IMG/VR virus record: IMGVR_UViG_3300045988_160394
Location: 64,001-128,000 of that record
DNA length: 64,000 bases
Reading direction: 5' to 3' (one strand)
From: a virus
The translations under genes and the position numbers were made by a program. Below the pieces are notes generated by a model. That model worked only from the letters and a program-made list of their open reading frames with translations. It made no database searches and had not been told where the DNA came from. Shown here one piece after another: positions 1 through 64,000 of the stretch (position 1 is its first letter; each line of letters begins with the position of its first letter).

Positions 1-125
1 GCAATAAAGCAGAAGGCGAACTTGACTTAAATAATATGACTTTTATAGTGAAAAGTATTGAAAATAATGATATTATTCGTGGCAGAATAGAACAGCATTA
101 TGTTTATATGCAAGAGGAGGAATAA
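1..125 (+). CDS. hypothetical protein, C-terminal part (partial at window edge)
   Basis: Frame 3 is open from the window edge to TAA 123-125. The tail ...IIRGRIEQHYVYM resembles ...ITGRIERHVVE of the next ORF, suggesting a paralogue. Confidence 0.4.
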   Translation, partial: NKAEGELDLNNMTFIVKSIENNDIIRGRIEQHYVYMQEEE

Positions 126-127
126 TC

Positions 128-379
128 ATGGGAAAAGAATATGTATATGTATTAATAGAAGAAAATGATTTAGAAAGTGAAAATTATAGTGAAGTAATAG
201 CTGTAATGAAAGATAAAAAAAAGATAAGAAAAGAATTAAAAGCTAGAGTAGAAGTAGCTAAAAATGATTTAAATTATAAAGAAGATAGAGATGAAATAGA
301 TGTTCAAGAAGATAAATTCTATGTAGAGAATAAAACATCTACTATAACAGGAAGAATAGAGAGACACGTTGTTGAATAG
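128..379 (+). CDS. hypothetical protein
   Basis: ORF track. GGAGG RBS 8 nt upstream of the ATG. TAG stop. Confidence 0.6.
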   Translation: MGKEYVYVLIEENDLESENYSEVIAVMKDKKKIRKELKARVEVAKNDLNYKEDRDEIDVQEDKFYVENKTSTITGRIERHVVE

Positions 380-394
380 AAAGGAAGAGATAAT

Positions 395-934
395 ATGATA
401 ATTAATGAAGTATTTAAAAATGAACAAGAACAATTATTAAATTCTATTGAAAATTTAGCCACTTATAAATGTATAGATAACTTTTTTGATTATATAAGAA
501 AAGATCCAGAAGAAGATGAAGAAGGATATCTTACATTAGAAGGAACTTTTATAACAAAATTAAATAAAGATGTTAATGGCTTTATAAAAGAAATAGCTAA
601 AGATTATTATGACAAATTATCTAAAGAGAAAGTTATTGAAGATTTAATAAAACTTTTAGATGAAGGTTCATCTTCTATAGACTATTGTATTGATTGTGGT
701 GATGGTTCTTATCTAATAGATGATTATTGTACAGAACAAGAAGCCTATCCACTAATAAAGCAATTTATGCTTAAAACATTAAATTCTATTATAAAAGAAA
801 GAAATGAAAAAGATAAGGAAAGAAGAATTAAGGCACTTATCAATACTATTGATTATACTTCAAATAGTATTGAAGACAACAAGAAAAGGTTAAAAGAAGC
901 TCAAGAAGAATTAGAAAAATTAAGAGCTGAATAA
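395..934 (+). CDS. hypothetical protein
   Basis: ORF track. AGGAAGAG RBS. TAA stop. Confidence 0.6.
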   Translation: MIINEVFKNEQEQLLNSIENLATYKCIDNFFDYIRKDPEEDEEGYLTLEGTFITKLNKDVNGFIKEIAKDYYDKLSKEKVIEDLIKLLDEGSSSIDYCIDCGDGSYLIDDYCTEQEAYPLIKQFMLKTLNSIIKERNEKDKERRIKALINTIDYTSNSIEDNKKRLKEAQEELEKLRAE

Positions 935-962
935 AATAATAATTAAAAAGGAGACGATTGAT

Positions 963-1514
963 ATGAAGAATATTTATAGAAACTCAATAGTATTAGGTGA
1001 TTTAGACTATGTTTTATTAAGTTATTTTGATAATATAGATGATAAGATAAGTACTTTAGCTTATAATGATAAATTATTGCCTTTAAGTCAAAGCGATAAT
1101 GGAGCAACAACTATTAATAGCTTACATGTAGTTAATGACTTAATGAAAAGAATACTTAAATTAAAAATAGCTAACAATGGACATTTAGAAAATACTTGTT
1201 TTATAACTATACCTGATAAGTTATGCAAAGCTATACAAAAAGGTTCATATAAAACATGGATAAAGAATAATGGAGTGGCTGGTAATGGTAATAAATTATC
1301 AGAAGTAGAAGTAAAAGAATGGACAGTATTTGCTAATTTATATTCAGAGTTATTTATGGATATAAACTTTAGAAATATAGCACATTATTCTATAAAAGCT
1401 CCTAGATATAATGTTACTTATGTTAATAAACATAAAGAGCTAATAAAGAAGATGAAAGCACATATAAATGCACATAAAGAGCAAGTAATTCATAATTTAA
1501 TAGCTGGAATTTAG
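963..1514 (+). CDS. hypothetical protein
   Basis: ORF track. AAGGAGA RBS. TAG stop. Confidence 0.6.
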   Translation: MKNIYRNSIVLGDLDYVLLSYFDNIDDKISTLAYNDKLLPLSQSDNGATTINSLHVVNDLMKRILKLKIANNGHLENTCFITIPDKLCKAIQKGSYKTWIKNNGVAGNGNKLSEVEVKEWTVFANLYSELFMDINFRNIAHYSIKAPRYNVTYVNKHKELIKKMKAHINAHKEQVIHNLIAGI

Positions 1515-1524
1515 AGGTGGTATT

Positions 1525-1911
1525 ATGATTAAGAATATAGAAAGTCTTCAAAAGATCTTAGAAGAAAGATGGTGCGTACGTAGCATAGAAGAATGTGAAA
1601 AGATATGGCTGAAATATTCTGAAATATATTTAAATGAAAAATGTGGCTATATAAGATCTGATAGAGAATGCTTTGAAGAATCTTTAAATATGGAAGTCAT
1701 TTTAGCTTTAGCAGAAAATTTAGATTTCTTATCTGAATATGCTAAAAACAAAATAAGTCTTCTTAAACAGTTTTCAAATCTTTATGATGATGTAGCAAAA
1801 GATGAAAAAACAAATGAAGATAAAGTAATAAGGTATAAAGAAATAAGCATACTATATTCAGCATTCATAAAAGATATAATAGCCTTAGATGCTTATCATT
1901 ATATACAGTAA
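1525..1911 (+). CDS. hypothetical protein
   Basis: ORF track. GAGGTGG RBS. TAA stop. Confidence 0.6.
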   Translation: MIKNIESLQKILEERWCVRSIEECEKIWLKYSEIYLNEKCGYIRSDRECFEESLNMEVILALAENLDFLSEYAKNKISLLKQFSNLYDDVAKDEKTNEDKVIRYKEISILYSAFIKDIIALDAYHYIQ

Positions 1912-2044
1912 TGAGAAGAGATTTATATGTATGGTATAAGTCGGTATTAGAGAAGCATATATTAAAAATATGTAAAGATATATAAACATTAAATTCTAAG
2001 GGAGGTACTAAATTCCTCCTTTAGAAAAAAATATAAAAAAAGTA

Positions 2045-2073
2045 TTTACAAACATAAATAAATTTGATATATT
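2045..2073 (+). promoter_or_regulatory. sigma70-like promoter upstream of the tRNA array
   Basis: TTTACA (2045-2050), a 17-nt spacer, then TATATT (2068-2073), about 55 nt upstream of the first tRNA. AT-rich DNA yields many chance matches. Confidence 0.4.
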
Positions 2074-2128
2074 ATTTGTGGGACAAGTTTTAACAAATAA
2101 TATCGTAAATAAATATCAAATTTAAATT

Positions 2129-2247
2129 GCGGGTTTCACGTAGTTTGGTTAGCGTTCTGGTCTTCAAAACCAGTGACAGGCACCATGTTCGACATGCTTT
2201 AATGTTTTGGTTATAAGTCTGCGGGGGTTCGAATCCCTCAACCCGTG
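2129..2247 (+). tRNA. suppressor-type tRNA, anticodon UCA (reads UGA), Trp-like, with a ~49-nt insertion between the anticodon and T arms
   Basis: Acceptor GCGGGTT/AACCCGT. D arm ACGT..GCGT with a GG loop. Anticodon arm CTGGT-CTTCAAA-ACCAG, giving anticodon TCA. T arm GGGGG-TTCGAAT-CCCTC. Discriminator G. No encoded CCA. The anticodon arm closely resembles bacterial tRNA-Trp, CCGGU-CUCCAAA-ACCGG. Confidence 0.75.
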
Positions 2248-2317
2248 GTCTCTCATTTAGTAAGCCTCCACGTTGGCGAGAGACGGAAACAAAATTACTA
2301 TTTTGGCTAATTACTAA
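2248..2317 (+). ncRNA. HDV-like (theta-type) self-cleaving ribozyme, copy A, abutting the tRNA(UCA) 3' end
   Basis: Nested double pseudoknot readable by eye.
- P1: GTCTCTC (2248-54) / GAGAGAC (2278-84).
- P2: TTAGTAA (2257-63) / TTACTAA (2311-17).
- P3: GCC/GGC with L3 TCCACGTT.
- P1.1: GG (2285-86) pairs with CC in L3.
- P4: AAAAT-TACT-ATTTT.
- J4/2: GGCTAA with candidate catalytic C 2307.
The core AGCCTCC..TGGCG......GGAAACA parallels the HDV genomic ribozyme, AGCCUCCUCGCUGGCGCCGGCUGGGCAACA. Confidence 0.8.
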
Positions 2318-2339
2318 GAAATCTTTATGGAGGGTTTAT

Positions 2340-2966
2340 ATGGAAGGTTATATTTATAAAATAACTAATAGCTTAAATAATAAATGTTATATAGGCAAAA
2401 CATATAAATCTATCCAACAAAGATGGAAAGAACATTTAAAATCCTGTAAAAAAGGAGAATGTTCTAATAGACCTTTATACAAGGCTATTAATAAATACGG
2501 TGTTGGCAACTTTTCTATAGAAGAATTAGGAAAGTTTGAAGAAGGTATTTTAGAAGAAAAAGAAATATATTATATAGATAAATATGATTCATATAATAAT
2601 GGCTATAACGCTACATTAGGTGGAGATGGGAAAAGATATTTCCAATATACCGATAAAGAAGTTATAGATGAATACCTTAAAACTAAAAACTTAAATATAA
2701 CATCAAAATACTTCAATTGTGATGTAGATACTATAAAAAGAATATTAGAATCTAATAGTATCGAAACATTAACAGCTAAAGAATCTATAAAAAATACTTA
2801 TGGAAGAACAGTATTAAAATATTCTTTAGATGAAGAGTTAATAGCTAAATATGAAACAGTTTCTGACGCAGCTAAAGAATTTGATAAAGGCTCTCCTGGT
2901 TCAATATCAAGATGTTGCAGAGGATTAAGAAAGACATATAAAGGTTTCATATGGAGATATTCTTAG
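2340..2966 (+). CDS. GIY-YIG homing endonuclease (I-TevI-like, free-standing)
   Basis: The N-terminus GYIYKITN...CYIGKT...RWKEH...YNATLGGDG carries the GIY-YIG motifs. GGAGGG RBS. TAG stop. No in-frame TGA. Confidence 0.85.
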   Translation: MEGYIYKITNSLNNKCYIGKTYKSIQQRWKEHLKSCKKGECSNRPLYKAINKYGVGNFSIEELGKFEEGILEEKEIYYIDKYDSYNNGYNATLGGDGKRYFQYTDKEVIDEYLKTKNLNITSKYFNCDVDTIKRILESNSIETLTAKESIKNTYGRTVLKYSLDEELIAKYETVSDAAKEFDKGSPGSISRCCRGLRKTYKGFIWRYS

Positions 2967-3014
2967 TAATAAAGACTTTTTCATACATACATTTCTCATA
3001 ATTGAGTAATATAG

Positions 3015-3040
3015 GTCACAAGTTGAAATATATTTGTGAC
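3015..3040 (+). other. 7-bp hairpin 4 nt upstream of the ribozyme B cleavage site
   Basis: GTCACAA-12 nt-TTGTGAC, followed by TAGC and then ribozyme position G1 (3045). It would form the 3' end of the endonuclease mRNA after cleavage. Confidence 0.5.
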
Positions 3041-3044
3041 TAGC

Positions 3045-3122
3045 GTCTTTCAACTAACAAGCCTCCTCGTGGCGAAAGATGGAAACAGATAGAAGTAAAA
3101 TAATTATCTGGCTAATTGTTAG
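3045..3122 (+). ncRNA. HDV-like (theta-type) self-cleaving ribozyme, copy B
   Basis: - P1: GTCTTTC (3045-51) / GAAAGAT (3074-80), with a G1-U wobble as in HDV.
- P2: CTAACAA (3054-60) / TTGTTAG (3116-22).
- P3: GCC/GGC with L3 TCCTCGT.
- P1.1: GG (3081-82).
- P4: GATA..TATC.
- J4/2: TGGCTAA (C 3112).
The stems differ from copy A only by compensatory changes. Confidence 0.8.
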
Positions 3123-3129
3123 AAAATAT

Positions 3130-3204
3130 TGCGGTATAGCCAAGTGGAAAGGCAGCTGACTTTGACTCAGCTATGCGTAGGTTCAATTCCTACTACCGCT
3201 GCCA
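3130..3204 (+). tRNA. tRNA-Gln (UUG)
   Basis: Cloverleaf with anticodon arm GCTGA-CTTTGAC-TCAGC and T arm GTAGG-TTCAATT-CCTAC. U1/U72, G73, encoded CCA. Confidence 0.8.
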
Positions 3205-3208
3205 ATAA

Positions 3209-3285
3209 TGTGGTGTAGCTCAATCGGTTAGAGCATACGTCTGATAAGCGTAAGGTTACAAGTTCAATTCTTGTCACCACAACCA
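3209..3285 (+). tRNA. tRNA-Ile (GAU)
   Basis: Acceptor TGTGGTG/CACCACA. Anticodon arm TACGT-CTGATAA-GCGTA. T arm ACAAG-TTCAATT-CTTGT. Encoded CCA. Confidence 0.8.
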
Positions 3286-3341
3286 CAACTAGATTAAAAT
3301 ATTCTAGTAAAAATATATGGTGTATATATTTGCGATGTAAA

Positions 3342-3434
3342 TAAGATAAAGCTCAGCCAGGTTAGAGCACATGGGTTATTATGAGGCATTGTAATAATAC
3401 TTTGGAGTCGTGGGTTCAAATCCCACTATCTTAT
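3342..3434 (+). tRNA. tRNA-like gene with an aberrant, elongated anticodon region (pseudo- or non-canonical tRNA)
   Basis: The acceptor TAAGATA/TATCTTA, D arm GCTC-AGCCAGGTTA-GAGC and T arm GTGGG-TTCAAAT-CCCAC are good. There are 41 nt between the D and T arms instead of about 23. That region folds as CATGG..CTTTG plus a TTATTA/TAATAA helix with an 8-10 nt loop containing CAT. Confidence 0.4.
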
Positions 3435-3443
3435 TTATATTAA

Positions 3444-3520
3444 TGCGGTATAGCTTAGTTGGTAAAAGCCCTCGATTCATAACCGAGAGATCACAAGTTC
3501 GAATCTTGTTACCGCAACCA
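3444..3520 (+). tRNA. tRNA with CAU anticodon (elongator Met, or Ile2 if lysidine-modified)
   Basis: Acceptor TGCGGTA/TACCGCA. Anticodon loop TTCATAA. T arm ACAAG-TTCGAAT-CTTGT. Encoded CCA. No initiator features. Confidence 0.8.
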
Positions 3521-3663
3521 TTATATTAAAGGTTGATTCTCCAGCCTGGAGGTGAGAAGTTGATAAAACACTCACTAAACGCCATAAAAGGTAATCACGA
3601 ATGTGAGCGTGTGATTAACTATTTTATATAGTAGAAGAGTCCCTTATCTTCCTCTATTGTTAT

Positions 3664-3738
3664 GGGAATATAGTACAAAGGTTAGTACAATCGGCTGTTA
3701 ACCGATAGATCCTGGTTCGATTCCATGTATTCCCGCCA
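3664..3738 (+). tRNA. tRNA-Asn (GUU)
   Basis: Acceptor GGGAATA/TATTCCC. Anticodon arm ATCGG-CTGTTAA-CCGAT. T loop TTCGATT. Encoded CCA. Confidence 0.8.
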
Positions 3739-3840
3739 TTTACTTACTCTCACATATATCATAAATATATAATTAAATTTTTATTCAACAAAAAGTGTGC
3801 ACTTTATTTAACACAATGACATACTTAAACCCCTGTAATG

Positions 3841-3867
3841 AGAAGTCTCGAAAGAGGCTTCTTTTTA
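3841..3867 (+). terminator. rho-independent terminator closing the tRNA array
   Basis: AGAAGTCTC-GAAA-GAGGCTTCT followed by TTTTT. Confidence 0.7.
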
Positions 3868-3909
3868 TATAGATGGTCTTTTCAAATTAATATAAGGAGA
3901 ATGATTGAT

Positions 3910-4383
3910 ATGAATAATGTTATTGAAATTGATTTAGATAATCTTAATTCAAATGAAAACCAATCATTATTAGAAGTTATTAATAAGCTTAATGATAATG
4001 TTAAGGTTAGATTTAATTTTGATTATGAAGAAATTCTAGACATGTTTTATTTTTATGTTAAAATAAATAATGAGCATGTCCAAGATATAGAATCCTATTC
4101 ATGTATAGATCCAGAGATTACTTTAAAAGAAGATGGTAATATTTATTTTGATTTAGGATTTATAGATGATGAAGAAGATATTTCAGATATTAAGTTTTTA
4201 ATAGCTGAATTTAAACAAATGTTTGGAATAAACTTAAAAAGGCAAGTAAGATTAAAACAGTTATTACAAGTAATGTTTATGAATTGTAATGAATGCATCT
4301 TACAAAATAATTTTGTTTCTGTCAGTTACTATTATGAAAATTATAATAATAGCTGGTTAAAAAAATATATAGAAAATAATTAA
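3910..4383 (+). CDS. hypothetical protein
   Basis: The ORF-track entry 3838.. is trimmed to ATG 3910. This start has an AAGGAGA RBS about 10 nt upstream, and the upstream part of the track ORF overlaps the terminator hairpin. Confidence 0.55.
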   Translation: MNNVIEIDLDNLNSNENQSLLEVINKLNDNVKVRFNFDYEEILDMFYFYVKINNEHVQDIESYSCIDPEITLKEDGNIYFDLGFIDDEEDISDIKFLIAEFKQMFGINLKRQVRLKQLLQVMFMNCNECILQNNFVSVSYYYENYNNSWLKKYIENN

Positions 4384-4406
4384 GATATGATTAGGAGGAA
4401 TTAGAT

Positions 4407-5231
4407 ATGAAAAATGTATGTATCAAATGTGGAAATGAAAACGAAAGAGCTTTCGTAGAAGGAAAATCAGAAGTATTACATGGAGTAACTTATGTTGCTT
4501 GCAAGGCTTGTGGTAACGTAATGCTTAAAATAGAAGGTAGAAAAGGATTATTACCTACACCTGAATATGATTCAATAATAACTAGATTAATGATGGCTGA
4601 CGCAGCTAAAGCTTGTGGATTACCATCTAATGTTGTAGCTATTAATGAAGAAGAATTAGTTAACAAATTCAATGAATATCTTGATTCATTAAAAGAAGAA
4701 AACTTAGAAGATGAATATGAAGATCCATGTGAAGATTGTGATGGTTATGGCGAAGATTGCTATGAGTGTGTATATGGAGATTATGAAGAAGAGGATGAAG
4801 AAGATTCAGATGAAACTATAGATGTAGAAGAAGCTATTTGTGGAGTTATCAACGGAATGATTAAAGCAATAAGATCTTCTTGTGAAGAGAATGAAGAAAA
4901 GACAACTTTAAAAATTAATAAAGACGGCTTTAATGTACAATTTAACGAAGGTAAGCTTAATGCTCCAATAGTATTTGGACCAGTTACAACTCCTGTAATA
5001 GAACCATTTACTTTTGCTAAAAAGCAACAAGCTCAACCAAATACTGTACACAGCACTAAAGAATCTTCTTCTGTATGCTACATGGCTATAACAACTAGTG
5101 GAGAAACTATTGTTAAACATGTAGTTAGTAGAGAATCTTTCTTAGATTACTTAAACAGAAATAGAATTGATGTTAAAGAAATCTATAGATGTGAAAAAGA
5201 AATAGTTAACAAAGAAACTAGATACGTTTAA
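4407..5231 (+). CDS. hypothetical zinc-ribbon protein with an acidic middle region
   Basis: CxxC...CxxC at the N-terminus. AGGAGG RBS. TAA stop. Confidence 0.6.
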   Translation: MKNVCIKCGNENERAFVEGKSEVLHGVTYVACKACGNVMLKIEGRKGLLPTPEYDSIITRLMMADAAKACGLPSNVVAINEEELVNKFNEYLDSLKEENLEDEYEDPCEDCDGYGEDCYECVYGDYEEEDEEDSDETIDVEEAICGVINGMIKAIRSSCEENEEKTTLKINKDGFNVQFNEGKLNAPIVFGPVTTPVIEPFTFAKKQQAQPNTVHSTKESSSVCYMAITTSGETIVKHVVSRESFLDYLNRNRIDVKEIYRCEKEIVNKETRYV

Positions 5232-5254
5232 TAGCTAATTCAATATAATAATAT

Positions 5255-5288
5255 ACACGGGGATTTTAATCTCCGTGTATTATTTTAT
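5255..5288 (+). terminator. rho-independent terminator
   Basis: ACACGGGGA-TTTTA-ATCTCCGTGT followed by a T-rich tract. Confidence 0.6.
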
Positions 5289-5395
5289 TTAAATTTTAAT
5301 AAAAAACAAAACTACTTATTCCCATATATGAAAATATATAGTATACTTAGTTTATAAGTTTTAAAAAAATTAAAAAATAAAAAGGTGAGTGTATT

Positions 5396-6172
5396 ATGGA
5401 TAGTGGAAAAATGTTTTTATGCTATGTACCTAAAAAGCATATTACAGATGCTTTAATAGATCAGGTAGACTGATTAATTGAAAACGAATATAGCAATTAT
5501 AATGATTGCGTTATTATAGATAATATAAGTAAGGGATATAGAATATATCCTAATGATTTAAAAGCTATGATGTCTAGATGTAGTTATAGTGAATTATTAG
5601 ATAATATATATGATAATATAAATAAAAATAAAACATCAATTATTTTAAATGATTTTGATATAGATATAGATGATTTAAAAGATGTTTATTCAGAAATTAT
5701 AAAAGAAAAGAATATAACCATTATTATTTTTAATAGCATTAGAACTGATAATGAAGATAAACTTATGATTAAAATTAAAAAAGATTTAAAAGAATTAAAA
5801 GAAGATAAGTGATCTGAATTAAAATCAGAAATCCTTGAACATATTGATGAATATATGGATAGATTTGATTCAAATAATGAAATTTTTGATCCAGAAGAGG
5901 ATAGTGACGATGAAGGGTTACAAGAATTATTAGATTTAATTAGCAAAGAATTATCAGAAGAATGTGAAGAAGATGAAGAATCTTATAATAGATTTGCTTT
6001 AAAAAGTATTAAAGAAAGTTATACTTATCAAAAGAAACAGGATGTATTATCAGTTTCTTTAACTACTGGTAACGACTTAATATTATCTGATGGAGAAGAA
6101 CAAATATTAATAAAAAATAATATGATTAATCATTTGTTAGAAACAATAGAACATATTAGAGGGAAAAAATAA
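5396..6172 (+). CDS. hypothetical acidic protein (two in-frame TGA codons)
   Basis: ATG 5396 with an AAAGGTGAG RBS. One frame joins an unlisted 5' part to ORFs 5567..5812 and 5855..6172 through TGA 5471-73 and TGA 5810-12. TAA stop. Confidence 0.6.
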
Positions 6173-6196
6173 AGTTCAAGGGGAGAATGCAAAAAT

Positions 6197-6877
6197 ATGA
6201 TTAAAGAAGAATATGGTTATTATGAAGATTTAAAAGAATACAGTAATGAGGCAATAGTAAAAAGAATACAGGAAACAGATGATCCTAGACTATGAGATGA
6301 ATTAGATAAAAGAACTAAAAGAGTATTTAGCTCAGTAATGAGAGATGAAGTTCATCCTTATTATAAAGAAAATATGAGAGATGATATCTTAAGCGTATTA
6401 AGAATAGGGTGAGTAAAAGCTGTTAAGACATATGATGAGTCAAAAGCTACAGCTGAATTTGTTCCTTATTGTAGTTTTATTATGTGACAAAATTATAGAA
6501 TGTTTGCTAGAAGAATTACTAAAGAAAAAGTAGGTAATTCAGTTAGAGACGAACCATTATCATGTGTATCAGCAGATGGTTATTCAGATAATGAAAAGAT
6601 GTCACAAGGTTGTATAGACATAATCATGAAACATGATTGTGAAGAATATAAAGCTATAGAATCAAAAGACTTTGTTAATAGCTTATTAGAAAAACTTAAA
6701 GAACATGATGAAGTTCAATATTTGATTATTAAGAAACATTGTATTGAAGGAATAACTCAAAAAGAGTTAGGACAAACATTACAAATGTCGCAATCATATA
6801 TATCAAGAAATATAAAAAAGGGAATGGCATTCTTAAAACAAGAGTTAATACTTGAAGGACAGAAATTAAAGATGTAA
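6197..6877 (+). CDS. sigma-70 family RNA polymerase sigma factor (three in-frame TGA codons)
   Basis: ATG 6197 with an AGGGGAGA RBS. TGAs lie at 6293, 6410 and 6485. Read-through gives a region-2-like segment, LRIGWVKAVKTYDESKATAEFVPYCSFIMWQNYRMFARR. A region-4 HTH, GITQKELGQTLQMSQSYISRNIKKG, follows. Confidence 0.75.
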
Positions 6878-6898
6878 AATTAAATTAGATAAAATAAA

Positions 6899-6927
6899 GG
6901 AACCAGATTTTATTGCTGGTTCTTTTT
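6899..6927 (+). terminator. rho-independent terminator
   Basis: GGAACCAG-loop-CTGGTTC followed by TTTTT. Confidence 0.65.
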
Positions 6928-6973
6928 ATTGTTTAATTTAAAAGAATATTATTATTTAGGAGGATGATTGAAA

Positions 6974-7600
6974 ATGGGAGTTATGCCAATGATAGTAGAA
7001 AAAGAAGGAAATATAGAAAGAACTTATGATCCTTACTCAAGATTATTAAAAGAAAGAATAATAATGGTGGAAGGAGCAATAAATACTCAAATGGCAAATA
7101 TAATAGTAGCTCAATTACTATTATTAGAAATGCAAGATCCAGATGCTGATATTACTATGTATATAAACTCACCAGGTGGAGAAGTTATGGCTGGATTAGC
7201 AATAGCTGATACAATGGAATTTATATCTTGTGATGTAGTAACATTAGGAATAGGAATGCAAGCTAGTATGGGTTCATTCTTATTAGCATCAGGAACTCAA
7301 GGAAAAAGATATGCTTTAAAAAGAAGTTCAATAATGATTCATAGATTATCAAGTGGAACTAATGGTGATTATCATAGCATAGAAGCTAATTTTGAACACA
7401 TAAAGAAATTACATGAGGATTTAACTAAAGATTATGTTAGATTATCAGGAGGAAAAACTTCATACGAAAAATTCCAAGAATTAATGAGATATGATAATTG
7501 GTTATCTCTTGAAGACGCTATTAAATATGGAATAATAGATCATATTATCTCAGATAGAAAATCTTTTAAAAAGGCTCTAGATGGTGACAAAGATGAATAA
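6974..7600 (+). CDS. clpP: ATP-dependent Clp protease proteolytic subunit ClpP
   Basis: Catalytic contexts are present: GMQASMGSFLL (Ser), IMIHRLS (His) and a C-terminal ..LEDAIKYGIID. The start is set at ATG 6974, 10 nt after AGGAGG. Confidence 0.9.
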   Translation: MGVMPMIVEKEGNIERTYDPYSRLLKERIIMVEGAINTQMANIIVAQLLLLEMQDPDADITMYINSPGGEVMAGLAIADTMEFISCDVVTLGIGMQASMGSFLLASGTQGKRYALKRSSIMIHRLSSGTNGDYHSIEANFEHIKKLHEDLTKDYVRLSGGKTSYEKFQELMRYDNWLSLEDAIKYGIIDHIISDRKSFKKALDGDKDE

Positions 7601-8408
7601 AGATATATTAATAGCTAAGAATGATTTTGAAGGGGTAGCTTCTGCTATCATTCTTCATCATTTATTCAATGGACAAGTAGAAATAAAGTTTTATCCTTAT
7701 AATGAACCAATAGATAAAATAGAAACAGAAAGTTGTGATATGATTTATTTATTAGGTTTAAATAAAAACAATTTAACAGGAGAGTATGATAATATAACAT
7801 GTTTAGGTTCACCAGAAGAAGTTATTGATTTAGCTAAAGCAACTAATCCTAAACTATTTAAGAATAGTAAGTTACAAGAATTCTGTAGACATACTATTGC
7901 TTATTTAGATTGGTCATGGAAAGATAAAGAATTATATTACGGAAAGAATATAGATGAATTAAGTAAATATTACAATAAAGCAAAATTAGTAGAAACTATT
8001 TCTAAAAGGATAGCTAATAAACAAGAATTAGTTACTGATGTTGAAAGACAATTAATAGTTTTCTCTAAAAAGCTTATAAGTGATTATATAGATAAAAAGA
8101 ATTATAATGTTACTTTCTTAAATGGGAAGAAAATAATATATACTTTTAGTGAAATAAATGAAATAGAATTAGCTAATAAATTAATAGAAAAAGAAGATGC
8201 AGATATGATTATAATAGCTAATTTAAACAATGGTATTGCTAGAATAAAAGCTAAAAAAGCTAAAGAATTTGAATCAGTGATATTAAATCAAGATGGAAGA
8301 GTTCATAGTAATGGTGGTACTATAAAAATAAAATCAGAGGTTATTGACGAAATAAATAATATAGTCTTTACAGATTATTTATTAAAGATATTGACAGGAG
8401 GAAATTAA
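7593..8408 (+). CDS. hypothetical protein between clpP and clpX
   Basis: ORF track. The start is ambiguous (7581 or 7593). The N-terminus KNDFEGVASAIIL faintly resembles DHH motif I. Confidence 0.5.
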   Translation: MNKDILIAKNDFEGVASAIILHHLFNGQVEIKFYPYNEPIDKIETESCDMIYLLGLNKNNLTGEYDNITCLGSPEEVIDLAKATNPKLFKNSKLQEFCRHTIAYLDWSWKDKELYYGKNIDELSKYYNKAKLVETISKRIANKQELVTDVERQLIVFSKKLISDYIDKKNYNVTFLNGKKIIYTFSEINEIELANKLIEKEDADMIIIANLNNGIARIKAKKAKEFESVILNQDGRVHSNGGTIKIKSEVIDEINNIVFTDYLLKILTGGN

Positions 8409-8410
8409 AT

Positions 8411-9637
8411 ATGAGAGTATGCTGTTTTTGTGGAAAGAAAATAGAAACAAAAGAAAATGAAGACGTAAAAATAGATGATATAATGATGATATCTCAAGAC
8501 GAAGACTATGCTATTTGTGGTCAATGTTTAAAAGAAGGATATTCAACATTATTAGAAGCTATGAAAGAAGAGGAAATAGAAATAGATGAGGATTTAACTC
8601 CTAAAAATCTTAAAGACAGATTAGATCAATGGATAATAGGTCAAGATTTAGCTAAGAAAAGATTAGCAATAGCTATTTATGACCATTATAAAAGAATACA
8701 TCAACCTGTTAATATTGATGATGATGTAGTAATAGAAAAATCTAATATTATATTAATTGGTTCTACTGGTAGTGGTAAAACAGCTTTATTAAAAGCTTTA
8801 TCTAAAGAATTAGATTTACCTTTATTAATAGAAGATGTTACTACTATAACTACTACTGGATATCAAGGTAGAAACATAGAAGATGTATTAAGTGGATTAC
8901 TTTCTGAAACTAATGGAGACGTAGATCTTGCTCAACAAGGTATAGTTTTATTAGATGAAGGTGATAAATTAAGAAAACAACCTGACGCTTCTGGTAATAG
9001 AGATGTAAAAGGAGAAGGAGTTCAACAAGGATTATTAAAAGTTGTTGAAGGTGGTGTATTTGATGTTAAATACAAAGGTATGCCAATTAAATTTGATACA
9101 TCTAATGTTTTATTTATATTAGCAGGTGCTTTTGAAGGTATAGAAAAGATAATAGCTAAAAGACAAAAAGAAAAAGCAAACATTAAAACAAATGGAGGAT
9201 TTTTAGCTCCTATAGCATCAGCAAAAGATGAAAAAGGTTTTAATGATTATATTCTTGATGTTAAGCATATAGATTTAAAAAATTATGGAATGATGCCAGA
9301 ATTATTAGGTAGATTCCCAGTTATAACTCCATTACAAGAATTATCAGTAGAAGCTTTAGTTGAAATACTAACTGAACCTAAGAATGCTATAGTTAGTCAA
9401 ATTAAAAAAAGCTTTGGATTTGATAATGTAGAAATAGAGTTTACTAAAGGTGCTTTACAAGCTATAGCTAAAAAAGCAAAAGAAAGACAAATAGGAGCTA
9501 GAGCGTTAAGAAGTATTATAGAAGAAATAATCGAAGATGCTAAGTTCGAATGTCCAGGATCAGATATTAAAAAAGTAATAATCAATGATTATTTACAATT
9601 AAAATATATAAAAAATGAAGAAGAAAAAGAAATTTAA
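8411..9637 (+). CDS. clpX: ATP-dependent Clp protease ATP-binding subunit ClpX
   Basis: N-terminal C4 zinc finger (CCFCG...CGQC). Walker A GSTGSGKT. Pore loop GYQGRN. Walker B LLDEGDK. Confidence 0.9.
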
Positions 9638-9663
9638 ATTTTAGAATATTGGAGGTAACAATA

Positions 9664-10380
9664 ATGGAAAATTTCATTAACGAACAAATCGAAATCTTAA
9701 AAAAGGAAATGGAATCTTTAAGTGATCCATATCAAAAAGCACATATAAGAGTGCTATTAATAACTGCTTTAAGTGGTTTATCAGCTATAGGGGATGTTTC
9801 TGAATTACCTATCGAAACTGGTAAAGAAACTATAAAAGAAGATAAGGTTAAGAAAACTTCTAAGGCTAAGAAGGAAGAAAAGAAAGAAACAAAATCAACT
9901 AAGACTTCTAAAAAAGAAACTAAAGAAGAAGTTAAGGAAGAAGTAGTTGAAGAAACTCCAGTTGAATCAGCTGAAGAAAAGATAGATGAACCTATTCCAG
10001 TAGATTTAGATGCTAGTGCAGAAGAAGAAGCTGTTGAACCTATCATAATCGAAACTGAAGAAGGAGATCTAGATATTACAGAAGCTTATATGAAGTTAAA
10101 ATCTATAGAAGATGAAGACTTAAGAGCTGAAATCGCTATGAACTTAACATACTATAACTTACTACCAACTTATGAAACTTTAAATAAGTTAGCTGATGGA
10201 GAAATGAAGATGAGATTAGCTTCATATATCCAAGATTATGGTTTAGAAGAAATAAATGCTGCTATAAATGACTTAACAGATGGTCAATTCTCAGACATTT
10301 ATGAATTCGTTAACGATGATAATGTAGAAGGAATAGTTTCTCAACTAGATGAAATGGCTAGTGATGGAGAAGAAGAGTAA
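9664..10380 (+). CDS. hypothetical K/E-rich, highly acidic protein
   Basis: ATG 9664 after GGAGGT. Low-complexity KKE/EEV tract. TAA stop. Confidence 0.55.
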   Translation: MENFINEQIEILKKEMESLSDPYQKAHIRVLLITALSGLSAIGDVSELPIETGKETIKEDKVKKTSKAKKEEKKETKSTKTSKKETKEEVKEEVVEETPVESAEEKIDEPIPVDLDASAEEEAVEPIIIETEEGDLDITEAYMKLKSIEDEDLRAEIAMNLTYYNLLPTYETLNKLADGEMKMRLASYIQDYGLEEINAAINDLTDGQFSDIYEFVNDDNVEGIVSQLDEMASDGEEE

Positions 10381-10450
10381 AAATACTTGCAAATAGGACA
10401 AGTTAAATATAAAATATAATAGAGGATTACTTCTCTATAATCATAGTATT

Positions 10451-10481
10451 GCCCCCAACAATAAATAACGGGGGCTTTTTT
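10451..10481 (+). terminator. rho-independent terminator
   Basis: GCCCCC-13 nt-GGGGGC followed by TTTTTT. Confidence 0.7.
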
Positions 10482-10536
10482 AATGTACAAAATGAATTAT
10501 AAAAAAAATAAATTGAAAAATCAGGAGGATTTAATT

Positions 10537-11331
10537 ATGAATATCGTATTATTACAAGGAAGAATACCATTTGAACCAAACTTTTTCGAGGCTAAAGATG
10601 ACAAGAAGGCATTTGCTACTTTTACACTTGCTGTTAATACAGGAGTAAAAGATGATGACACAGGTTATTATAAAGAAGATTTATTCAGATGTACAACATC
10701 AGGTGGATGGGCTGAAAACTTACACAAGAATTGGAACAACAAAATGATTGTTGATGTTTATGGAAAATTAGTAATGGGTAAGGATTACGAAAAAGATGGA
10801 GAGATCGTTAAAGGACAACCAGAATTAAGAGTATTATCTATTCATAGCTACAATACATTAGATGTTACTGTTGTAAGAGCTAAAATTCCTAACTTTGAAA
10901 ATGCTATATACTTCAAAGAAGCTGAAGGAGATAAAAAAGCATTTGCTAATGTTAAATTAGCAATATCAACAGGAGTTAAAGAAGGAGATTACTATAAAGA
11001 AAGAATAGTAACTGCTAAAGCTTTTGGTGGTACAGCAGAATTCTTAAATAAATACTATCAAAATGGAGACTTCATAACAGTTGAAGGGAAGTATGTTGAT
11101 GGTCAAGATTATGAAAAAGATGGTGAAATGGTTAAAGCTATGCCTGAATTAATAATCAATAACATTCACGGATTCCCAAGAAGAAAAGAAGGAGAAGACG
11201 AAGGAAAGAGTAAGAGCCCTGCTAAGAAAGCACCTGGAATAGCAAAAGGAGCAGGATCTAAAACACCTGGCGTAGGCACAAAGAAAATAGGTGGAGGTCT
11301 TAAAAAACTAGGTGGCTTAAAGAAGAAATAA
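10537..11331 (+). CDS. ssb: single-stranded DNA-binding protein, tandem OB folds, basic C-terminal tail
   Basis: ATG 10537 after AGGAGG. There is an internal duplication: DDKKAFATFTLAVNTGVKDD..YYKE versus GDKKAFANVKLAISTGVKEGDYYKE, and GKDYEKDGEIVKGQPEL versus GQDYEKDGEMVKAMPEL. Confidence 0.6.
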   Translation: MNIVLLQGRIPFEPNFFEAKDDKKAFATFTLAVNTGVKDDDTGYYKEDLFRCTTSGGWAENLHKNWNNKMIVDVYGKLVMGKDYEKDGEIVKGQPELRVLSIHSYNTLDVTVVRAKIPNFENAIYFKEAEGDKKAFANVKLAISTGVKEGDYYKERIVTAKAFGGTAEFLNKYYQNGDFITVEGKYVDGQDYEKDGEMVKAMPELIINNIHGFPRRKEGEDEGKSKSPAKKAPGIAKGAGSKTPGVGTKKIGGGLKKLGGLKKK

Positions 11332-11357
11332 TATTATAGGAGTGATACTTAGTGAGT

Positions 11358-11783
11358 ATGGATAAAATAGACCAATTAATTGAAGATGGTATCAAAGAAA
11401 TAGATGCCGAAATAAAAAAAGATGATGATATAAGAGAGTTTGCTGAGTATCTTGCTAGAAACTTAGCTCAAACTCCAGTTTTAAGAGTTAACATTGCAAA
11501 TAAAGTTTTCATTCTATCAATGAGAATGGTTAAATTAACAGATGGAAGTGGTAGAACAGAAATTTTATTAGCTGCTGCTGATGAAGTAAAACAAAAATTG
11601 TATGGTAACACATATACACCTGCTTTATATACTGCTGAATTCAATGATATGTATACACTAGAAGAAAACTGTCAAACTTTATTATCAGCTTTTATTGGTC
11701 ATGTTACTGGCAATATGAAAATAGAAACTCTTGAAGAAGATGACGGAGTAGCTAAGGTTGCTAGAGAAAAAGACATGGAATAA
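11358..11783 (+). CDS. hypothetical protein
   Basis: ORF track. The start is ambiguous (GTG 11352 or ATG 11358). Confidence 0.5.
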   Translation: MDKIDQLIEDGIKEIDAEIKKDDDIREFAEYLARNLAQTPVLRVNIANKVFILSMRMVKLTDGSGRTEILLAAADEVKQKLYGNTYTPALYTAEFNDMYTLEENCQTLLSAFIGHVTGNMKIETLEEDDGVAKVAREKDME

Positions 11784-11851
11784 TTATATAAGAGAGTTAT
11801 TGCTTTTAATAGCTCTCTTGTATTAACATTTTTGTTATGGAGGAGATTTGT

Positions 11852-13804
11852 ATGGAAAAGAAAAAATTGACTTTAAAATCTAAAAAAACACAAGTAGAGA
11901 AAAGTCAAATACCTGATGTTCCTGTATCAGATGTAACAATAGATACACTTTCTGATAGAGATCATGTTAGATTAAGAAGAGGAATGTACCTTCCTAATAT
12001 GAATTATTGTGCATATGAAATTATGGATAACTCAGTTGATGAATTTATGGCTGGTGTTTGTAAAAACATATTATTACAAATAGAACCAGATAAGAAAATG
12101 ATTATTCAAGATGACGGTAGAGGAGTTCCTTTACAACCATCTAAACAAGATCCTAATAAGCCAATGGTTCAAGTTGCATTAGGAGAATTAAAATCAGGTG
12201 GTAAATTCAATCAAAAGAAAGATAATGCTGTTAAGACAGGTGGTTTACATGGAACAGGAGCTTCAGCAGTTAACTTTACTTGTGATGAGTTCAAAGCTGT
12301 TGTTACTCAAAATGGAGAACAATATGAAATAGCATGGACTAAAGGATTATTAACTGAACCACTTAAACATATAGGTTCTGCTCCAGAAGGATTAGAACAT
12401 GGTACATTAATCGAACTTAAACCTGATATGGGAATATGGGGCGAAAGTGATTATGATTTAAAAGCTATCGAAAAGAGAGCTGAACAATTAACATTTTTAA
12501 ATGCAGGATTAAATATTATTTTAGACATAGATTATAACAATGTCAAAATAGAAAAAGAAATATGTAATCCAGAAGGATTACCAGCTTATATATTAAAACT
12601 TTCTGAAAAGAAAGAATCTATTGTAGATCCAATTAGTATAAGTGGTAAATTTAATCATCCTAAATTAGGTGATGTAGATGTAGAAATAGCTTTATCTTAT
12701 AACACTGGTTATAATGAAGAAATATATGCATTTACTAATAATATCCCTAATCCATTAGGAGGACATCATTTAACAGGCTTTAAAGAAGGATTATATAAAT
12801 CAATAAACAATTATTATATAGATAATACAAAAGGTAAAACTGTTGATTTAGAATCATCTGATTGTAGAGAAGGATTAATAGCAGTAATATCTGTTAAACT
12901 AGCCGATCCAGTTTTCGATGGACAAGGTAAAGCTAAATTAGATATGCCAGCTATAAGATCTATAGTTAAAGATTCTGTAATTGAAATGATGGATGATTAT
13001 TTAGATAAGAATCCTAATCAAGCTAAATTAATAGTTGCTAAAGCATTACAAGCTCAATTAACTAGAGAATCTGTAAGAAAAGCTAGAGAGACAACTAGAG
13101 CAGGTAAAAACGCTTTTACAGGAAAACCTCCTAAATTAGCAGGATGTACTAGTAAAAATCCAGAAGAATGTGAATTATGGATAGTTGAAGGAGATTCAGC
13201 TGCTGGTACTGCAAAGAAAGCTAGAGATAAGAAAACTCAAGCTATTTTACCTATATTCGGTAAGATAAATAATCCTTATAATATAACATTAGAAGAGTGT
13301 TATAAATCTCCTAAGCTAAAAGATGCTATAACAGCATTTGGTACAGATATAGGAGAGAACTTTAATATAGAAAACTTAAATTATCATAAAATAATAATAA
13401 TGTCAGATGCCGATGTCGATGGACTTCATATTCAAACATTATGGATGGCATTTATGTATAAATTCTTTAGACCAATCGTAGAAGCTGGTCATTTATATCT
13501 ATCTTGTCCACCTTTATTTAAAGTTACTAAAGGTAAGAAAGAAAAATTCTGTTATACTGTAGAAGAAAAAGATCAAGCTATAGCTGAATTTGGTGGTGGA
13601 GAAGCACAAAGATATAAAGGATTAGGAGAAATGAATGAAAAAGAATTAGGCCCATCTACTATGGATATTGATACTAGAGTACTAATTCAAGTTACTTGTG
13701 AAGATGCAGAATCTGCTGAATCAATATTAGATATATGTATGGGTAATGACGCATCATTAAGAAAAGACTTATTATTAAGTGATGTCGATATGGATTTAGT
13801 ATAG
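11852..13804 (+). CDS. gyrB: type IIA topoisomerase (gyrase/topo IV) subunit B
   Basis: GHKL ATPase motifs (EIMDNSVDE, GLHGTGASAVN). TOPRIM ELWIVEGDSAAGTAK. IMSDADVDGLHIQTL. Confidence 0.9.
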   Translation: MEKKKLTLKSKKTQVEKSQIPDVPVSDVTIDTLSDRDHVRLRRGMYLPNMNYCAYEIMDNSVDEFMAGVCKNILLQIEPDKKMIIQDDGRGVPLQPSKQDPNKPMVQVALGELKSGGKFNQKKDNAVKTGGLHGTGASAVNFTCDEFKAVVTQNGEQYEIAWTKGLLTEPLKHIGSAPEGLEHGTLIELKPDMGIWGESDYDLKAIEKRAEQLTFLNAGLNIILDIDYNNVKIEKEICNPEGLPAYILKLSEKKESIVDPISISGKFNHPKLGDVDVEIALSYNTGYNEEIYAFTNNIPNPLGGHHLTGFKEGLYKSINNYYIDNTKGKTVDLESSDCREGLIAVISVKLADPVFDGQGKAKLDMPAIRSIVKDSVIEMMDDYLDKNPNQAKLIVAKALQAQLTRESVRKARETTRAGKNAFTGKPPKLAGCTSKNPEECELWIVEGDSAAGTAKKARDKKTQAILPIFGKINNPYNITLEECYKSPKLKDAITAFGTDIGENFNIENLNYHKIIIMSDADVDGLHIQTLWMAFMYKFFRPIVEAGHLYLSCPPLFKVTKGKKEKFCYTVEEKDQAIAEFGGGEAQRYKGLGEMNEKELGPSTMDIDTRVLIQVTCEDAESAESILDICMGNDASLRKDLLLSDVDMDLV

Positions 13805-13816
13805 GAGGTAATTGAT

Positions 13817-14050
13817 ATGGCAGAAAGAATTATACAAAAAGAATTAGCAGAAGCTATGGCTCCAAGATATAAATCTTATGGTTTATATGTTGTTAAAGAT
13901 AGAGCTTTACCTAGCTTATATTCTGGTTGTAAACCCGTTCTTCAAAGATCATTGTACTCAATGTTTGAAATGGGATTAAAAAGTACAGCTAAGATAAAAA
14001 AATCTGCTAGAGTTGTTGGAGATGTAATAGGTAAATATCATCCACACGGT
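13817..14050 (+). CDS. gyrA: type IIA topoisomerase subunit A, exon 1
   Basis: Ends ...VIGKYHPHG, then runs into intron sequence. The canonical motif continues as HPHGD at 15311. Confidence 0.85.
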
Positions 14051-15310
14051 TGTTGAAAAATAGTATATATTTTGCAATAATTTATTTTTCATTCATATAG
14101 TAAATATATAAACAGAATTTATTATAAGAATGGAGAAATAATTTTATGAAAAAAACAGAATTTAATGAAACACAAATAAAAGATATAGTTGAAAGATATA
14201 AAAATGGAGAAGCTATTATGAACATTAGAAAAGATTATAATGTTAGTCATAGTACTATTAATAGAGTATTAAAAGAAAATAACGTTGCAATTAGAGGTAA
14301 TAGGAAACATTTTTATAACGAAGATATTTTAAAAAAAATAAATACAGCTGAAAAAGCTTATTGAATAGGATTTATTACAGCAGATGGTTATATTAATGAA
14401 GATAGAAATTTTATGAGAATAAAGCTTCAAGAAAAAGATAAAGATCATTTATATAAATTTATGAAATTTATCGGAGGAGATGAAGGTATGATAAAATATG
14501 AATTTCATAATATAACTGGTAATAAACAATGATATATAGAAGTTAGTGGTAAGACTTTTATTAAGTCGTTAGTAGAATTAGGAATAAGACAGAAAAAAAG
14601 TTCTAATGAGCAATGGTGTAATAAGATTCCAGAAAAATATATAAAAGATTATATAAGAGGAATAATAGATGGAGATGGGCATATATCTTTGGAAAATAAA
14701 AGATTTGACATATGTAATTCAGAATCGTTATTAATACAATTGCAAAATTTCCTAATAAAAGAATATAATACTTCAAAAACAAAAATATATGATCATTGTA
14801 ATACAAAAAGATTGTTTGTAACAGTTAATGCTACAGATATATTGTTTGATTTATATTATAAAAAGTGTGTATCATTAGATAGAAAATATAAAACTGTTAA
14901 AATATTAAAGCAATTAATAGAACTATAATTGCCGTGTATAAATAGGGTAAAATCGGTTCCGACAGCTTAAACAAAAAGATGGATGGTTTAAGTATGGTGG
15001 TATATAAAGAAGAGAGGCTTAATTGCTAATACCGAGGTAAAGATAAGTTTAAAACCTTATGCTCACCGTAACGCATAGACATTGAAACTTTATTAAATTA
15101 AAGAATATAATATGTCCAAGAGTGCCCTACACAGAATTGAAAAATATTCTCCTAGGTCAAGTAATAGCTTGATGTGAAAATGTATGCTAGGCTGGACTAG
15201 AATTAACTAGTCGATGAGGTTAGTTATTAACCAAATGAGTGAAAACTCCAGAGTCAGGTGTAGGAATAGACCTACTATTAATAGATAAAAAGCCCTGAGA
15301 TAATAACATT
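14051..15310 (+). mobile_element. group I intron interrupting gyrA between HPHG and D
   Basis: Exon homology resumes exactly at 15311. The 5' exon ends in T and the intron ends in G. A GC-enriched, helix-rich block (14929-15310) lies downstream of the embedded endonuclease ORF. Confidence 0.75.
14146..14928 (+). CDS. intron-encoded LAGLIDADG homing endonuclease with an N-terminal HTH (two in-frame TGA codons)
   Basis: TGA 14362-64 and TGA 14530-32 join ORFs 14146..14364 and 14689..14928 in one frame. Two LAGLIDADG motifs appear: (W)IGFITADGYI and IRGIIDGDGHI. Confidence 0.8.
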
Positions 15311-17550
15311 CGGATGTATCTGTATATGATACTATAGTTAGAGCTTCTCAAAAGTGGAATATGAGATATCCAATCGTAGATATGCCATCAAATAATGGTT
15401 CTATAGATGGAGATGGAGCAGCTGCTATGAGATATACAGAATGTAGACTAACAGCTTATGGCGAAAAGTTATTAGAAGGTATAAATAAAGAAACAGTTGA
15501 TTTTAAACCTAACTATGATAACTCAGAAACAGAACCTGTTGAACTACCATGTATGCTACCTAACTTATTAGCTAATGGAGTAGAAGGTATAGCAGTTGGT
15601 ATGGCTGCGAATATACCTCCTCATAATTTAACAGAGCTATTAACAGCTGCTAGAAGAATAATAAGTGATGCTAAAGAAGAAAAAGAAACTTCTTTAGAAG
15701 ATTTAATGACTATAATAAAAGGACCAGATTTCCCTGGCGGTGGTATTATAGTTAACAAGAAAAATCTTAAAACAGCTTTTGCTACTGGTAAAGGTAGAAT
15801 AACTTTAAGAGGTAAAACTGATATAGTAGAAGATAAAAAAGGACATAAAACAATAAATATAACTGAAGTCCCTTATCAAGTTAAACCTATTGAATTAGTT
15901 AATAAAATATATACTCTTGCTAGAGATGGGAAAATAGAAGGTATTAAAGAAGTTGAAGATGAATCAGATAAGAACGGTATGTGTTTATCTGTAAAACTTA
16001 AAAAATCAGCTAATCCAACTTTAGTATTAAATAATTTATACAAGTTAACAGATTTACAAAAGAATATAAACTATAATATGAATGCATTAATAGGTGATAC
16101 TCCTGTTGATGTAACATTATTAGATTATTTAAATGAGTATTTATCTAACTCATTAAATATCTTATTAAGAAGAACTAACTTTGATCGTGATAAAGATATG
16201 AAAAGAATATCAAACTTAGAGGTTATATTCTTATATCTTGAAAACAAAGAAGATATAGTTGCAATAATTGCTTCATCAGATAATCCAGAAGAAGAATTAA
16301 AAGAAAAATATGAATTAGCTGATGAACAAATTAGCTTTTTATTAAATACTAGATTAGGTTCTTTAAAGAAAGCTAGTATTTCTAAATATCAAGAAGAATA
16401 TGACCAGTTAAATGAAAATGTAACTGAATATACAAAGATATTAGAAGATGAAGGATATGCTTTAGATGTTCTTTCTAAAGAATTATCTGAATTACAAGAA
16501 CAATTTGGAGATGAAAGAAGAACTCAAATTGAATTAGACGTTAATGGAGATATTGCAGAGGAAGATTTAATTCCAGATGAACCATTAGTTGTTACAATTA
16601 CATCTGATGGCTTAATAAAAGCTGTTGATGAAAAAGAATATAGTACTCAAAAGAGAGGTGGAAAAGGAACTAAAGCAGCATCTACTAAAGATGATGAAAT
16701 AGTAACTGATCTATTCTCTATTAATAGCAAAGATGATATCTTATTTATGACTGATAAAGGAAGATGTCATAAGTTAAAAGGATATTCTATACCTAAAGTA
16801 GGTAAGAATGCTAAAGGAAGACATATTAATAACTTTATTAAGTTAGAAGAAGGCGAAAATATAGTATCTGTTATGCCCGTAAAAATTAAAGATGAAGCAG
16901 AACATTCTATACTATTTGTAACAGCTTTAGGACAAATTAAGAGATTATCTATAAGCGAATTAGGTTCTAGATATACAGCTATTAAAGTTCTAAAGATAAA
17001 AGATGGAGATGGTCTTCAAACTTGTTTAAAAGTTAATGAAGGTCAAGATGTTATGCTTTGTACAGCAAAAGGTCAATCAATAAGATTTACTGTATCAACA
17101 GAAACTAAAAAGCCAATTAGACCTCAAGGAAGAACTGCTTCTGGAGTTATAGGTATAAAAGTAGCTGAAGATGACTATGTTATCGGAGCAACTATCATAG
17201 ATGATGAATCTAATATCTTAACTTTAACTAGCAATGGTTTAAGTAAGCAAACAAAAGGTGCTGCTTGGGAAGCTAAGCAAAGAGGTGGAAAAGGAATACT
17301 TTGTCATAAAATAACAGAGAAAACAGGAGACTTAGTTTCAGTATTATCTGTTAAAGAAGATGATGAATTATTTGTTGGAACTGAATCTGGTAAAATAATC
17401 AGATTAAAAGCTAATTCTATAGCAACTTCAGGAAGATCTGCTATAGGAAGTAAAGCTATTAAGTTAGATGAAGGTGATTATGCATTTACAGCATCTTTAG
17501 CTCCAGCTAACAATGAAGAAGTTGAATTAGAAACTACAGAAGAGGCGTAA
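15311..17550 (+). CDS. gyrA: type IIA topoisomerase subunit A, exon 2 (2-nt frame offset at 15359-15364)
   Basis: 15311-15358 encodes DVSVYDTIVRASQKWN, matching DSAVYDTIVRMAQPFS. The rest, MRYPIVD...AAAMRYTECRL with the catalytic Tyr, is read from ATG 15361 in a different frame, to TAA 17550. Confidence 0.8.
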
Positions 17551-17591
17551 AACCCTCTTCTTAATATATACACATGGGGGAGTGATATTAA

Positions 17592-18692
17592 GTGGTTAAG
17601 ATTAATAAGATGAGTCTAGAAATAGGAGACGTATTAGAAAAAATAATACCATTCTATGAAACTGATTTCGGCAATATGATTAATGCTAGAGAACTTCATG
17701 AAGCTTTAGGTGTTAAGAAGAAATATACTGATTGGATTAAATATTATACCAAAACATATAGTGGTTACAATTTTGGTACAAGTTCTGATTTACCTGAAAT
17801 AGTAGAAGAATATGATTATTTCTTATATGAAATACCTGCTGCTCAAAAGAAAGGTAAGAAAATAGAATACATGATTAGTATAGACATGGGTAAAGAATTA
17901 GCTATGATGTCTAGATGTGAAATGGGATCTGAAATAAGAAAATATTTTATTAATGCAGAAAAAGCATTAAGAAAAATGACTAATACTTTAGTAGATTCAG
18001 ATTTATCAGCAGAACAAAAGATAGCAGAAGCGTTAATACTTTCTCAACAAATACTAAATAAAACAACTCTTGATATTAAAAAAGCTAATAGAAATAGAGA
18101 TTATAACAAAAAAGTGAATGTTAAATTAAGAAGAGAAATTAAATCTCTTAAGAGAGAAATTAATGAACTTCTTGAAAATAAAGAAAATAATAATGGAACA
18201 ACTGTTGACAATTCTGATATAATAGAAGAAATGAATTATATGGAAGGTAATTTAGAAAGATTAGAAGAAGAAAATCTAAGATTAAAAACAAGATTAAACA
18301 ATATAATCAGTTTCAAAATTACTGGAAAGGCATTACTAGATTCTTTAGCTAATGCTGATATAACAAGAAGACAGAAGTTTGCATTTAATGAAGAAGGCAA
18401 AAAGAAAGCTAAAATAAAAGCATATGTATTTAGAAAAGATAGCATATTAAAATCAGGAATAGTAATTGGTGAAAATTCTAAAAAGAAATTCATTGATAAT
18501 ATTCATGTTAATGATATTCATATTGCTCTAAATAAATATGTAGAAGAATTAAAGAAGCTTGTTAGTGAAGAAGCTTTTGAAGAATATTTTGAAGCTATAG
18601 CTGACAGAGTTGCTGAGTATTCAAGAAGTGTAAGCATGGAAAAAGAAAATGATACAGAAACTTCTGATGAAAAAGAAGAAGTATTATTTTAA
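17592..18692 (+). CDS. AntA/AntB-type antirepressor-like protein with a coiled-coil C-terminal part
   Basis: The N-terminus ...INARELHEALGVKKKYTDWIKYY resembles the AntA domain. GTG start 10 nt after GGGGGAG. Confidence 0.5.
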   Translation: MVKINKMSLEIGDVLEKIIPFYETDFGNMINARELHEALGVKKKYTDWIKYYTKTYSGYNFGTSSDLPEIVEEYDYFLYEIPAAQKKGKKIEYMISIDMGKELAMMSRCEMGSEIRKYFINAEKALRKMTNTLVDSDLSAEQKIAEALILSQQILNKTTLDIKKANRNRDYNKKVNVKLRREIKSLKREINELLENKENNNGTTVDNSDIIEEMNYMEGNLERLEEENLRLKTRLNNIISFKITGKALLDSLANADITRRQKFAFNEEGKKKAKIKAYVFRKDSILKSGIVIGENSKKKFIDNIHVNDIHIALNKYVEELKKLVSEEAFEEYFEAIADRVAEYSRSVSMEKENDTETSDEKEEVLF

Positions 18693-18705
18693 AAGTTATT
18701 AACGA

Positions 18706-18728
18706 AGTAGGAAGAAACCTACTTTTTG
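18706..18728 (+). terminator. rho-independent terminator
   Basis: AGTAGG-AAGAAA-CCTACT followed by TTTTT. Confidence 0.6.
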
Positions 18729-18766
18729 TTTCTTCTTACTTTTTATATATATAAAGAGGTGAAAAA

Positions 18767-19093
18767 ATGTATACAGATACTCAACAGGCTATAAGAAATT
18801 CTCTATGGAACTTTATGGGCTCGTTATTAACTGCATCAATGTATGAAGATAAAAGAAATAAGGAAAGTGTAACAGCTGTCTTTTCTGAAGAGCTATGTAA
18901 GTTTTGTAAAGATGAGAATGACAAAATAGACATATTAGCAGCTAAACCTATTTTAAAATCATCTATATGGGTGTTGCAAAATAGAAAGGCAGAAATAGAA
19001 TCTCTACCTGTAAAATCAGAAGCTATTAATAAGACAATAGAAGAACTGGATAATTTAATAGCCTCTTTAGATATGTATGTTAATAAAATATAA
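18767..19093 (+). CDS. hypothetical protein
   Basis: ORF track. AGAGGTGA RBS. Confidence 0.55.
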   Translation: MYTDTQQAIRNSLWNFMGSLLTASMYEDKRNKESVTAVFSEELCKFCKDENDKIDILAAKPILKSSIWVLQNRKAEIESLPVKSEAINKTIEELDNLIASLDMYVNKI

Positions 19094-19128
19094 CATGGAT
19101 ATTATAAGATTATAGGAGGAGTAATTGT

Positions 19129-19773
19129 ATGACAATGAGTTTAGCAGAGAAAAGAAAGAAAATGTCCCAAATGATGGGGAAAATAAATGATAAGGTAGGT
19201 AAACAAGTAATAGGATTTGCATCAGATCCTGTTATGAAAGATAGATTAACTATCCAATGGATACCTATGCCATCATTAAGAGTTAATGAAGTAACTGGTG
19301 GTGGAATACCTAAAGGTAAGATAAGTGTTGTAGCTGGTGATTCAGATTCAGGTAAAACATCTTTAATGTTAGAAACTATAGGGTTAAACATGAAGAATAA
19401 TCCTGACTTTATGGCTTTATGGTTAGAATCAGAAGAATCTCTAGAGTTAGAAGCTTTAGAAAATGTTTTTGGTATTGATTTAGATAGATTCGTAGTAATA
19501 TATCTAGATAGAGATGGAGCAGCAGAAGTAGCTTTAGATAGATTAGAAGCTGCTTTAGGTATGGGTGTATTCGATATGTGTGTAATAAACTCATTAAAAT
19601 GTTTAACACCATCTACTGAATTTGAAAAAGCTATGGGTGAAGCTACTATAGGTATACAAGCTAGAATGAATGGTAAACTTATGAGAAAGATGACTACGTT
19701 AATAGCAGAACACGGTTGTGCTTTTGTATTAATAAACCATCTTACTACTGAGATAGGTAAAATGCATGGAGAT
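19129..19773 (+). CDS. recA: RecA/UvsX-like recombinase, exon 1
   Basis: Walker A GDSDSGKTS. Walker B CVINSLK. QARMNGKLMRKM. Ends ...EIGKMHGD before intron sequence. Confidence 0.8.
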
Positions 19774-20931
19774 TTTGCGTTAGCTGGATAATTAGTGATA
19801 TCTCATATAATAAGATATGAGGTGATAAAATTGAGATATAAATGGACTCAAAAAAAAGTAGATTTATTAAAAAAATATTATGAAGAAGGTTTAAGTAATA
19901 AAGAAATAGCTAATAAAATGGGTACTACTGTTCATAGTGTTTCTGGGAAAGCTAAAGAACTTAAATTGAGAAAAAATTTATCAAAAGTATATAATTTATT
20001 AACTGATAAAGAAAAAGAATATATAAAAGCCAATAGTTTAAAAAAATCTATCACTCAGATAGCAAAAGATCTGAATAGAGATAAAGAAACAATAAATAAG
20101 TATATTAAACAAAATAATTTAGTTACAAAATTTAATTTATTTGATCATTTAATGACTAATGAGGAATTTGTTAAAGATTTTAAAAATCCTTCATTATCAC
20201 ATGCTTTTTTAGGTAGAAAATATAATGTTACTGATTGAGTTATAAGAAAATGAAGGTTAGCAAACATAGGTAATTACAAACAAATGACAGATACTTATTT
20301 ATGTAAGTCAACTTCTGAATTAGAGGTTGAAAAAATATTAGAAGAATTAGATTTGGCTTATATTTATGAAAAGAAAATTCTTGATTGAAAAGTAGATTAT
20401 TACTTAGGCTTTAAAACTATAATAGAAGTTCAAGGTGATTACTGGCATAATCTTGATAAGGTAAAAGAAAAAGATAAACGTAAATTTAAAGAACTTCGAG
20501 ATAATGGATTTACTATTATAGAAATATGAGAAAGTGAATTATCAAATATAGATTTAATAAAAACTAAGATATTATCCAATTTTAGGGTCTCCCTTAAGGA
20601 GTAATTCTTAAGTAAAAAACTTGGTGAACTGTTTGCTTAACAGGTGTGCAATTAACGTTAAAGTAGCTATAGTAAATGATAGTTAATAATTGTGCTAACA
20701 GGGAACATTGCTAACGGCAATCCTGTGCCAAGACTTATTATCATGATAAGTAAGGTCAAGAGACTATCGAAAACAAATAATAAATATAACTCCTATAAGG
20801 AGAATAAGGTATTGTAGGATACACGAAGTGAGTAGAGTACGGTAGAGATAAGCACTACTGGAAGTGCCAAGTCCCTTATTAGTATTAAGGGTAAAGATAT
20901 AGTCCGACATCATAAAATAATTGTGATGTTG
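19774..20931 (+). mobile_element. group I intron interrupting the recA-like gene
   Basis: Exon 2 resumes at 20932, giving GD|PLVLAGGRAIRYSS. The 5' exon ends in T and the intron ends in G. AAGATATAGTCCGAC (20894-20908) matches the J8/7-P7 consensus of group I introns (Tetrahymena AAGATATAGTCGGAC). Confidence 0.8.
19831..20604 (+). CDS. intron-encoded homing endonuclease, N-terminal HTH plus C-terminal Vsr-like PD-(D/E)XK domain (four in-frame TGA codons)
   Basis: TGAs at 20236, 20251, 20386 and 20527. Read-through gives ...VDYYLGFKTIIEVQGDYWHNLDK...LRDNGFTIIEIWESEL, which resembles Vsr FVHGCFWH...VWECEL. The start is ambiguous (TTG 19831 after GAGGTGA, or GTG 19795). TAA stop at 20602-04. 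Confidence 0.65.
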
Positions 20932-21528
20932 CCATTAGTTTTAGCTGGAGGTAGAGCTATAAGATATTCTTCTATGCTTACTTTAGATATAAGAAAAAGA
21001 TCTATTCAAGAAGCAGATCCTGTATCTAGAGATGAAGGTATGAAGATAGGAGTTACTATAAATAAAAATCACTGTAGACAAGATAGAATGCCTTATTTAA
21101 AAACAGAATATTTCGTTGTTTATGGACAAGGTACAGAACGTTCTATAGAAATAATAGAATTAGCTGAAAAGTGTGGTATTCTAACTAAAAAAGGTTCTTG
21201 GTATAGAGAATATTCAGGAGAAACTGATAGTAAAGGAAATCCTATAGAAAGAATTTTATCAGATGGAACTAAAGCTGCTTGGAATGGTATGAAAAATACT
21301 AGAGCATATATCTTAAGTCATCCAGAATATTTTGATTATCTAGTAAATAAAGTTGAAAACTTTGGTCAAATAGATGTCGAAACTCTATCAGAAGAAGAAA
21401 TTCAAAGATTAGAAGAAGAACATAAGTTAGAAGAAGCTTCAGCTAGTGAACAAGATATAACTCTTGATGATATAATACAAGATCCTGATACAACTGAAAC
21501 AAAAAAATCTACTAAGAAAAAGAAATAA
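20932..21528 (+). CDS. recA: RecA/UvsX-like recombinase, exon 2
   Basis: PLVLAGGRAIRYSSMLTLDIRKRS matches RecA ..TTGGnALKFYaSvRldiRR. Acidic C-terminal tail. TAA stop. Confidence 0.8.
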   Translation, partial: PLVLAGGRAIRYSSMLTLDIRKRSIQEADPVSRDEGMKIGVTINKNHCRQDRMPYLKTEYFVVYGQGTERSIEIIELAEKCGILTKKGSWYREYSGETDSKGNPIERILSDGTKAAWNGMKNTRAYILSHPEYFDYLVNKVENFGQIDVETLSEEEIQRLEEEHKLEEASASEQDITLDDIIQDPDTTETKKSTKKKK

Positions 21529-21582
21529 TATATAGGTGGTTTAATAGCCACCTATTATAATTACTTTTAAGGAGGAGATAGT

Positions 21583-22233
21583 ATGAGTTGTGAATTTGGG
21601 TATACAGATTGTAAAAATGAAGGAAAAAGATGTGATTTGTGTTTTGATGCATCAAATTATGTCCCTGCTAAACCTAAAACTCAAGGACTAAGAAAGAGAA
21701 ATACAGAAAAAGCAACTGGTAGAATGGGAGAATATTTCGAAAGAAATAATAATAAGGCTGTTAAAAATAATATTCAATCAGTTGTAACTAGTATGACACC
21801 TAACTCAGGAGCGGGTAAGGTTAAAGGTGATCAACAGATCACTGGTATGATTAGGATAATGGAAGAATTAAAGACTCAAGATCCTCACCGTGCAAGAGGT
21901 CATAATCAATTTACTATTCAACGTAAATGGTTAGATAAATTAGATAGAGAAGCTCCTGTTGAAAATATGGAATTCTGGTATCTAAAGTTTGCTTTTTGTG
22001 ATACAGATAGTAATCATTATATAGTCTTTGACGCAGATCAAATGAGAGATATGGTTGCTACTTTAATACACGACAGAAAGAAAGTAAATGATGCTGATGC
22101 TAAAGTAAAAGTAGCAGATACTAGAAGAGTATTAGCAGAAGCAGAATCAACAAAACTATTTGCAGAAGTTGAATACTTAAAAGCTATTTTAAACAAAGAA
22201 GGAATTGAGTACGATGATTATTCAGGACACTAA
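21583..22233 (+). CDS. putative PD-(D/E)XK nuclease / Holliday-junction-resolvase-like protein
   Basis: The pattern GEYFE...TPNSGAGKVKGD...IMEELK resembles the Hjc-type E..SG..D..ExK arrangement. The gene sits between two RecA-like genes. Confidence 0.35.
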   Translation: MSCEFGYTDCKNEGKRCDLCFDASNYVPAKPKTQGLRKRNTEKATGRMGEYFERNNNKAVKNNIQSVVTSMTPNSGAGKVKGDQQITGMIRIMEELKTQDPHRARGHNQFTIQRKWLDKLDREAPVENMEFWYLKFAFCDTDSNHYIVFDADQMRDMVATLIHDRKKVNDADAKVKVADTRRVLAEAESTKLFAEVEYLKAILNKEGIEYDDYSGH

Positions 22234-22933
22234 TTTACAAGAAAAAATATCTAAATCTATTTTAAAATATGAAGAGGTTTTTGGAGGCAAATATAAGATG
22301 GAACAAAAATATTTGTTGACTGGGAATAGCGTTTTAAATGAAATGCTACATGGTGGTTATAAAAAAGGTACTAGCACTGAAATAAGTGGTATGAGTGATA
22401 CAGGTAAAACTTTTTTAGCTATTAAAGCTATATTAGAAGCTCAAAAAGAAAATAAGATGACTATTTATATAGATACTACTTTAAAATTAACAAATGATGT
22501 TCTAACTGATAATAATATAGATCCAGATGGTGTAATTATTATTAGATCAAATAAAGCTGATAGTTTAGGACCTACACTTAAATCTATAATTGAACCTTAT
22601 TCTGATGAAATAGGCTTAATAATTATAGATGATTTAGCAGGCTTAACAACTTCTTATGAACAAGAATCTTCTATTAAAAAGAATACTGATATTCATAGAA
22701 GCAAAGTTGTAAAATCTTTATTGATGAGAATAAGCAATCTTATTAGAAATACTGAAATAACTTGTTTAGTAATTAATCAAGAAAGAAGCAATTTTGATAA
22801 CGAAGATATAGAAGTAGTATCTTCTTTTGAAAAATGAATTCAAATGTGTTGTGACACTAGAATCAAGCTTGTTATTGATGAAGATGGAGATGCTTGTGTA
22901 GATGTTAAATTTAAAGAAAAGAGGTTAAAGTAA
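22214..22933 (+). CDS. RecA-superfamily ATPase paralogue (RadB/Sak4-like; one in-frame TGA)
   Basis: Walker A SGMSDTGKT. Walker B LIIIDDLAGL. TGA 22835-37 extends ORF 22205..22837 to TAA 22931-33 (...SSFEKWIQMCCDTRIKL...). Confidence 0.6.
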
Positions 22934-23145
22934 TGCCAGAAAAATATAGAGGTAGAAAATCTATAACCTTTGAAGTTTTAAGAAATATTTTAAGAATATC
23001 AGAAAATGACAACATAGAAATAATAGATGTAATTAGAACTGATGAAGATAGAACAAGAGATACTTTTTCAGTTCTTTTATCATCTAATGGGGAAACAGAA
23101 TACACTAAAAGAGTTAGAGAAGGTTGTAGGTTTCCTGAAGTTTAA
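22933..23145 (+). CDS. hypothetical protein
   Basis: The ATG overlaps the preceding TAA (TAATG). ORF track. Confidence 0.45.
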   Translation: MPEKYRGRKSITFEVLRNILRISENDNIEIIDVIRTDEDRTRDTFSVLLSSNGETEYTKRVREGCRFPEV

Positions 23146-23163
23146 TAAAAAGGGGGATTTTAT

Positions 23164-23760
23164 ATGTATCACAAAATATACTTTAAACATGGTACTATGT
23201 TCAGTGGTAAAAGCCTTAATTTAATTTCAACTGCTAAAACATATGAATATAACAAAAATAATGTTCTTATAATTAAACCTGTTAAAGACACTAGAGATCC
23301 TGGAGTAATTAAATCAAGAATGTCTAATGAAGAATTAGATTGTATAACTATAAAAGAATCTGATTGCAAGAATATTGTATCTATTATAGAATCTTATCCA
23401 AAGAAAATAGATGTTATTTTAATAGATGAAGTTCAATTCTTTCCTGTAGAAGGAATAGATGAACTTGTAAATGTATCTAAAATAGCACCAGTAATTTGTT
23501 ATGGATTAAAGACAAGCTATACAGGAGAATTATTCCCTTCAGTTGCAAAATTATTAGCTATTGCAGAAGACGTTCAAGAGATAAAAACTGTATGTAGACA
23601 TTGTAGCAAGAAAGCTACGCATAATCTTTTACTACGAAATTGTAAGCCAATTTATAATGGCGATATGATTAACGTAGAAGGAGAAAATGTTAATGAAGAA
23701 TATCAACAGGTTTGTAGATATCATTTCTATAATCCAGTGTTAGGAGCTAATAATGATTAA
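23164..23760 (+). CDS. tdk: thymidine kinase
   Basis: P-loop GTMFSGKS. LIDEVQFF. C-terminal zinc motif CRHC...CRYH. Confidence 0.9.
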   Translation: MYHKIYFKHGTMFSGKSLNLISTAKTYEYNKNNVLIIKPVKDTRDPGVIKSRMSNEELDCITIKESDCKNIVSIIESYPKKIDVILIDEVQFFPVEGIDELVNVSKIAPVICYGLKTSYTGELFPSVAKLLAIAEDVQEIKTVCRHCSKKATHNLLLRNCKPIYNGDMINVEGENVNEEYQQVCRYHFYNPVLGANND

Positions 23761-24013
23761 GATATATATAAGATATTTTGTTGATAAGAAATGTGTAGTA
23801 GATAAAATTACTCTAGAAGATAAAATATTGACAGAGTATGATATTAAAAAAGGTTGTATAGATTTTTCTCCATTTGAACCTTATTCAGGAGAAGAATGTC
23901 TTGTTATTAAAACATTTATGAAAGAAGACGGTTATATGGAAGTAAAAGAAGAAACTTTAAAGACAATTTACAAACAGAAAAATGGTATAAATTATTTATA
24001 TTTTAATAAATAG
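23753..24013 (+). CDS. hypothetical protein
   Basis: ORF track. Overlaps the tdk stop. Confidence 0.5.
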   Translation: MIKIYIRYFVDKKCVVDKITLEDKILTEYDIKKGCIDFSPFEPYSGEECLVIKTFMKEDGYMEVKEETLKTIYKQKNGINYLYFNK

Positions 24014-24021
24014 GAGGAATT

Positions 24022-24327
24022 ATGATGGAAATAGGAATGGATTTTAGCGAAGCTTTATTATGTTTAAAACAAGAAAAGAAAATGGCAAGATACAGTTGGA
24101 ATGGTAAAGGACAATGGGTTGTCATGATGCCAGGACTATATTTAGAAGCAGGATTATGTAATGGTAGGACTAGAAAACATTTAGGAGATAATGTGCCATT
24201 AGATTCTCAACCATACTTTGTTCTAAAAAATGCACAAGATAAATGGCAACCAGGATGGGTACCAAGTACTGGTGATTTGTTAGCAAATGATTGGTACGAA
24301 GTTAAAGGAGAGAATAATAATGATTAA
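24022..24327 (+). CDS. DUF2829-family protein (Tad2-like fold family)
   Basis: MDFSEALLCLKQEKKMARYSWNGKG matches the characteristic DUF2829 N-terminus (fgeAl.alk.Gkkv.R.gWng). Confidence 0.6.
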   Translation: MMEIGMDFSEALLCLKQEKKMARYSWNGKGQWVVMMPGLYLEAGLCNGRTRKHLGDNVPLDSQPYFVLKNAQDKWQPGWVPSTGDLLANDWYEVKGENNND

Positions 24328-24622
24328 AGATGAATTTAAGTCAAGTGATGTAATTAATAAACCTATTATTTTATGTGATTGTCCTGAATTAGAAAATACA
24401 ACTTTCAGAGTTGCACTAGGTGCAATTAAATCAAATAATAAAAAAGCAATTAAACTTCCTGAATGGGATGGCTGTTGGATATGGGATAACAACACAATTA
24501 TGATTTGTTGCCATGATGGAAGTAAATTAGATATTAGAAGAACAAATGATGTATATTATACCTTAACAAATATATGTAGAGAAGATTGGATGGTATACAG
24601 AATTGAAGAGGTGGATAAATAA
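24320..24622 (+). CDS. second, divergent DUF2829-like protein
   Basis: FRVALGAIKSNNKKAIKLPEWDG repeats the same motif pattern. ATG 24320 follows GGAGAG. Confidence 0.4.
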   Translation: MIKDEFKSSDVINKPIILCDCPELENTTFRVALGAIKSNNKKAIKLPEWDGCWIWDNNTIMICCHDGSKLDIRRTNDVYYTLTNICREDWMVYRIEEVDK

Positions 24623-25041
24623 TGAATGCTATAGATTTTAGTAAAAAAATAAAAGAAATGGATAAATCAAATAGATTATCTTTTCCAGGCATATATAGAC
24701 ACTTTAAAAAATTCAAAAATGGAGAAGAAATGCTTTATGTTCTTACTGCATGTTCTTGTCCTAGAGATAGTTTTAAAGAGTTCTTTGAAGCAGAACAATG
24801 TGATGAAGTTGAACATTTAAGATTTCATCATACAGAATTAGGACATGATATCGACATAGTAAGGTTTGGTAATAGATATTATCATGATTCTAAAGTAGAA
24901 GAAGAAATATTACCTATATATACAGCATTATATGGAGATAGAAAAACTTATGTAAGACCTTTATCAATGTTTTTATCTAAAACAGATAAAGAAAAATATC
25001 CAAAAGCTACTCAAGAATATAGATTAGAAAAAGTTAAATAA
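24622..25041 (+). CDS. DUF1653-family protein
   Basis: GIYRHFK....PIYTALYGDRKTYVRPLSMF matches the DUF1653 signature. Confidence 0.55.
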   Translation: MNAIDFSKKIKEMDKSNRLSFPGIYRHFKKFKNGEEMLYVLTACSCPRDSFKEFFEAEQCDEVEHLRFHHTELGHDIDIVRFGNRYYHDSKVEEEILPIYTALYGDRKTYVRPLSMFLSKTDKEKYPKATQEYRLEKVK

Positions 25042-25092
25042 CAGAATAGTTAATTGATAATATAGATAATTGGAATTAGGAGGAATAAAACC

Positions 25093-27285
25093 ATGAGAAC
25101 AATGTTATTATTTAGAGGAGCCCCAGGTTGTGGGAAATCTACTCTTATTAAAGAATTAGGAATAGAACCTTATACATTATCAGCTGATGATATAAGATTA
25201 TTATTACAATCACCTCAGCTTAATGTAGATGGAACTTATTCTATTTCACAAGATAGCGAAAGTAAGACTTGGGAAATATTATTCGAAGCATTAGAAAATA
25301 GAATGTCTAGAGGAGAGTTTGTTGCTATAGATGCTACTAACTCAAAAACATCTGATATGACAAGATATAGAGATTTAGCAGATCAATATAGATATAGAAT
25401 TTATATAAAAGATTTAACAGATCTTCCTATAGAAGAATGTAAAAGAAGAAATGCTAATAGATTACCTGAATATAAAAGAGTACCAGAAGAAGTTATTGAT
25501 AATCAATATGCTAGATTCGCTACTCAAGGTATTCCAGGAAGAATTAAAAAGCTAGTAACAGATGATATTATAAAAGAAATGTCATTTGATATTATAGATT
25601 TCTCAGATTATGAAGCAGTACATGTTATAGGTGATATTCATGGATGTTATTCTGCATTAAAACAACTTATGGATGAAATATGGAATGAAAATCATTTATA
25701 CATTTTTACTGGAGACTATCTAGATAGAGGTATAGAAAATGCAGAAACTTTAAATTTTATATTTGATTTATCTGAAAATAAGAATACAATATTCTTAGAG
25801 GGTAATCATGAATTAGGTTTAAGAAACTGGGCAAATGATTTACCTGTTAAATCTAGAGAATTTAATAAAAGAACATTACCTCAAATAGATGGTAGGGTTA
25901 GTAAAAAGAAAGCTAGAATGTTCTGTAGGAATTTAAGACAATTTGCTTACTTTAAATATGGAGAAAATGTTATATTGTGTACTCATGGAGGTGTTCCTTT
26001 AGTTCCAGATAAATTATTATTTTTTCCAACTAGAAACTTTATAAATGGTATAGGAACATATCAAGAAGCTTTAGATGTAGATATGGCTTTTGAAACAAAT
26101 ATGCCAGAAAACTATATTCAAATTCATGGACATAGAAATATGGATGATATCCCTATAAATTCTACAGGAACATGGAGAAGTTTTAACTTAGAAGGTCAAG
26201 TAGAATTAGGTGGAGAATTAAGAGCCGTGTCTTTCTTTAAAGAAAATAAAATAAAAACTCATGAAATAAAAAATGATGTTTTTAGAACATATGAAGCAGA
26301 TATTCCTGATAGAGTATATAAAGAAATGACAGATGAAATGATGTTTGACATTATGGATTCTAATGAAATGGTTACTAGAAAAACATTTAAGAATGGTATG
26401 TGTAGTTTTAACTTTAAACAAACTGTATTCCAAGGAAGATTATGGGATACAGCAACTGTTAAAGCAAGAGGACTATTTTTTGACGTTGAATCAAAGAAGA
26501 TAGTATTAAGAAGTTATGATAAATTCTTTAACATTGGGGAGAGAACAAATACAAAGATCCACAACTTAAGAAATAATTTAACCTTCCCAGTTAAAGAATT
26601 TTTAAAATATAATGGCTATTTAGGGTTAGTAGGACTTCATAATGATGAATTTGTATTCGCTTCTAAATCTTCTATTAAGAATGAACATTCTAAATGGTTA
26701 GAAGATATATTTATGTTAAGAACTACTGAAGAACAAAGAAAAGCTATAAAAGAATTTATAAAAGCTACAAATACAACATTTGTATTTGAAGTGATAGACC
26801 CAGAAAATGATCCGCACATTATAAAATATAAAGAAAAAGATATAATATTATTAGATATTGTATTAAATAAACCTATATTTGAAAAAGTTCCTTATGAATC
26901 AGCTATTATGCTTGCTAAAAAGTTTGGACTTAAATATAAAGAATTAGTTAATGAATTTGACAACTGCTTAGATTTTTATACTAATTATTTAGAAACTTTA
27001 AAACCAGATTATCTTTACAATAATAAAGAAATAGAAGGTTTTGTAATAGAAGATAGTGAAGGCTTTATGACTAAGTCAAAGCTAACTTTCTATAAACAAT
27101 GGAAAATGTTAAGGGATTTAGCTCATAGATATCTTAAATATGAGCATATTAAATCAACATCTGCTTTAACTACTCCAGAAATGAATTATTTCTATGGATG
27201 GTTAAAGGATCAACCAAAAGAAGAAGTAAAAGGCAAAGATATCATATCACTTAGAGATATGTTTTATAAAAATTTTAAAAAATAA
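25093..27285 (+). CDS. pnkp: trifunctional RNA repair enzyme: polynucleotide kinase, metallophosphatase, RNA ligase (bacterial Pnkp architecture)
   Basis: N-terminal P-loop GAPGCGKST. Central calcineurin-type motifs GDIHGC, GDYLDRG, GNHE. C-terminal nucleotidyltransferase domain with a KYNGY (KxxG-type) motif. Confidence 0.75.
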   Translation: MRTMLLFRGAPGCGKSTLIKELGIEPYTLSADDIRLLLQSPQLNVDGTYSISQDSESKTWEILFEALENRMSRGEFVAIDATNSKTSDMTRYRDLADQYRYRIYIKDLTDLPIEECKRRNANRLPEYKRVPEEVIDNQYARFATQGIPGRIKKLVTDDIIKEMSFDIIDFSDYEAVHVIGDIHGCYSALKQLMDEIWNENHLYIFTGDYLDRGIENAETLNFIFDLSENKNTIFLEGNHELGLRNWANDLPVKSREFNKRTLPQIDGRVSKKKARMFCRNLRQFAYFKYGENVILCTHGGVPLVPDKLLFFPTRNFINGIGTYQEALDVDMAFETNMPENYIQIHGHRNMDDIPINSTGTWRSFNLEGQVELGGELRAVSFFKENKIKTHEIKNDVFRTYEADIPDRVYKEMTDEMMFDIMDSNEMVTRKTFKNGMCSFNFKQTVFQGRLWDTATVKARGLFFDVESKKIVLRSYDKFFNIGERTNTKIHNLRNNLTFPVKEFLKYNGYLGLVGLHNDEFVFASKSSIKNEHSKWLEDIFMLRTTEEQRKAIKEFIKATNTTFVFEVIDPENDPHIIKYKEKDIILLDIVLNKPIFEKVPYESAIMLAKKFGLKYKELVNEFDNCLDFYTNYLETLKPDYLYNNKEIEGFVIEDSEGFMTKSKLTFYKQWKMLRDLAHRYLKYEHIKSTSALTTPEMNYFYGWLKDQPKEEVKGKDIISLRDMFYKNFKK

Positions 27286-27366
27286 TTCAAGACGAAATGG
27301 CAAGAGTCTTGCGTTAGTTATACGCTTTTATAAAAATAAAACATACCTCTAAGATAATATAGATTA

Positions 27367-27399
27367 CCCGTAGGCACCCCTTCCAGCCTACGGGATTTT
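27367..27399 (+). terminator. stem-loop / weak terminator
   Basis: CCCGTAGG-12 nt-CCTACGGG followed by ATTTTA. Confidence 0.45.
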
Positions 27400-27495
27400 A
27401 TATGCTGATAAGTATATTTATATAAATTGAATATAGCTATTAACATATAAAACTGGTTAATGCCATTGAAAACAATAGAAAGGAAGTGTTTTTTA

Positions 27496-27669
27496 ATGGA
27501 TAAAATCATAGATGAATTAATACAAAATTATAATCTATCAGATTATGAAGCCTTAGCTATTACAGGCGTAATAGGTATGGTTGCTACAAGTGATAGCAAT
27601 ATAAAAGAAGTATACAATAGATTTGATAATAACTTAAAACCGATTATAAATAAAATATTAAATAAATAG
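27496..27669 (+). CDS. hypothetical small protein
   Basis: ATG 27496 after GAAAGGAAG. In frame with ORF-track entry 27460... Confidence 0.45.
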   Translation: MDKIIDELIQNYNLSDYEALAITGVIGMVATSDSNIKEVYNRFDNNLKPIINKILNK

Positions 27670-27679
27670 GAGGATAAAA

Positions 27680-28336
27680 ATGATAAGACAAAGAATATTG
27701 AAATTATTTAGAAAATTGAATTTAAGTAATCCTCTAGAATATGCAAGAGAATTATTGGCTCCATTATGCAAAGAGAAGTTAGATGAAATGATATTAGAAT
27801 GTAAAGACTGTAAAACATGTTCTAATTGTAATAAGAAAATAACTATAGGTAATCCAAATGCTAATTATCTTATTATAAATGATAATGCTACTGATAATGA
27901 AGAAATAAATGAATATTTAAAAGATATTATTAGAGTAGCAGAAATACCTGAGGATGATGTTTTTATTATAAATTCAATTAGTTGTGTTTTAAAAAAGACA
28001 TTTGGAGATGAGACAATAATAAGATTACCAACAAGAAGCGAAGCTATGAATTGTAAACACTTTGTTGATTATGCTATAAGATTTGTTAATCCTAGAGTTA
28101 TAATCTGTATGGGTGCAACAAGTTTAGCTATGTATCGAAATGATATTTCAGTCGAAGATGTTAAAGGAAAATTTATTAATATAAATGGTTACAAAGCAAT
28201 AGTTACACATTCAGTTAAAGACTTATTTGGTTTTACAGAATATTATTCTGAAAATCAAGTAGAAGAAATAACTGAATCTGTTTTAAATGATGTTATAGAA
28301 GCTAAAAGATATATAGATACATTAAGAAAGGAGTAA
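27680..28336 (+). CDS. uracil-DNA-glycosylase-superfamily-like protein (family 4-like, degenerate motifs)
   Basis: N-terminal Cys cluster CKDCKTCSNC and the overall layout resemble the phage SPO1-type UDG-related protein. The canonical GEAPG motif is not seen. Confidence 0.35.
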   Translation: MIRQRILKLFRKLNLSNPLEYARELLAPLCKEKLDEMILECKDCKTCSNCNKKITIGNPNANYLIINDNATDNEEINEYLKDIIRVAEIPEDDVFIINSISCVLKKTFGDETIIRLPTRSEAMNCKHFVDYAIRFVNPRVIICMGATSLAMYRNDISVEDVKGKFININGYKAIVTHSVKDLFGFTEYYSENQVEEITESVLNDVIEAKRYIDTLRKE

Positions 28337-28343
28337 TTTTACT

Positions 28344-28997
28344 ATGTCTAAAGGTAAATTAATAATATTAGAAGGAGTCGATTGTTCAGGCAAAAGCTCA
28401 GTTTTAAATAAATTAAAAAAGGCATTACCAGTTATATATGGACAAGATCAACAATTTGTCTTTTCAAGAGAACCAGGCAGTTTACTACCTGAAGCGGAAG
28501 AAGCTGAAGAAATTAGAGAAGGAATATTAAATGGATTTGATTTAACTACAGAGCAACAAGCTGAATTGTTTGCTGAGTCTAGATTAATTCATACTAAAGC
28601 TATTATTGAATACTTAAATAAAGGCATTAATGTCGTTTTAGATAGATATTTATTAAGCTCATTAGTTTATCAAGGTAATCTGTTAGGTTATGAGAAAATA
28701 CATGATATGAATAAAAAAACAGAGGATCTTTTAATAGCTAATGATATTATATATAATAATATTATCTTAGACATCAATGAAGAAACTTATTATAAAAGAA
28801 TTAATGCTAGAAAAGAAGATAAAGACGCATTAGAAACTGTTGATGAAAAGATTATTGAAGACAGATTATTTGTATTTAATAATCTAAGAGAAGGAAAAAT
28901 AATAAATGGTTATATCTATAAAGTCAATGCTAATGGAGAAGATTTTGCTCGTATATGTATTGATGTTATAAATAAAATATATCAAATTTGCAAATAA
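28344..28997 (+). CDS. tmk: thymidylate kinase
   Basis: P-loop EGVDCSGKSS. DRYLLSSLVYQG. Confidence 0.85.
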   Translation: MSKGKLIILEGVDCSGKSSVLNKLKKALPVIYGQDQQFVFSREPGSLLPEAEEAEEIREGILNGFDLTTEQQAELFAESRLIHTKAIIEYLNKGINVVLDRYLLSSLVYQGNLLGYEKIHDMNKKTEDLLIANDIIYNNIILDINEETYYKRINARKEDKDALETVDEKIIEDRLFVFNNLREGKIINGYIYKVNANGEDFARICIDVINKIYQICK

Positions 28998-29009
28998 GGA
29001 GGAATTGAA

Positions 29010-30038
29010 ATGAGTAGTTTTTTAAAAGGTGGAAGTTTTAAACCTTTATCAAAAAAGGAAGATACTTCTGCTACAACTAAAAAAACAGCATCACCTTTTT
29101 TAAAAAAGAAAACATTAGGTGGTTTAACAAAAAAGAAAGAAGACCCTGTAAAAGAAGAAATAATCGAAGAAAAAGAAGTTAAAGAAGAGAAAGAAGAAGT
29201 ATCTACAAAAACTGTAGGTAAAACATTAAATCCTAAAAAGAAATTAACTTTAGGAGCTAAAAAAGAATCTGTTAAAGAAGAGAAAGTTGTTGAAGAGAAA
29301 AAAGAAACTCCTGTTGTAGAAGATAAAACAGAAGTAAAAGAAGTAGAGTTAAAGGAAGAAGTTAAAAAGGTTAAAGAAGAAACTGTTAAAGAAACAGAAA
29401 CTAAACCCGAAACTGTAACTAAAGAAGAACCAGAACCACAAGAGAAAGTTACTAAAAAATCTACTAAGAAAACAACTAAAAAGAATGCTTCTAAAAAGAC
29501 AGAAGAAAAAGAATCAGTTGAATTAACTGTTCCTGAAGTTGATGAGAGTAGAAGAGTTTCTATAGAAGAAATGGATGAAATAATGAGACCTATTGTTGCA
29601 CCAACAACTGCTTCATGGGAAGAAGAAAAGAAGTCTGTTTTAGAAGCTTTAGAAAAGATTAAAGTAGAACAAGATATGCCAATGACACAAGTAAAAAGCT
29701 GTTTATCTGAATTAGATGCATTAAAGTTCGAAATATTAGCAAAACAACATGATGCAGAAACTAATTATGATGGAACTAAGCAAAACTATGATACTGTTAA
29801 AGCAATAGCTATAGCTAATGGTAATGGCACTAATGCTGAAACAAGAAAAGCTATTGGTATATTAGCATGTAAGAATTACACTACTCCAACAGGACAAGTA
29901 GTAGATTTAAATCAATATATGCTATTAATAGAAGAAAGACATAAATTCTATCAAAAAGTAGTAGAAATTATAGATTTTAAAAGATATAGCTTAGTTAATT
30001 ATAACGAAGCTCTTAAAATAGAAGCAAAAGGTTTATAA
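29010..30038 (+). CDS. hypothetical protein, K/E-rich N-terminal half
   Basis: ORF track. AGGAGG RBS. Low-complexity KEEVKE tracts. Confidence 0.55.
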   Translation: MSSFLKGGSFKPLSKKEDTSATTKKTASPFLKKKTLGGLTKKKEDPVKEEIIEEKEVKEEKEEVSTKTVGKTLNPKKKLTLGAKKESVKEEKVVEEKKETPVVEDKTEVKEVELKEEVKKVKEETVKETETKPETVTKEEPEPQEKVTKKSTKKTTKKNASKKTEEKESVELTVPEVDESRRVSIEEMDEIMRPIVAPTTASWEEEKKSVLEALEKIKVEQDMPMTQVKSCLSELDALKFEILAKQHDAETNYDGTKQNYDTVKAIAIANGNGTNAETRKAIGILACKNYTTPTGQVVDLNQYMLLIEERHKFYQKVVEIIDFKRYSLVNYNEALKIEAKGL

Positions 30039-30061
30039 TAATTTAATAGGAGTGAATAAAT

Positions 30062-30823
30062 ATGACATTAAAGAAAATAGATGTATCAACTGATATTACT
30101 GCTAAATTAGCTAAAGAATTACCTGAATACGTTATTCAAGAAAAAGATATGGGTAAGGGTGGTTCTTTAAGCTATGTATCAGGAGCTACTGTAACAGATA
30201 TATTAAATTCTGTTTTTGGTCCATTAAATTGGGATTCTTATGTTGTAGAACAATTTATACAAGAAAGTATTCCATTCTTCCAAAAAGTAACTAAATGGTA
30301 CAATCCACCTCAAGAATTAATAACTATTAATGATAAAGGTGAAAAAGGAGTATGGTTACAACAAGCACCTGTTGCTTGGGTAAAGGTAAGACTTATATTA
30401 AGAACAGTTGATGAACATGGTAATGTAAATCAAACCATAAAAGAATCTTTTGGTTCTAAATCTGTTATAGGTAAACAATCAGAACAAGAGCATATATTTA
30501 AATCAGCTCAAACAGATGCTCTTAAAAAGGCAGCATCATATTTAGGAATAGGTCTTCAATTATATAGAAACGAAGAGACTCAATTCTATTTTGAAGCTAT
30601 TAATAAACCTGTTATTTGGACAGAAGATTTAAGAAACGAATCTCCTTTATGGAGTAACTTATTAAAAGTTATAGATGATAAAGGTATAGATTTTGCTGAT
30701 GTAAATCAACTAGTTGAAGAAGCTACAGAAAGTCAATATATTGATATATTTACTTTACCTGAATCATATATGGAAGGATTTATCGAATACATTAATGATT
30801 TAGAAATGGATGAGGAGGAATAG
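30062..30823 (+). CDS. Rad52/Sak-family single-strand annealing protein
   Basis: GGSLSYVSGATVTDILNSVFGPLNWD ... KSAQTDALKKAASYLGIGLQLY are Rad52-type motifs. Confidence 0.65.
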   Translation: MTLKKIDVSTDITAKLAKELPEYVIQEKDMGKGGSLSYVSGATVTDILNSVFGPLNWDSYVVEQFIQESIPFFQKVTKWYNPPQELITINDKGEKGVWLQQAPVAWVKVRLILRTVDEHGNVNQTIKESFGSKSVIGKQSEQEHIFKSAQTDALKKAASYLGIGLQLYRNEETQFYFEAINKPVIWTEDLRNESPLWSNLLKVIDDKGIDFADVNQLVEEATESQYIDIFTLPESYMEGFIEYINDLEMDEEE

Positions 30824-30826
30824 TTT

Positions 30827-31054
30827 ATGGCTATTTTTATAGATGAAAACATGCTTCACTGTCCTAATGCTGACTGTAGAGGAATAGAATTTGAAAAGGT
30901 AGTTATAAAAGCCTTTAATGTTGGTCCTAAGAACAAAGAGTTTGCAAAAACTATGTTATTAGAAGCTAATAGCAGAGTTTTATTAAAATGTATTAAATGT
31001 GGTCAAACAATAGACACAAAGGATTATGATTTAAGAGAATTAAATCAAGAATAA
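30827..31054 (+). CDS. small zinc-ribbon protein
   Basis: CPNADC ... CIKCG pairs. Confidence 0.5.
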   Translation: MAIFIDENMLHCPNADCRGIEFEKVVIKAFNVGPKNKEFAKTMLLEANSRVLLKCIKCGQTIDTKDYDLRELNQE

Positions 31055-31060
31055 TAAATA

Positions 31061-31088
31061 AGATAGGGTATAATGCCCTATCTTTAAT
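31061..31088 (+). terminator. stem-loop / terminator
   Basis: AGATAGGG-TATAATG-CCCTATCT followed by TTAATT. Confidence 0.5.
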
Positions 31089-31108
31089 TAAGTTAGGAGA
31101 GAATTATT

Positions 31109-31831
31109 ATGAAAAAATTACATCCTGAAAAAGGACTTAGAATTTTTGATATTAAATGGGAAGTTAAAACAGCAGGACCAAGTCCTAATGATAACAAAAG
31201 AATAGAAGTGTTTTTGTTAGGATGTAAAAAAGCAATGAGTGGTAATCCTTGCAAAGGCTGTTTTAATAGCATGACTTGGGATAAAAGTATAGCAGAATGG
31301 TCTAGAGATCCAATTGAAGTTGCTGACATGATAATTGAAAGATGTGATCCTGATAATAAATATATTACTATTGGCGGAGGAGAACCTACAGATCAATTAG
31401 AATATTTAATACCTCTTGTAAAAAAATTAAAAGAAAATGGATTTCATATTTTAATGTATACATGGAGAAATTTAAGAAATGAATTAATAGCTAAACCATT
31501 AACTACTTTCTCAGATGGAGCTACAAATCCTAAAGCTTTCAATAGAGGAATAAAAGATCAGTTAGAAGAAATAATGAATTACTTGGACATTATTATAGAT
31601 GGAGAATTTATTCAAGAAGAAAAGTTATGGGACCCAAATGATGAAGAGAATTCAGCTAGAAATTTTATTGGCTCTGGAAATCAAATTATATGGGATGTTC
31701 CATATAGATGTGGGCATGCATTAAGAGATATAAAATCTGTTAGTTTAATTGACGATGATGATGAAAAAGATGCTCTTTATTATCAATTAAATAAAAATAT
31801 AGAAGATTGTGAAATCTATTATTTAATATAG
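31109..31831 (+). CDS. radical-SAM activase-like protein (NrdG/QueE-like, atypical Cys spacing)
   Basis: VFLLGCKKAMSGNPCKGCFN (compare NrdG GCxHxCxGCfN) and GGGEPT. Confidence 0.45.
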   Translation: MKKLHPEKGLRIFDIKWEVKTAGPSPNDNKRIEVFLLGCKKAMSGNPCKGCFNSMTWDKSIAEWSRDPIEVADMIIERCDPDNKYITIGGGEPTDQLEYLIPLVKKLKENGFHILMYTWRNLRNELIAKPLTTFSDGATNPKAFNRGIKDQLEEIMNYLDIIIDGEFIQEEKLWDPNDEENSARNFIGSGNQIIWDVPYRCGHALRDIKSVSLIDDDDEKDALYYQLNKNIEDCEIYYLI

Positions 31832-31835
31832 AGAG

Positions 31836-32693
31836 GTGATTGAATTGACATATAAAATTGTAAATAGGTATGGTGAGATATTTGTTGTAACAGATAAGAA
31901 ATATGATAATAAAACTATTACTGTAAATATTTCTAGTATTGTATTAACAGATACAATTACTGTTTTAAAAACTATGCCAATAAAAGAAGATTTTGTTTGG
32001 ACGTTATTCTTTAATGAAGAAAACAGCCAATTATATATGAAACTTATAACAGAATCTATGACTTTTCAAACCAAAATGGATCTAGATAAAACTATTGAAG
32101 AACTAGTTAAATGTGTAGAAGAGAATAAGACTTTAAGCAATTGTATTTATATAAATGAAATTATAAATAAATTATATAATGATGCTTTTAAATTCTTTTT
32201 TGAAGATAACATAGTTCTTTTGTCTAATCACATAGTTAAAGATATAGCATACGTATATAATTTAAATAATAAAAATATAGGTTGTGCATCTAGATTTATA
32301 ATTACTCCTACCTGTTGTTATCTTTTAGAATACGAAGGTAGAGGAAAAGATGTAGAAGATATGAAATATATAGAAGTGATAATAGGAAAAAAGAGAATCC
32401 AATTTTTAAAATCTAAGATAGAAGAATCTTTCTTTTCAATTATTGGATACTATGAAGTTACTGGTATATTGGGGCAAATATGTGACTTAGATGAAGTAAA
32501 AAAAGAACGCATAAATATAGAAGAAGTAACTCCTTTAAAGGTAAAACCAAATTTAATATCTTTAATTGATATGAAAGATTATGTTGTTAGCTCTAACAAT
32601 GTCGAAACCTTATTGAGTTATAAAAAGACTATGAAACCTTCAGTATCTATGATTAATATTAATAAGTATATATTAAAAGATTTTATGATTTAA
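31836..32693 (+). CDS. hypothetical protein
   Basis: ORF track. Confidence 0.5.
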   Translation: MIELTYKIVNRYGEIFVVTDKKYDNKTITVNISSIVLTDTITVLKTMPIKEDFVWTLFFNEENSQLYMKLITESMTFQTKMDLDKTIEELVKCVEENKTLSNCIYINEIINKLYNDAFKFFFEDNIVLLSNHIVKDIAYVYNLNNKNIGCASRFIITPTCCYLLEYEGRGKDVEDMKYIEVIIGKKRIQFLKSKIEESFFSIIGYYEVTGILGQICDLDEVKKERINIEEVTPLKVKPNLISLIDMKDYVVSSNNVETLLSYKKTMKPSVSMININKYILKDFMI

Positions 32694-32707
32694 AGGAGGA
32701 TATTGAT

Positions 32708-34303
32708 ATGTTATTTAAAGATGAACTAGTGTCTTTGTTAAAAGCTAGACAACCTGGTATTTGGATTAATACTACAGAAGAAAAAGAAGCAGTTATAGCT
32801 ATTAGAAATGCAGTTGCAGAAGTAGCAGAATATGATGATATATATCTTTGGTCTATGAATGAAGGTATATATCAATTAGTAGAGGGTGAAGAAAAATTAA
32901 CATATGATCAAGTTTCTGCTAATCCTGGATTTGCTGAATTAAGTAAATACTTAAAAGAAAGTAATGATAAAGATTTAAATTTATCAAGAGTATGGGTATT
33001 AAGAGATTATCATTTAACTTTTAATAATCCAGTTTCAATAAGAGTTATTAGAGATTTAAAGGAATCTCCTTTAAGTAAATATACTCCAATAATAATAATT
33101 TCACCTGATATAGATATACCATTTGAATTATCTCATTTGTTTACTGTATTAAATTATGATACTCCATCTATTGAAGATATTGAAGAATTAGTAAAAGCTT
33201 GGTGTAATGCAAAAGACCAAGAAGAATTATCTGAAGAAGATATAAAAACAGTTGGGAAAAGATTATATGGTTTTCATAGATGTGAAATTATTAAAATGTT
33301 AAACTTATCTTTAGTTAAGTATGGTAAAATAAGTTTAGACATAATTAATGAGAAGAAAATAGAAAGTATTTCTGAATCAGGAGTTTTAGATTATAAAGTT
33401 CCTAAAGCTAATTTAGATAATGTAGGAGGAAATGAAAAATTCAAAGAATGGGTTGAAGTAATAGAATCTTGCATGACTGAAGAAGCCAGAGAATACGGGA
33501 TACCAGCTCCAAAAGGATATTTATCTGTTGGTATACCAGGATCAAGTAAAACTTACAGTGCAGAAGCATTAGCTGGCAAATGGAATGTTCCGTTTATAAA
33601 ATTAAATATGTCTAAGATAAATAGTAGATATAGTGGTGAAACAGAAAGAAATATGGCTAAAGCCTTAAATCTTGTTAAATCTTGTGCACCATGCGTATTT
33701 TTAATAGATGAAATAGAAAAAGCTTTAGGTGGTTATGCTTCATCTAATAATTCAGATTCTGGAGCAATAGCTAGAGCATTTGGTTTAGTATTAGAATTCT
33801 TAAACGATAACGATAATGGTGTATTTGTAGTTATGACTTCTAATGATGTAAGTCAATTACCACCAGAGTTAACTAGAGCAGGTAGATTAGATGCTACTTG
33901 GTATTTCTCATTACCTACTTTATCTGAAAGAAAAGAAATATTTAAGATACATTTAAATAGAATAGGTAAAGAAGTAGACGAAGAAACTATTAATAAAATA
34001 GCAGAAGAAACAGTTGCTTATACTGGAGCAGAAATAGAATCAATAGTAAAAGCTGCTTTAAGAAGAGCATTTATGTTAAAAGTTAAAAAAGGTATAGACA
34101 ATGGAATAGATTATGATATATTATTAGAATCTAAAAACGAAGTTGTACCTGTAGCTTTATCTTCTAGAGAAAAAATAATAGCTTTAGAGAATTGGTCATA
34201 CGGTAGAGCTTTAAGAGCTAGTGATTCATCAGAAGATGAAGAAATAATTGAAAATGAAAAGAAAAGTTCAACACCTGTTTTTAAATTTAAAAAGAAAAAA
34301 TAG
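32708..34303 (+). CDS. AAA+ ATPase (FtsH/Cdc48-type ATPase domain)
   Basis: Walker A GIPGSSKT. Walker B VFLIDEIEKA. TSNDVSQLPPELTRAGRLD. Confidence 0.8.
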   Translation: MLFKDELVSLLKARQPGIWINTTEEKEAVIAIRNAVAEVAEYDDIYLWSMNEGIYQLVEGEEKLTYDQVSANPGFAELSKYLKESNDKDLNLSRVWVLRDYHLTFNNPVSIRVIRDLKESPLSKYTPIIIISPDIDIPFELSHLFTVLNYDTPSIEDIEELVKAWCNAKDQEELSEEDIKTVGKRLYGFHRCEIIKMLNLSLVKYGKISLDIINEKKIESISESGVLDYKVPKANLDNVGGNEKFKEWVEVIESCMTEEAREYGIPAPKGYLSVGIPGSSKTYSAEALAGKWNVPFIKLNMSKINSRYSGETERNMAKALNLVKSCAPCVFLIDEIEKALGGYASSNNSDSGAIARAFGLVLEFLNDNDNGVFVVMTSNDVSQLPPELTRAGRLDATWYFSLPTLSERKEIFKIHLNRIGKEVDEETINKIAEETVAYTGAEIESIVKAALRRAFMLKVKKGIDNGIDYDILLESKNEVVPVALSSREKIIALENWSYGRALRASDSSEDEEIIENEKKSSTPVFKFKKKK

Positions 34304-34346
34304 ATGTTGCTTATATAAATATTAATTTTAATAGGAGATGATAATT

Positions 34347-34742
34347 ATGTCAGTATGGACAAGAGTACAAACTAAAGTATTAAATGAAAATGTAGATATG
34401 GGTATCTTAGAAGAAGCCTTAAATGATTTAGAATTATCACTAGATAAAACAGTAACTAGAGTAGAAAATAGCTATGGTCATTCTAGTGTAACAGCAGGAT
34501 TAAAATATAAAGGAAGAAATATAGATATGGGTATCGTTGTTAATAGTAAAAAAGGTATTACTTTAGCAGGAGATACTTATAGATCAGGTATAGTTGGAGA
34601 TAATCAAGCTGATAAATTAATCAATATGATATCTCAAGCATATCAAAAAGTTAAATTAACAAGAGATTTAGAATTAGAAGGTTGGACTATTACATCTAAG
34701 AATGTTGATGGTAAAATAGTTCTAGACTGTATCCATCTTTAA
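34347..34742 (+). CDS. DUF1257-like protein
   Basis: The N-terminal pattern SVWTRVQTKVLNENVDMGILEEALNDLEL resembles DUF1257. It is a neighbour of the AAA+ ATPase. Confidence 0.45.
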   Translation: MSVWTRVQTKVLNENVDMGILEEALNDLELSLDKTVTRVENSYGHSSVTAGLKYKGRNIDMGIVVNSKKGITLAGDTYRSGIVGDNQADKLINMISQAYQKVKLTRDLELEGWTITSKNVDGKIVLDCIHL

Positions 34743-34766
34743 TCTATAAATAGGGAGGTCTAGAAT

Positions 34767-35246
34767 ATGGCTAACATGTGTTATTTTAACTTAAAAGTTA
34801 TAGGAGATCTTAAAAATCTTCAAAAGTTTGAAGAAATATTAACAGCAGATTATGATTATGACAATCCAATAGCTTGTGAATCTGAGCATCTTTTTAGAAT
34901 ATATGACCCTAAAAAGATTAAATTGGGTAATGATTATGATATATATGCTGGGGAATGTGCTTGGTCTGCTTTTTCTTGTATGTTAGACAAATCTTCTAGA
35001 TCTAACTATGCTTGTTTAAAGAGGAATTATCCTGAAAAGTTTAAAGGAACTACAATAGACGAAGTGTCAAAAAAATTAAATCTAAAAATAGAAGTTTTTT
35101 CAGAAGAAACAGATTTCACTGAGCACATTATTGTTGATAATGGTGATATAGTTTTAAACGAAGAAAAAGATTTTGAAGAAAGATATATCGAAGAAACTGA
35201 TTCTTATATAAAAATTGGTGGACACGAATGGGAATTTACGATATAA
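34767..35246 (+). CDS. DUF1281/Api92-like protein
   Basis: MANMCYFNLKVIGD resembles the DUF1281 N-terminus (M.NWC.N.L.v.G). Confidence 0.4.
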   Translation: MANMCYFNLKVIGDLKNLQKFEEILTADYDYDNPIACESEHLFRIYDPKKIKLGNDYDIYAGECAWSAFSCMLDKSSRSNYACLKRNYPEKFKGTTIDEVSKKLNLKIEVFSEETDFTEHIIVDNGDIVLNEEKDFEERYIEETDSYIKIGGHEWEFTI

Positions 35247-35262
35247 AAAGGAGGAATTAATC

Positions 35263-35463
35263 ATGAAGAGAGTAGAAATAACTATAAATTCAGATGGTAG
35301 TACAGAATTAGATTTTAAAGAAGGATTCTCAGGAATGAGTTGTGTAGAAAAATCTAAGCAAATAGAATTAATGATAGGTGGTGGTTCTGTTGAAAGACAA
35401 GAAAAGCCAGAATACTATGAATCTGAAAGTAGCATAGATTTAGGTGTAGATATATTTAGATAA
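35263..35463 (+). CDS. DUF2997-like small protein
   Basis: ATG 35263 after AGGAGG. VEITINSDGSTELDFKEGFSGMSCVEKSKQIE matches the DUF2997 pattern. Confidence 0.5.
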   Translation: MKRVEITINSDGSTELDFKEGFSGMSCVEKSKQIELMIGGGSVERQEKPEYYESESSIDLGVDIFR

Positions 35464-35465
35464 GA

Positions 35466-35488
35466 GGCACATTCTGATGTGCCCTTTT
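35466..35488 (+). terminator. rho-independent terminator
   Basis: GGCACAT-TCTG-ATGTGCC followed by CTTTT. Confidence 0.6.
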
Positions 35489-35516
35489 AGTTCAAAATTA
35501 GAAGGAGGATATTAAC

Positions 35517-37418
35517 ATGACAAAAACAGAAGTATTGGCAACAGCTAATGATGAGCAACAAGAGGCTATTAAACATCAAGAAGGTGCGTGTATTATAATT
35601 GCTGGTCCAGGTAGTGGAAAGACAAAGACAGTAATATCAAGAACTCAATATATGATATTAAATGGAGTAGATCCATCTCAAATATGTCTTTTTACTTTTA
35701 CAAATAAAGCAGCCAATGAAATGAAAGAAAGAATTAGATCTGCTGTAGGAGATCTAGCTGATAATATAACTTGTGGAACTTATCATTCAGTTGCACATAG
35801 ACTATTAAGAAAATACGCAACTCATATTGGATTTAATAAAAATTTTACTATATTAAGTCCTGATGATTGTAAAAAAATCTTAAAGAAAATTGGTAAACAA
35901 AGAGGTGTAGAAGAAGATATCTTATCTCTTTATATATCAGCTAAAAAGGATAAAGTTATTTCACCTGAAAGAGCTTTAACTGATGCAAAGAATGAAGCCG
36001 AAAAGGTTATGGCTAATGCTTATATAGATTATCAAAACGATCTAAAACGTCAAATGGCTATGGACTTTGATGACTTAATAATAAATACAATAAAATTATT
36101 ACAAAACTGCCCTGAAGTAAAGAAAACTATTAATAATAAATGGAGATATATTACTGCTGATGAAGCACATGACTCTTCTCCTAGAGATTTAATGTTAATA
36201 AGATTGCTTGGCGGTGATTCTGAAAATGTTTGTTTTATTCTAGATGATCATCAAAGTATATATGGTTTTAGAGGAGCAGATATAGAAGCAGTTATGAATG
36301 TAAGAAATGTCTATAAAGATATAAGTATCTTTAATTTATCAAGAAATTATAGATGTTCTCAAACAATAGTTGAAGCTAGTAAATCTTTAATAGCTAAAAA
36401 TACTGCTTTGATAGAAAAGAGAATTGTAGCTGCTAGAGATTATAAAGGTAGTCCTATTATAGTTTCTAGAGTTAAAAATCCTCAACAAGAAGCTGCTAGA
36501 GTAATACAATATGTACAAGCATTAAGAAAAAAGGGTTTAAAATATAAAGATATTGCTGTATTATATAGAATGTCATCTGCTTCTAGAGTATTAGAACAAG
36601 CTTTCAATACAGCTAAGATACAATGTAAAATCGTAGGAGGAACTCCTTTCTTTAATAGAGCAGAAATACAAGATATATTATCTTATTTAAGATTGCTTGT
36701 TAATGAATATGATTTTACAGCTTTTAAAAGAGCAATCACTGTTCCCAAAAGAGGGATCGGTGAAAAAACTATAGAAAAGATAGATGAATTTGCAAGAAAT
36801 TATCCAGGTGGAGCTATTTCAATCAGAAAAGCTATAGAGGAAATAGATCTTTCAGGTAAAGCTCAAAAAACAATTAAAGATTTTGTTGATTACCTAAATG
36901 AATTAGAGATAGCTATGGTTAATATGTCTCCAAAAGATTTAATCTTAAAGATATGTAAAGATATAGATATTACAAATTATCTTCAAACAAATCCTGATTA
37001 TAAAAAGAATTGGGAAGATAGAATAGGTAATGTAAAAGAGCTATTAAATGTAGCAGCAGAATATGCAGATATTCAAGAGCTTATAAGTCAAGCATCTTTG
37101 TATGCTGATACAGATGGCGAAGAAGAAGAAAAACAAGATGCAGTTAATTTATTAACTATGCATAGTTCTAAAGGGTTAGAATATAAAGCAGTTATTATAG
37201 TTAACTGTAATGAAGGAACTTCTCCTCATTATAAATCTTTAGGTATAAAGAAACAATTAGAAGAAGAAAGAAGACTTTTCTATGTTGCTATGACTAGAGC
37301 AAAAGATTACTTATTTATGACTTTCCCTGATTGTGTTTTAGTTCAAGGACAATTACAATATGCAAAGCCATCTAGATTTTTAAATGAAATAGATAAAAAA
37401 TATATCTATAGAAACTAA
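35517..37418 (+). CDS. uvrD: UvrD/PcrA-family (SF1) DNA helicase
   Basis: AGPGSGKTKT, TFTNKAANEM, YGFRGA, LTMHSSKGLEY, YVAMTRAK. Confidence 0.9.
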   Translation: MTKTEVLATANDEQQEAIKHQEGACIIIAGPGSGKTKTVISRTQYMILNGVDPSQICLFTFTNKAANEMKERIRSAVGDLADNITCGTYHSVAHRLLRKYATHIGFNKNFTILSPDDCKKILKKIGKQRGVEEDILSLYISAKKDKVISPERALTDAKNEAEKVMANAYIDYQNDLKRQMAMDFDDLIINTIKLLQNCPEVKKTINNKWRYITADEAHDSSPRDLMLIRLLGGDSENVCFILDDHQSIYGFRGADIEAVMNVRNVYKDISIFNLSRNYRCSQTIVEASKSLIAKNTALIEKRIVAARDYKGSPIIVSRVKNPQQEAARVIQYVQALRKKGLKYKDIAVLYRMSSASRVLEQAFNTAKIQCKIVGGTPFFNRAEIQDILSYLRLLVNEYDFTAFKRAITVPKRGIGEKTIEKIDEFARNYPGGAISIRKAIEEIDLSGKAQKTIKDFVDYLNELEIAMVNMSPKDLILKICKDIDITNYLQTNPDYKKNWEDRIGNVKELLNVAAEYADIQELISQASLYADTDGEEEEKQDAVNLLTMHSSKGLEYKAVIIVNCNEGTSPHYKSLGIKKQLEEERRLFYVAMTRAKDYLFMTFPDCVLVQGQLQYAKPSRFLNEIDKKYIYRN

Positions 37419-37439
37419 TAAATTGGAGGAGGCAAATAT

Positions 37440-37715
37440 ATGACTTTTGAAAAATATTGTAATGGAGTAATTGAAGATTTTATTGAAGATGTTGAGTTAA
37501 AACTATGTCTAGAACTAACTCAAGATCAGAAAGATGATATTTATACAGCTATGGAAGAACATAAAGAATGTTTTGAAGAAGAATATGAATCTTTCTGTAA
37601 AGAAGACGCTGAAATGATTATTTCTGTTATATATTCTGAATCAGTTGCTATAGAATGTATGAATTGTAATGAAACAATTATAGATACTGATGTTTTGTTT
37701 TTAGGTAATGAATAA
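37440..37715 (+). CDS. hypothetical acidic protein
   Basis: ORF track. GGAGGAGG RBS. Confidence 0.5.
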   Translation: MTFEKYCNGVIEDFIEDVELKLCLELTQDQKDDIYTAMEEHKECFEEEYESFCKEDAEMIISVIYSESVAIECMNCNETIIDTDVLFLGNE

Positions 37716-39382
37716 TGATAGAAGTAAAAGATTATGGACATTATTATAATGTATCATTCAATGGAGATAAGGATAATTATCATAAATTTTTTAACTTTAT
37801 GGTATCTAAAGATGATATTGTAAAATTAAAAAAGAAAACTGGATGAAAGATGCCTAAATGTTATTTACCTGAATTAGAAGAAACATTTAATAATGTTGTT
37901 GAATTAATAGCTAATCCTTGGGATTATATAGGGGAAGGTTTAAAACTTTCTCCATATTGTTATCAAAAAGAAACAATTAAATTTGGAGTAGATAATAAAA
38001 AAGGTCTATTAATTTTGCCTTGTGGTTCTGGTAAAACACCTATTCTTGTAGGTATATATCATGAACTTAGAAAGAATAATTTAACTACTAAACCAGGAGC
38101 AATTATTGTTAAAGCATCTTTAAAGTATCAATGAGTGAAAGAAGTAGAAAAATTTTCAGATTATATAGCAAAAGCCATAGAAACTCCTTCTAAAGTTAAA
38201 AAGAAATTTGATGAGCAATTTGAAAACGCTGATTTATTTATATTAAATTATGAAACATTAAAGAATAAACAAGTAGCTGCTAAGTTAAGAGAGAAGAATG
38301 TAGAAGTAATGCTATTAGACGAAATACATTACATAAACAATCATACCTCTGCTAGAAGTAAAGCTGCTTATGAATTTAATGATTTGAAGTATTTAATAGG
38401 GGCTACTGCTACGCCAATTACTAATAACCCAGAAAATTTATTTGGAATATTTAATCTTATAGAAAAAGATCTATTCCAGTCCCACAGTAAATTTGCTAGG
38501 TCATATATAAAATATGCTGGTTATGGAAGAGTAGCTGGTTGCAAAAATGAAGATCATTTAAAGAAGAAGATAGCTCCATATATATTTATTAAAAGCGAAG
38601 CAGATGTTGCTGATCAATTGCCATCTCTTGTTGTTAATCAAAAATATTGTTATATTACTAGTCCTATTATGCAAGAAACTAATGCTAAATTGTTTGAGGA
38701 ATTAGATGTAGTCAATAATCAAATTAAACAATTAGAGAAAAGATATCCTAATCCAAAAGATTTAGAATCTAATGAAGAGTTTTTAACAGCTAAAGGTAAG
38801 GTAATGGCATATCAAACTTTTCTACAAGAATTAGTAGACGATCCTAGATTATTAAATGAATCAGAAAGTAATTTAGCTAAACAATATCATTGTCAAGAAG
38901 AATCTCCTAAGTTAAAAATGCTATTTGAACTAGTAGAAGAAATAACTGAAGCTGGTAGTAAAGTATGCATATTTACTAAGTATGTTCGTATGCAAAACAT
39001 ATTACAAAGGGAATTGGAAAGATATTTCGATTTTAAATGTGTTATAATTAATGGCAGTATGACTCCAGAAGAAAGATACGAAGCTGCTTATACTAAATTT
39101 GGAGACAATGATGATTATAAAGTATTGATAGGTACTGATGCTATGGCAGAAGGAATATCTTTATCTAAGTGTAATTATCTTATAGAATATGATTTAGCAG
39201 ATTCATATGCCATTCAGACACAAAGACATGGTAGAATAAAAAGAGCTAATTCAGTTCATAAAACTGGATACGTATATCAATTGATATGCGTAGATAGTTG
39301 GGATGAAGTACAGCAAAAGATAATAGCTAAAAAAGAGAATTATGATAATAATTTAATACAGAATATAGGAGAGTGAAAATAA
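37715..39382 (+). CDS. SNF2-family helicase (three in-frame TGA codons)
   Basis: ATG 37715 (TAATG overlap). TGAs at 37847, 38132 and 39374 join an unlisted 5' part to ORFs 37850..38134 and 38135..39376. PCGSGKT. ASLKYQ[W]VKEVEKF matches the SNF2 QW..E motif. LLDEIHYI. Motif VI QRHGRIKR. True stop TAA 39380-82. Confidence 0.8.
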
Positions 39383-39434
39383 TGTCACAAATAAAAGAGT
39401 GTTTGATTATTTCTTATAAAGTAAGGTGTATAAT

Positions 39435-39968
39435 ATGTCTATAAAACCATTAGATAATAAGGAAGGCTTCATATTTAATGTAAATGAAGGATCTTTTAAT
39501 AAAAGTATAGAATCTTTAGTAAATTTTATAGAAGATTCTAAAGATAATGTTCTTCAAGATGATTATTATGGTTTCTTTCCTAGAGAAATTTTTGATGGTC
39601 ATGGAGACTCTTTTGATGGTTTAACTTATGAAGAAAGATCCCAAAGAAAATATGAAAAACATAGACAGCTTTTTTATTTAATGTCTTCAAGAGATGATTT
39701 AATGGAATGTATTCCTAAAGAATTAAGAGATAGGATAATTCAAAACAAAAAATGGCTTGATGAAAATTACAATTTTAATAATATGTTAGATATAATTAGA
39801 TATGAATGTTTAGAAGCTATGGAAAAAGGTTATCCTTTTAAGCTTGAAGAGAATACTGAAGGTATTATAAAGTTAATAGTTGAAGATATAATATCTAAAA
39901 ATCAACAATATGTAAAAGAAAATTATAGTGATAAAGGTATAGATGTAAATTCTATAGATTTTGATTAA
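39435..39968 (+). CDS. hypothetical protein
   Basis: ORF track. The start is ambiguous (GTG 39426 or ATG 39435). Confidence 0.5.
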   Translation: MSIKPLDNKEGFIFNVNEGSFNKSIESLVNFIEDSKDNVLQDDYYGFFPREIFDGHGDSFDGLTYEERSQRKYEKHRQLFYLMSSRDDLMECIPKELRDRIIQNKKWLDENYNFNNMLDIIRYECLEAMEKGYPFKLEENTEGIIKLIVEDIISKNQQYVKENYSDKGIDVNSIDFD

Positions 39969-39970
39969 AT

Positions 39971-39994
39971 AGCTCCTTATTATAGGAGCTTTTA
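39971..39994 (+). terminator. rho-independent terminator
   Basis: AGCTCC-TTATTATA-GGAGCT followed by TTT. Confidence 0.5.
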
Positions 39995-40026
39995 TATATA
40001 AATAATAAAATTAGGGGGAATAAACC

Positions 40027-40992
40027 ATGAGTAAAGTTACAGAAAAGAATACAAAAAAAGAAATATTAGAAGCGTTAAGAGCTACAGAAGCAGAATTAAA
40101 AGCTGCTAGAGAAGCTACTACAACTACTGCTGATACAGTAGAAAAGAAGAGAAAAGAAACTGTAAAAGAGGTTGCTAAAAAAGTAGCTGAAGAAGAAATC
40201 TTAAATCCTGTAGTTATTGAAAAATACAAATCTTTAAAGGAAGCTAATGAAATGCTTGAAAAAGAGTTAGAAGAAACTCATGAAATTAAGAAAACTGTTG
40301 ATACTTTAGAAGCTCTTTACGTTGTTCATGCTAAGAAAGAAGCTGAATTAAAAGAAGAATATGCTCAATTAAAAGCTAATTTAGAAAAAGAACATCAAGC
40401 TAAGAAAGTAGCTATGATAGAAGAATATAAAGAAGAAGAAATACTACGTAAAAAAGCTATAGCAGATTTAAAAGAAGAATTCGTTGAAGAAAAGAAATCA
40501 TTAGAACTTGCAAGAAAAAGAGAAGAAGAAATATATGAGTATAACTTAAAAAGAAAAAGAGCAAAAGAAAATGATAACTGGGAAGATGTAAAAGCAACAA
40601 GAGAAAAAGAATTAGCTGATAGAGAAGCTGCTGTTGCAAAAAGAGAAATCTCTATGAACGATTTAGAAGATAGAGTAATGAAAGCTGAAAGCGAAATTAG
40701 CAGAGTAGAAAAAGAAAAAGAAGAAGCTATCGCTCAAGCTTTTAAAGAAGGAGAAAATAAAGCAGAAAAAGTTTGTGCTATAAAAGAAGCAGCTGTTAAG
40801 AAAGATGCTGAATGGCAAAAGAAAATTGCTGACGAAAAGATTTCAAACCTTCAAATAGCAGTAGATCATAAAGATGAAGAAATAGATTCATTAAAAGCTA
40901 AATTAGATGAAGCTTATACAAGAATTCAAAATATGGCTATAGCTCAATCTAACGCTAATGGTAGAACAATCCCTCAAGAAACTACTAAATAA
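40027..40992 (+). CDS. K/E-rich coiled-coil protein
   Basis: ORF track. GGGGGA RBS. Heptad-like KE-rich composition throughout. Confidence 0.55.
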   Translation: MSKVTEKNTKKEILEALRATEAELKAAREATTTTADTVEKKRKETVKEVAKKVAEEEILNPVVIEKYKSLKEANEMLEKELEETHEIKKTVDTLEALYVVHAKKEAELKEEYAQLKANLEKEHQAKKVAMIEEYKEEEILRKKAIADLKEEFVEEKKSLELARKREEEIYEYNLKRKRAKENDNWEDVKATREKELADREAAVAKREISMNDLEDRVMKAESEISRVEKEKEEAIAQAFKEGENKAEKVCAIKEAAVKKDAEWQKKIADEKISNLQIAVDHKDEEIDSLKAKLDEAYTRIQNMAIAQSNANGRTIPQETTK

Positions 40993-41003
40993 TTTTAAAA
41001 TAT

Positions 41004-41038
41004 AAACAAGCCCTCTAGATAAGAGGGTTTGTTTTGTT
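41004..41038 (+). terminator. rho-independent terminator
   Basis: AAACAAGCCCTCT-AGAT-AAGAGGGTTTGTTT followed by TGTT. Confidence 0.7.
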
Positions 41039-41085
41039 ATATAATACTTTATACAACTTAGGAATGGAGGGGGATCATTTCAAGC

Positions 41086-41334
41086 ATGAAAAAAGTATTA
41101 GTAGAAGAAGAATTCTTATCTAATCAAGGATGTTCTGAAGAATATGAATGAGCCTCTTATGAATTATATGTAGATGGCGAAGAAGTATTAAATTTTAAAC
41201 ATAATACTGAAGTTCCAGAAGAAAATACATTATTTCATAATTTTAAAGACTGTCTTAATATTCTTCCTTTATTAGAAACATTCTATAATTTAGGAAAAAA
41301 CAATATAGATATAGAATTTAAATTGAAAGAATAA
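41086..41334 (+). CDS. hypothetical small protein (one in-frame TGA; absent from the ORF track)
   Basis: ATG 41086, about 11 nt after GGAGGGGGA. Open for 83 codons through TGA 41149-51 to TAA 41332-34. Confidence 0.5.
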
Positions 41335-41352
41335 AAAAGGAAGGTGATTGAT

Positions 41353-41949
41353 ATGTCAATCAATAGAGATGAATTTACTAATTTTATTGATGAATTTTTA
41401 ATGCAAGAAGAAGCTAAAGAATTACAAATCAAAATAACAGGAGAAGAAGAAAAAGATGCTCCTATGATAGATTCTATGCAGAAAGCAAACTATTTCTTAA
41501 AGCTTGTTAAGAACATAGAAGCTGATATGAAAGTAATCAATGAATTATGTGATGAAGAAATCAAAAAAACAACTGATAGAGTTAATGCTTATAGAGAAGC
41601 ACAATTGCTACCTTTAGCAAGAACTATTAATTATTACAGTAAATTATTACAAAACTATGCAGAAAACCAATTAATAGATAGTAAAAAAAGAAGTGTTAAA
41701 CTACCAAACGGTACTTTATCTATTTCTAAACAAGCACCAACATATGATTATGAAGATGAAACTATTATGGATTGGTTATTACAAAATAAAATAGAAAAAT
41801 ATATAACTACAAAAATAGAAAATAAATTAGATAAAAGAGAATTTAAAAAAGCTATAGAACTTGATGATGAAGGAAATGCTATTATTGAAGGTAAAGTTAT
41901 CCCAGGACTAACTATTACTCCAAAAGAAGATAAATTCACAATCAGATAA
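41353..41949 (+). CDS. gam: Mu Gam-like host-nuclease inhibitor protein
   Basis: Coiled-coil N-terminus (ANYFLKLVKNIEADMKVINE...RVNAYREAQLLPL) and KKRSVKLPNGTLSISK are typical of the Mu Gam family. Confidence 0.55.
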   Translation: MSINRDEFTNFIDEFLMQEEAKELQIKITGEEEKDAPMIDSMQKANYFLKLVKNIEADMKVINELCDEEIKKTTDRVNAYREAQLLPLARTINYYSKLLQNYAENQLIDSKKRSVKLPNGTLSISKQAPTYDYEDETIMDWLLQNKIEKYITTKIENKLDKREFKKAIELDDEGNAIIEGKVIPGLTITPKEDKFTIR

Positions 41950-41966
41950 AAAAAGGAGCTGAGTTC

Positions 41967-43115
41967 ATGGCTAGAATTCCTGAAGGGTTTATAGAAGAAT
42001 TAAAAAATAAAACAGATTTAGTAAGGTATGTCAAGCAATACACTCAGCTTAAAAAAGTAGGTAGAGGTGTATGGCAAGGACAATGCCCTCACCCAAAACA
42101 TTCTGATAGCACTCCATCTTTTACTGTATGGGAAAAACAAAAAAGTTGGGCTTGTTTTGGATGCCATAAAGGCAAGAAAGGCCAAGATGGTAATGTTGGT
42201 TCAGATATTATAGCTTTTATTCAATGGATACAAAATGTTGATTTTAGAAAAGCTATTGAAATATTAGCTGAATGGAATAACGTAAGTATTCCTACAGATG
42301 AACATCAAAAGCTATATGATCAAAATTATAAGTTAGCAAGAAAATATCAACAAGACCTTTACAACAAATATGAATATGTTTTAGACTATTTATATGATAG
42401 AGGTCTAGATGATATTGATATTGAACATTGGATGATAGGTTATGATAATTTTACAAACAGGATTGTTTTTCCTTTGTTTGATAGATATAATAATATTATT
42501 GGTTTTAATAAAAGAGTTATCGATCCTGATTATAAAGGAGGAGATAAATACGTTAACTCTTCTAATTCTAAAATTTTTAATAAATCATATTTCTTATATG
42601 GCATGCAAGAAATTGATAATGATTTTGATGAGATTAGAATTACTGAAGGATCATTTGACGTTATATTAGGAAGAAAATATGGGATTAAAAATCTTGTTGC
42701 TTCTCTTGGAACATCTTTTACCGAACATCATGCTGAAATTATTGCTAAGACAGGAAAAACACCTGTTTTGATATTTGATGGCGATGAAGCAGGTAACAAG
42801 GCTTTAAAAAAGGCTTTATTTTATTTTGAACAATTAGGAGTTTATTGTAAAATAGTAAATTTACCTAAAGGAAAGGATTTAGCTAATATGACAGATGATA
42901 TAGGTTATAATGTTAATGCGTATATAAAAGAAAAATCTATGACGGCTGGATATTTTATAGTTAAAGATATTATACAACAATATCAATCATCTCTGTATGA
43001 ATTAAAATTAAAAACTATCCCTCAATTAGAAAAAGCTTTAGAAAATATACCTTTATCAGAAAAGAAACCAATAAAAAATTTCATTAAAGATGAAATTAAT
43101 CTTACAATAGAATAG
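41967..43115 (+). CDS. dnaG: DnaG-type DNA primase
   Basis: CHC2 zinc finger CPHPKHSDSTPSFTV...CFGCHKG. TOPRIM ITEGSFDV ... IFDGDEAG. Confidence 0.85.
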   Translation: MARIPEGFIEELKNKTDLVRYVKQYTQLKKVGRGVWQGQCPHPKHSDSTPSFTVWEKQKSWACFGCHKGKKGQDGNVGSDIIAFIQWIQNVDFRKAIEILAEWNNVSIPTDEHQKLYDQNYKLARKYQQDLYNKYEYVLDYLYDRGLDDIDIEHWMIGYDNFTNRIVFPLFDRYNNIIGFNKRVIDPDYKGGDKYVNSSNSKIFNKSYFLYGMQEIDNDFDEIRITEGSFDVILGRKYGIKNLVASLGTSFTEHHAEIIAKTGKTPVLIFDGDEAGNKALKKALFYFEQLGVYCKIVNLPKGKDLANMTDDIGYNVNAYIKEKSMTAGYFIVKDIIQQYQSSLYELKLKTIPQLEKALENIPLSEKKPIKNFIKDEINLTIE

Positions 43116-43131
43116 AGGAGAGAGTAATATA

Positions 43132-43668
43132 ATGTTATCTAAAGAATCATTATGTTTCACATGTGATAATAGAAAAATTTGTAGACATTTTTATAATGCA
43201 AATATGGAGTTTTCTTTATCTATAGAAATAAAACAATGTGATAATGTGAAATTAAAAGAGAATTTTCCTAAAATAAATTCAACATTAATAGCAAATGGAG
43301 AACCTAAAACTGCTTTATTAAATACTACTCCTTCTTTATCAGAAGGCTATGTAGATTTAAAACAATATGACACTATAGGTAAAGTATCTATAGAAAAATT
43401 AGAAGTTGAAAAAAGTCTTTGTGAAATATGTAAAAATAAAAAACCAATCACTGAATTACTTAAATGTAATAAATGTGGAAAAACAGTTTGTCAATCTTGT
43501 AGTAATACATTTAAAGATATAGATACTAAGGAATTAGAAACTATATGTTATGAATGTAAACCTGATGACAAATCTATTGATTGGGATATAAAAAGTTTTG
43601 TAGAAGAGGAAGATAAAAATGGAAGAAAGAACAATAAATCATCTAGTACAAAATCTAAAAAATCATAA
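43132..43668 (+). CDS. Cys-rich zinc-finger protein with a basic tail
   Basis: Several CxxC pairs (CEICKNK...CNKCGKTVCQSC...CYEC). Confidence 0.5.
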   Translation: MLSKESLCFTCDNRKICRHFYNANMEFSLSIEIKQCDNVKLKENFPKINSTLIANGEPKTALLNTTPSLSEGYVDLKQYDTIGKVSIEKLEVEKSLCEICKNKKPITELLKCNKCGKTVCQSCSNTFKDIDTKELETICYECKPDDKSIDWDIKSFVEEEDKNGRKNNKSSSTKSKKS

Positions 43669-44401
43669 AGATGCTGTAATTATATATGGGAATAGAACAG
43701 ATTTTAACACTTTAAAAATCGATGAATCAACTAAAGATGATTATAGTAGAAAAAAAATGATAAAAGAACCTAATGAGTTCTGGAAATACTATAAAGAAAA
43801 GATTTATGACCAAGATAGTGTTAAAACTCCATCCTGTATAGATGAAGCAATTAATGCATTTATCGAAACAGGTACAGTTAAACTTCTAATTAATCTTAAT
43901 TATACAGATCATATCAATGGTGTTGATGTAATTAATTTAAAAGGTAGAGCAAAACATTTAAGATGTATGTCTTGTAATAAAGATTTTGAAATAACAGATA
44001 ATTTATTAGAAGAAGCTATTAATGGAGAATCTATTCTTAAATGTGATGAATGTGGAGGAAAAATATCTCCAACAGTCATGATGTTTAATGAAAAATATAA
44101 GGACGAGCATATACAAAAAATAAAAGATGCTATATTTAAAGAAGATGAAAAATTCAATATATTATTGAATACACATACTTTAATATTTATAGACGTTGAC
44201 TTTGGTGAAAATTATTTAGACGAAGTAATAGAAAGTTATTCAGCTATTAAGTCTAATGTAGAATCAGATGATGAACATTTTTATACTGTAATGATATGTA
44301 ATAAAGATGGTATATCTATAGACTATTATAAACCTGAATTTGCTACGTATGAAGATATAGCAGATTCTGTTACTAGACTAAATAATTTATTATTAGACTA
44401 A
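43619..44401 (+). CDS. SIR2-like domain protein (degenerate NAD-binding motif)
   Basis: LRCMSCNKDFEI...CDECGGKISPTVMMFNEKY matches the Sir2 zinc-ribbon/FGE segment. The N-terminal GAGIS motif is replaced by IIYGNRTD. Confidence 0.4.
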   Translation: MEERTINHLVQNLKNHKDAVIIYGNRTDFNTLKIDESTKDDYSRKKMIKEPNEFWKYYKEKIYDQDSVKTPSCIDEAINAFIETGTVKLLINLNYTDHINGVDVINLKGRAKHLRCMSCNKDFEITDNLLEEAINGESILKCDECGGKISPTVMMFNEKYKDEHIQKIKDAIFKEDEKFNILLNTHTLIFIDVDFGENYLDEVIESYSAIKSNVESDDEHFYTVMICNKDGISIDYYKPEFATYEDIADSVTRLNNLLLD

Positions 44402-44442
44402 GGTATTAAAATATTTAATATAATAAAAAAGGGGTTTTAGTT

Positions 44443-44781
44443 ATGACAGTAAATGAAATTGAAGTATTTGAATTCCTTAAGGCAAAGTCAAGAATAAAGA
44501 ATCTAGATATCAATGATCTTCAATCTTTACTGACTAACGCCTCAAAAGGTAAAACATTTAAAAATTATACAATAAAGATGTTGAACAAAGGTTCATCAAT
44601 TCTTATACATGACTCTTTAACAAATAATAATACGTTATTGTCATGTGTATGTGACATATGTAAAGACTATCCTAAGAATTGTTCACAAATAAGAAAACAA
44701 TTAGGATTAGATAGTATGTCAAATAATTGTGCTGAATGTTATGTAAAACATATAGAAAGAATTAATAAAGGTGAAATTTAA
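44443..44781 (+). CDS. hypothetical protein
   Basis: ORF track. Confidence 0.5.
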   Translation: MTVNEIEVFEFLKAKSRIKNLDINDLQSLLTNASKGKTFKNYTIKMLNKGSSILIHDSLTNNNTLLSCVCDICKDYPKNCSQIRKQLGLDSMSNNCAECYVKHIERINKGEI

Positions 44782-44794
44782 GGAGGAATTTACA

Positions 44795-45070
44795 ATGAAT
44801 AAAATGGAATTAGTATCAAGAATGGCTGAGAAATCAGGATTAACTAAAAAGGACTCAGAAGCTGCATTAAAAGCTTTCATCGAATCTGTAGAAGAAACAT
44901 TAGTAGCTGGAGATAAAGTTCAATTAATAGGATTTGGTACTTTTGAAACAAGAGAAAGAGCTGCTAGAGAAGGTAGAAACCCTCAAACTAAAGAGGTAAT
45001 TCATATACCTGCTTCAATAGCTCCTGCATTCAAAGCTGCTAGCACTTTAAAAGAAAAATTAAACAAATAA
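44795..45070 (+). CDS. hup: DNA-binding protein HU
   Basis: MNKMELVSRMAEKSGLTKKD...GFGTFETRERAAREGRNPQTKE..IPAS..PAFKA. ATG 44795 after AAGGAGG. Confidence 0.9.
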   Translation: MNKMELVSRMAEKSGLTKKDSEAALKAFIESVEETLVAGDKVQLIGFGTFETRERAAREGRNPQTKEVIHIPASIAPAFKAASTLKEKLNK

Positions 45071-45098
45071 TGTTTGTTTAAATATAATTAATTAATAT

Positions 45099-45128
45099 AG
45101 GCTAAGGTAATACTTAGCCTTATTTTTT
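45099..45128 (+). terminator. rho-independent terminator
   Basis: GGCTAAG-GTAATA-CTTAGCC followed by TTATTTTTT. Confidence 0.75.
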
Positions 45129-45140
45129 GGAGGTATATTA

Positions 45141-45788
45141 ATGTTAATGGATAATGTAAAACAAGTATTTATTGTTCCGTATGATAAAACAACTGATATT
45201 AGTAATGGATTTACTAGACAAAAACATGACGCATCTATTTGAAAAAAATATAATGATATAGGAAAATTTATTGATATTGATGTTGCAAATGATAATATAG
45301 CTATGCAACAAATAACACCTTTTACAATAATAAAAAGAGGTAATAAATATTTAACAACTGTATTTAATCAAAATGGATTTGAAAAATTATCTATTGGAAT
45401 AGGCAATAATATAGAAACTCAAGATGGAGTTTCATCACCTTTGTTTAATGGGGCTGTTAGAACTTTATTAGAAAGTGTAAATATAGATTGTTTAGTTCCA
45501 TTAATCCATGTAGGTACAGTTAGAGATAAAAATAAACTTCCTAATTATATTGGATATGTTTTTGTATTTAATGATATAGCAGAATCTGTTGTATATAAAG
45601 ACAAAATTGCTTATAAAAGTGGTGGTTGTAATTATTATACAAACAATGTTGATAATCACGATAAAGATGATATATCATATGAAATAAAAGGTGAATGGTT
45701 AACAATTGATGAATTAATTAATAAATATGGTAAACTTGATACTTGGACTCGTCATATTGTCAGCTATTTAGTAGATTCTGACTTCTAA
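45141..45788 (+). CDS. hypothetical protein (one in-frame TGA)
   Basis: ATG 45141 after GGAGG. TGA 45240-42 joins an unlisted 5' part to ORF 45303..45788. Confidence 0.55.
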
Positions 45789-45880
45789 TTATGGTATTAT
45801 ATTCAAACAACAATAATGATTAACGGATAATGATTATCCATATAATAATAAGTACCGAAAAAAATTAGGGGGAGGAAAAA

Positions 45881-48013
45881 ATGATGAATCATATTATATT
45901 AAAAAGAGATGGAAGCGAAACTGCTTTTGACTCAAAAAAAATTAAAAATGCTATATTAAAAGCCATGAAAAATGGTAGTGGAATAATAAAGAAAGGCATA
46001 GCTGAACAAATAGCTAATGAAGCAGAAAATGCATTATTCCAATCTGATAATTTACCTACAACTGTAGACCAAGTAGAAGATTATGTTTACTTTGCTTTAT
46101 TAGAATACGGTGAAGACTTAACAGCTAAGTTATATGAAGGATATAGAACCGTACAAGCTTTTAAAAGAAACATTAATACTACTGATGAATCTATATTAGA
46201 ATTAGTTAGTTATAATAATAAAGACGTAATGGAAGAGAACTCTAATAAAAATGCTAGACTAGCTTCTACTCAACGTGATTTAATAGCTGGAGAAGTTAGT
46301 AAAGATATTTCTAGAAGAGTTTTAATTCCAGCAGAATTTGTACAAGCTCATGATGAGGGTATAATACATTGGCATGATATGGACTATAGTTTACAGCCTA
46401 TATTTAACTGCTGTTTATTAAACTTAGAGGATATGCTAGATAACGGAACTGTTATAAATGAGAAACTAGTAGAGTCTCCTAACAGTTTTGCTACAGCATG
46501 TACTATAACTACTCAAATAATGGCTCAAGTATCTTCAGGCCAATATGGTGGTCAATCTATAACCATTAAGCATTTAGCTAAATATTTAAGAAGAAGTAGA
46601 GTTAGATACTATAAGTTATTAAAAGAAACAATAAAAGACGCTAAGGTGTTAAAAGATACACTTGATGTATTATGTAAACAAGAACTTAAAGACGGTATCC
46701 AAACTATTAGATATCAATTAAGTACTCTTCAAACAAGTAACGGGCAAAGTCCTTTCTGCACAATCTATTTAGAGGTAGAAGTGGGAGATCCTTATGAAGA
46801 AGAATGTGCGGCTATCATTGAAGAGATGTTACATCAAAGAATAACTGGAATGAAGAATGTTAATGGTCAAGAAATAGGAGAAGCTTTCCCTAAACTTGTT
46901 TACCTATTAGACGAAGATAATTGTTTAGAAGGAGGCAAATATGACTATTTAACTAAATTAGCTGCTGAATGTACAGCTAAAAGACTTGTTCCTGATTATC
47001 AATCTAAATTAATGATGATGAAGAACTATGAAGGAGAATATTTCCCTCCTATGGGTTGTCGTTCACATTTATCACCTTGGAAAGATGAAAATGGAAAATA
47101 CAAATGGTATGGTAGATTCAATCAAGGTGTTGTATCTATAAACTTACCTCAAATAGGTATTTTAGCTAAAGAAGATCCAGCTATATTCTGGGACTTATTA
47201 GATGAAAGATTAGATCTTTGTAAGAGAGCTTTATTAAAGAGACATGAGCTATTAAAAGGAACATTAAGTGATGTTTCTCCTATCCATTGGCAACATGGAG
47301 CTATTGCTAGACTTAAACCAGGCGAAAAGATAGACAAATATCTTATGGATGGATATTCTACATTATCTTTAGGTTATGTAGGAATTCACGAAATGGTTCA
47401 AGCATTAATAGGTGAATCACATACAACTAAAAAAGGTGAACAATTAGCTGTTGCTGTTATGGAACATTTAAATAACAAATGTAAAGAATGGAAAGCAGAA
47501 ACTGGTTTAGGATTTAGTTTATATGGTACTCCTGCTGAAAGTTTAGTATATAGATTCTGTAGATTAGACAAAGAAAGATTTGGAGAAATTCCTAATGTAA
47601 CAGATAAGTTATATTATACTAATAGCTATCATGTTAATGTACGTGAAGAAATAGATGCCTTTGATAAATTAAAATTTGAAAGTCAATTCCACGATATATC
47701 TTTAGGAGGATGTATTTCATATATAGAAACTCCTAACTTAGTAAACAATACAGAAGCGATAGAAGATGTAATAAGATATGGTTATAGACATATACAATAC
47801 TTTGAAATCAACTCTAGACCAGACGTTTGTTATAAATGTGGGTATAGAGGAGAAATGCAAATAAATGAAAATTTAGAATGGTATTGTCCTTGTTGTGGAA
47901 ATAACGATCAAAATCAAATGCAAGTAATGAGACGTACTTGCGGCTATATTGGCTCTAGTTTCTGGAACAAAGGAAAGACTCAAGAAATTAAAGAAAGAGT
48001 ATTCCATTTATAG
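45881..48013 (+). CDS. nrdD: anaerobic ribonucleoside-triphosphate reductase (class III)
   Basis: N-terminal ATP-cone. C-terminal zinc ribbon CYKCGY...CPCCG. Glycyl-radical motif RRTCGYIG. Confidence 0.95.
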   Translation: MMNHIILKRDGSETAFDSKKIKNAILKAMKNGSGIIKKGIAEQIANEAENALFQSDNLPTTVDQVEDYVYFALLEYGEDLTAKLYEGYRTVQAFKRNINTTDESILELVSYNNKDVMEENSNKNARLASTQRDLIAGEVSKDISRRVLIPAEFVQAHDEGIIHWHDMDYSLQPIFNCCLLNLEDMLDNGTVINEKLVESPNSFATACTITTQIMAQVSSGQYGGQSITIKHLAKYLRRSRVRYYKLLKETIKDAKVLKDTLDVLCKQELKDGIQTIRYQLSTLQTSNGQSPFCTIYLEVEVGDPYEEECAAIIEEMLHQRITGMKNVNGQEIGEAFPKLVYLLDEDNCLEGGKYDYLTKLAAECTAKRLVPDYQSKLMMMKNYEGEYFPPMGCRSHLSPWKDENGKYKWYGRFNQGVVSINLPQIGILAKEDPAIFWDLLDERLDLCKRALLKRHELLKGTLSDVSPIHWQHGAIARLKPGEKIDKYLMDGYSTLSLGYVGIHEMVQALIGESHTTKKGEQLAVAVMEHLNNKCKEWKAETGLGFSLYGTPAESLVYRFCRLDKERFGEIPNVTDKLYYTNSYHVNVREEIDAFDKLKFESQFHDISLGGCISYIETPNLVNNTEAIEDVIRYGYRHIQYFEINSRPDVCYKCGYRGEMQINENLEWYCPCCGNNDQNQMQVMRRTCGYIGSSFWNKGKTQEIKERVFHL

Positions 48014-48028
48014 AAAGAAGTGTTTTAA

Positions 48029-48535
48029 ATGTATTATGCACAAATAAGGCGTAGTGATACAGCTAATGGCCCTGGCGTTAGAGTTTCTCTTTTTGTAAGT
48101 GGATGTACACATAATTGTAAAGGTTGTTTCAATAAAGAACAACAATCATTTACTTATGGTAATATTTTTACACAAGAAGAAGAAAATAAAATTATAGAGT
48201 TAGTTAAAAGAGAAGGAATAAGAGGTATTAACATTTTAGGAGGAGAGCCTATGCAACAAATCATGGACTCTACTCTAGTTAATCTCTTAAAAAGAATTAA
48301 ATCTGAAACAAATAAATCTATATGGCTATGGTCAGGATATCTTTATGAAGATATTATAGCTGATAAAAAAAGATTAGAAATCTTAAAGTACGTAGATGTA
48401 CTAGTGGATGGACAATTCAAAGAACAATTAAAAGACATAAGATTAAAACATAGAGGTTCTTCTAATCAAAGAATCATAGATGTACAACAATCTTTAAAAA
48501 ATAATGTTATAATAGAAAAGGAAGAGCTTTATTAG
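48029..48535 (+). CDS. nrdG: anaerobic RNR activating protein (radical SAM)
   Basis: GPGVRVSLFVSGCTHNCKGCFN. GGEP. Confidence 0.9.
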   Translation: MYYAQIRRSDTANGPGVRVSLFVSGCTHNCKGCFNKEQQSFTYGNIFTQEEENKIIELVKREGIRGINILGGEPMQQIMDSTLVNLLKRIKSETNKSIWLWSGYLYEDIIADKKRLEILKYVDVLVDGQFKEQLKDIRLKHRGSSNQRIIDVQQSLKNNVIIEKEELY

Positions 48536-48572
48536 CTTCTTCCTTATTTTATTTCGCTTAGGAGGATTTTAT

Positions 48573-49070
48573 ATGTTAAACAAAATTAAATTACCAATCA
48601 AAGTATTAAGAGATGATGTTATAATACCAAACTATGCTCATGGTGTAGAAGATAGCGGTATGGATTTATATACTGCTGCAATAGCTGTTAAAGTAAATGG
48701 AGAATGGGTAGAATCAGATGAATACACATTATCTCCAAACGAAACAGTTTTAATTAAGACAGGAATAGCAGCTGCTGCTCCAATAGGAACAGAATTACAA
48801 GTTAGACCTACTTCAGGTAATAGCTTAAAAACAATGTTAAGAGTTGCTAATGCTCCTGGAACAATAGATGCAGGATATAGAAACGAAATTGGTGTCATAA
48901 TTACTAATACTGGTACAACTAATGTAACTATAAGTAAAAACGATAAAATAGCTCAAATGGTTTTAGTACCTATTTTACATGCAGATATACAAGTTGTAGA
49001 TGAACTTCCAACATCAGATAGAGGTTTAGATGGTTACGGATCTACTGGTACTATAAAAGACATTAAATAG
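48573..49070 (+). CDS. dut: dUTP diphosphatase (trimeric type)
   Basis: GMDLY, RPTSGNSLK, IDAGYRNEIGV, SDRGLDGYGSTG. Confidence 0.85.
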   Translation: MLNKIKLPIKVLRDDVIIPNYAHGVEDSGMDLYTAAIAVKVNGEWVESDEYTLSPNETVLIKTGIAAAAPIGTELQVRPTSGNSLKTMLRVANAPGTIDAGYRNEIGVIITNTGTTNVTISKNDKIAQMVLVPILHADIQVVDELPTSDRGLDGYGSTGTIKDIK

Positions 49071-49078
49071 GTTTTATT

Positions 49079-49456
49079 ATGATATATACAACTTATTTGA
49101 GTAATATAAAATCTATACCAGATAATACTGTAAAAATACTCATAATGAGATATAAACCGAAATGGTTATATAAATATAATGATGACATTGCTTGGGAGCC
49201 ATTATTAGCTCCTAGAATGTTTGATGAGTATAAGTTTGATAACAATATATCAAAACAAGAATTGTTTGATGATTATTACGATTATTTAGAGAATAGCGAG
49301 ATTCCTAGTAAAGTTACATCTAAAATAATTGACTATATAAAAGAAGGCAAAAATGTTTGTTTTATATGTTGTGAAAAAGAATTATATGATTGCCATAGAA
49401 GAGTATTGGCAGAATGTATTTCTAAAAAAACAAACGTAGAATGGAAAGAATTATAA
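49079..49456 (+). CDS. DUF488-family protein
   Basis: FICCEKELYDCHRRVLAECI matches the DUF488 C-terminal signature. Confidence 0.5.
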   Translation: MIYTTYLSNIKSIPDNTVKILIMRYKPKWLYKYNDDIAWEPLLAPRMFDEYKFDNNISKQELFDDYYDYLENSEIPSKVTSKIIDYIKEGKNVCFICCEKELYDCHRRVLAECISKKTNVEWKEL

Positions 49457-49527
49457 AACGGATTTAAGATTTAATAAAGAAAGGTGGTGGACCTGTTGTA
49501 AAATATATAATAAAGCAACAGGAAACA

Positions 49528-49773
49528 ATGACAAAAGTAAAGTGTGACTTAACAGGATGTAAGTACAATAGTAGCTGCTGTTCATCTCCGCATGATTCAG
49601 TAGAAACATATTGCACTAAAGAGAGTATAGCGTTAGTAGTTGATGAGGATTTCTTATCTATGGATTGTCAAGAATACGTAGATGAATATGATAAAGAAAT
49701 AGAATGTAAATCTTGTCAAATGAAAAAATATGGAGGGATAAAATTCCCAAATAAAATAAATTTTAAATTATAG
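49528..49773 (+). CDS. DUF1540-like Cys-rich protein
   Basis: VKCDLTGCKYNSSCCSS pattern. Confidence 0.45.
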   Translation: MTKVKCDLTGCKYNSSCCSSPHDSVETYCTKESIALVVDEDFLSMDCQEYVDEYDKEIECKSCQMKKYGGIKFPNKINFKL

Positions 49774-49834
49774 TATATAGCCTCATATGTGAAGTAATAT
49801 TCTATTGAATATATTTCACTGGAGGTAATGTGTT

Positions 49835-50080
49835 ATGAACGAAAAATTTAAAAATTATGGATTATGGGTTTCTTTATTCGCTTTACTAGGATTATTCTTA
49901 TCTGATATGAGTTGAATGCCTCATAACTATGATATGTATGTATCAATAATACTAAGTATCTTAGTCGGTTTAGGAATAGTTTCTAGCCCTGAAAAAGGAA
50001 AGTGGTATGGTGATAAACAAGATCAACTTCCACAAGAAAATGAAGAACCTAAAGACATATCTGAAAAAGACAAAAAGTAG
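49835..50080 (+). CDS. holin (phi LC3-type; one in-frame TGA; absent from the ORF track)
   Basis: ATG 49835 after GGAGGT. MNEKFKNYGLWVSLFALLGLFLSDMS[W]MPHNYDMYVSIILSILVGLGIVSSPEKGKWYGD has two TM segments and a charged tail. TGA 49913-15. TAG stop at 50078-80. Confidence 0.6.
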
Positions 50081-50085
50081 TTAAA

Positions 50086-50112
50086 GGACAGGTTTTATAC
50101 CTGTCTTTTTTA
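50086..50112 (+). terminator. rho-independent terminator
   Basis: GACAGGT-TTTAT-ACCTGTC followed by TTTTTT. Confidence 0.75.
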
Positions 50113-50142
50113 TTGCAACAAAACATGAGGAGGGAGTAAGAT

Positions 50143-53100
50143 ATGCAGAATAAATATATACCGTCTCATTTACATACTACTACAGGTAGTATAGGAGACT
50201 CAATAATAAAAATACCAGAACTAATTAAAAAAGCTAAACAACTAGATTTGCCTGCAATCGCCATCACTAATCATGGGTCTATGGCAGATATGTATGATTT
50301 TTATTTTGAATGCGTTTCTAACAATATAAAACCTATTATTGGATGTGAAGTATATACAACTGATGATATGGATTATAAAGAAAAAGATGCAAGACGAAAT
50401 GGACATCTAGTTATTTTAGCAAAGGATAACAATGGATTAAAGAATTTACTATCTATAACAGCCGCTGCACAATTACAAGGTTTTTATTATAAGCCTAGAA
50501 TTGATTATAACTTCTTAGAATCTACTGATACTTCTGGTTTAATAGCTACAACAGCTTGTGCAGGAAGTGATGTTAATCAATTGATATTACAAGATAAAAT
50601 AGAAGAAGCTAAAGAATTGATATTAAGGATTAATAATATATTTGAAACGTTCTTTTTAGAAATCCAACCAGGTGATTTCGATGAACAGAAAAAAATAAAT
50701 AAGCAATTGATAAAATTCAGCAATGAATTAAAGATACCATTAATAGCTTCTAATGATATACATTATTTAAATGCAGAAGATTTTATAGCACATGATGCTC
50801 ATGTTAAAAGCTATAGAAAACAGAAGTTGAATGATACGCTTTATTATCCTGATACTTGTTATTATTTAATGACAAGAGAAGAATTATTTGAAGCGTTATC
50901 TAAATATGTAAATGAAGATATTGCAAATACGGCTATTAATAATACTTTATTATTAAATGATATGTGTAACGTTGTTATAGATGTAAATGAATTAAATCTA
51001 CCTACTTTTCAGTGTCCACAAAAAATGACACCAAAAGCTTATCTAGAATATATCTGTTTACAAAAAATAGATAAAATAAAAGATAAGATTTGTGATGTAG
51101 TAGAGTATACAGATAGAATGTATATGGAGCTAGAAGTAATAGATAAATTAGGGTTCTGTTCTTATTATTTAATAGTAAGAGACTTTATGGAATATGCAAG
51201 AGAAAATAATATACCATATGGACCAGGCAGAGGTTCTGTATGTGGTTCATTAGTAGCTTATTTAGCAGGATTAATAAAGATAGATGCTATTAAATATAAT
51301 CTGTTATTTGATAGATTTTTATCTATTCATAGAACTGGTTCTATTCCTGATGTTGATTCAGATTTTGGATCATCAGGAAGACAAATGATGTTCGACTATG
51401 TTGTTAATAAGTATGGAGCAGATCATTGTGCAGCAGTTTCTACATTCCAAATGAGAAAAGCAAAATCAGCTATTAAAGATGCAGCTAGAATGTTAGACTT
51501 AGTTGAAGAAGGAGAGTGTATAGCTAAACTTATTCCTATGGTCTATTATGATGATGATGGAGATAAATTAACAGATTTATCTATAGAGGATTCTTTAAAA
51601 GCTGTTGAGGAATTAAGAGAATTTAAAGAAATATATCCTAAAATATTTGATATAGCCATGAAGATGGAAGGATTACCTAGATCTTCATCTATACATGCTG
51701 CTGGAACATTAATAGCTAAAACTCCATTGCATGATTTAATACCTATGATTAAGAAAAAAGATAGTGACTTATTAAATGCTACTAGTTTCGATTTATCTCA
51801 AGCAGAGAAAATGAAATTAGTTAAATATGATTTCTTAGGGTTATCTACTTTAGATGTATTAGAAGAAACTAAGAAAACAACAGGTTATTATTTTGATATA
51901 GAATTTGATAAATATGATGATGAAAATGTATGGAAGTTAATAGGTTCTAGAAATACTACAGCTTTATTCCAAATAGCTTCTTCTACTTATAAACAAAGAA
52001 TGTGGAGATTAAAACCACAAACAATAGAAGAATTAGCTGCTTGTTTAGCATTAGTTAGAGGACCTTGTATTTCAGCTAAAACAGATCAAACATATATAAG
52101 AATATTAGAAGGTAAAGAAGAAGTAAAAACAATTCATCCTTTTTATGATAATGCCGTTAAAGATACATTAGGTATTATGATATATCAAGAACAATTAATG
52201 GAATGTTGTCATAATTTTGGTTTACCTTTACATGTATGTTACGATATAATGAAAGCAGCGGCTAAAAAGAAGTTTGATAAACTTGAAAGTTATGAACAAG
52301 AATTGTGGGAATTGGCCGAACCACATATGAGTAAAGAAACTTTCGATATTATCTTTAAGATAATAGTTGATTCTGGATTATATTCATTTAACAAATCACA
52401 TGCAGTTGCTTATGCTACTTTATGTTATGAAACAGCATATTATAAATACTATTATCCTAAAGAATATTTAGCAGCTGAACTTACTAACATTTTTACATCT
52501 GTTGCAGCAGACAAAAGAAAAGAAAGAGTTGCTGAAACTGTTAAAGACTGTAGAAGATTAGGTATTAAATTTTTACCTATAACAGCACAAGATTCTGAAT
52601 GGAAATTTAAAGTCGAAGGTGATTCTATAAGAATAGGTATGTGTTCCATATCTTCTTTTGGTGAAAAAGCTTATAACGCCTTTTCTTTAGTTGAGGATAA
52701 AACAAGTATTGAATCCGTTTTTGAATCTGTTAATAAAACAACCTGTAATAAAAAAGCTTTTAATGCTTTAATATTTGCAGGTGCTTTTGGTGATAGAACT
52801 CAAGCATATTTAAAATATTGTGAATTAAGAGATGAATCACCAGTAGATGAAATAGTTTTTCATAAAACATTACGTGTTAATATATATGAAGATGATAGAG
52901 AAATAGAAGAAAAACTATTATCTTATAATTTTATATATAATCTAACAAACAATTTAAATGCTTTCGGATACAAGAATTTAAAGAAGAAAGCAGAGTTTTA
53001 TTGCGATGCTTTAATTACAAGAGTAAAAACAAAGAATGATAAGAATAAAAATAAAATGGCATGGATAACATTAGAGACAGGAGACGGCATTATAGAAGGT

Positions 53101-53217
53101 GTCGTCTTTGCTAATGTATATGCTAAATATAGAGCTCTTATTAAAAAAGATTCTTTTGTAAAAATTAAAGCAAGAAAAGAAGATGATGAAACTTGTTTTG
53201 TTAGTAGCATAGAATAG
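50143..53217 (+). CDS. dnaE: DNA polymerase III alpha subunit (DnaE-type)
   Basis: PHP domain HLHTTTGSIGDS...ITNHGSM. Polymerase core GPGRGSVCGSLVAYL, IPDVDSDF. C-terminal OB region. Confidence 0.9.
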   Translation: MQNKYIPSHLHTTTGSIGDSIIKIPELIKKAKQLDLPAIAITNHGSMADMYDFYFECVSNNIKPIIGCEVYTTDDMDYKEKDARRNGHLVILAKDNNGLKNLLSITAAAQLQGFYYKPRIDYNFLESTDTSGLIATTACAGSDVNQLILQDKIEEAKELILRINNIFETFFLEIQPGDFDEQKKINKQLIKFSNELKIPLIASNDIHYLNAEDFIAHDAHVKSYRKQKLNDTLYYPDTCYYLMTREELFEALSKYVNEDIANTAINNTLLLNDMCNVVIDVNELNLPTFQCPQKMTPKAYLEYICLQKIDKIKDKICDVVEYTDRMYMELEVIDKLGFCSYYLIVRDFMEYARENNIPYGPGRGSVCGSLVAYLAGLIKIDAIKYNLLFDRFLSIHRTGSIPDVDSDFGSSGRQMMFDYVVNKYGADHCAAVSTFQMRKAKSAIKDAARMLDLVEEGECIAKLIPMVYYDDDGDKLTDLSIEDSLKAVEELREFKEIYPKIFDIAMKMEGLPRSSSIHAAGTLIAKTPLHDLIPMIKKKDSDLLNATSFDLSQAEKMKLVKYDFLGLSTLDVLEETKKTTGYYFDIEFDKYDDENVWKLIGSRNTTALFQIASSTYKQRMWRLKPQTIEELAACLALVRGPCISAKTDQTYIRILEGKEEVKTIHPFYDNAVKDTLGIMIYQEQLMECCHNFGLPLHVCYDIMKAAAKKKFDKLESYEQELWELAEPHMSKETFDIIFKIIVDSGLYSFNKSHAVAYATLCYETAYYKYYYPKEYLAAELTNIFTSVAADKRKERVAETVKDCRRLGIKFLPITAQDSEWKFKVEGDSIRIGMCSISSFGEKAYNAFSLVEDKTSIESVFESVNKTTCNKKAFNALIFAGAFGDRTQAYLKYCELRDESPVDEIVFHKTLRVNIYEDDREIEEKLLSYNFIYNLTNNLNAFGYKNLKKKAEFYCDALITRVKTKNDKNKNKMAWITLETGDGIIEGVVFANVYAKYRALIKKDSFVKIKARKEDDETCFVSSIE

Positions 53218-53269
53218 CTCTTTTATAGGGCTATTCAGTACATAACCAAATAAAGAAGGAGGATTAGAT

Positions 53270-54628
53270 ATGTTATATGCATTTACAAGTATAACTAAAA
53301 GTATAAATATTTTAATGAATTACAATAAAACTATTAATGAAAAAACTGATATAGAAAAAGCAAAAGTTAGGCTATTAAATGAACTATCTTTAATAAAGAA
53401 AATGTCAAAAGAATTAACATTAATTTTATATAGAGAACAAGATAAAAACATTTGTGATGAGCTTTATGATGGAGTTAATGCTTTAATATATATAGCTAAA
53501 AACATAACAACAATAGATCAAGTAAAAGATACAATAAATAAATTAACTGAATTTGATTGTTTAGAAGAATTTAATAATATGAATCTTTATAGAACTGATT
53601 TATGTTCTCCTAGCTATGAAATGTCAAACTATGATAGATATATGGGAGAAGAAGAATTAACAACTAAAGAATGTTCTCAAATTTTAACACACATCAATAA
53701 AACTAGAGCATTTAATATTATGAATACTAGAGCAGGAAAAGGTATAACATTTAGTAAATTAAAAAACCAAGAACATGATAAAATTATTACATATGGATTA
53801 GAACATAGAGATATTTATAACGATTTAAAAGAACGTTGTGATAAAACTATAAAAGGTAGATTAGTAGGTTCAAGAATCTCTAATGAAGTCTTTGATGTTA
53901 TGTATTTAAATCCTGAAGTATCATGGGTAGGTGAATTAACTAACGTAGGGAATTTAGCAGAAAAAAGAGAAAAAAGTTGTTTAAGATATCATACTAAGTT
54001 ATTAAGACCAAATGGAATAGTTATCTATAAAATACCTTTCTCTAGATTAACTAATGATATAGCATATAACATTGCAAAGATGTTTAATGATGTACAAGTA
54101 ATAAAAAGAGAAGATAATAGAATACAAGAGATTTTAATCTTTGGTATAAAAGATCAATCTCCTCAACCTAAAGAAGATATCTATGAATATTTAAAGAATT
54201 TAGAATATAATCAAATAGATGACGATTTAGAATTAACATATGAATTACCTCAAGGAGGAATTAAAACTCCTGATATATTTAGAGGTAGTGAATTAGATAA
54301 AGATGATATGTCTAATTTAATTCTTAATAGTGGTCTTATAGATAATTTCTGGAATGAAATAGATGCAAGTAAGCAACAAGAAGAAGCTAGACCATTAATG
54401 CCTTTTAATATGGGGCAAATAGGATTAGTCCTTACATCAGGATGTTTAGACGGCTTAGTTGAAGAATATGAAGGACAATATCATGCTATAAAAGGTATGG
54501 TTGTTAAAGTAAGAAGTAATAATGTTTCTAGTGAAAGAAGTAATGAAGAAATAGATATAGAAACAGTTTCAAATAAAGTACAAATAAATATAGTTACACC
54601 AGATGGTGAATTTGTTGAATTAGCATAA
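53270..54628 (+). CDS. methyltransferase-fold protein with degenerate motifs (DUF6094-like)
   Basis: FNIMNTRAGKG (compare DPxAGxG), ITYGLE, FDVMYLNPEV (NPPY replaced by NPEV), LLRPNGIVIYKIP. Confidence 0.4.
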   Translation: MLYAFTSITKSINILMNYNKTINEKTDIEKAKVRLLNELSLIKKMSKELTLILYREQDKNICDELYDGVNALIYIAKNITTIDQVKDTINKLTEFDCLEEFNNMNLYRTDLCSPSYEMSNYDRYMGEEELTTKECSQILTHINKTRAFNIMNTRAGKGITFSKLKNQEHDKIITYGLEHRDIYNDLKERCDKTIKGRLVGSRISNEVFDVMYLNPEVSWVGELTNVGNLAEKREKSCLRYHTKLLRPNGIVIYKIPFSRLTNDIAYNIAKMFNDVQVIKREDNRIQEILIFGIKDQSPQPKEDIYEYLKNLEYNQIDDDLELTYELPQGGIKTPDIFRGSELDKDDMSNLILNSGLIDNFWNEIDASKQQEEARPLMPFNMGQIGLVLTSGCLDGLVEEYEGQYHAIKGMVVKVRSNNVSSERSNEEIDIETVSNKVQINIVTPDGEFVELA

Positions 54629-54645
54629 TAAAGGAGGAATGAAAA

Positions 54646-57600
54646 GTGGACTTATTTAGAATATCTGCAAATGGACTAGGCAGTATTTATTCTGATACTG
54701 TTATATTAGATAGTTATGAAAATGAAATAGTATTCTTTTCAGCTGTAGCTTACAATCCATTAATACAAGCTACAGTAAAACAAGTCTCAAAAGCAGGTTC
54801 ATTTGTATATGTTACTAATTCAGGTTCTTACAAATGTCCTAGACAAGGTTACAATACATCTATAAAAAGAGAATCAAATAGTGAATATTCTCATGTAGTA
54901 GCTTATGCAAAAGACAAGGTAGAATATAGAGAAGACGGATCAGAATTAATAAGAGTATATATATATTGTAAAGATGAATCTGAATTAGTAGAGAAGACTT
55001 ATGATAAATTAGTTAAGTATTCATCTATACCCGTACTTGATGAATGGAAAAGCTATGTTTGTGAAAAATTAATAGCTAATAGATTTTTAAAAAAATTAAG
55101 CGTAAAAACAAATAATAATTCTTTTTCATCAAATTGTTATAAATTAATATGTAATAAAGATTCTATAAAAACAATTATTCAAAGAGGCTTAAAAGAAAAA
55201 GCTATTAATATTAAAGGTAATAACAATCCTTCTGCATTAATGTCAGAAATAAAAGGATTAGATGCTTACTTATCTACATTTGGAGAAATATTGGCTCATA
55301 AAATACAAACAGCTTTTAGACCAAGATTTATTCCAGGAGAAGATAAGTATGATGACTTTACTAATTATTTAGATGATTATGTGTATGATGAAGCTAATAT
55401 TGAAGTATTTGAAGCTCAAAAATCAGTTATTCAAGCGATAACTAATAGTTTAAAAGTACATGACTCTGCTTTCTTAATAGCTGAAATGGGTGGAGGAAAA
55501 ACTTTAATGGGAGCTTCTATTCCATATGTTCATCATGCTAATAGAAATAAAGGTTATAATTCTATAGTAATGTGTCCTTCTCATTTAGTTAATGTTTGGG
55601 ATAGAGAAATTACTGAAAGAATACCTAATGCTAAAGCTTATATCATAAGAGATTATAAAGAACTTATAGACTTAGAACCTAAGCTAAGAAATAAGAATAA
55701 AGTTGAAAATTCTTATGTTATAATTTCTAAAGAAAGAGCTAAATTAGGTTATGATGTAAGACCTGCCGCTATCTGGAGCCGAAGTAAAAATACCTTTGTA
55801 TGTCCAGAATGTGGACAACCTTTATATACAAAAGAGTATGAAGGTAGTGGCAGACATAAAAGAGTAGTTCATGTTCCTTTTAATGAAACTAGTATGTTAA
55901 AACAATTAGCTTACAATAAAAGATGTATGAATGAAATAAAGAAATGGAATGCTAAAGAAGGTAAGTACGACGTTGTACATTGTAATGCTTCTTTATGGAC
56001 TCCATTAAATAAAGAAGACCAAGACCATAAATGGTTAAAGTTAGGTTCTGAAGGTTGGACTTATAAAGACCACGTAGTTACTCTAGTAAATAGATTAACT
56101 AGTTTAGAATCATTAACAAAAAAAGAATCTGCTTTATTAGCTAAACTTATGGAACAGTATGAGCTAATACAAGCAGGAGAAGAACCTTTTTCTAATTATA
56201 AAGGAATAAGAAAATATCCTATAGCAAAGTATATAAGAGAGAGAATGAACAATGTATTCGACTATTGTATAGTAGATGAATGTCATGAAATGAAAGGCTT
56301 AACTGAACAAGGTCAAGCCGCTGCTGATTTAATTTCATCTTCTAAAAAATCTATTTTATTAACTGGTACGCTATTAAATGGATATGCAGATGGTTTATAT
56401 TATTTATTATGGAGAACCGTTCCTAGATTAATGAGAAAAGAAGGTTTTAAATTCTCTGATGAAGGAGAGTTTGCTAGAATATACGGAGTTCATTCTAGAG
56501 AGTCTAGATTCTTAATGAGAAATGGATTAAGACAAAGACGTGTAGGATCTATCAAAGAAAAGAGATTACCAGGGGTATCCCCACTAGCATTTACAAAATT
56601 CTTATTAGAATACGCAGTGTTCTTATCTTTATCAGATATGTCAACAGGATTACCAGGATATGAAGAAATTCCTGTACCCGTTGCTATGGATTATGAATTA
56701 TTTAATGCTTACAGTCAATTTGAAGAAGCTTTTACTTCTTATGTTAGAGGAAGAGGAAGTAAGAAATGCATGGGGCCTTTCTTACAAAACTTATCAGCCT
56801 ATGCTGATTGCCCTCATATGGTTTCTCCTATTGTAGATCCTGATACTGGAGATATAGTATATACTCCTGTAGAATTGCCAAAACAACAAAGAAATAAAGA
56901 AGATGCTCTTTTAAGTTTAGTAGAAGAAAAAGTTAGAAATGGAGAAAAAGTTTTATTATACTATTCATGGGTTAATAAAACAGATGTTGGAGATTCATTA
57001 TTAAATCTATTAAAAGATAATGGTATAACAGCTTTTGAAATGAAATCGAATGTTACTTCTGATAAAAGAGAAGAATGGATAGAAAAGCATATAGCTAAGG
57101 GAATGCAAGTAATGATTTGTAACCCTAAATTGGTTGAAACAGGTTTAACACTGCTAGATTTTACATCCATTATATTTTATCAAATGGGATATAATTTATT
57201 TACTATGAGACAAGCTAGTAGAAGAAGCTGGAGGTTATCTCAAACAAAAGATGTTAAAGTATATTTTATGTATTATGAATCCTCTATTCAAGAACAAACT
57301 TTGAGTTTAATGGCTACTAAATTACAAGCTGCTATGGCACTTGAAGGTAAATTCTCAGAAGAAGGTTTAAGAGCAATGAGTAATAATGAAGATTTATTAA
57401 CTCAAATAGCTAATAATGTTGTAGAAGGAATAAAAGATACAGTTAATCAAGAAATCTTTAAAGCAACAGCTTTTATAAAATCAGATGAAGTAATTAATAG
57501 AGAACATTTGTTGCCTTCTTATATATTTAAAACTAATTTTAATGAATTAGGAGAACAATCAATATTCTCTAAGAAATCATTACAAGAAATACCTGATAGA

Positions 57601-57657
57601 AAAGTAGTTGATGTCAATGAAGATTTTTTAAAGAATCCTATATCTTTATTCCTATAA
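54646..57657 (+). CDS. SF2 (DEAD/SNF2-like) helicase with an inserted zinc ribbon
   Basis: GTG start after AAAGGAGG. Walker A AEMGGGKT. DEAH-type VDECHEMKG. CPECGQP. Motif VI QASRRSWRLSQTK. Confidence 0.75.
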   Translation: MDLFRISANGLGSIYSDTVILDSYENEIVFFSAVAYNPLIQATVKQVSKAGSFVYVTNSGSYKCPRQGYNTSIKRESNSEYSHVVAYAKDKVEYREDGSELIRVYIYCKDESELVEKTYDKLVKYSSIPVLDEWKSYVCEKLIANRFLKKLSVKTNNNSFSSNCYKLICNKDSIKTIIQRGLKEKAINIKGNNNPSALMSEIKGLDAYLSTFGEILAHKIQTAFRPRFIPGEDKYDDFTNYLDDYVYDEANIEVFEAQKSVIQAITNSLKVHDSAFLIAEMGGGKTLMGASIPYVHHANRNKGYNSIVMCPSHLVNVWDREITERIPNAKAYIIRDYKELIDLEPKLRNKNKVENSYVIISKERAKLGYDVRPAAIWSRSKNTFVCPECGQPLYTKEYEGSGRHKRVVHVPFNETSMLKQLAYNKRCMNEIKKWNAKEGKYDVVHCNASLWTPLNKEDQDHKWLKLGSEGWTYKDHVVTLVNRLTSLESLTKKESALLAKLMEQYELIQAGEEPFSNYKGIRKYPIAKYIRERMNNVFDYCIVDECHEMKGLTEQGQAAADLISSSKKSILLTGTLLNGYADGLYYLLWRTVPRLMRKEGFKFSDEGEFARIYGVHSRESRFLMRNGLRQRRVGSIKEKRLPGVSPLAFTKFLLEYAVFLSLSDMSTGLPGYEEIPVPVAMDYELFNAYSQFEEAFTSYVRGRGSKKCMGPFLQNLSAYADCPHMVSPIVDPDTGDIVYTPVELPKQQRNKEDALLSLVEEKVRNGEKVLLYYSWVNKTDVGDSLLNLLKDNGITAFEMKSNVTSDKREEWIEKHIAKGMQVMICNPKLVETGLTLLDFTSIIFYQMGYNLFTMRQASRRSWRLSQTKDVKVYFMYYESSIQEQTLSLMATKLQAAMALEGKFSEEGLRAMSNNEDLLTQIANNVVEGIKDTVNQEIFKATAFIKSDEVINREHLLPSYIFKTNFNELGEQSIFSKKSLQEIPDRKVVDVNEDFLKNPISLFL

Positions 57658-57781
57658 TTCCTGTTAATATAATAATAAGAAGATAGAATTTTATATCGAA
57701 TAATACTTTTTTGATTTTTAATACTTTATAATAGATATAAAAGATTCTATCTTTTTATTTTTATTTAAGGAGGAATTTAAA

Positions 57782-58090
57782 ATGGCTTTACATTTAAAAA
57801 GAATAACAGATCCGTATTTTTGTTGTCATTGTGACATAACTAGAAAAATGCTTGTTTATGGAGACTATTATTATGAGGATGATGAAGACGGATTTATTGT
57901 AGATTATAACTATTATTATGATAGAAAGATGGCTCAGAAAACTGCTGAAGCTTTACAAAATCCAGAGATTCAACATGCTTTAGATTCTATGTCTTATAAA
58001 ATGCAAATGAGAGAAGCAGAAAGAGCATTTTTTGATAAGAATTTATTTAAAAGAAAAATAGCTACAGATATGGTTCATAAGGAGGAATAA
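57782..58090 (+). CDS. hypothetical protein
   Basis: ORF track. AAGGAGG RBS. Confidence 0.5.
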   Translation: MALHLKRITDPYFCCHCDITRKMLVYGDYYYEDDEDGFIVDYNYYYDRKMAQKTAEALQNPEIQHALDSMSYKMQMREAERAFFDKNLFKRKIATDMVHKEE

Positions 58091-58092
58091 TA

Positions 58093-61000
58093 ATGCCACC
58101 TATTAATAAGATACCATTTAAAGTGAAATTAATGTCAGAATCATTAGCTGGCAAAAGTTATGATAAATCTAATATATCAAAACAATTTATTGTAATACAC
58201 AATATGGTTGGAACATCTGAAAGTTCCCTAAAATATTGGAATAGTGGCTCAGGTGGTCAATACACTTCTGCACATTATTGTGTAGATGATAAAGAAATTT
58301 GGCAAACTTTAAAAGATCAATGAGCAGGTCGACATTGTGGGAAACCTAGTCCTTGGGCAACTTTAAAGGGATGTAATAATAATACCTCTATTGGTATAGA
58401 AATAGCAGATATGCTTTGTAACCAAAAACAAGCTGTAGATAATGCTATTGATGTCGCTAGACATTTAGCAAAAGTTCATGGGATTCCATATGAAAATATT
58501 GTTAGACATAAGGATGTGTCTAATACTGATTGCCCAAAATGGATAGAAAGTCATAATTTATGGGATTATTTTAAAAAAGAAGTAGAAAGAAGAGATCAAG
58601 AAAACGTAGAATTGTGTTATGATCCTTCTACCGCAATATCTGGAGATGTTACACCAGGAGACAACGGTACTGCGTCACCAGAGACAGGTGGAAGTCAAAC
58701 TCTTCCTAACTTTGATAATAGGGAAGATTGAACAAATCTAAAAGAAATAAAAGGTGTTGTATTAGTTTGCATGCCTCCTCAACATTTTACTACTTTAAAA
58801 GATAAAGATGAAAAATGGGCAAAAGAAAAGTATGCTAAGGAGTTCCATTTTCTATATGATACTGAATGGAAAGAAGGTAAAGAAAAAACCTTAATAGCTA
58901 GATCATTGTTAGATAATGATAGGCACACTTATATAGAAAGAGCTTTATATAATAATAAAGCAGAAAAATCAGTATTAAGTGTAGGTATGTTTTTACCTCC
59001 TATGTTAGATGATTATCCAGCCTATGAAAAAAAATTAATAGATAATTTAGGCAAAGTAATTTATGAGAATAAATTAAACACTAAAGATCTATGGAGAGAA
59101 TTTGATTTCAATAGGACACCATCACCATTTATGTATCTTGATAGAGAACAATGGAAAAAGTTTTTAAGAGAGATAGATAAGCAAGTTAAATGGAGATATG
59201 AGAAATTTGGAGAACCTCTTCAACCAGAGAAAGATCCAACTCAAGATAATACTGATTATTCAAATATAAAAGAGAATATAGGTAAAGAAACAGTTACTTC
59301 AAGATATTGCTTATTAAGAGCAAATCCTAGCATGACTAGCCCAATAATACTGGCTTTAGAAAAGGATGTGCCTTTAACAATTACAGATGCAGATACTAGA
59401 GGCTATTATAAAGTTAAATTAGCAACAAATCAAAAAGAAGGTTGGTTAGTCGCTAAGAGCGTTAAAATAGAAAAAGAAGAAGAAAAAGCTACTTTAAAAC
59501 CATTAGTATTAGCTGCTGTTAAAGAAAAAGATATTCCTCAGCCAGAGATAACTCCAACTATGACTCATGACCAATATTTAAAATGGAAAGAACTAACCGA
59601 TCCTAAATTAATAGATGAATTTGTTGGAGAGTGTGAACCTTACGATAAAGGACTAAAAGAAATCATAGATTCAGCTGTTAAAAATGATGATAGATTAACA
59701 TCTTTAACTAAGAATATGGAAACAGAGAATAACTCTACTATTAATTATTCAGTTACAGAAGCATCACCAGGAGATTCTGGTCATTGTGTTAAGCCTTCTG
59801 CTGAACTTAATGTATTAATAAAACCTAGAGAATCTATAAAAGTAGATCCTGTTTATCCTGATTTAATTGTTCCTCCAAATTACACTCCAACTGATTATAA
59901 TATAAGGTCTCAAAATTCTATTCCTATGGCTACATTAGAAGACGGATCTTTAATAAAAGACGCTAAAGATTTCGATAATGATCAATTAACGTTTGATTAT
60001 GAGCTATTAAATGATAAGAAAAAGATATCTAAAGGTAAACCTATTAACTATTTGGACCCTTATCCATATGATGATAAAATAATAGAACTAGAAAAACATC
60101 ATCCTAAAGTAAAGATAGATGAAATAGAAGCTAGACTATATGAAAGCAATCATCCAGGGGACCCTAGTTCACAACCAATGGCTAAAAATTTTGCATTGGT
60201 TTATGATGCTATGTTAAAACAATCTAGTAGTATAGAGAAAAGACTTGTGAAGATAGAAAATGTATTAGCTAATGTATTACGTAATCAAGGTAGAATTGGT
60301 TCAAGAATAAACGTAAATTGTGTTTATTATGGAGGTCAAGACTCCTTTGGAAAATATAAAACAATTAGATGTTTATGTGATGATAGAATACATGATGCAA
60401 GTTCTGTTACATTAGACCAATGTTTATCTTGTACTAGATACGAACCTATCTTAGGACAAGTATATGATATTCTAGATGATACAGGTATGAATGGAACTGT
60501 ATTCTTAGATAACATGCAAATGGGTTATATGAATTTAGATGATTTAAAAAATCTTAATAGAGTTGAAAAAAGATGTACTTCTAATGAATATGCAAATGTT
60601 AATAAAGAGATGGAAAAACCAGAATCTCAAATTAAGAGATGGGAAGAATCTGATAAGAAGATATATATAGAATCTCTTAAGAAAAAGATTACTGACGAAA
60701 AGGAATTAGATAAAAAGATAAAAGAGATAAAACAAGAAGATTATAGCTTCAAAATGAATTGGTATGAGCAAGATTTAGATGTTCAAGAACCAGATGTAAA
60801 ACCTTATCCATTAGAGGGAATTAAAGCTAGGTATAAAAAAATAAATCTAAGTAATCCAGGAGAAGAATCAGATAACTATCTAGAAAAAGAATCTGTATTA
60901 GATGATTCTACAGATCAAGATACTATAAAAGATATGACTGATTTAGAGAAATTAAATAATGGAGAATGGGTTGATACTAGAGAGGAAGCTGATACTACTG

Positions 61001-62247
61001 AAATAAATAAATATTCTTCTGAAGATTATTATTTTGAAGATTTTAATATAACTAGAGCAAGTAGTGGTGTAGGCTCATCACCTAGTGGAGTATTTGGAGC
61101 AGAAGCTCGTAAAAAAATTGTTGAGAAGGCTAAAGAAATTGTTCAATTACATGCAGAAGGCAAAGCAGGATATTCTCAAGGATCACCTCCTGGAAATAGA
61201 ACTGTTAATGACGAACACCGTATAATGGGTAGTAATTCTGTATTAAGTAATGTAGTAGTTTATGATTGTTCTTCATTTGTTTCTTGTTGCTATAAATATG
61301 CTGGATTAAATAGTATGTATAATAAAACTACTTACGATCAAGTAGCAGCAATGACAAGTAAAAAAATGCCTGAACAATTTTGGTTAGCAAATGCAGAAGG
61401 AGTAAAAAAAGCGTTACCAGGGGATTTAATGTTTAAAACCTCAGGTATATCAATGTCAGAAAGCAATATAGGTTCTTATGTTGATACAGAGCATGTAATG
61501 ATATATATAGGAGATAACAAAGTAGCACATGCTTCAAGTGGTAATAGACCAGTTCCAAAACAAATACCTATAGATAATGTTGATTATTATTTAAATTCAA
61601 GACATTTCTTTGCAAGACCTTGGGATTTAATAGAAGCTGATAAACAAGCTCAAGCTAATGGAGTTATAGGTGGAGGAGCTGAAGCAGTAGGAAACATAGT
61701 TACATCTAAAGGAGAAAACTTTGGCTATGTATACTCTTTCCCTAAAGCAGTTTGTTCTGTATATACCGATACTAATAAAGGTGCAAGTGGTGCTATGTGT
61801 ATACCAAGCGAAAGTAATATAGTAGCAGCTCATAATATGCCTTATGAAACAGTTATTTATATTAAAGAACTTGATGGAAAAGGCGGAGGAGGAACTGTTG
61901 CATTTAAAAACTGGTTAGGTATAACTACTCATACTAAAAATTTAGGTCAAGTCAATAACGGAGTCTTTATCGTTGGTGATACTGGTGGTCCATACTTTGA
62001 CTTTGATATATGTACAAATAAGTTTTCTAACAAAGGGAATATGGATGTTTTAGTGTTAGAATGGGGTAAATCAAAAATTCCTTTCTGGTCTTTCACAGAT
62101 GCAATTAACAATGAAGGTAGAGCTTTCCCTAAATATCCAGATGCTATTAGATCATATAAACGTATGAATGGAACAACAATTAACTTCTTTAAATTCAAAG
62201 ATAAAGATAAAGGATTAAGTCAAAGTTCAAAATGGACTTCTATTTAA
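58093..62247 (+). CDS. 1385-aa multi-domain peptidoglycan hydrolase: amidase_2/PGRP, SH3b-like, NlpC/P60, 3D-like domain (two in-frame TGA codons)
   Basis: TGA 58321-23 and TGA 58729-31 join ORFs 58093.., 58411.. and 58771..62247 in one frame.
- Amidase: VIHNMVG...SAHYCVDD...DQ[W]AGRHCG...NNTSIGIEIAD...RHKDVSNTDCP.
- SH3b-like: RYCLLRAN...GYYKVKL...GWLVAKSV.
- NlpC/P60: YDCSSFVSCCYKYAG...GDLMF...HVMIYIG.
- C-terminal 3D-like: VGDTGGPYFDFDI. Confidence 0.75.
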
Positions 62248-62266
62248 AAAAATTTTTTTAAAAAGT

Positions 62267-62351
62267 GAATAATCTTAGAGAGAAGTCATATAGTAAAATC
62301 ATGAGAGTAATCTTTACGACTCATAAACTCTCTCTCGATTATTCTTTTTTT
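62267..62351. terminator. long imperfect hairpin flanked by A and T runs; candidate bidirectional terminator
   Basis: GAATAATC..GAGAGA... / ...TCTCTC GATTATTC followed by TTTTTTT. It is preceded by AAAAATTTTTTTAAAAA, so a U-run exists in both orientations. Confidence 0.55.
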
Positions 62352-62397
62352 GATCTTTTGATATTTTGAACACGATTATGCTTATTTTTGTCTGCAT
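62314..62397 (-). CDS. possible 27-aa minus-strand micro-ORF
   Basis: The reverse complement reads TAGGAGGTTTAATT ATG CAG ACA..., encoding MQTKISIIVFKISKDQKKNNRERVYES*. It has a strong RBS at 7-nt spacing. It is the only plausible minus-strand gene in the window. There is no homology evidence. Confidence 0.25.
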   Translation of the reverse strand: MQTKISIIVFKISKDQKKNNRERVYES

Positions 62398-62441
62398 AAT
62401 TAAACCTCCTAACTAACTTTAATTTGATATATAAATTAGAA

Positions 62442-62473
62442 AGAACACCTGAACGGATGGGTGTTCTTTTTTT
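62442..62473 (+). terminator. rho-independent terminator without an obvious upstream plus-strand gene
   Basis: AGAACACC-loop-GGTGTTCT followed by TTTTTTT. Confidence 0.55.
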
Positions 62474-62559
62474 ATATATGAATATACTAATATTAGACAA
62501 AGGTCAACTAGTTAAACTTAGCCGAAGGGCATTTGAATAATAAATAGGAGGAATAAGTT

Positions 62560-62688
62560 ATGGCTTTGTATCCAAATAAGTTTTCAAGTGATTCTTCATT
62601 AAAACCTAAAAAGGAGGCGAAGAAGATGGCTTGTAAAGGAAAAAAGAAAACTACTAAAAGCGGCAAATGTGGAAAAGGAGGTAAATAA
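62560..62688 (+). CDS. possible 42-aa lysine-rich peptide
   Basis: ATG 62560 after TAGGAGGAATAAGTT. MALYPNKFSSDSSLKPKKEAKKMACKGKKKTTKSGKCGKGGK*. Below the ORF-track length cutoff. Confidence 0.35.
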   Translation: MALYPNKFSSDSSLKPKKEAKKMACKGKKKTTKSGKCGKGGK

Positions 62689-62690
62689 TT

Positions 62691-63017
62691 ATGATAGGTA
62701 ACATAGTATATCTTCATTTATTTAAATTACCTGAAACATTAGCTGTTAAACAATCATTAGACAAACATAGATTTGTTAAAATCATAGAAGAAACTCCTGT
62801 TCAAGGTGGTAAACAAGGAGAACAATATATAAAATATAAAGGTGAATCTTTATATGATAGTAAAAAAGTTTATGAATTTAATAATTATTTAAGTCCTTTT
62901 AATTATTCAACATTAGAAGATTTAGATAGTATTGTTGAAAGTTTAAAAAACATTTTGCTTCCTAGTAATTATGATGATATAATCAATATGATAAATGAAG
63001 TAAAGGCTATTAAATAA
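62691..63017 (+). CDS. hypothetical protein
   Basis: ORF track. AAGGAGGT RBS. TAA stop. Confidence 0.55.
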   Translation: MIGNIVYLHLFKLPETLAVKQSLDKHRFVKIIEETPVQGGKQGEQYIKYKGESLYDSKKVYEFNNYLSPFNYSTLEDLDSIVESLKNILLPSNYDDIINMINEVKAIK

Positions 63018-64000
63018 TTTATTATATGGGTGTCGAAAGACTCTTGTTGTTGGTGTACTACGGAGTGTCCCTTAAGCACTTTAAAACCATCAATGGGTAT
63101 GGACATTTAAAACCCATGCCACTGTTCCGTGAATGACGGGTATCGTAAGAGTAGAATATCATTCACTTGTATTGTATGCAATATTAGTCAAGGATAGAAA
63201 TGGCTTCTATCACGCTACTAAAAAGTAGTTGTCAGAGATGTAGGGTTGCCAAACTTACTAACTAATTAGCAAAACTAACTTCGGTATCAAATGATTCAAC
63301 TTTATAGCTAGTGTAATGTCCGTTAAGCATTTAAAAGCTATATGATCAATGAAACTTATGAAAGGCAGAATTATAAGTGGAGATCATCATTCAGGTTTAT
63401 AGTTAGATCCTGTTATGCTTACTTTATTGAATTATAAAATAATCTTTAAAAATAAAATTAATAATGGCGTTAATTGAAAATCTTTTATCACAATAAAACA
63501 ATAAAGGAAAAACATAAAAAAGCTATAATCATAACGATCATACTGATATTTCCTACGGGTTGTCAGTTAATAAATGGAGGCGAGTTGTCCGCAGAATTAA
63601 CCGTAATAGTGGGGATTAATACACTAGGCAATAAATCTACTCCTACATCTAATAGGGTTAGTAGTCTTAGAAAGACTATAATCTTAAAAGGGCAAGGTAA
63701 CAGCTAGAGCACAAATCCTAATCTGAGAAGTTAGGTCGCATTAAGTGGTAAGACACTATTTTTTAAATAAAATCAGTTACTAAAATCTTAATTGACGTGA
63801 GCATTCTTCTTCAGCTATTAATGAAGATGAAAATAAGTCTCTTCTCAGCAGTTGAGTATATGCTATGACTAGTAAAATAGTCTATCCAATATGAGGAGAA
63901 ATATCATATGCGTGGTGGATACAGGTGTATGACATATAGCAGGTCAGTTACCATCGCACTGGCTGTCAATTTAACCTGTAATTTTAATAGAGATCCCCCT
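63018..64000 (+). ncRNA. ORF-free, GC-enriched, helix-rich region: candidate large structured RNA or intron (truncated by the window end)
   Basis: No credible ORF in any frame, even with TGA read as sense. Many local hairpins:
- GTC-GAAA-GAC
- CATGGGT..ACCCATG
- GTGAATGA..TCATTCAC
- GATAGAA..TTCTATC
- TAGTCTT-AGA-AAGACTA
There is a long-range complement, CTGAGAAG (~63725) / CTTCTCAG (~63842), and a repeated motif GTCCnTTAAGCAyTTTAAAA. The strand assignment is assumed from context. Confidence 0.45.

Follow-up and report, generated by a model that had tools for sequence, protein, structure and literature searches.

Probable decoding of UGA as tryptophan in a large, low-G+C phage that encodes a candidate UCA suppressor tRNA

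Introduction

Ten genes in a stretch of viral DNA are interrupted by in-frame TGA codons, which raises the question of whether TGA is a stop or a sense codon in this phage and, if it is sense, which residue it specifies and how it is read. The stretch (hereafter the window) comprises 64,000 nucleotides, positions 64,001 to 128,000 of the IMG/VR record IMGVR_UViG_3300045988_160394, and is part of a gut phage genome of ~262 kb with a G+C content of 28%.

Results and Discussion

Codon inventory and gene ends

The initial annotation, made from the sequence alone, listed twenty in-frame TGA codons in ten genes. TGA is present at 19 of the 20 listed coordinates; position 37847 is AAG, the gene in question having its in-frame TGA at 37844. 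With this one coordinate mended, the count of 20 coding TGAs in ten genes holds, and all of them are in frame within long plus-strand ORFs when only TAA and TAG are treated as stops. Each of the 68 plus-strand genes of at least 70 residues ends in TAA (53) or TAG (15), as had been claimed, and none in TGA. In-frame counts are 21 TGA (including a non-coding one at 14054, see below), 145 TGG, and no TAA or TAG, with 232 and 1060 TGAs in the two other frames. TGG is indeed the commoner Trp codon, TGA making up 12% of the total (20 versus 145), and dnaE, nrdD, gyrB and the 1003-residue helicase contain no in-frame TGA, also as described.

Gene calling with translation table 11 instead of table 4 yields nine ORFs that end in TGA, all nine being pieces of the ten genes. 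The mis-annotation that had been foreseen under the standard code is found in public table-11 calls for the same phage in other assemblies, where the 1384-residue lysin is split into three pieces (87/76, 106 and 1158 residues) and the sigma-like gene is cut down to a 125-residue piece. Sequencing error is excluded, since the identical sequence is present in at least 13 independent assemblies. The flanking 10 kb on each side contain seven additional in-frame TGAs, for example in the genes for ThyX and an Amidase_3 endolysin, and no TGA-terminated gene was found in either flank.

The TGA-bearing genes, all on the plus strand, are as follows.

5396–6172, plus strand: acidic gene, 258 residues, function not assigned; TGA at 5471 and 5810
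6197–6877, plus strand: sigma-factor-like gene, 226 residues; TGA at 6293, 6410 and 6485
14146–14928, plus strand: LAGLIDADG homing endonuclease gene in the gyrA intervening sequence; TGA at 14362 and 14530
19831–20604, plus strand: GcrA/HTH and DUF559/Vsr-type homing endonuclease gene between two recA parts (start codon uncertain); TGA at 20236, 20251, 20386 and 20527
22214–22933, plus strand: RecA/RadA-like paralogue, 239 residues; TGA at 22835
37715–39382, plus strand: SNF2-family helicase gene, 555 residues; TGA at 37844, 38132 and 39374
41086–41334, plus strand: small gene, 82 residues; TGA at 41149 (codon 22)
45141–45788, plus strand: gene of 215 residues, function not assigned; TGA at 45240
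49835–50080, plus strand: small hydrophobic protein gene, 81 residues; TGA at 49913
58093–62247, plus strand: Amidase_2, SH3 and NlpC/P60 cell-wall hydrolase gene, 1384 residues; TGA at 58321 and 58729

Two TGAs stand apart from the rest. The first, at 39374, is followed by just one codon and the TAA of the SNF2 gene (GAG TGA AAA TAA), and it falls precisely where three orthologues have their TAA stop. It may therefore still serve as a terminator; the statement that no gene terminates at TGA is borne out by all 68 gene ends and qualified at this codon. The second was absent from the earlier list:

14054–14056, plus strand: in-frame, non-coding TGA just 3' of the HPHG motif that closes gyrA exon 1

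Matching to the intact GyrA of a relative (L058) places the end of exon 1 at ...KYHPHG and the restart of exon 2 at DVSVY, by which this TGA is intronic and not a sense codon.

Residue specified by TGA

The closest homologues carry Trp at 14 of the 19 informative TGA positions. At the codon level, relatives have TGG at 12 of the 17 positions compared (71%; 5810, 6293, 6410, 14362, 20236, 20251, 20386, 20527, 37844, 38132, 45240 and 58321), and the window's own TGG codons, used as a control, are conserved as TGG in relatives at the same rate (87 of 122, 71%). Protein alignments add Trp at 22835 and 41149. The remaining five positions vary in relatives: 5471 (D/E/Y/L), 6485, 14530 (G/Y/C), 49913 (CTA, Leu) and 58729 (AAA). 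Given the 71% conservation of the control, such a proportion would be expected of genuine Trp codons. Homology continues past all TGAs in the same frame.

The sigma-like gene, in which all three Trp codons are TGA, illustrates the exchange between TGA and TGG. Its alignment (A1) shows an invariant Trp at both X33 and X72 and a variable X97; the two invariant positions (6293 and 6410) are TGA in lineages L056, L058 and L066 and TGG in L059, L064, L065 and L067. Similarly, 5810 is TGG in four relatives and TGA in two, and a TGG of the window at 2952 aligns with a TGA of a relative. TGG is found at 38132 in all 14 relatives and at 37844 in all three, and at 45240 in three related contigs. Position 22835 (X208) lies just beyond the end of the Pfam match of the RecA/RadA-like paralogue, but homology extends to the C-terminus and 12 of 13 full-length homologues have Trp there, as do the two closest independent homologues at 41149. 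Across conserved Trp positions shared with code-4 relatives, 37 are TGG in both, 8 are TGA in both (nine were counted, one being the intronic 14054) and only one is discordant.

Trp had been proposed for the QW..E motif of the SNF2 protein, whose SNF2 and Helicase_C domains span the TGAs, and the SNF2 profile favors Trp by ~9 bits (80.1 bits with W versus 70–71 bits with G, S, C or R). For the proposed LAGLIDADG readthrough, LAGLIDADG_3 spans 14362 and 14530, the former being TGG in five relatives. For the suggested match to VWECEL in the Vsr-like domain, all four TGAs of the gene are TGG in the L072 orthologue; the Vsr profile scores higher with G. The suggested aWHAG match of Amidase_2 did not stand at the profile level, where other residues are preferred at 58321 (57.7 bits with W versus 61.3 with G); the codon is still TGG in three close orthologues, and distant amidases have Q/E. 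Sigma70_r2 was not detected in the Pfam search and Sigma70_r4 fell under the cut-off; the support for Trp in the sigma-like gene comes from alignment A1. Overall, codon comparison, homologue alignments and the SNF2 profile test agree in supporting the earlier reading of TGA as Trp (genetic code 4) in the window; Gly, Ser or Cys is not supported.

A conserved tRNA(UCA) and adjoining elements

A candidate decoder is encoded near the start of the window, together with two predicted elements.

2045–2073, plus strand: sigma-70-like promoter (TTTACA, 17-nt spacer, TG-TATATT), ~55 nt upstream of the tRNA
2129–2247, plus strand: tRNA with anticodon UCA, 119 nt (Rfam tRNA model, 47.9 bits; anticodon loop CUUCAAA)
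2248–2317, plus strand: predicted HDV-like ("theta"-type) ribozyme, beginning at the base after G73

The tRNA lies outside the coordinates covered by the initial annotation, which missed it. It has a canonical 7/5 cloverleaf with a 4-bp D stem, G18 G19, discriminator base G73 and a structured variable arm of ~46 nt, and it was not called by ARAGORN. It is conserved in L056, L058 and L062, and in L065 with a different arm sequence. In the tRNA alignment (A4), all four stems and the universal tRNA bases are retained, 100% of cells pair, and 10 of 21 pairs show compensatory changes, a covariation matched by none of 500 shuffles. The anticodon arm differs from its counterpart in the phage tRNA-Trp(CCA) of L059 only by a change of C34 to U, and has no match in the three closest IMG/VR relatives. 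This tRNA is most likely the decoder of UGA as Trp. Neither TrpRS nor release factor genes are encoded in the window.

The promoter matches the consensus at 10 of 12 positions and has an extended -10 TG; such sites are no commoner in the region than in shuffled sequences, and its role in driving the tRNA is only suggestive. The ribozyme matches the full length (1–74) of the Rfam family HDV-F-prausnitzii with 31.4 bits (gathering score 44; E = 1e-4 in a local search) and is kept 3' of the same tRNA in L058. A second HDV-like copy is located just upstream of tRNA-Gln, the matches scoring 31–36 bits against the gathering score of 44. The predicted ribozyme would be expected to remove the 3' trailer of the tRNA; an HDV-like ribozyme beside a phage tRNA is an arrangement that has been described (PMC10879173).

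Alternative readings

That the TGAs are true stops, leaving pseudogenes, truncated products or separately translated downstream parts, would agree with the fragments given by table-11 callers, with the coincidence of 39374 with the orthologues' stop, and with two of the ten genes being homing endonucleases, which often decay. This reading is barely credible: homology and domain matches cross the TGAs in frame, TGAs occupy invariant Trp positions and are kept in lineages only 62–77% identical in protein, no other gene ends in TGA, and the conserved region of the 82-residue protein (residues 23–81) follows its TGA. Reading of TGA as another residue, whether Gly (code 25, as in Gracilibacteria/Absconditabacteria and their phages), Ser, Cys or selenocysteine, is most unlikely as well. 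It could draw on the long, class-II-like variable arm and on G73, both traits of tRNA-Ser and tRNA-Sec, on the Vsr profile, on the alignment of 14530 with Gly, and on a relative's TGA that aligns with TCA in the window. However, Gly appears at only one of the 19 positions, and Ser and Cys are the majority residue at none; the acceptor/T and D-arm geometry is not that of tRNA-Sec, the anticodon arm matches a phage tRNA-Trp apart from C34 to U, and twenty TGAs lacking a common downstream hairpin would fit Sec insertion poorly.

Two further explanations accept Trp and differ in how it is inserted. If the phage merely matched a code-4 host (Mycoplasma/Spiroplasma-like Mollicutes or a reduced symbiont), without any phage-driven switch, the very low G+C and the loss of TGA as terminator would fit. 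An AT-rich genome in an established code-4 host is expected to prefer TGA, but here it is the minor Trp codon. Moreover, the phage encodes peptidoglycan hydrolases (Amidase_2, NlpC/P60 and Amidase_3), whereas Mollicutes lack a cell wall; its NrdD is ~70% identical to those of Clostridium and Peptostreptococcaceae; it carries its own tRNA(UCA); and in some relatives TGA still terminates a few genes. A code-4 host is exceedingly unlikely on these grounds, and a Clostridium-like bacterium with the standard code is the probable host. Alternatively, a near-cognate tRNA-Trp(CCA) of the host might read UGA, or UGA might be read owing to weakened RF2, and the 119-nt tRNA would be inactive or have another role. 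The missing ARAGORN call is compatible with this, as are the giant variable arm, for which no precedent in a Trp tRNA is known, and L066, which has TGAs in its sigma gene and only a tRNA-Trp(CCA) in the stretch examined. Against it, near-cognate read-through is normally inefficient, too much so for three to four TGAs in one gene, and tRNA(UCA) keeps its four stems through compensatory changes and retains the universal bases. This explanation is very unlikely.

Proposed mechanism

Decoding of UGA as Trp in a standard-code host, most likely by the phage tRNA(UCA), is thus strongly favored. The anticodon of a tRNA-Trp would have changed from CCA to UCA, giving the tRNA at 2129–2247, which would probably be transcribed from a host-type promoter, trimmed at the discriminator base by the adjoining HDV-like ribozyme, and charged with Trp by a TrpRS of host or phage origin. 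The TGA-bearing genes would then need the suppressor tRNA to yield full-length products, and the tRNA could serve as a translational timing gate. Because the standard code is probably in use in the host, only some genes would tolerate TGA: the sigma-like factor with its upstream neighbor, the two intron-borne homing endonucleases, the SNF2 helicase, the RecA paralogue, three small genes and the large cell-wall hydrolase. TGA-bearing genes are fewer than expected (10 versus 15.1, P = 0.003), and core replication genes keep TGG. The window covers mostly the early/replication region, by which the idea of a late-gene gate is poorly probed.

Comparison with known systems

In Mycoplasmatales and Entomoplasmatales, recoding affects the host itself, and Trp is encoded mainly by TGA. 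These bacteria and their phages also read UGA as Trp through tRNA-Trp(UCA), but in the present phage TGA is a minority codon of certain genes and the host is apparently walled and Clostridium-like. The suppressor tRNA shares a long base-paired variable arm with class II tRNAs (Ser, Leu, bacterial Tyr and Sec) and allo-tRNAs (PMC5389517), G73 with tRNA-Ser and tRNA-Sec, and the UCA anticodon with tRNA-Sec and some allo-tRNAs. It differs in the size of the arm (~46–49 nt, two to three times the usual), in its 7/5 acceptor/T architecture (not 8/5, 8/4 or 9/3) with a canonical D arm, and in a codon context that points to Trp and not to Ser or Sec.

The phage TrpRS:tRNA-Trp(UCA) pairs AP1 and HF2 insert Trp at UGA (PMC12636597). 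The present tRNA similarly appears meant for Trp at UGA in a standard-code bacterium, without a TrpRS in the window; the term "variable arm" is absent from the text of that paper. As with the theta ribozymes (Kienbeck et al., PMC10879173), an HDV-like fold adjoins a suppressor tRNA directly at its 3' end in a gut phage with recoding, although the fold here is predicted, scoring 31–36 bits against a gathering score of 44 for the nearest Rfam family, and its partner is a UCA tRNA, whereas the published tRNA-Sup set is mostly CUA/Gln.

The closest parallel is with large gut phages that use code 4, the TGA-recoded Jade, Sapphire and Agate clades (Borges et al., bioRxiv 10.1101/2021.08.26.457843), a likeness drawn from their published description. 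Shared features are low G+C, a genome of ~150–260 kb, near or full loss of TGA as stop, its use at Trp positions, a UGA suppressor tRNA encoded by the phage, recoded codons that mostly spare the core replication genes, close relatives still on the standard code and, as reported for Jade phages, a predicted Firmicutes host with the standard code. Unlike these clades, the window contains no TrpRS/RF1 "code-change operon", TGAs extend beyond structural and lysis genes to a sigma-like factor, homing endonucleases and recombination/helicase genes, and the variable arm of the suppressor tRNA is giant. Large gut phages that recode TGA to Trp have been published before, and the present phage is a clear further example, the giant-armed suppressor tRNA being the one element that may be new.

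Reading frames and gene ends

With TAA and TAG as the only stops, all the TGA codons claimed as sense codons in the initial annotation lie in frame within ten long ORFs, which correspond to a 258-aa gene, a sigma-like gene, two homing endonucleases, a RecA paralogue, SNF2, genes of 82, 215 and 81 aa, and a 1384-aa hydrolase. Nineteen of the 20 listed coordinates were correct, and the other, 37847, was three nucleotides off, the true codon being at 37844. In-frame counts are 21 for TGA, 145 for TGG and zero for both TAA and TAG, with 232 and 1060 TGA in the two other frames. The 21st in-frame TGA (14054), which had not been listed, directly follows the HPHG motif that closes gyrA exon 1; since it is intronic, 20 coding TGAs are left. 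As had been stated, TGG is still the main Trp codon, with TGA making up only 12% of Trp codons despite a G+C content of 28%, and dnaE, nrdD and gyrB contain no TGA; the same is true of gyrA, primase and UvrD.

As expected from the earlier gene calls, TGA closes none of the 68 genes that are 70 aa or longer (53 use TAA and 15 use TAG), and no gene in 20 kb of flanking sequence ends in it either. The claim that no gene terminates at TGA thus stands except at 39374, which is ambiguous. The SNF2 gene ends in GAG TGA AAA TAA, and three orthologues (77–78% identity) have their TAA stop precisely opposite this TGA; the TGA is either a stop or the start of a two-residue extension with TAA behind it, and is harmless in both codes. 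Table-11 calling produced nine ORFs ending in TGA, all of which are fragments of the ten genes obtained with TAA and TAG stops only, and public table-11 calls of the same phage show the predicted splitting. On contigs L070/L071, which extend the phage sequence upstream of the window, ThyX (5133–8494 region) has 128 aa under table 11 and 243 aa when read through a TGA at codon 21; the adjoining GroEL-like gene (876 aa) bears a Hom_end (intein-type) insertion. Translation table 4 is therefore needed for this phage, as otherwise about ten window genes, plus others outside the window such as those for ThyX and an Amidase_3 endolysin, are annotated as fragments.

Interrupted gyrA and recA

The gyrA gene (13817–17550) is split after HPHG by ~1.27 kb holding a LAGLIDADG gene (14146–14928). 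Its exons join as HPHG|DVSVY, reproducing the sequence of the unsplit GyrA in the related locus L058. The intervening sequence is shared by L056 at 97% identity, minus the endonuclease gene. The recA gene (19129–21528) is split into an N-terminal part (19129–19788), a GcrA/HTH-DUF559 endonuclease gene and a C-terminal part (~20923–21528), a layout shared by L072. Rfam searches of both interruptions found no group I intron.

Amino acid assigned to TGA

Every ORF was translated with X for TGA and aligned with ORFs from the related loci, after which the codon facing each TGA was recorded. The homologous codon is TGG at 5810, 6293, 6410, 14362, 20236, 20251, 20386, 20527, 37844, 38132 (in 14 of 14 relatives), 45240 and 58321, corresponding to 12 of 17 positions (71%). 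The control, consisting of the window's own TGG codons, gave 87 of 122 (71%), and the equal rates show that TGA behaves exactly as a Trp codon. The residues opposite the non-matching TGAs are D/E/Y/L (5471), T/Y/K/D/E/Q (6485), G/Y/C (14530), L (49913) and K (58729). When protein alignments are combined with the codon comparison, Trp is the homologous residue at 14 of 19 positions. At 22835, in the RecA paralogue, Trp is found in 12 of 13 full-length homologues and the homology extends to the C-terminus; truncation of the three nearest homologues at this position implies that they too carry TGA. At 41149, both of the nearest independent homologues have Trp, and the conserved portion of this small protein follows the TGA. 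The sigma-like residues encoded by TGA 6293 and 6410 (X33 and X72) face an invariant Trp in 15 homologues; their codons are TGA in L056, L058 and L066, and TGG in L059, L064, L065 and L067. A window TGG at 2952 also faces TGA in a relative.

The proposal that several TGAs fall on Trp positions of family consensuses had mixed outcomes. It was borne out for SNF2, where the profile score at 38132 is 80.1 bits with Trp and 70–71 bits with Gly, Ser, Cys or Arg, a gain of 9 bits. It failed for Amidase_2 at 58321, where Trp scores 57.7 bits, lower than Gly (61.3) or Arg (60.9); the family consensus at this position is therefore not Trp, and TGG is seen in three close orthologues only. For the Vsr-like domain, the L072 orthologue has TGG at all four positions, but the residue-swap test was weak and mixed, with Trp best for DUF559 (20.9 bits) and Gly best for Vsr. 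Of the two LAGLIDADG codons, only 14362 is matched by Trp in relatives, 14530 being one of the exceptions. For the expected sigma domains, Pfam detected Sigma70_r4 only, under the cut-off, and no Sigma70_r2.

Taken as a stop within decayed genes, TGA would separate remnants, but domain or homologue alignments cross the TGAs in all ten genes, and the pseudogene reading is rejected because homology runs on across them. A sequencing or assembly error is rejected because the same sequence recurs on ~262-kb contigs in at least 13 samples (exact-protein look-ups), which also identifies a recurrent jumbo phage. As for other sense assignments, code 25 (TGA as Gly) and a Ser reading are both rejected by the homologues, which mostly have Trp at the TGA positions; Gly is nevertheless the better-scoring residue in the Amidase_2 and Vsr profiles. 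TGA is almost certainly a sense codon read as Trp.

A UCA tRNA with a long variable arm

The tRNA(UCA) and the elements beside it are:
2129–2247, tRNA(UCA), 119 nt (Rfam tRNA model, 47.9 bits)
2248–2317, putative HDV-like ribozyme, whose first base is the next after G73 of the tRNA (full-length match to RF02682, scoring 31.4 bits against a gathering threshold of 44)
2340–2966, GIY-YIG endonuclease gene
3045–3123, second HDV-like ribozyme (36 bits, sub-threshold), 6 nt upstream of tRNA-Gln

ARAGORN reported four ordinary tRNAs in the window and did not call the 119-nt tRNA(UCA), an escape for which the giant variable arm accounts. The anticodon loop CUUCAAA gives the anticodon UCA, which reads UGA. 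U8, A14, G18 G19, U33, a UUCGA T-loop and G73 are all present, and the variable region contains a ~46-nt insertion that folds into a long hairpin. The same tRNA is found in L056, L058 and L062, and L065 has a 117-nt tRNA(UCA) with an arm as long and of different sequence; the arm is kept in at least two versions that are unrelated in sequence (window type and L065 type). In an alignment of these tRNAs (A4), cloverleaf pairing holds in 84 of 84 cells over four distinct sequences, with compensatory changes in 10 of 21 pairs, and shuffles and slid registers came nowhere near these values. In L056, a C-G pair in the outer stem of the variable arm is replaced by U-A. The anticodon arm, CTGGTCTTCAAAACCAG, equals that of the tRNA-Trp(CCA) of the L059 phage but for C34 to U, and the L056 tRNA has A1-U72, as in phage tRNA-Trp genes; both features point to descent from tRNA-Trp. 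A promoter-like site (TTTACA-17-TGnTATATT) lies 55 nt upstream.

Bacterial tRNA-Sec has an 8/5 acceptor/T arrangement and a 6-bp D stem with a 4-nt loop, and its use depends on SECIS. This identity is rejected here, since the tRNA(UCA) has a 7/5 arrangement and a 4-bp D stem with a 10-nt loop containing GG, and the TGAs stand at Trp positions. Judged from its sequence, the 119-nt tRNA is probably the UGA decoder, with charging with Trp predicted from G73 and the anticodon arm. The variable arm could act in tRNA identity or orthogonality, or give a phage factor a place to bind.

Searches with nhmmer against all loci recovered this tRNA in L056, L058 and L062 only. The 17-nt anticodon arm had 29 matches in IMG/VR, all to unrelated tRNA(UCA), many of them Sec-like, or by chance, and none from three close IMG/VR relatives. 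A pattern of UCA loop, long gap and T arm gave four chance matches and no tRNA in IMG/VR, and a variable-arm 21-mer gave one true match (L062, identical tRNA) and two chance matches in JGI metagenomes. As it was not found in IMG/VR, the tRNA may occur in this group of phages only. L065 has two adjacent tRNA(UCA) genes (2643–2941), one of 117 nt with the long variable arm and an ordinary one of 73 nt, and in the 20 kb seen its TGAs are at or near gene ends only.

The HDV-like ribozyme 3′ of the tRNA(UCA) is kept in L058, and it is a reasonably likely trimmer of the tRNA. L062 lacks both this ribozyme and the GIY-YIG gene, a joint absence that makes the two look like one inserted unit; there, CCA comes after the tRNA(UCA), and the second ribozyme lies ~70 nt on. 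The window also encodes a tRNA-repair set as a single 730-aa protein (25093–27285), with AAA_33 (polynucleotide-kinase-like), metallophosphatase and T4 Rnl1-type RNA ligase domains; speculatively, it might also heal the cyclic-phosphate ends made by the ribozymes. A skipping-rope RNA motif is found at 63183–63266 (RF02924, 57.6 bits, above threshold), as well as in L067, in or beside the tRNA cluster, and L058 has a 'drum' RNA at 6335–6463. ARAGORN also reported a tRNA with a four-base anticodon (tcta), to which it assigned no type, ~750 nt past the window end, at 12060–12134 of L068, another contig of this phage.

Distribution of TGA codons

TGAs are confined to 10 genes, compared to 15.1 expected if they were random over Trp codons (P = 0.003), and the 39 other Trp-containing genes have none. 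The TGA share of Trp codons is 3/3 in sigma, 2/2 in the gene upstream of sigma, 3/5 in SNF2, and 2/3 and 4/5 in the homing endonucleases. A 5′ bias within genes was not significant (Mann-Whitney P = 0.15). At conserved Trp positions shared with code-4 relatives (62–77% protein identity), 37 are TGG in both, eight are TGA in both (nine before removal of the intronic 14054) and one is discordant, a pattern pointing to protection of TGG in the majority of genes. The sigma TGAs and those of the adjacent gene appear to be old, consistent with a suppressor-dependent gate. Since TGA has persisted in four lineages at two invariant Trp codons of sigma, production of a phage transcription factor may be gated by the suppressor tRNA; in such a cascade, the UCA tRNA would control production of the sigma-like factor. 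That a regulatory gate of this kind exists is possible, and we regard it as rather doubtful.

Phage, host and relatives

Genes are essentially all on the plus strand, and Pfam matches depict a replication, recombination and nucleotide-metabolism module:
ClpP, ClpX-like ATPase, SSB, GyrB, split GyrA, split RecA, RecA paralogue
thymidine kinase, thymidylate kinase, Pnk-phosphatase-RNA ligase fusion
Rad52, UvrD, SNF2 helicase, Gam, primase, Sir2-like protein
NrdD/NrdG, dUTPase, DnaE, 1003-aa helicase, 1384-aa Amidase_2/NlpC-P60 protein

The structural module is located outside the window, which contains no terminase gene. The phage has a pair of genes for DnaE-type polymerase III alpha subunits; the product of the window copy (50143–53217) has 1024 aa, and that of the copy just outside the window (L068, 12204–15539, minus strand) has 1111 aa. 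Relatives of 195–256 kb are present in IMG/VR, ENA and Logan assemblies. A megablast of 25 kb against GenBank phages gave no match; IMG/VR protein searches returned no loci with sigma, RecA-like and GyrB queries, and distant amidases only with the amidase query.

The Amidase_2 and NlpC/P60 hydrolases, together with the Amidase_3 endolysin just outside the window, imply a host with peptidoglycan, and NrdD is ~70% identical to those of Clostridium sensu stricto and Peptostreptococcaceae. A host that itself uses code 4 is unlikely, given the cell-wall hydrolases, the Clostridium-like NrdD and the minority use of TGA for Trp. The host thus probably uses the standard code, and the virus is a probable Clostridium phage. 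In L059, L064 and L065, TGA ends 1–3 of 13–23 genes, often closely followed by TAA or as part of an ATGA overlap, and the sigma Trp codons are TGG. These relatives fit the published route to recoding, which runs from low G+C through loss of TGA stops and gain of a suppressor tRNA to the return of TGA as a sense codon (bioRxiv 10.1101/2021.08.26.457843). Standard-code and recoded relatives side by side should be useful for the study of stop-codon capture.

Comparison with known systems

Large gut phages of low G+C from the Jade, Sapphire and Agate clades are already known to combine TGA-to-Trp recoding with suppressor tRNAs, and a role of this recoding in timing late genes has been proposed (bioRxiv 10.1101/2021.08.26.457843). 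Experiments have also demonstrated that phage tRNA(UCA)/TrpRS pairs insert Trp at UGA (PMC12636597). The recoding seen here is therefore not a new phenomenon; it adds a clear and well-controlled case of UGA-to-Trp reassignment. Suppressor tRNAs were detected in only 35% of code-4 genomes, and non-canonical structures were suspected (Borges et al., bioRxiv 10.1101/2021.08.26.457843); the 119-nt tRNA(UCA) is a concrete example of such a suppressor. We found no description of a Trp-type UGA suppressor with a 46–49-nt variable arm in PMC12636597 or PMC5389517. The decoder may represent an undescribed kind, a tRNA-Trp-derived tRNA(UCA) with a 46–49-nt three-tiered arm that also gates sigma, a combined reading that we hold only tentatively. 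If true, long-armed tRNAs could explain some of the code-4 phage genomes (~65%) that lack a detected suppressor. The long-armed tRNA, predicted to be freed by an HDV-like ribozyme, is an interesting candidate for orthogonal UGA decoding.

The position of the putative ribozyme, directly after a suppressor tRNA, matches that published for 'theta' ribozymes in recoded gut phages (PMC10879173); the element here differs in its sub-threshold score. In the phages of Borges et al., recoded codons gather in late genes for structure and lysis and avoid those for replication. In the present phage, two cell-wall hydrolase genes carry TGA and dnaE, nrdD, gyrA, gyrB, primase and UvrD do not; sigma, SNF2, the RecA paralogue and homing endonucleases carry it as well.
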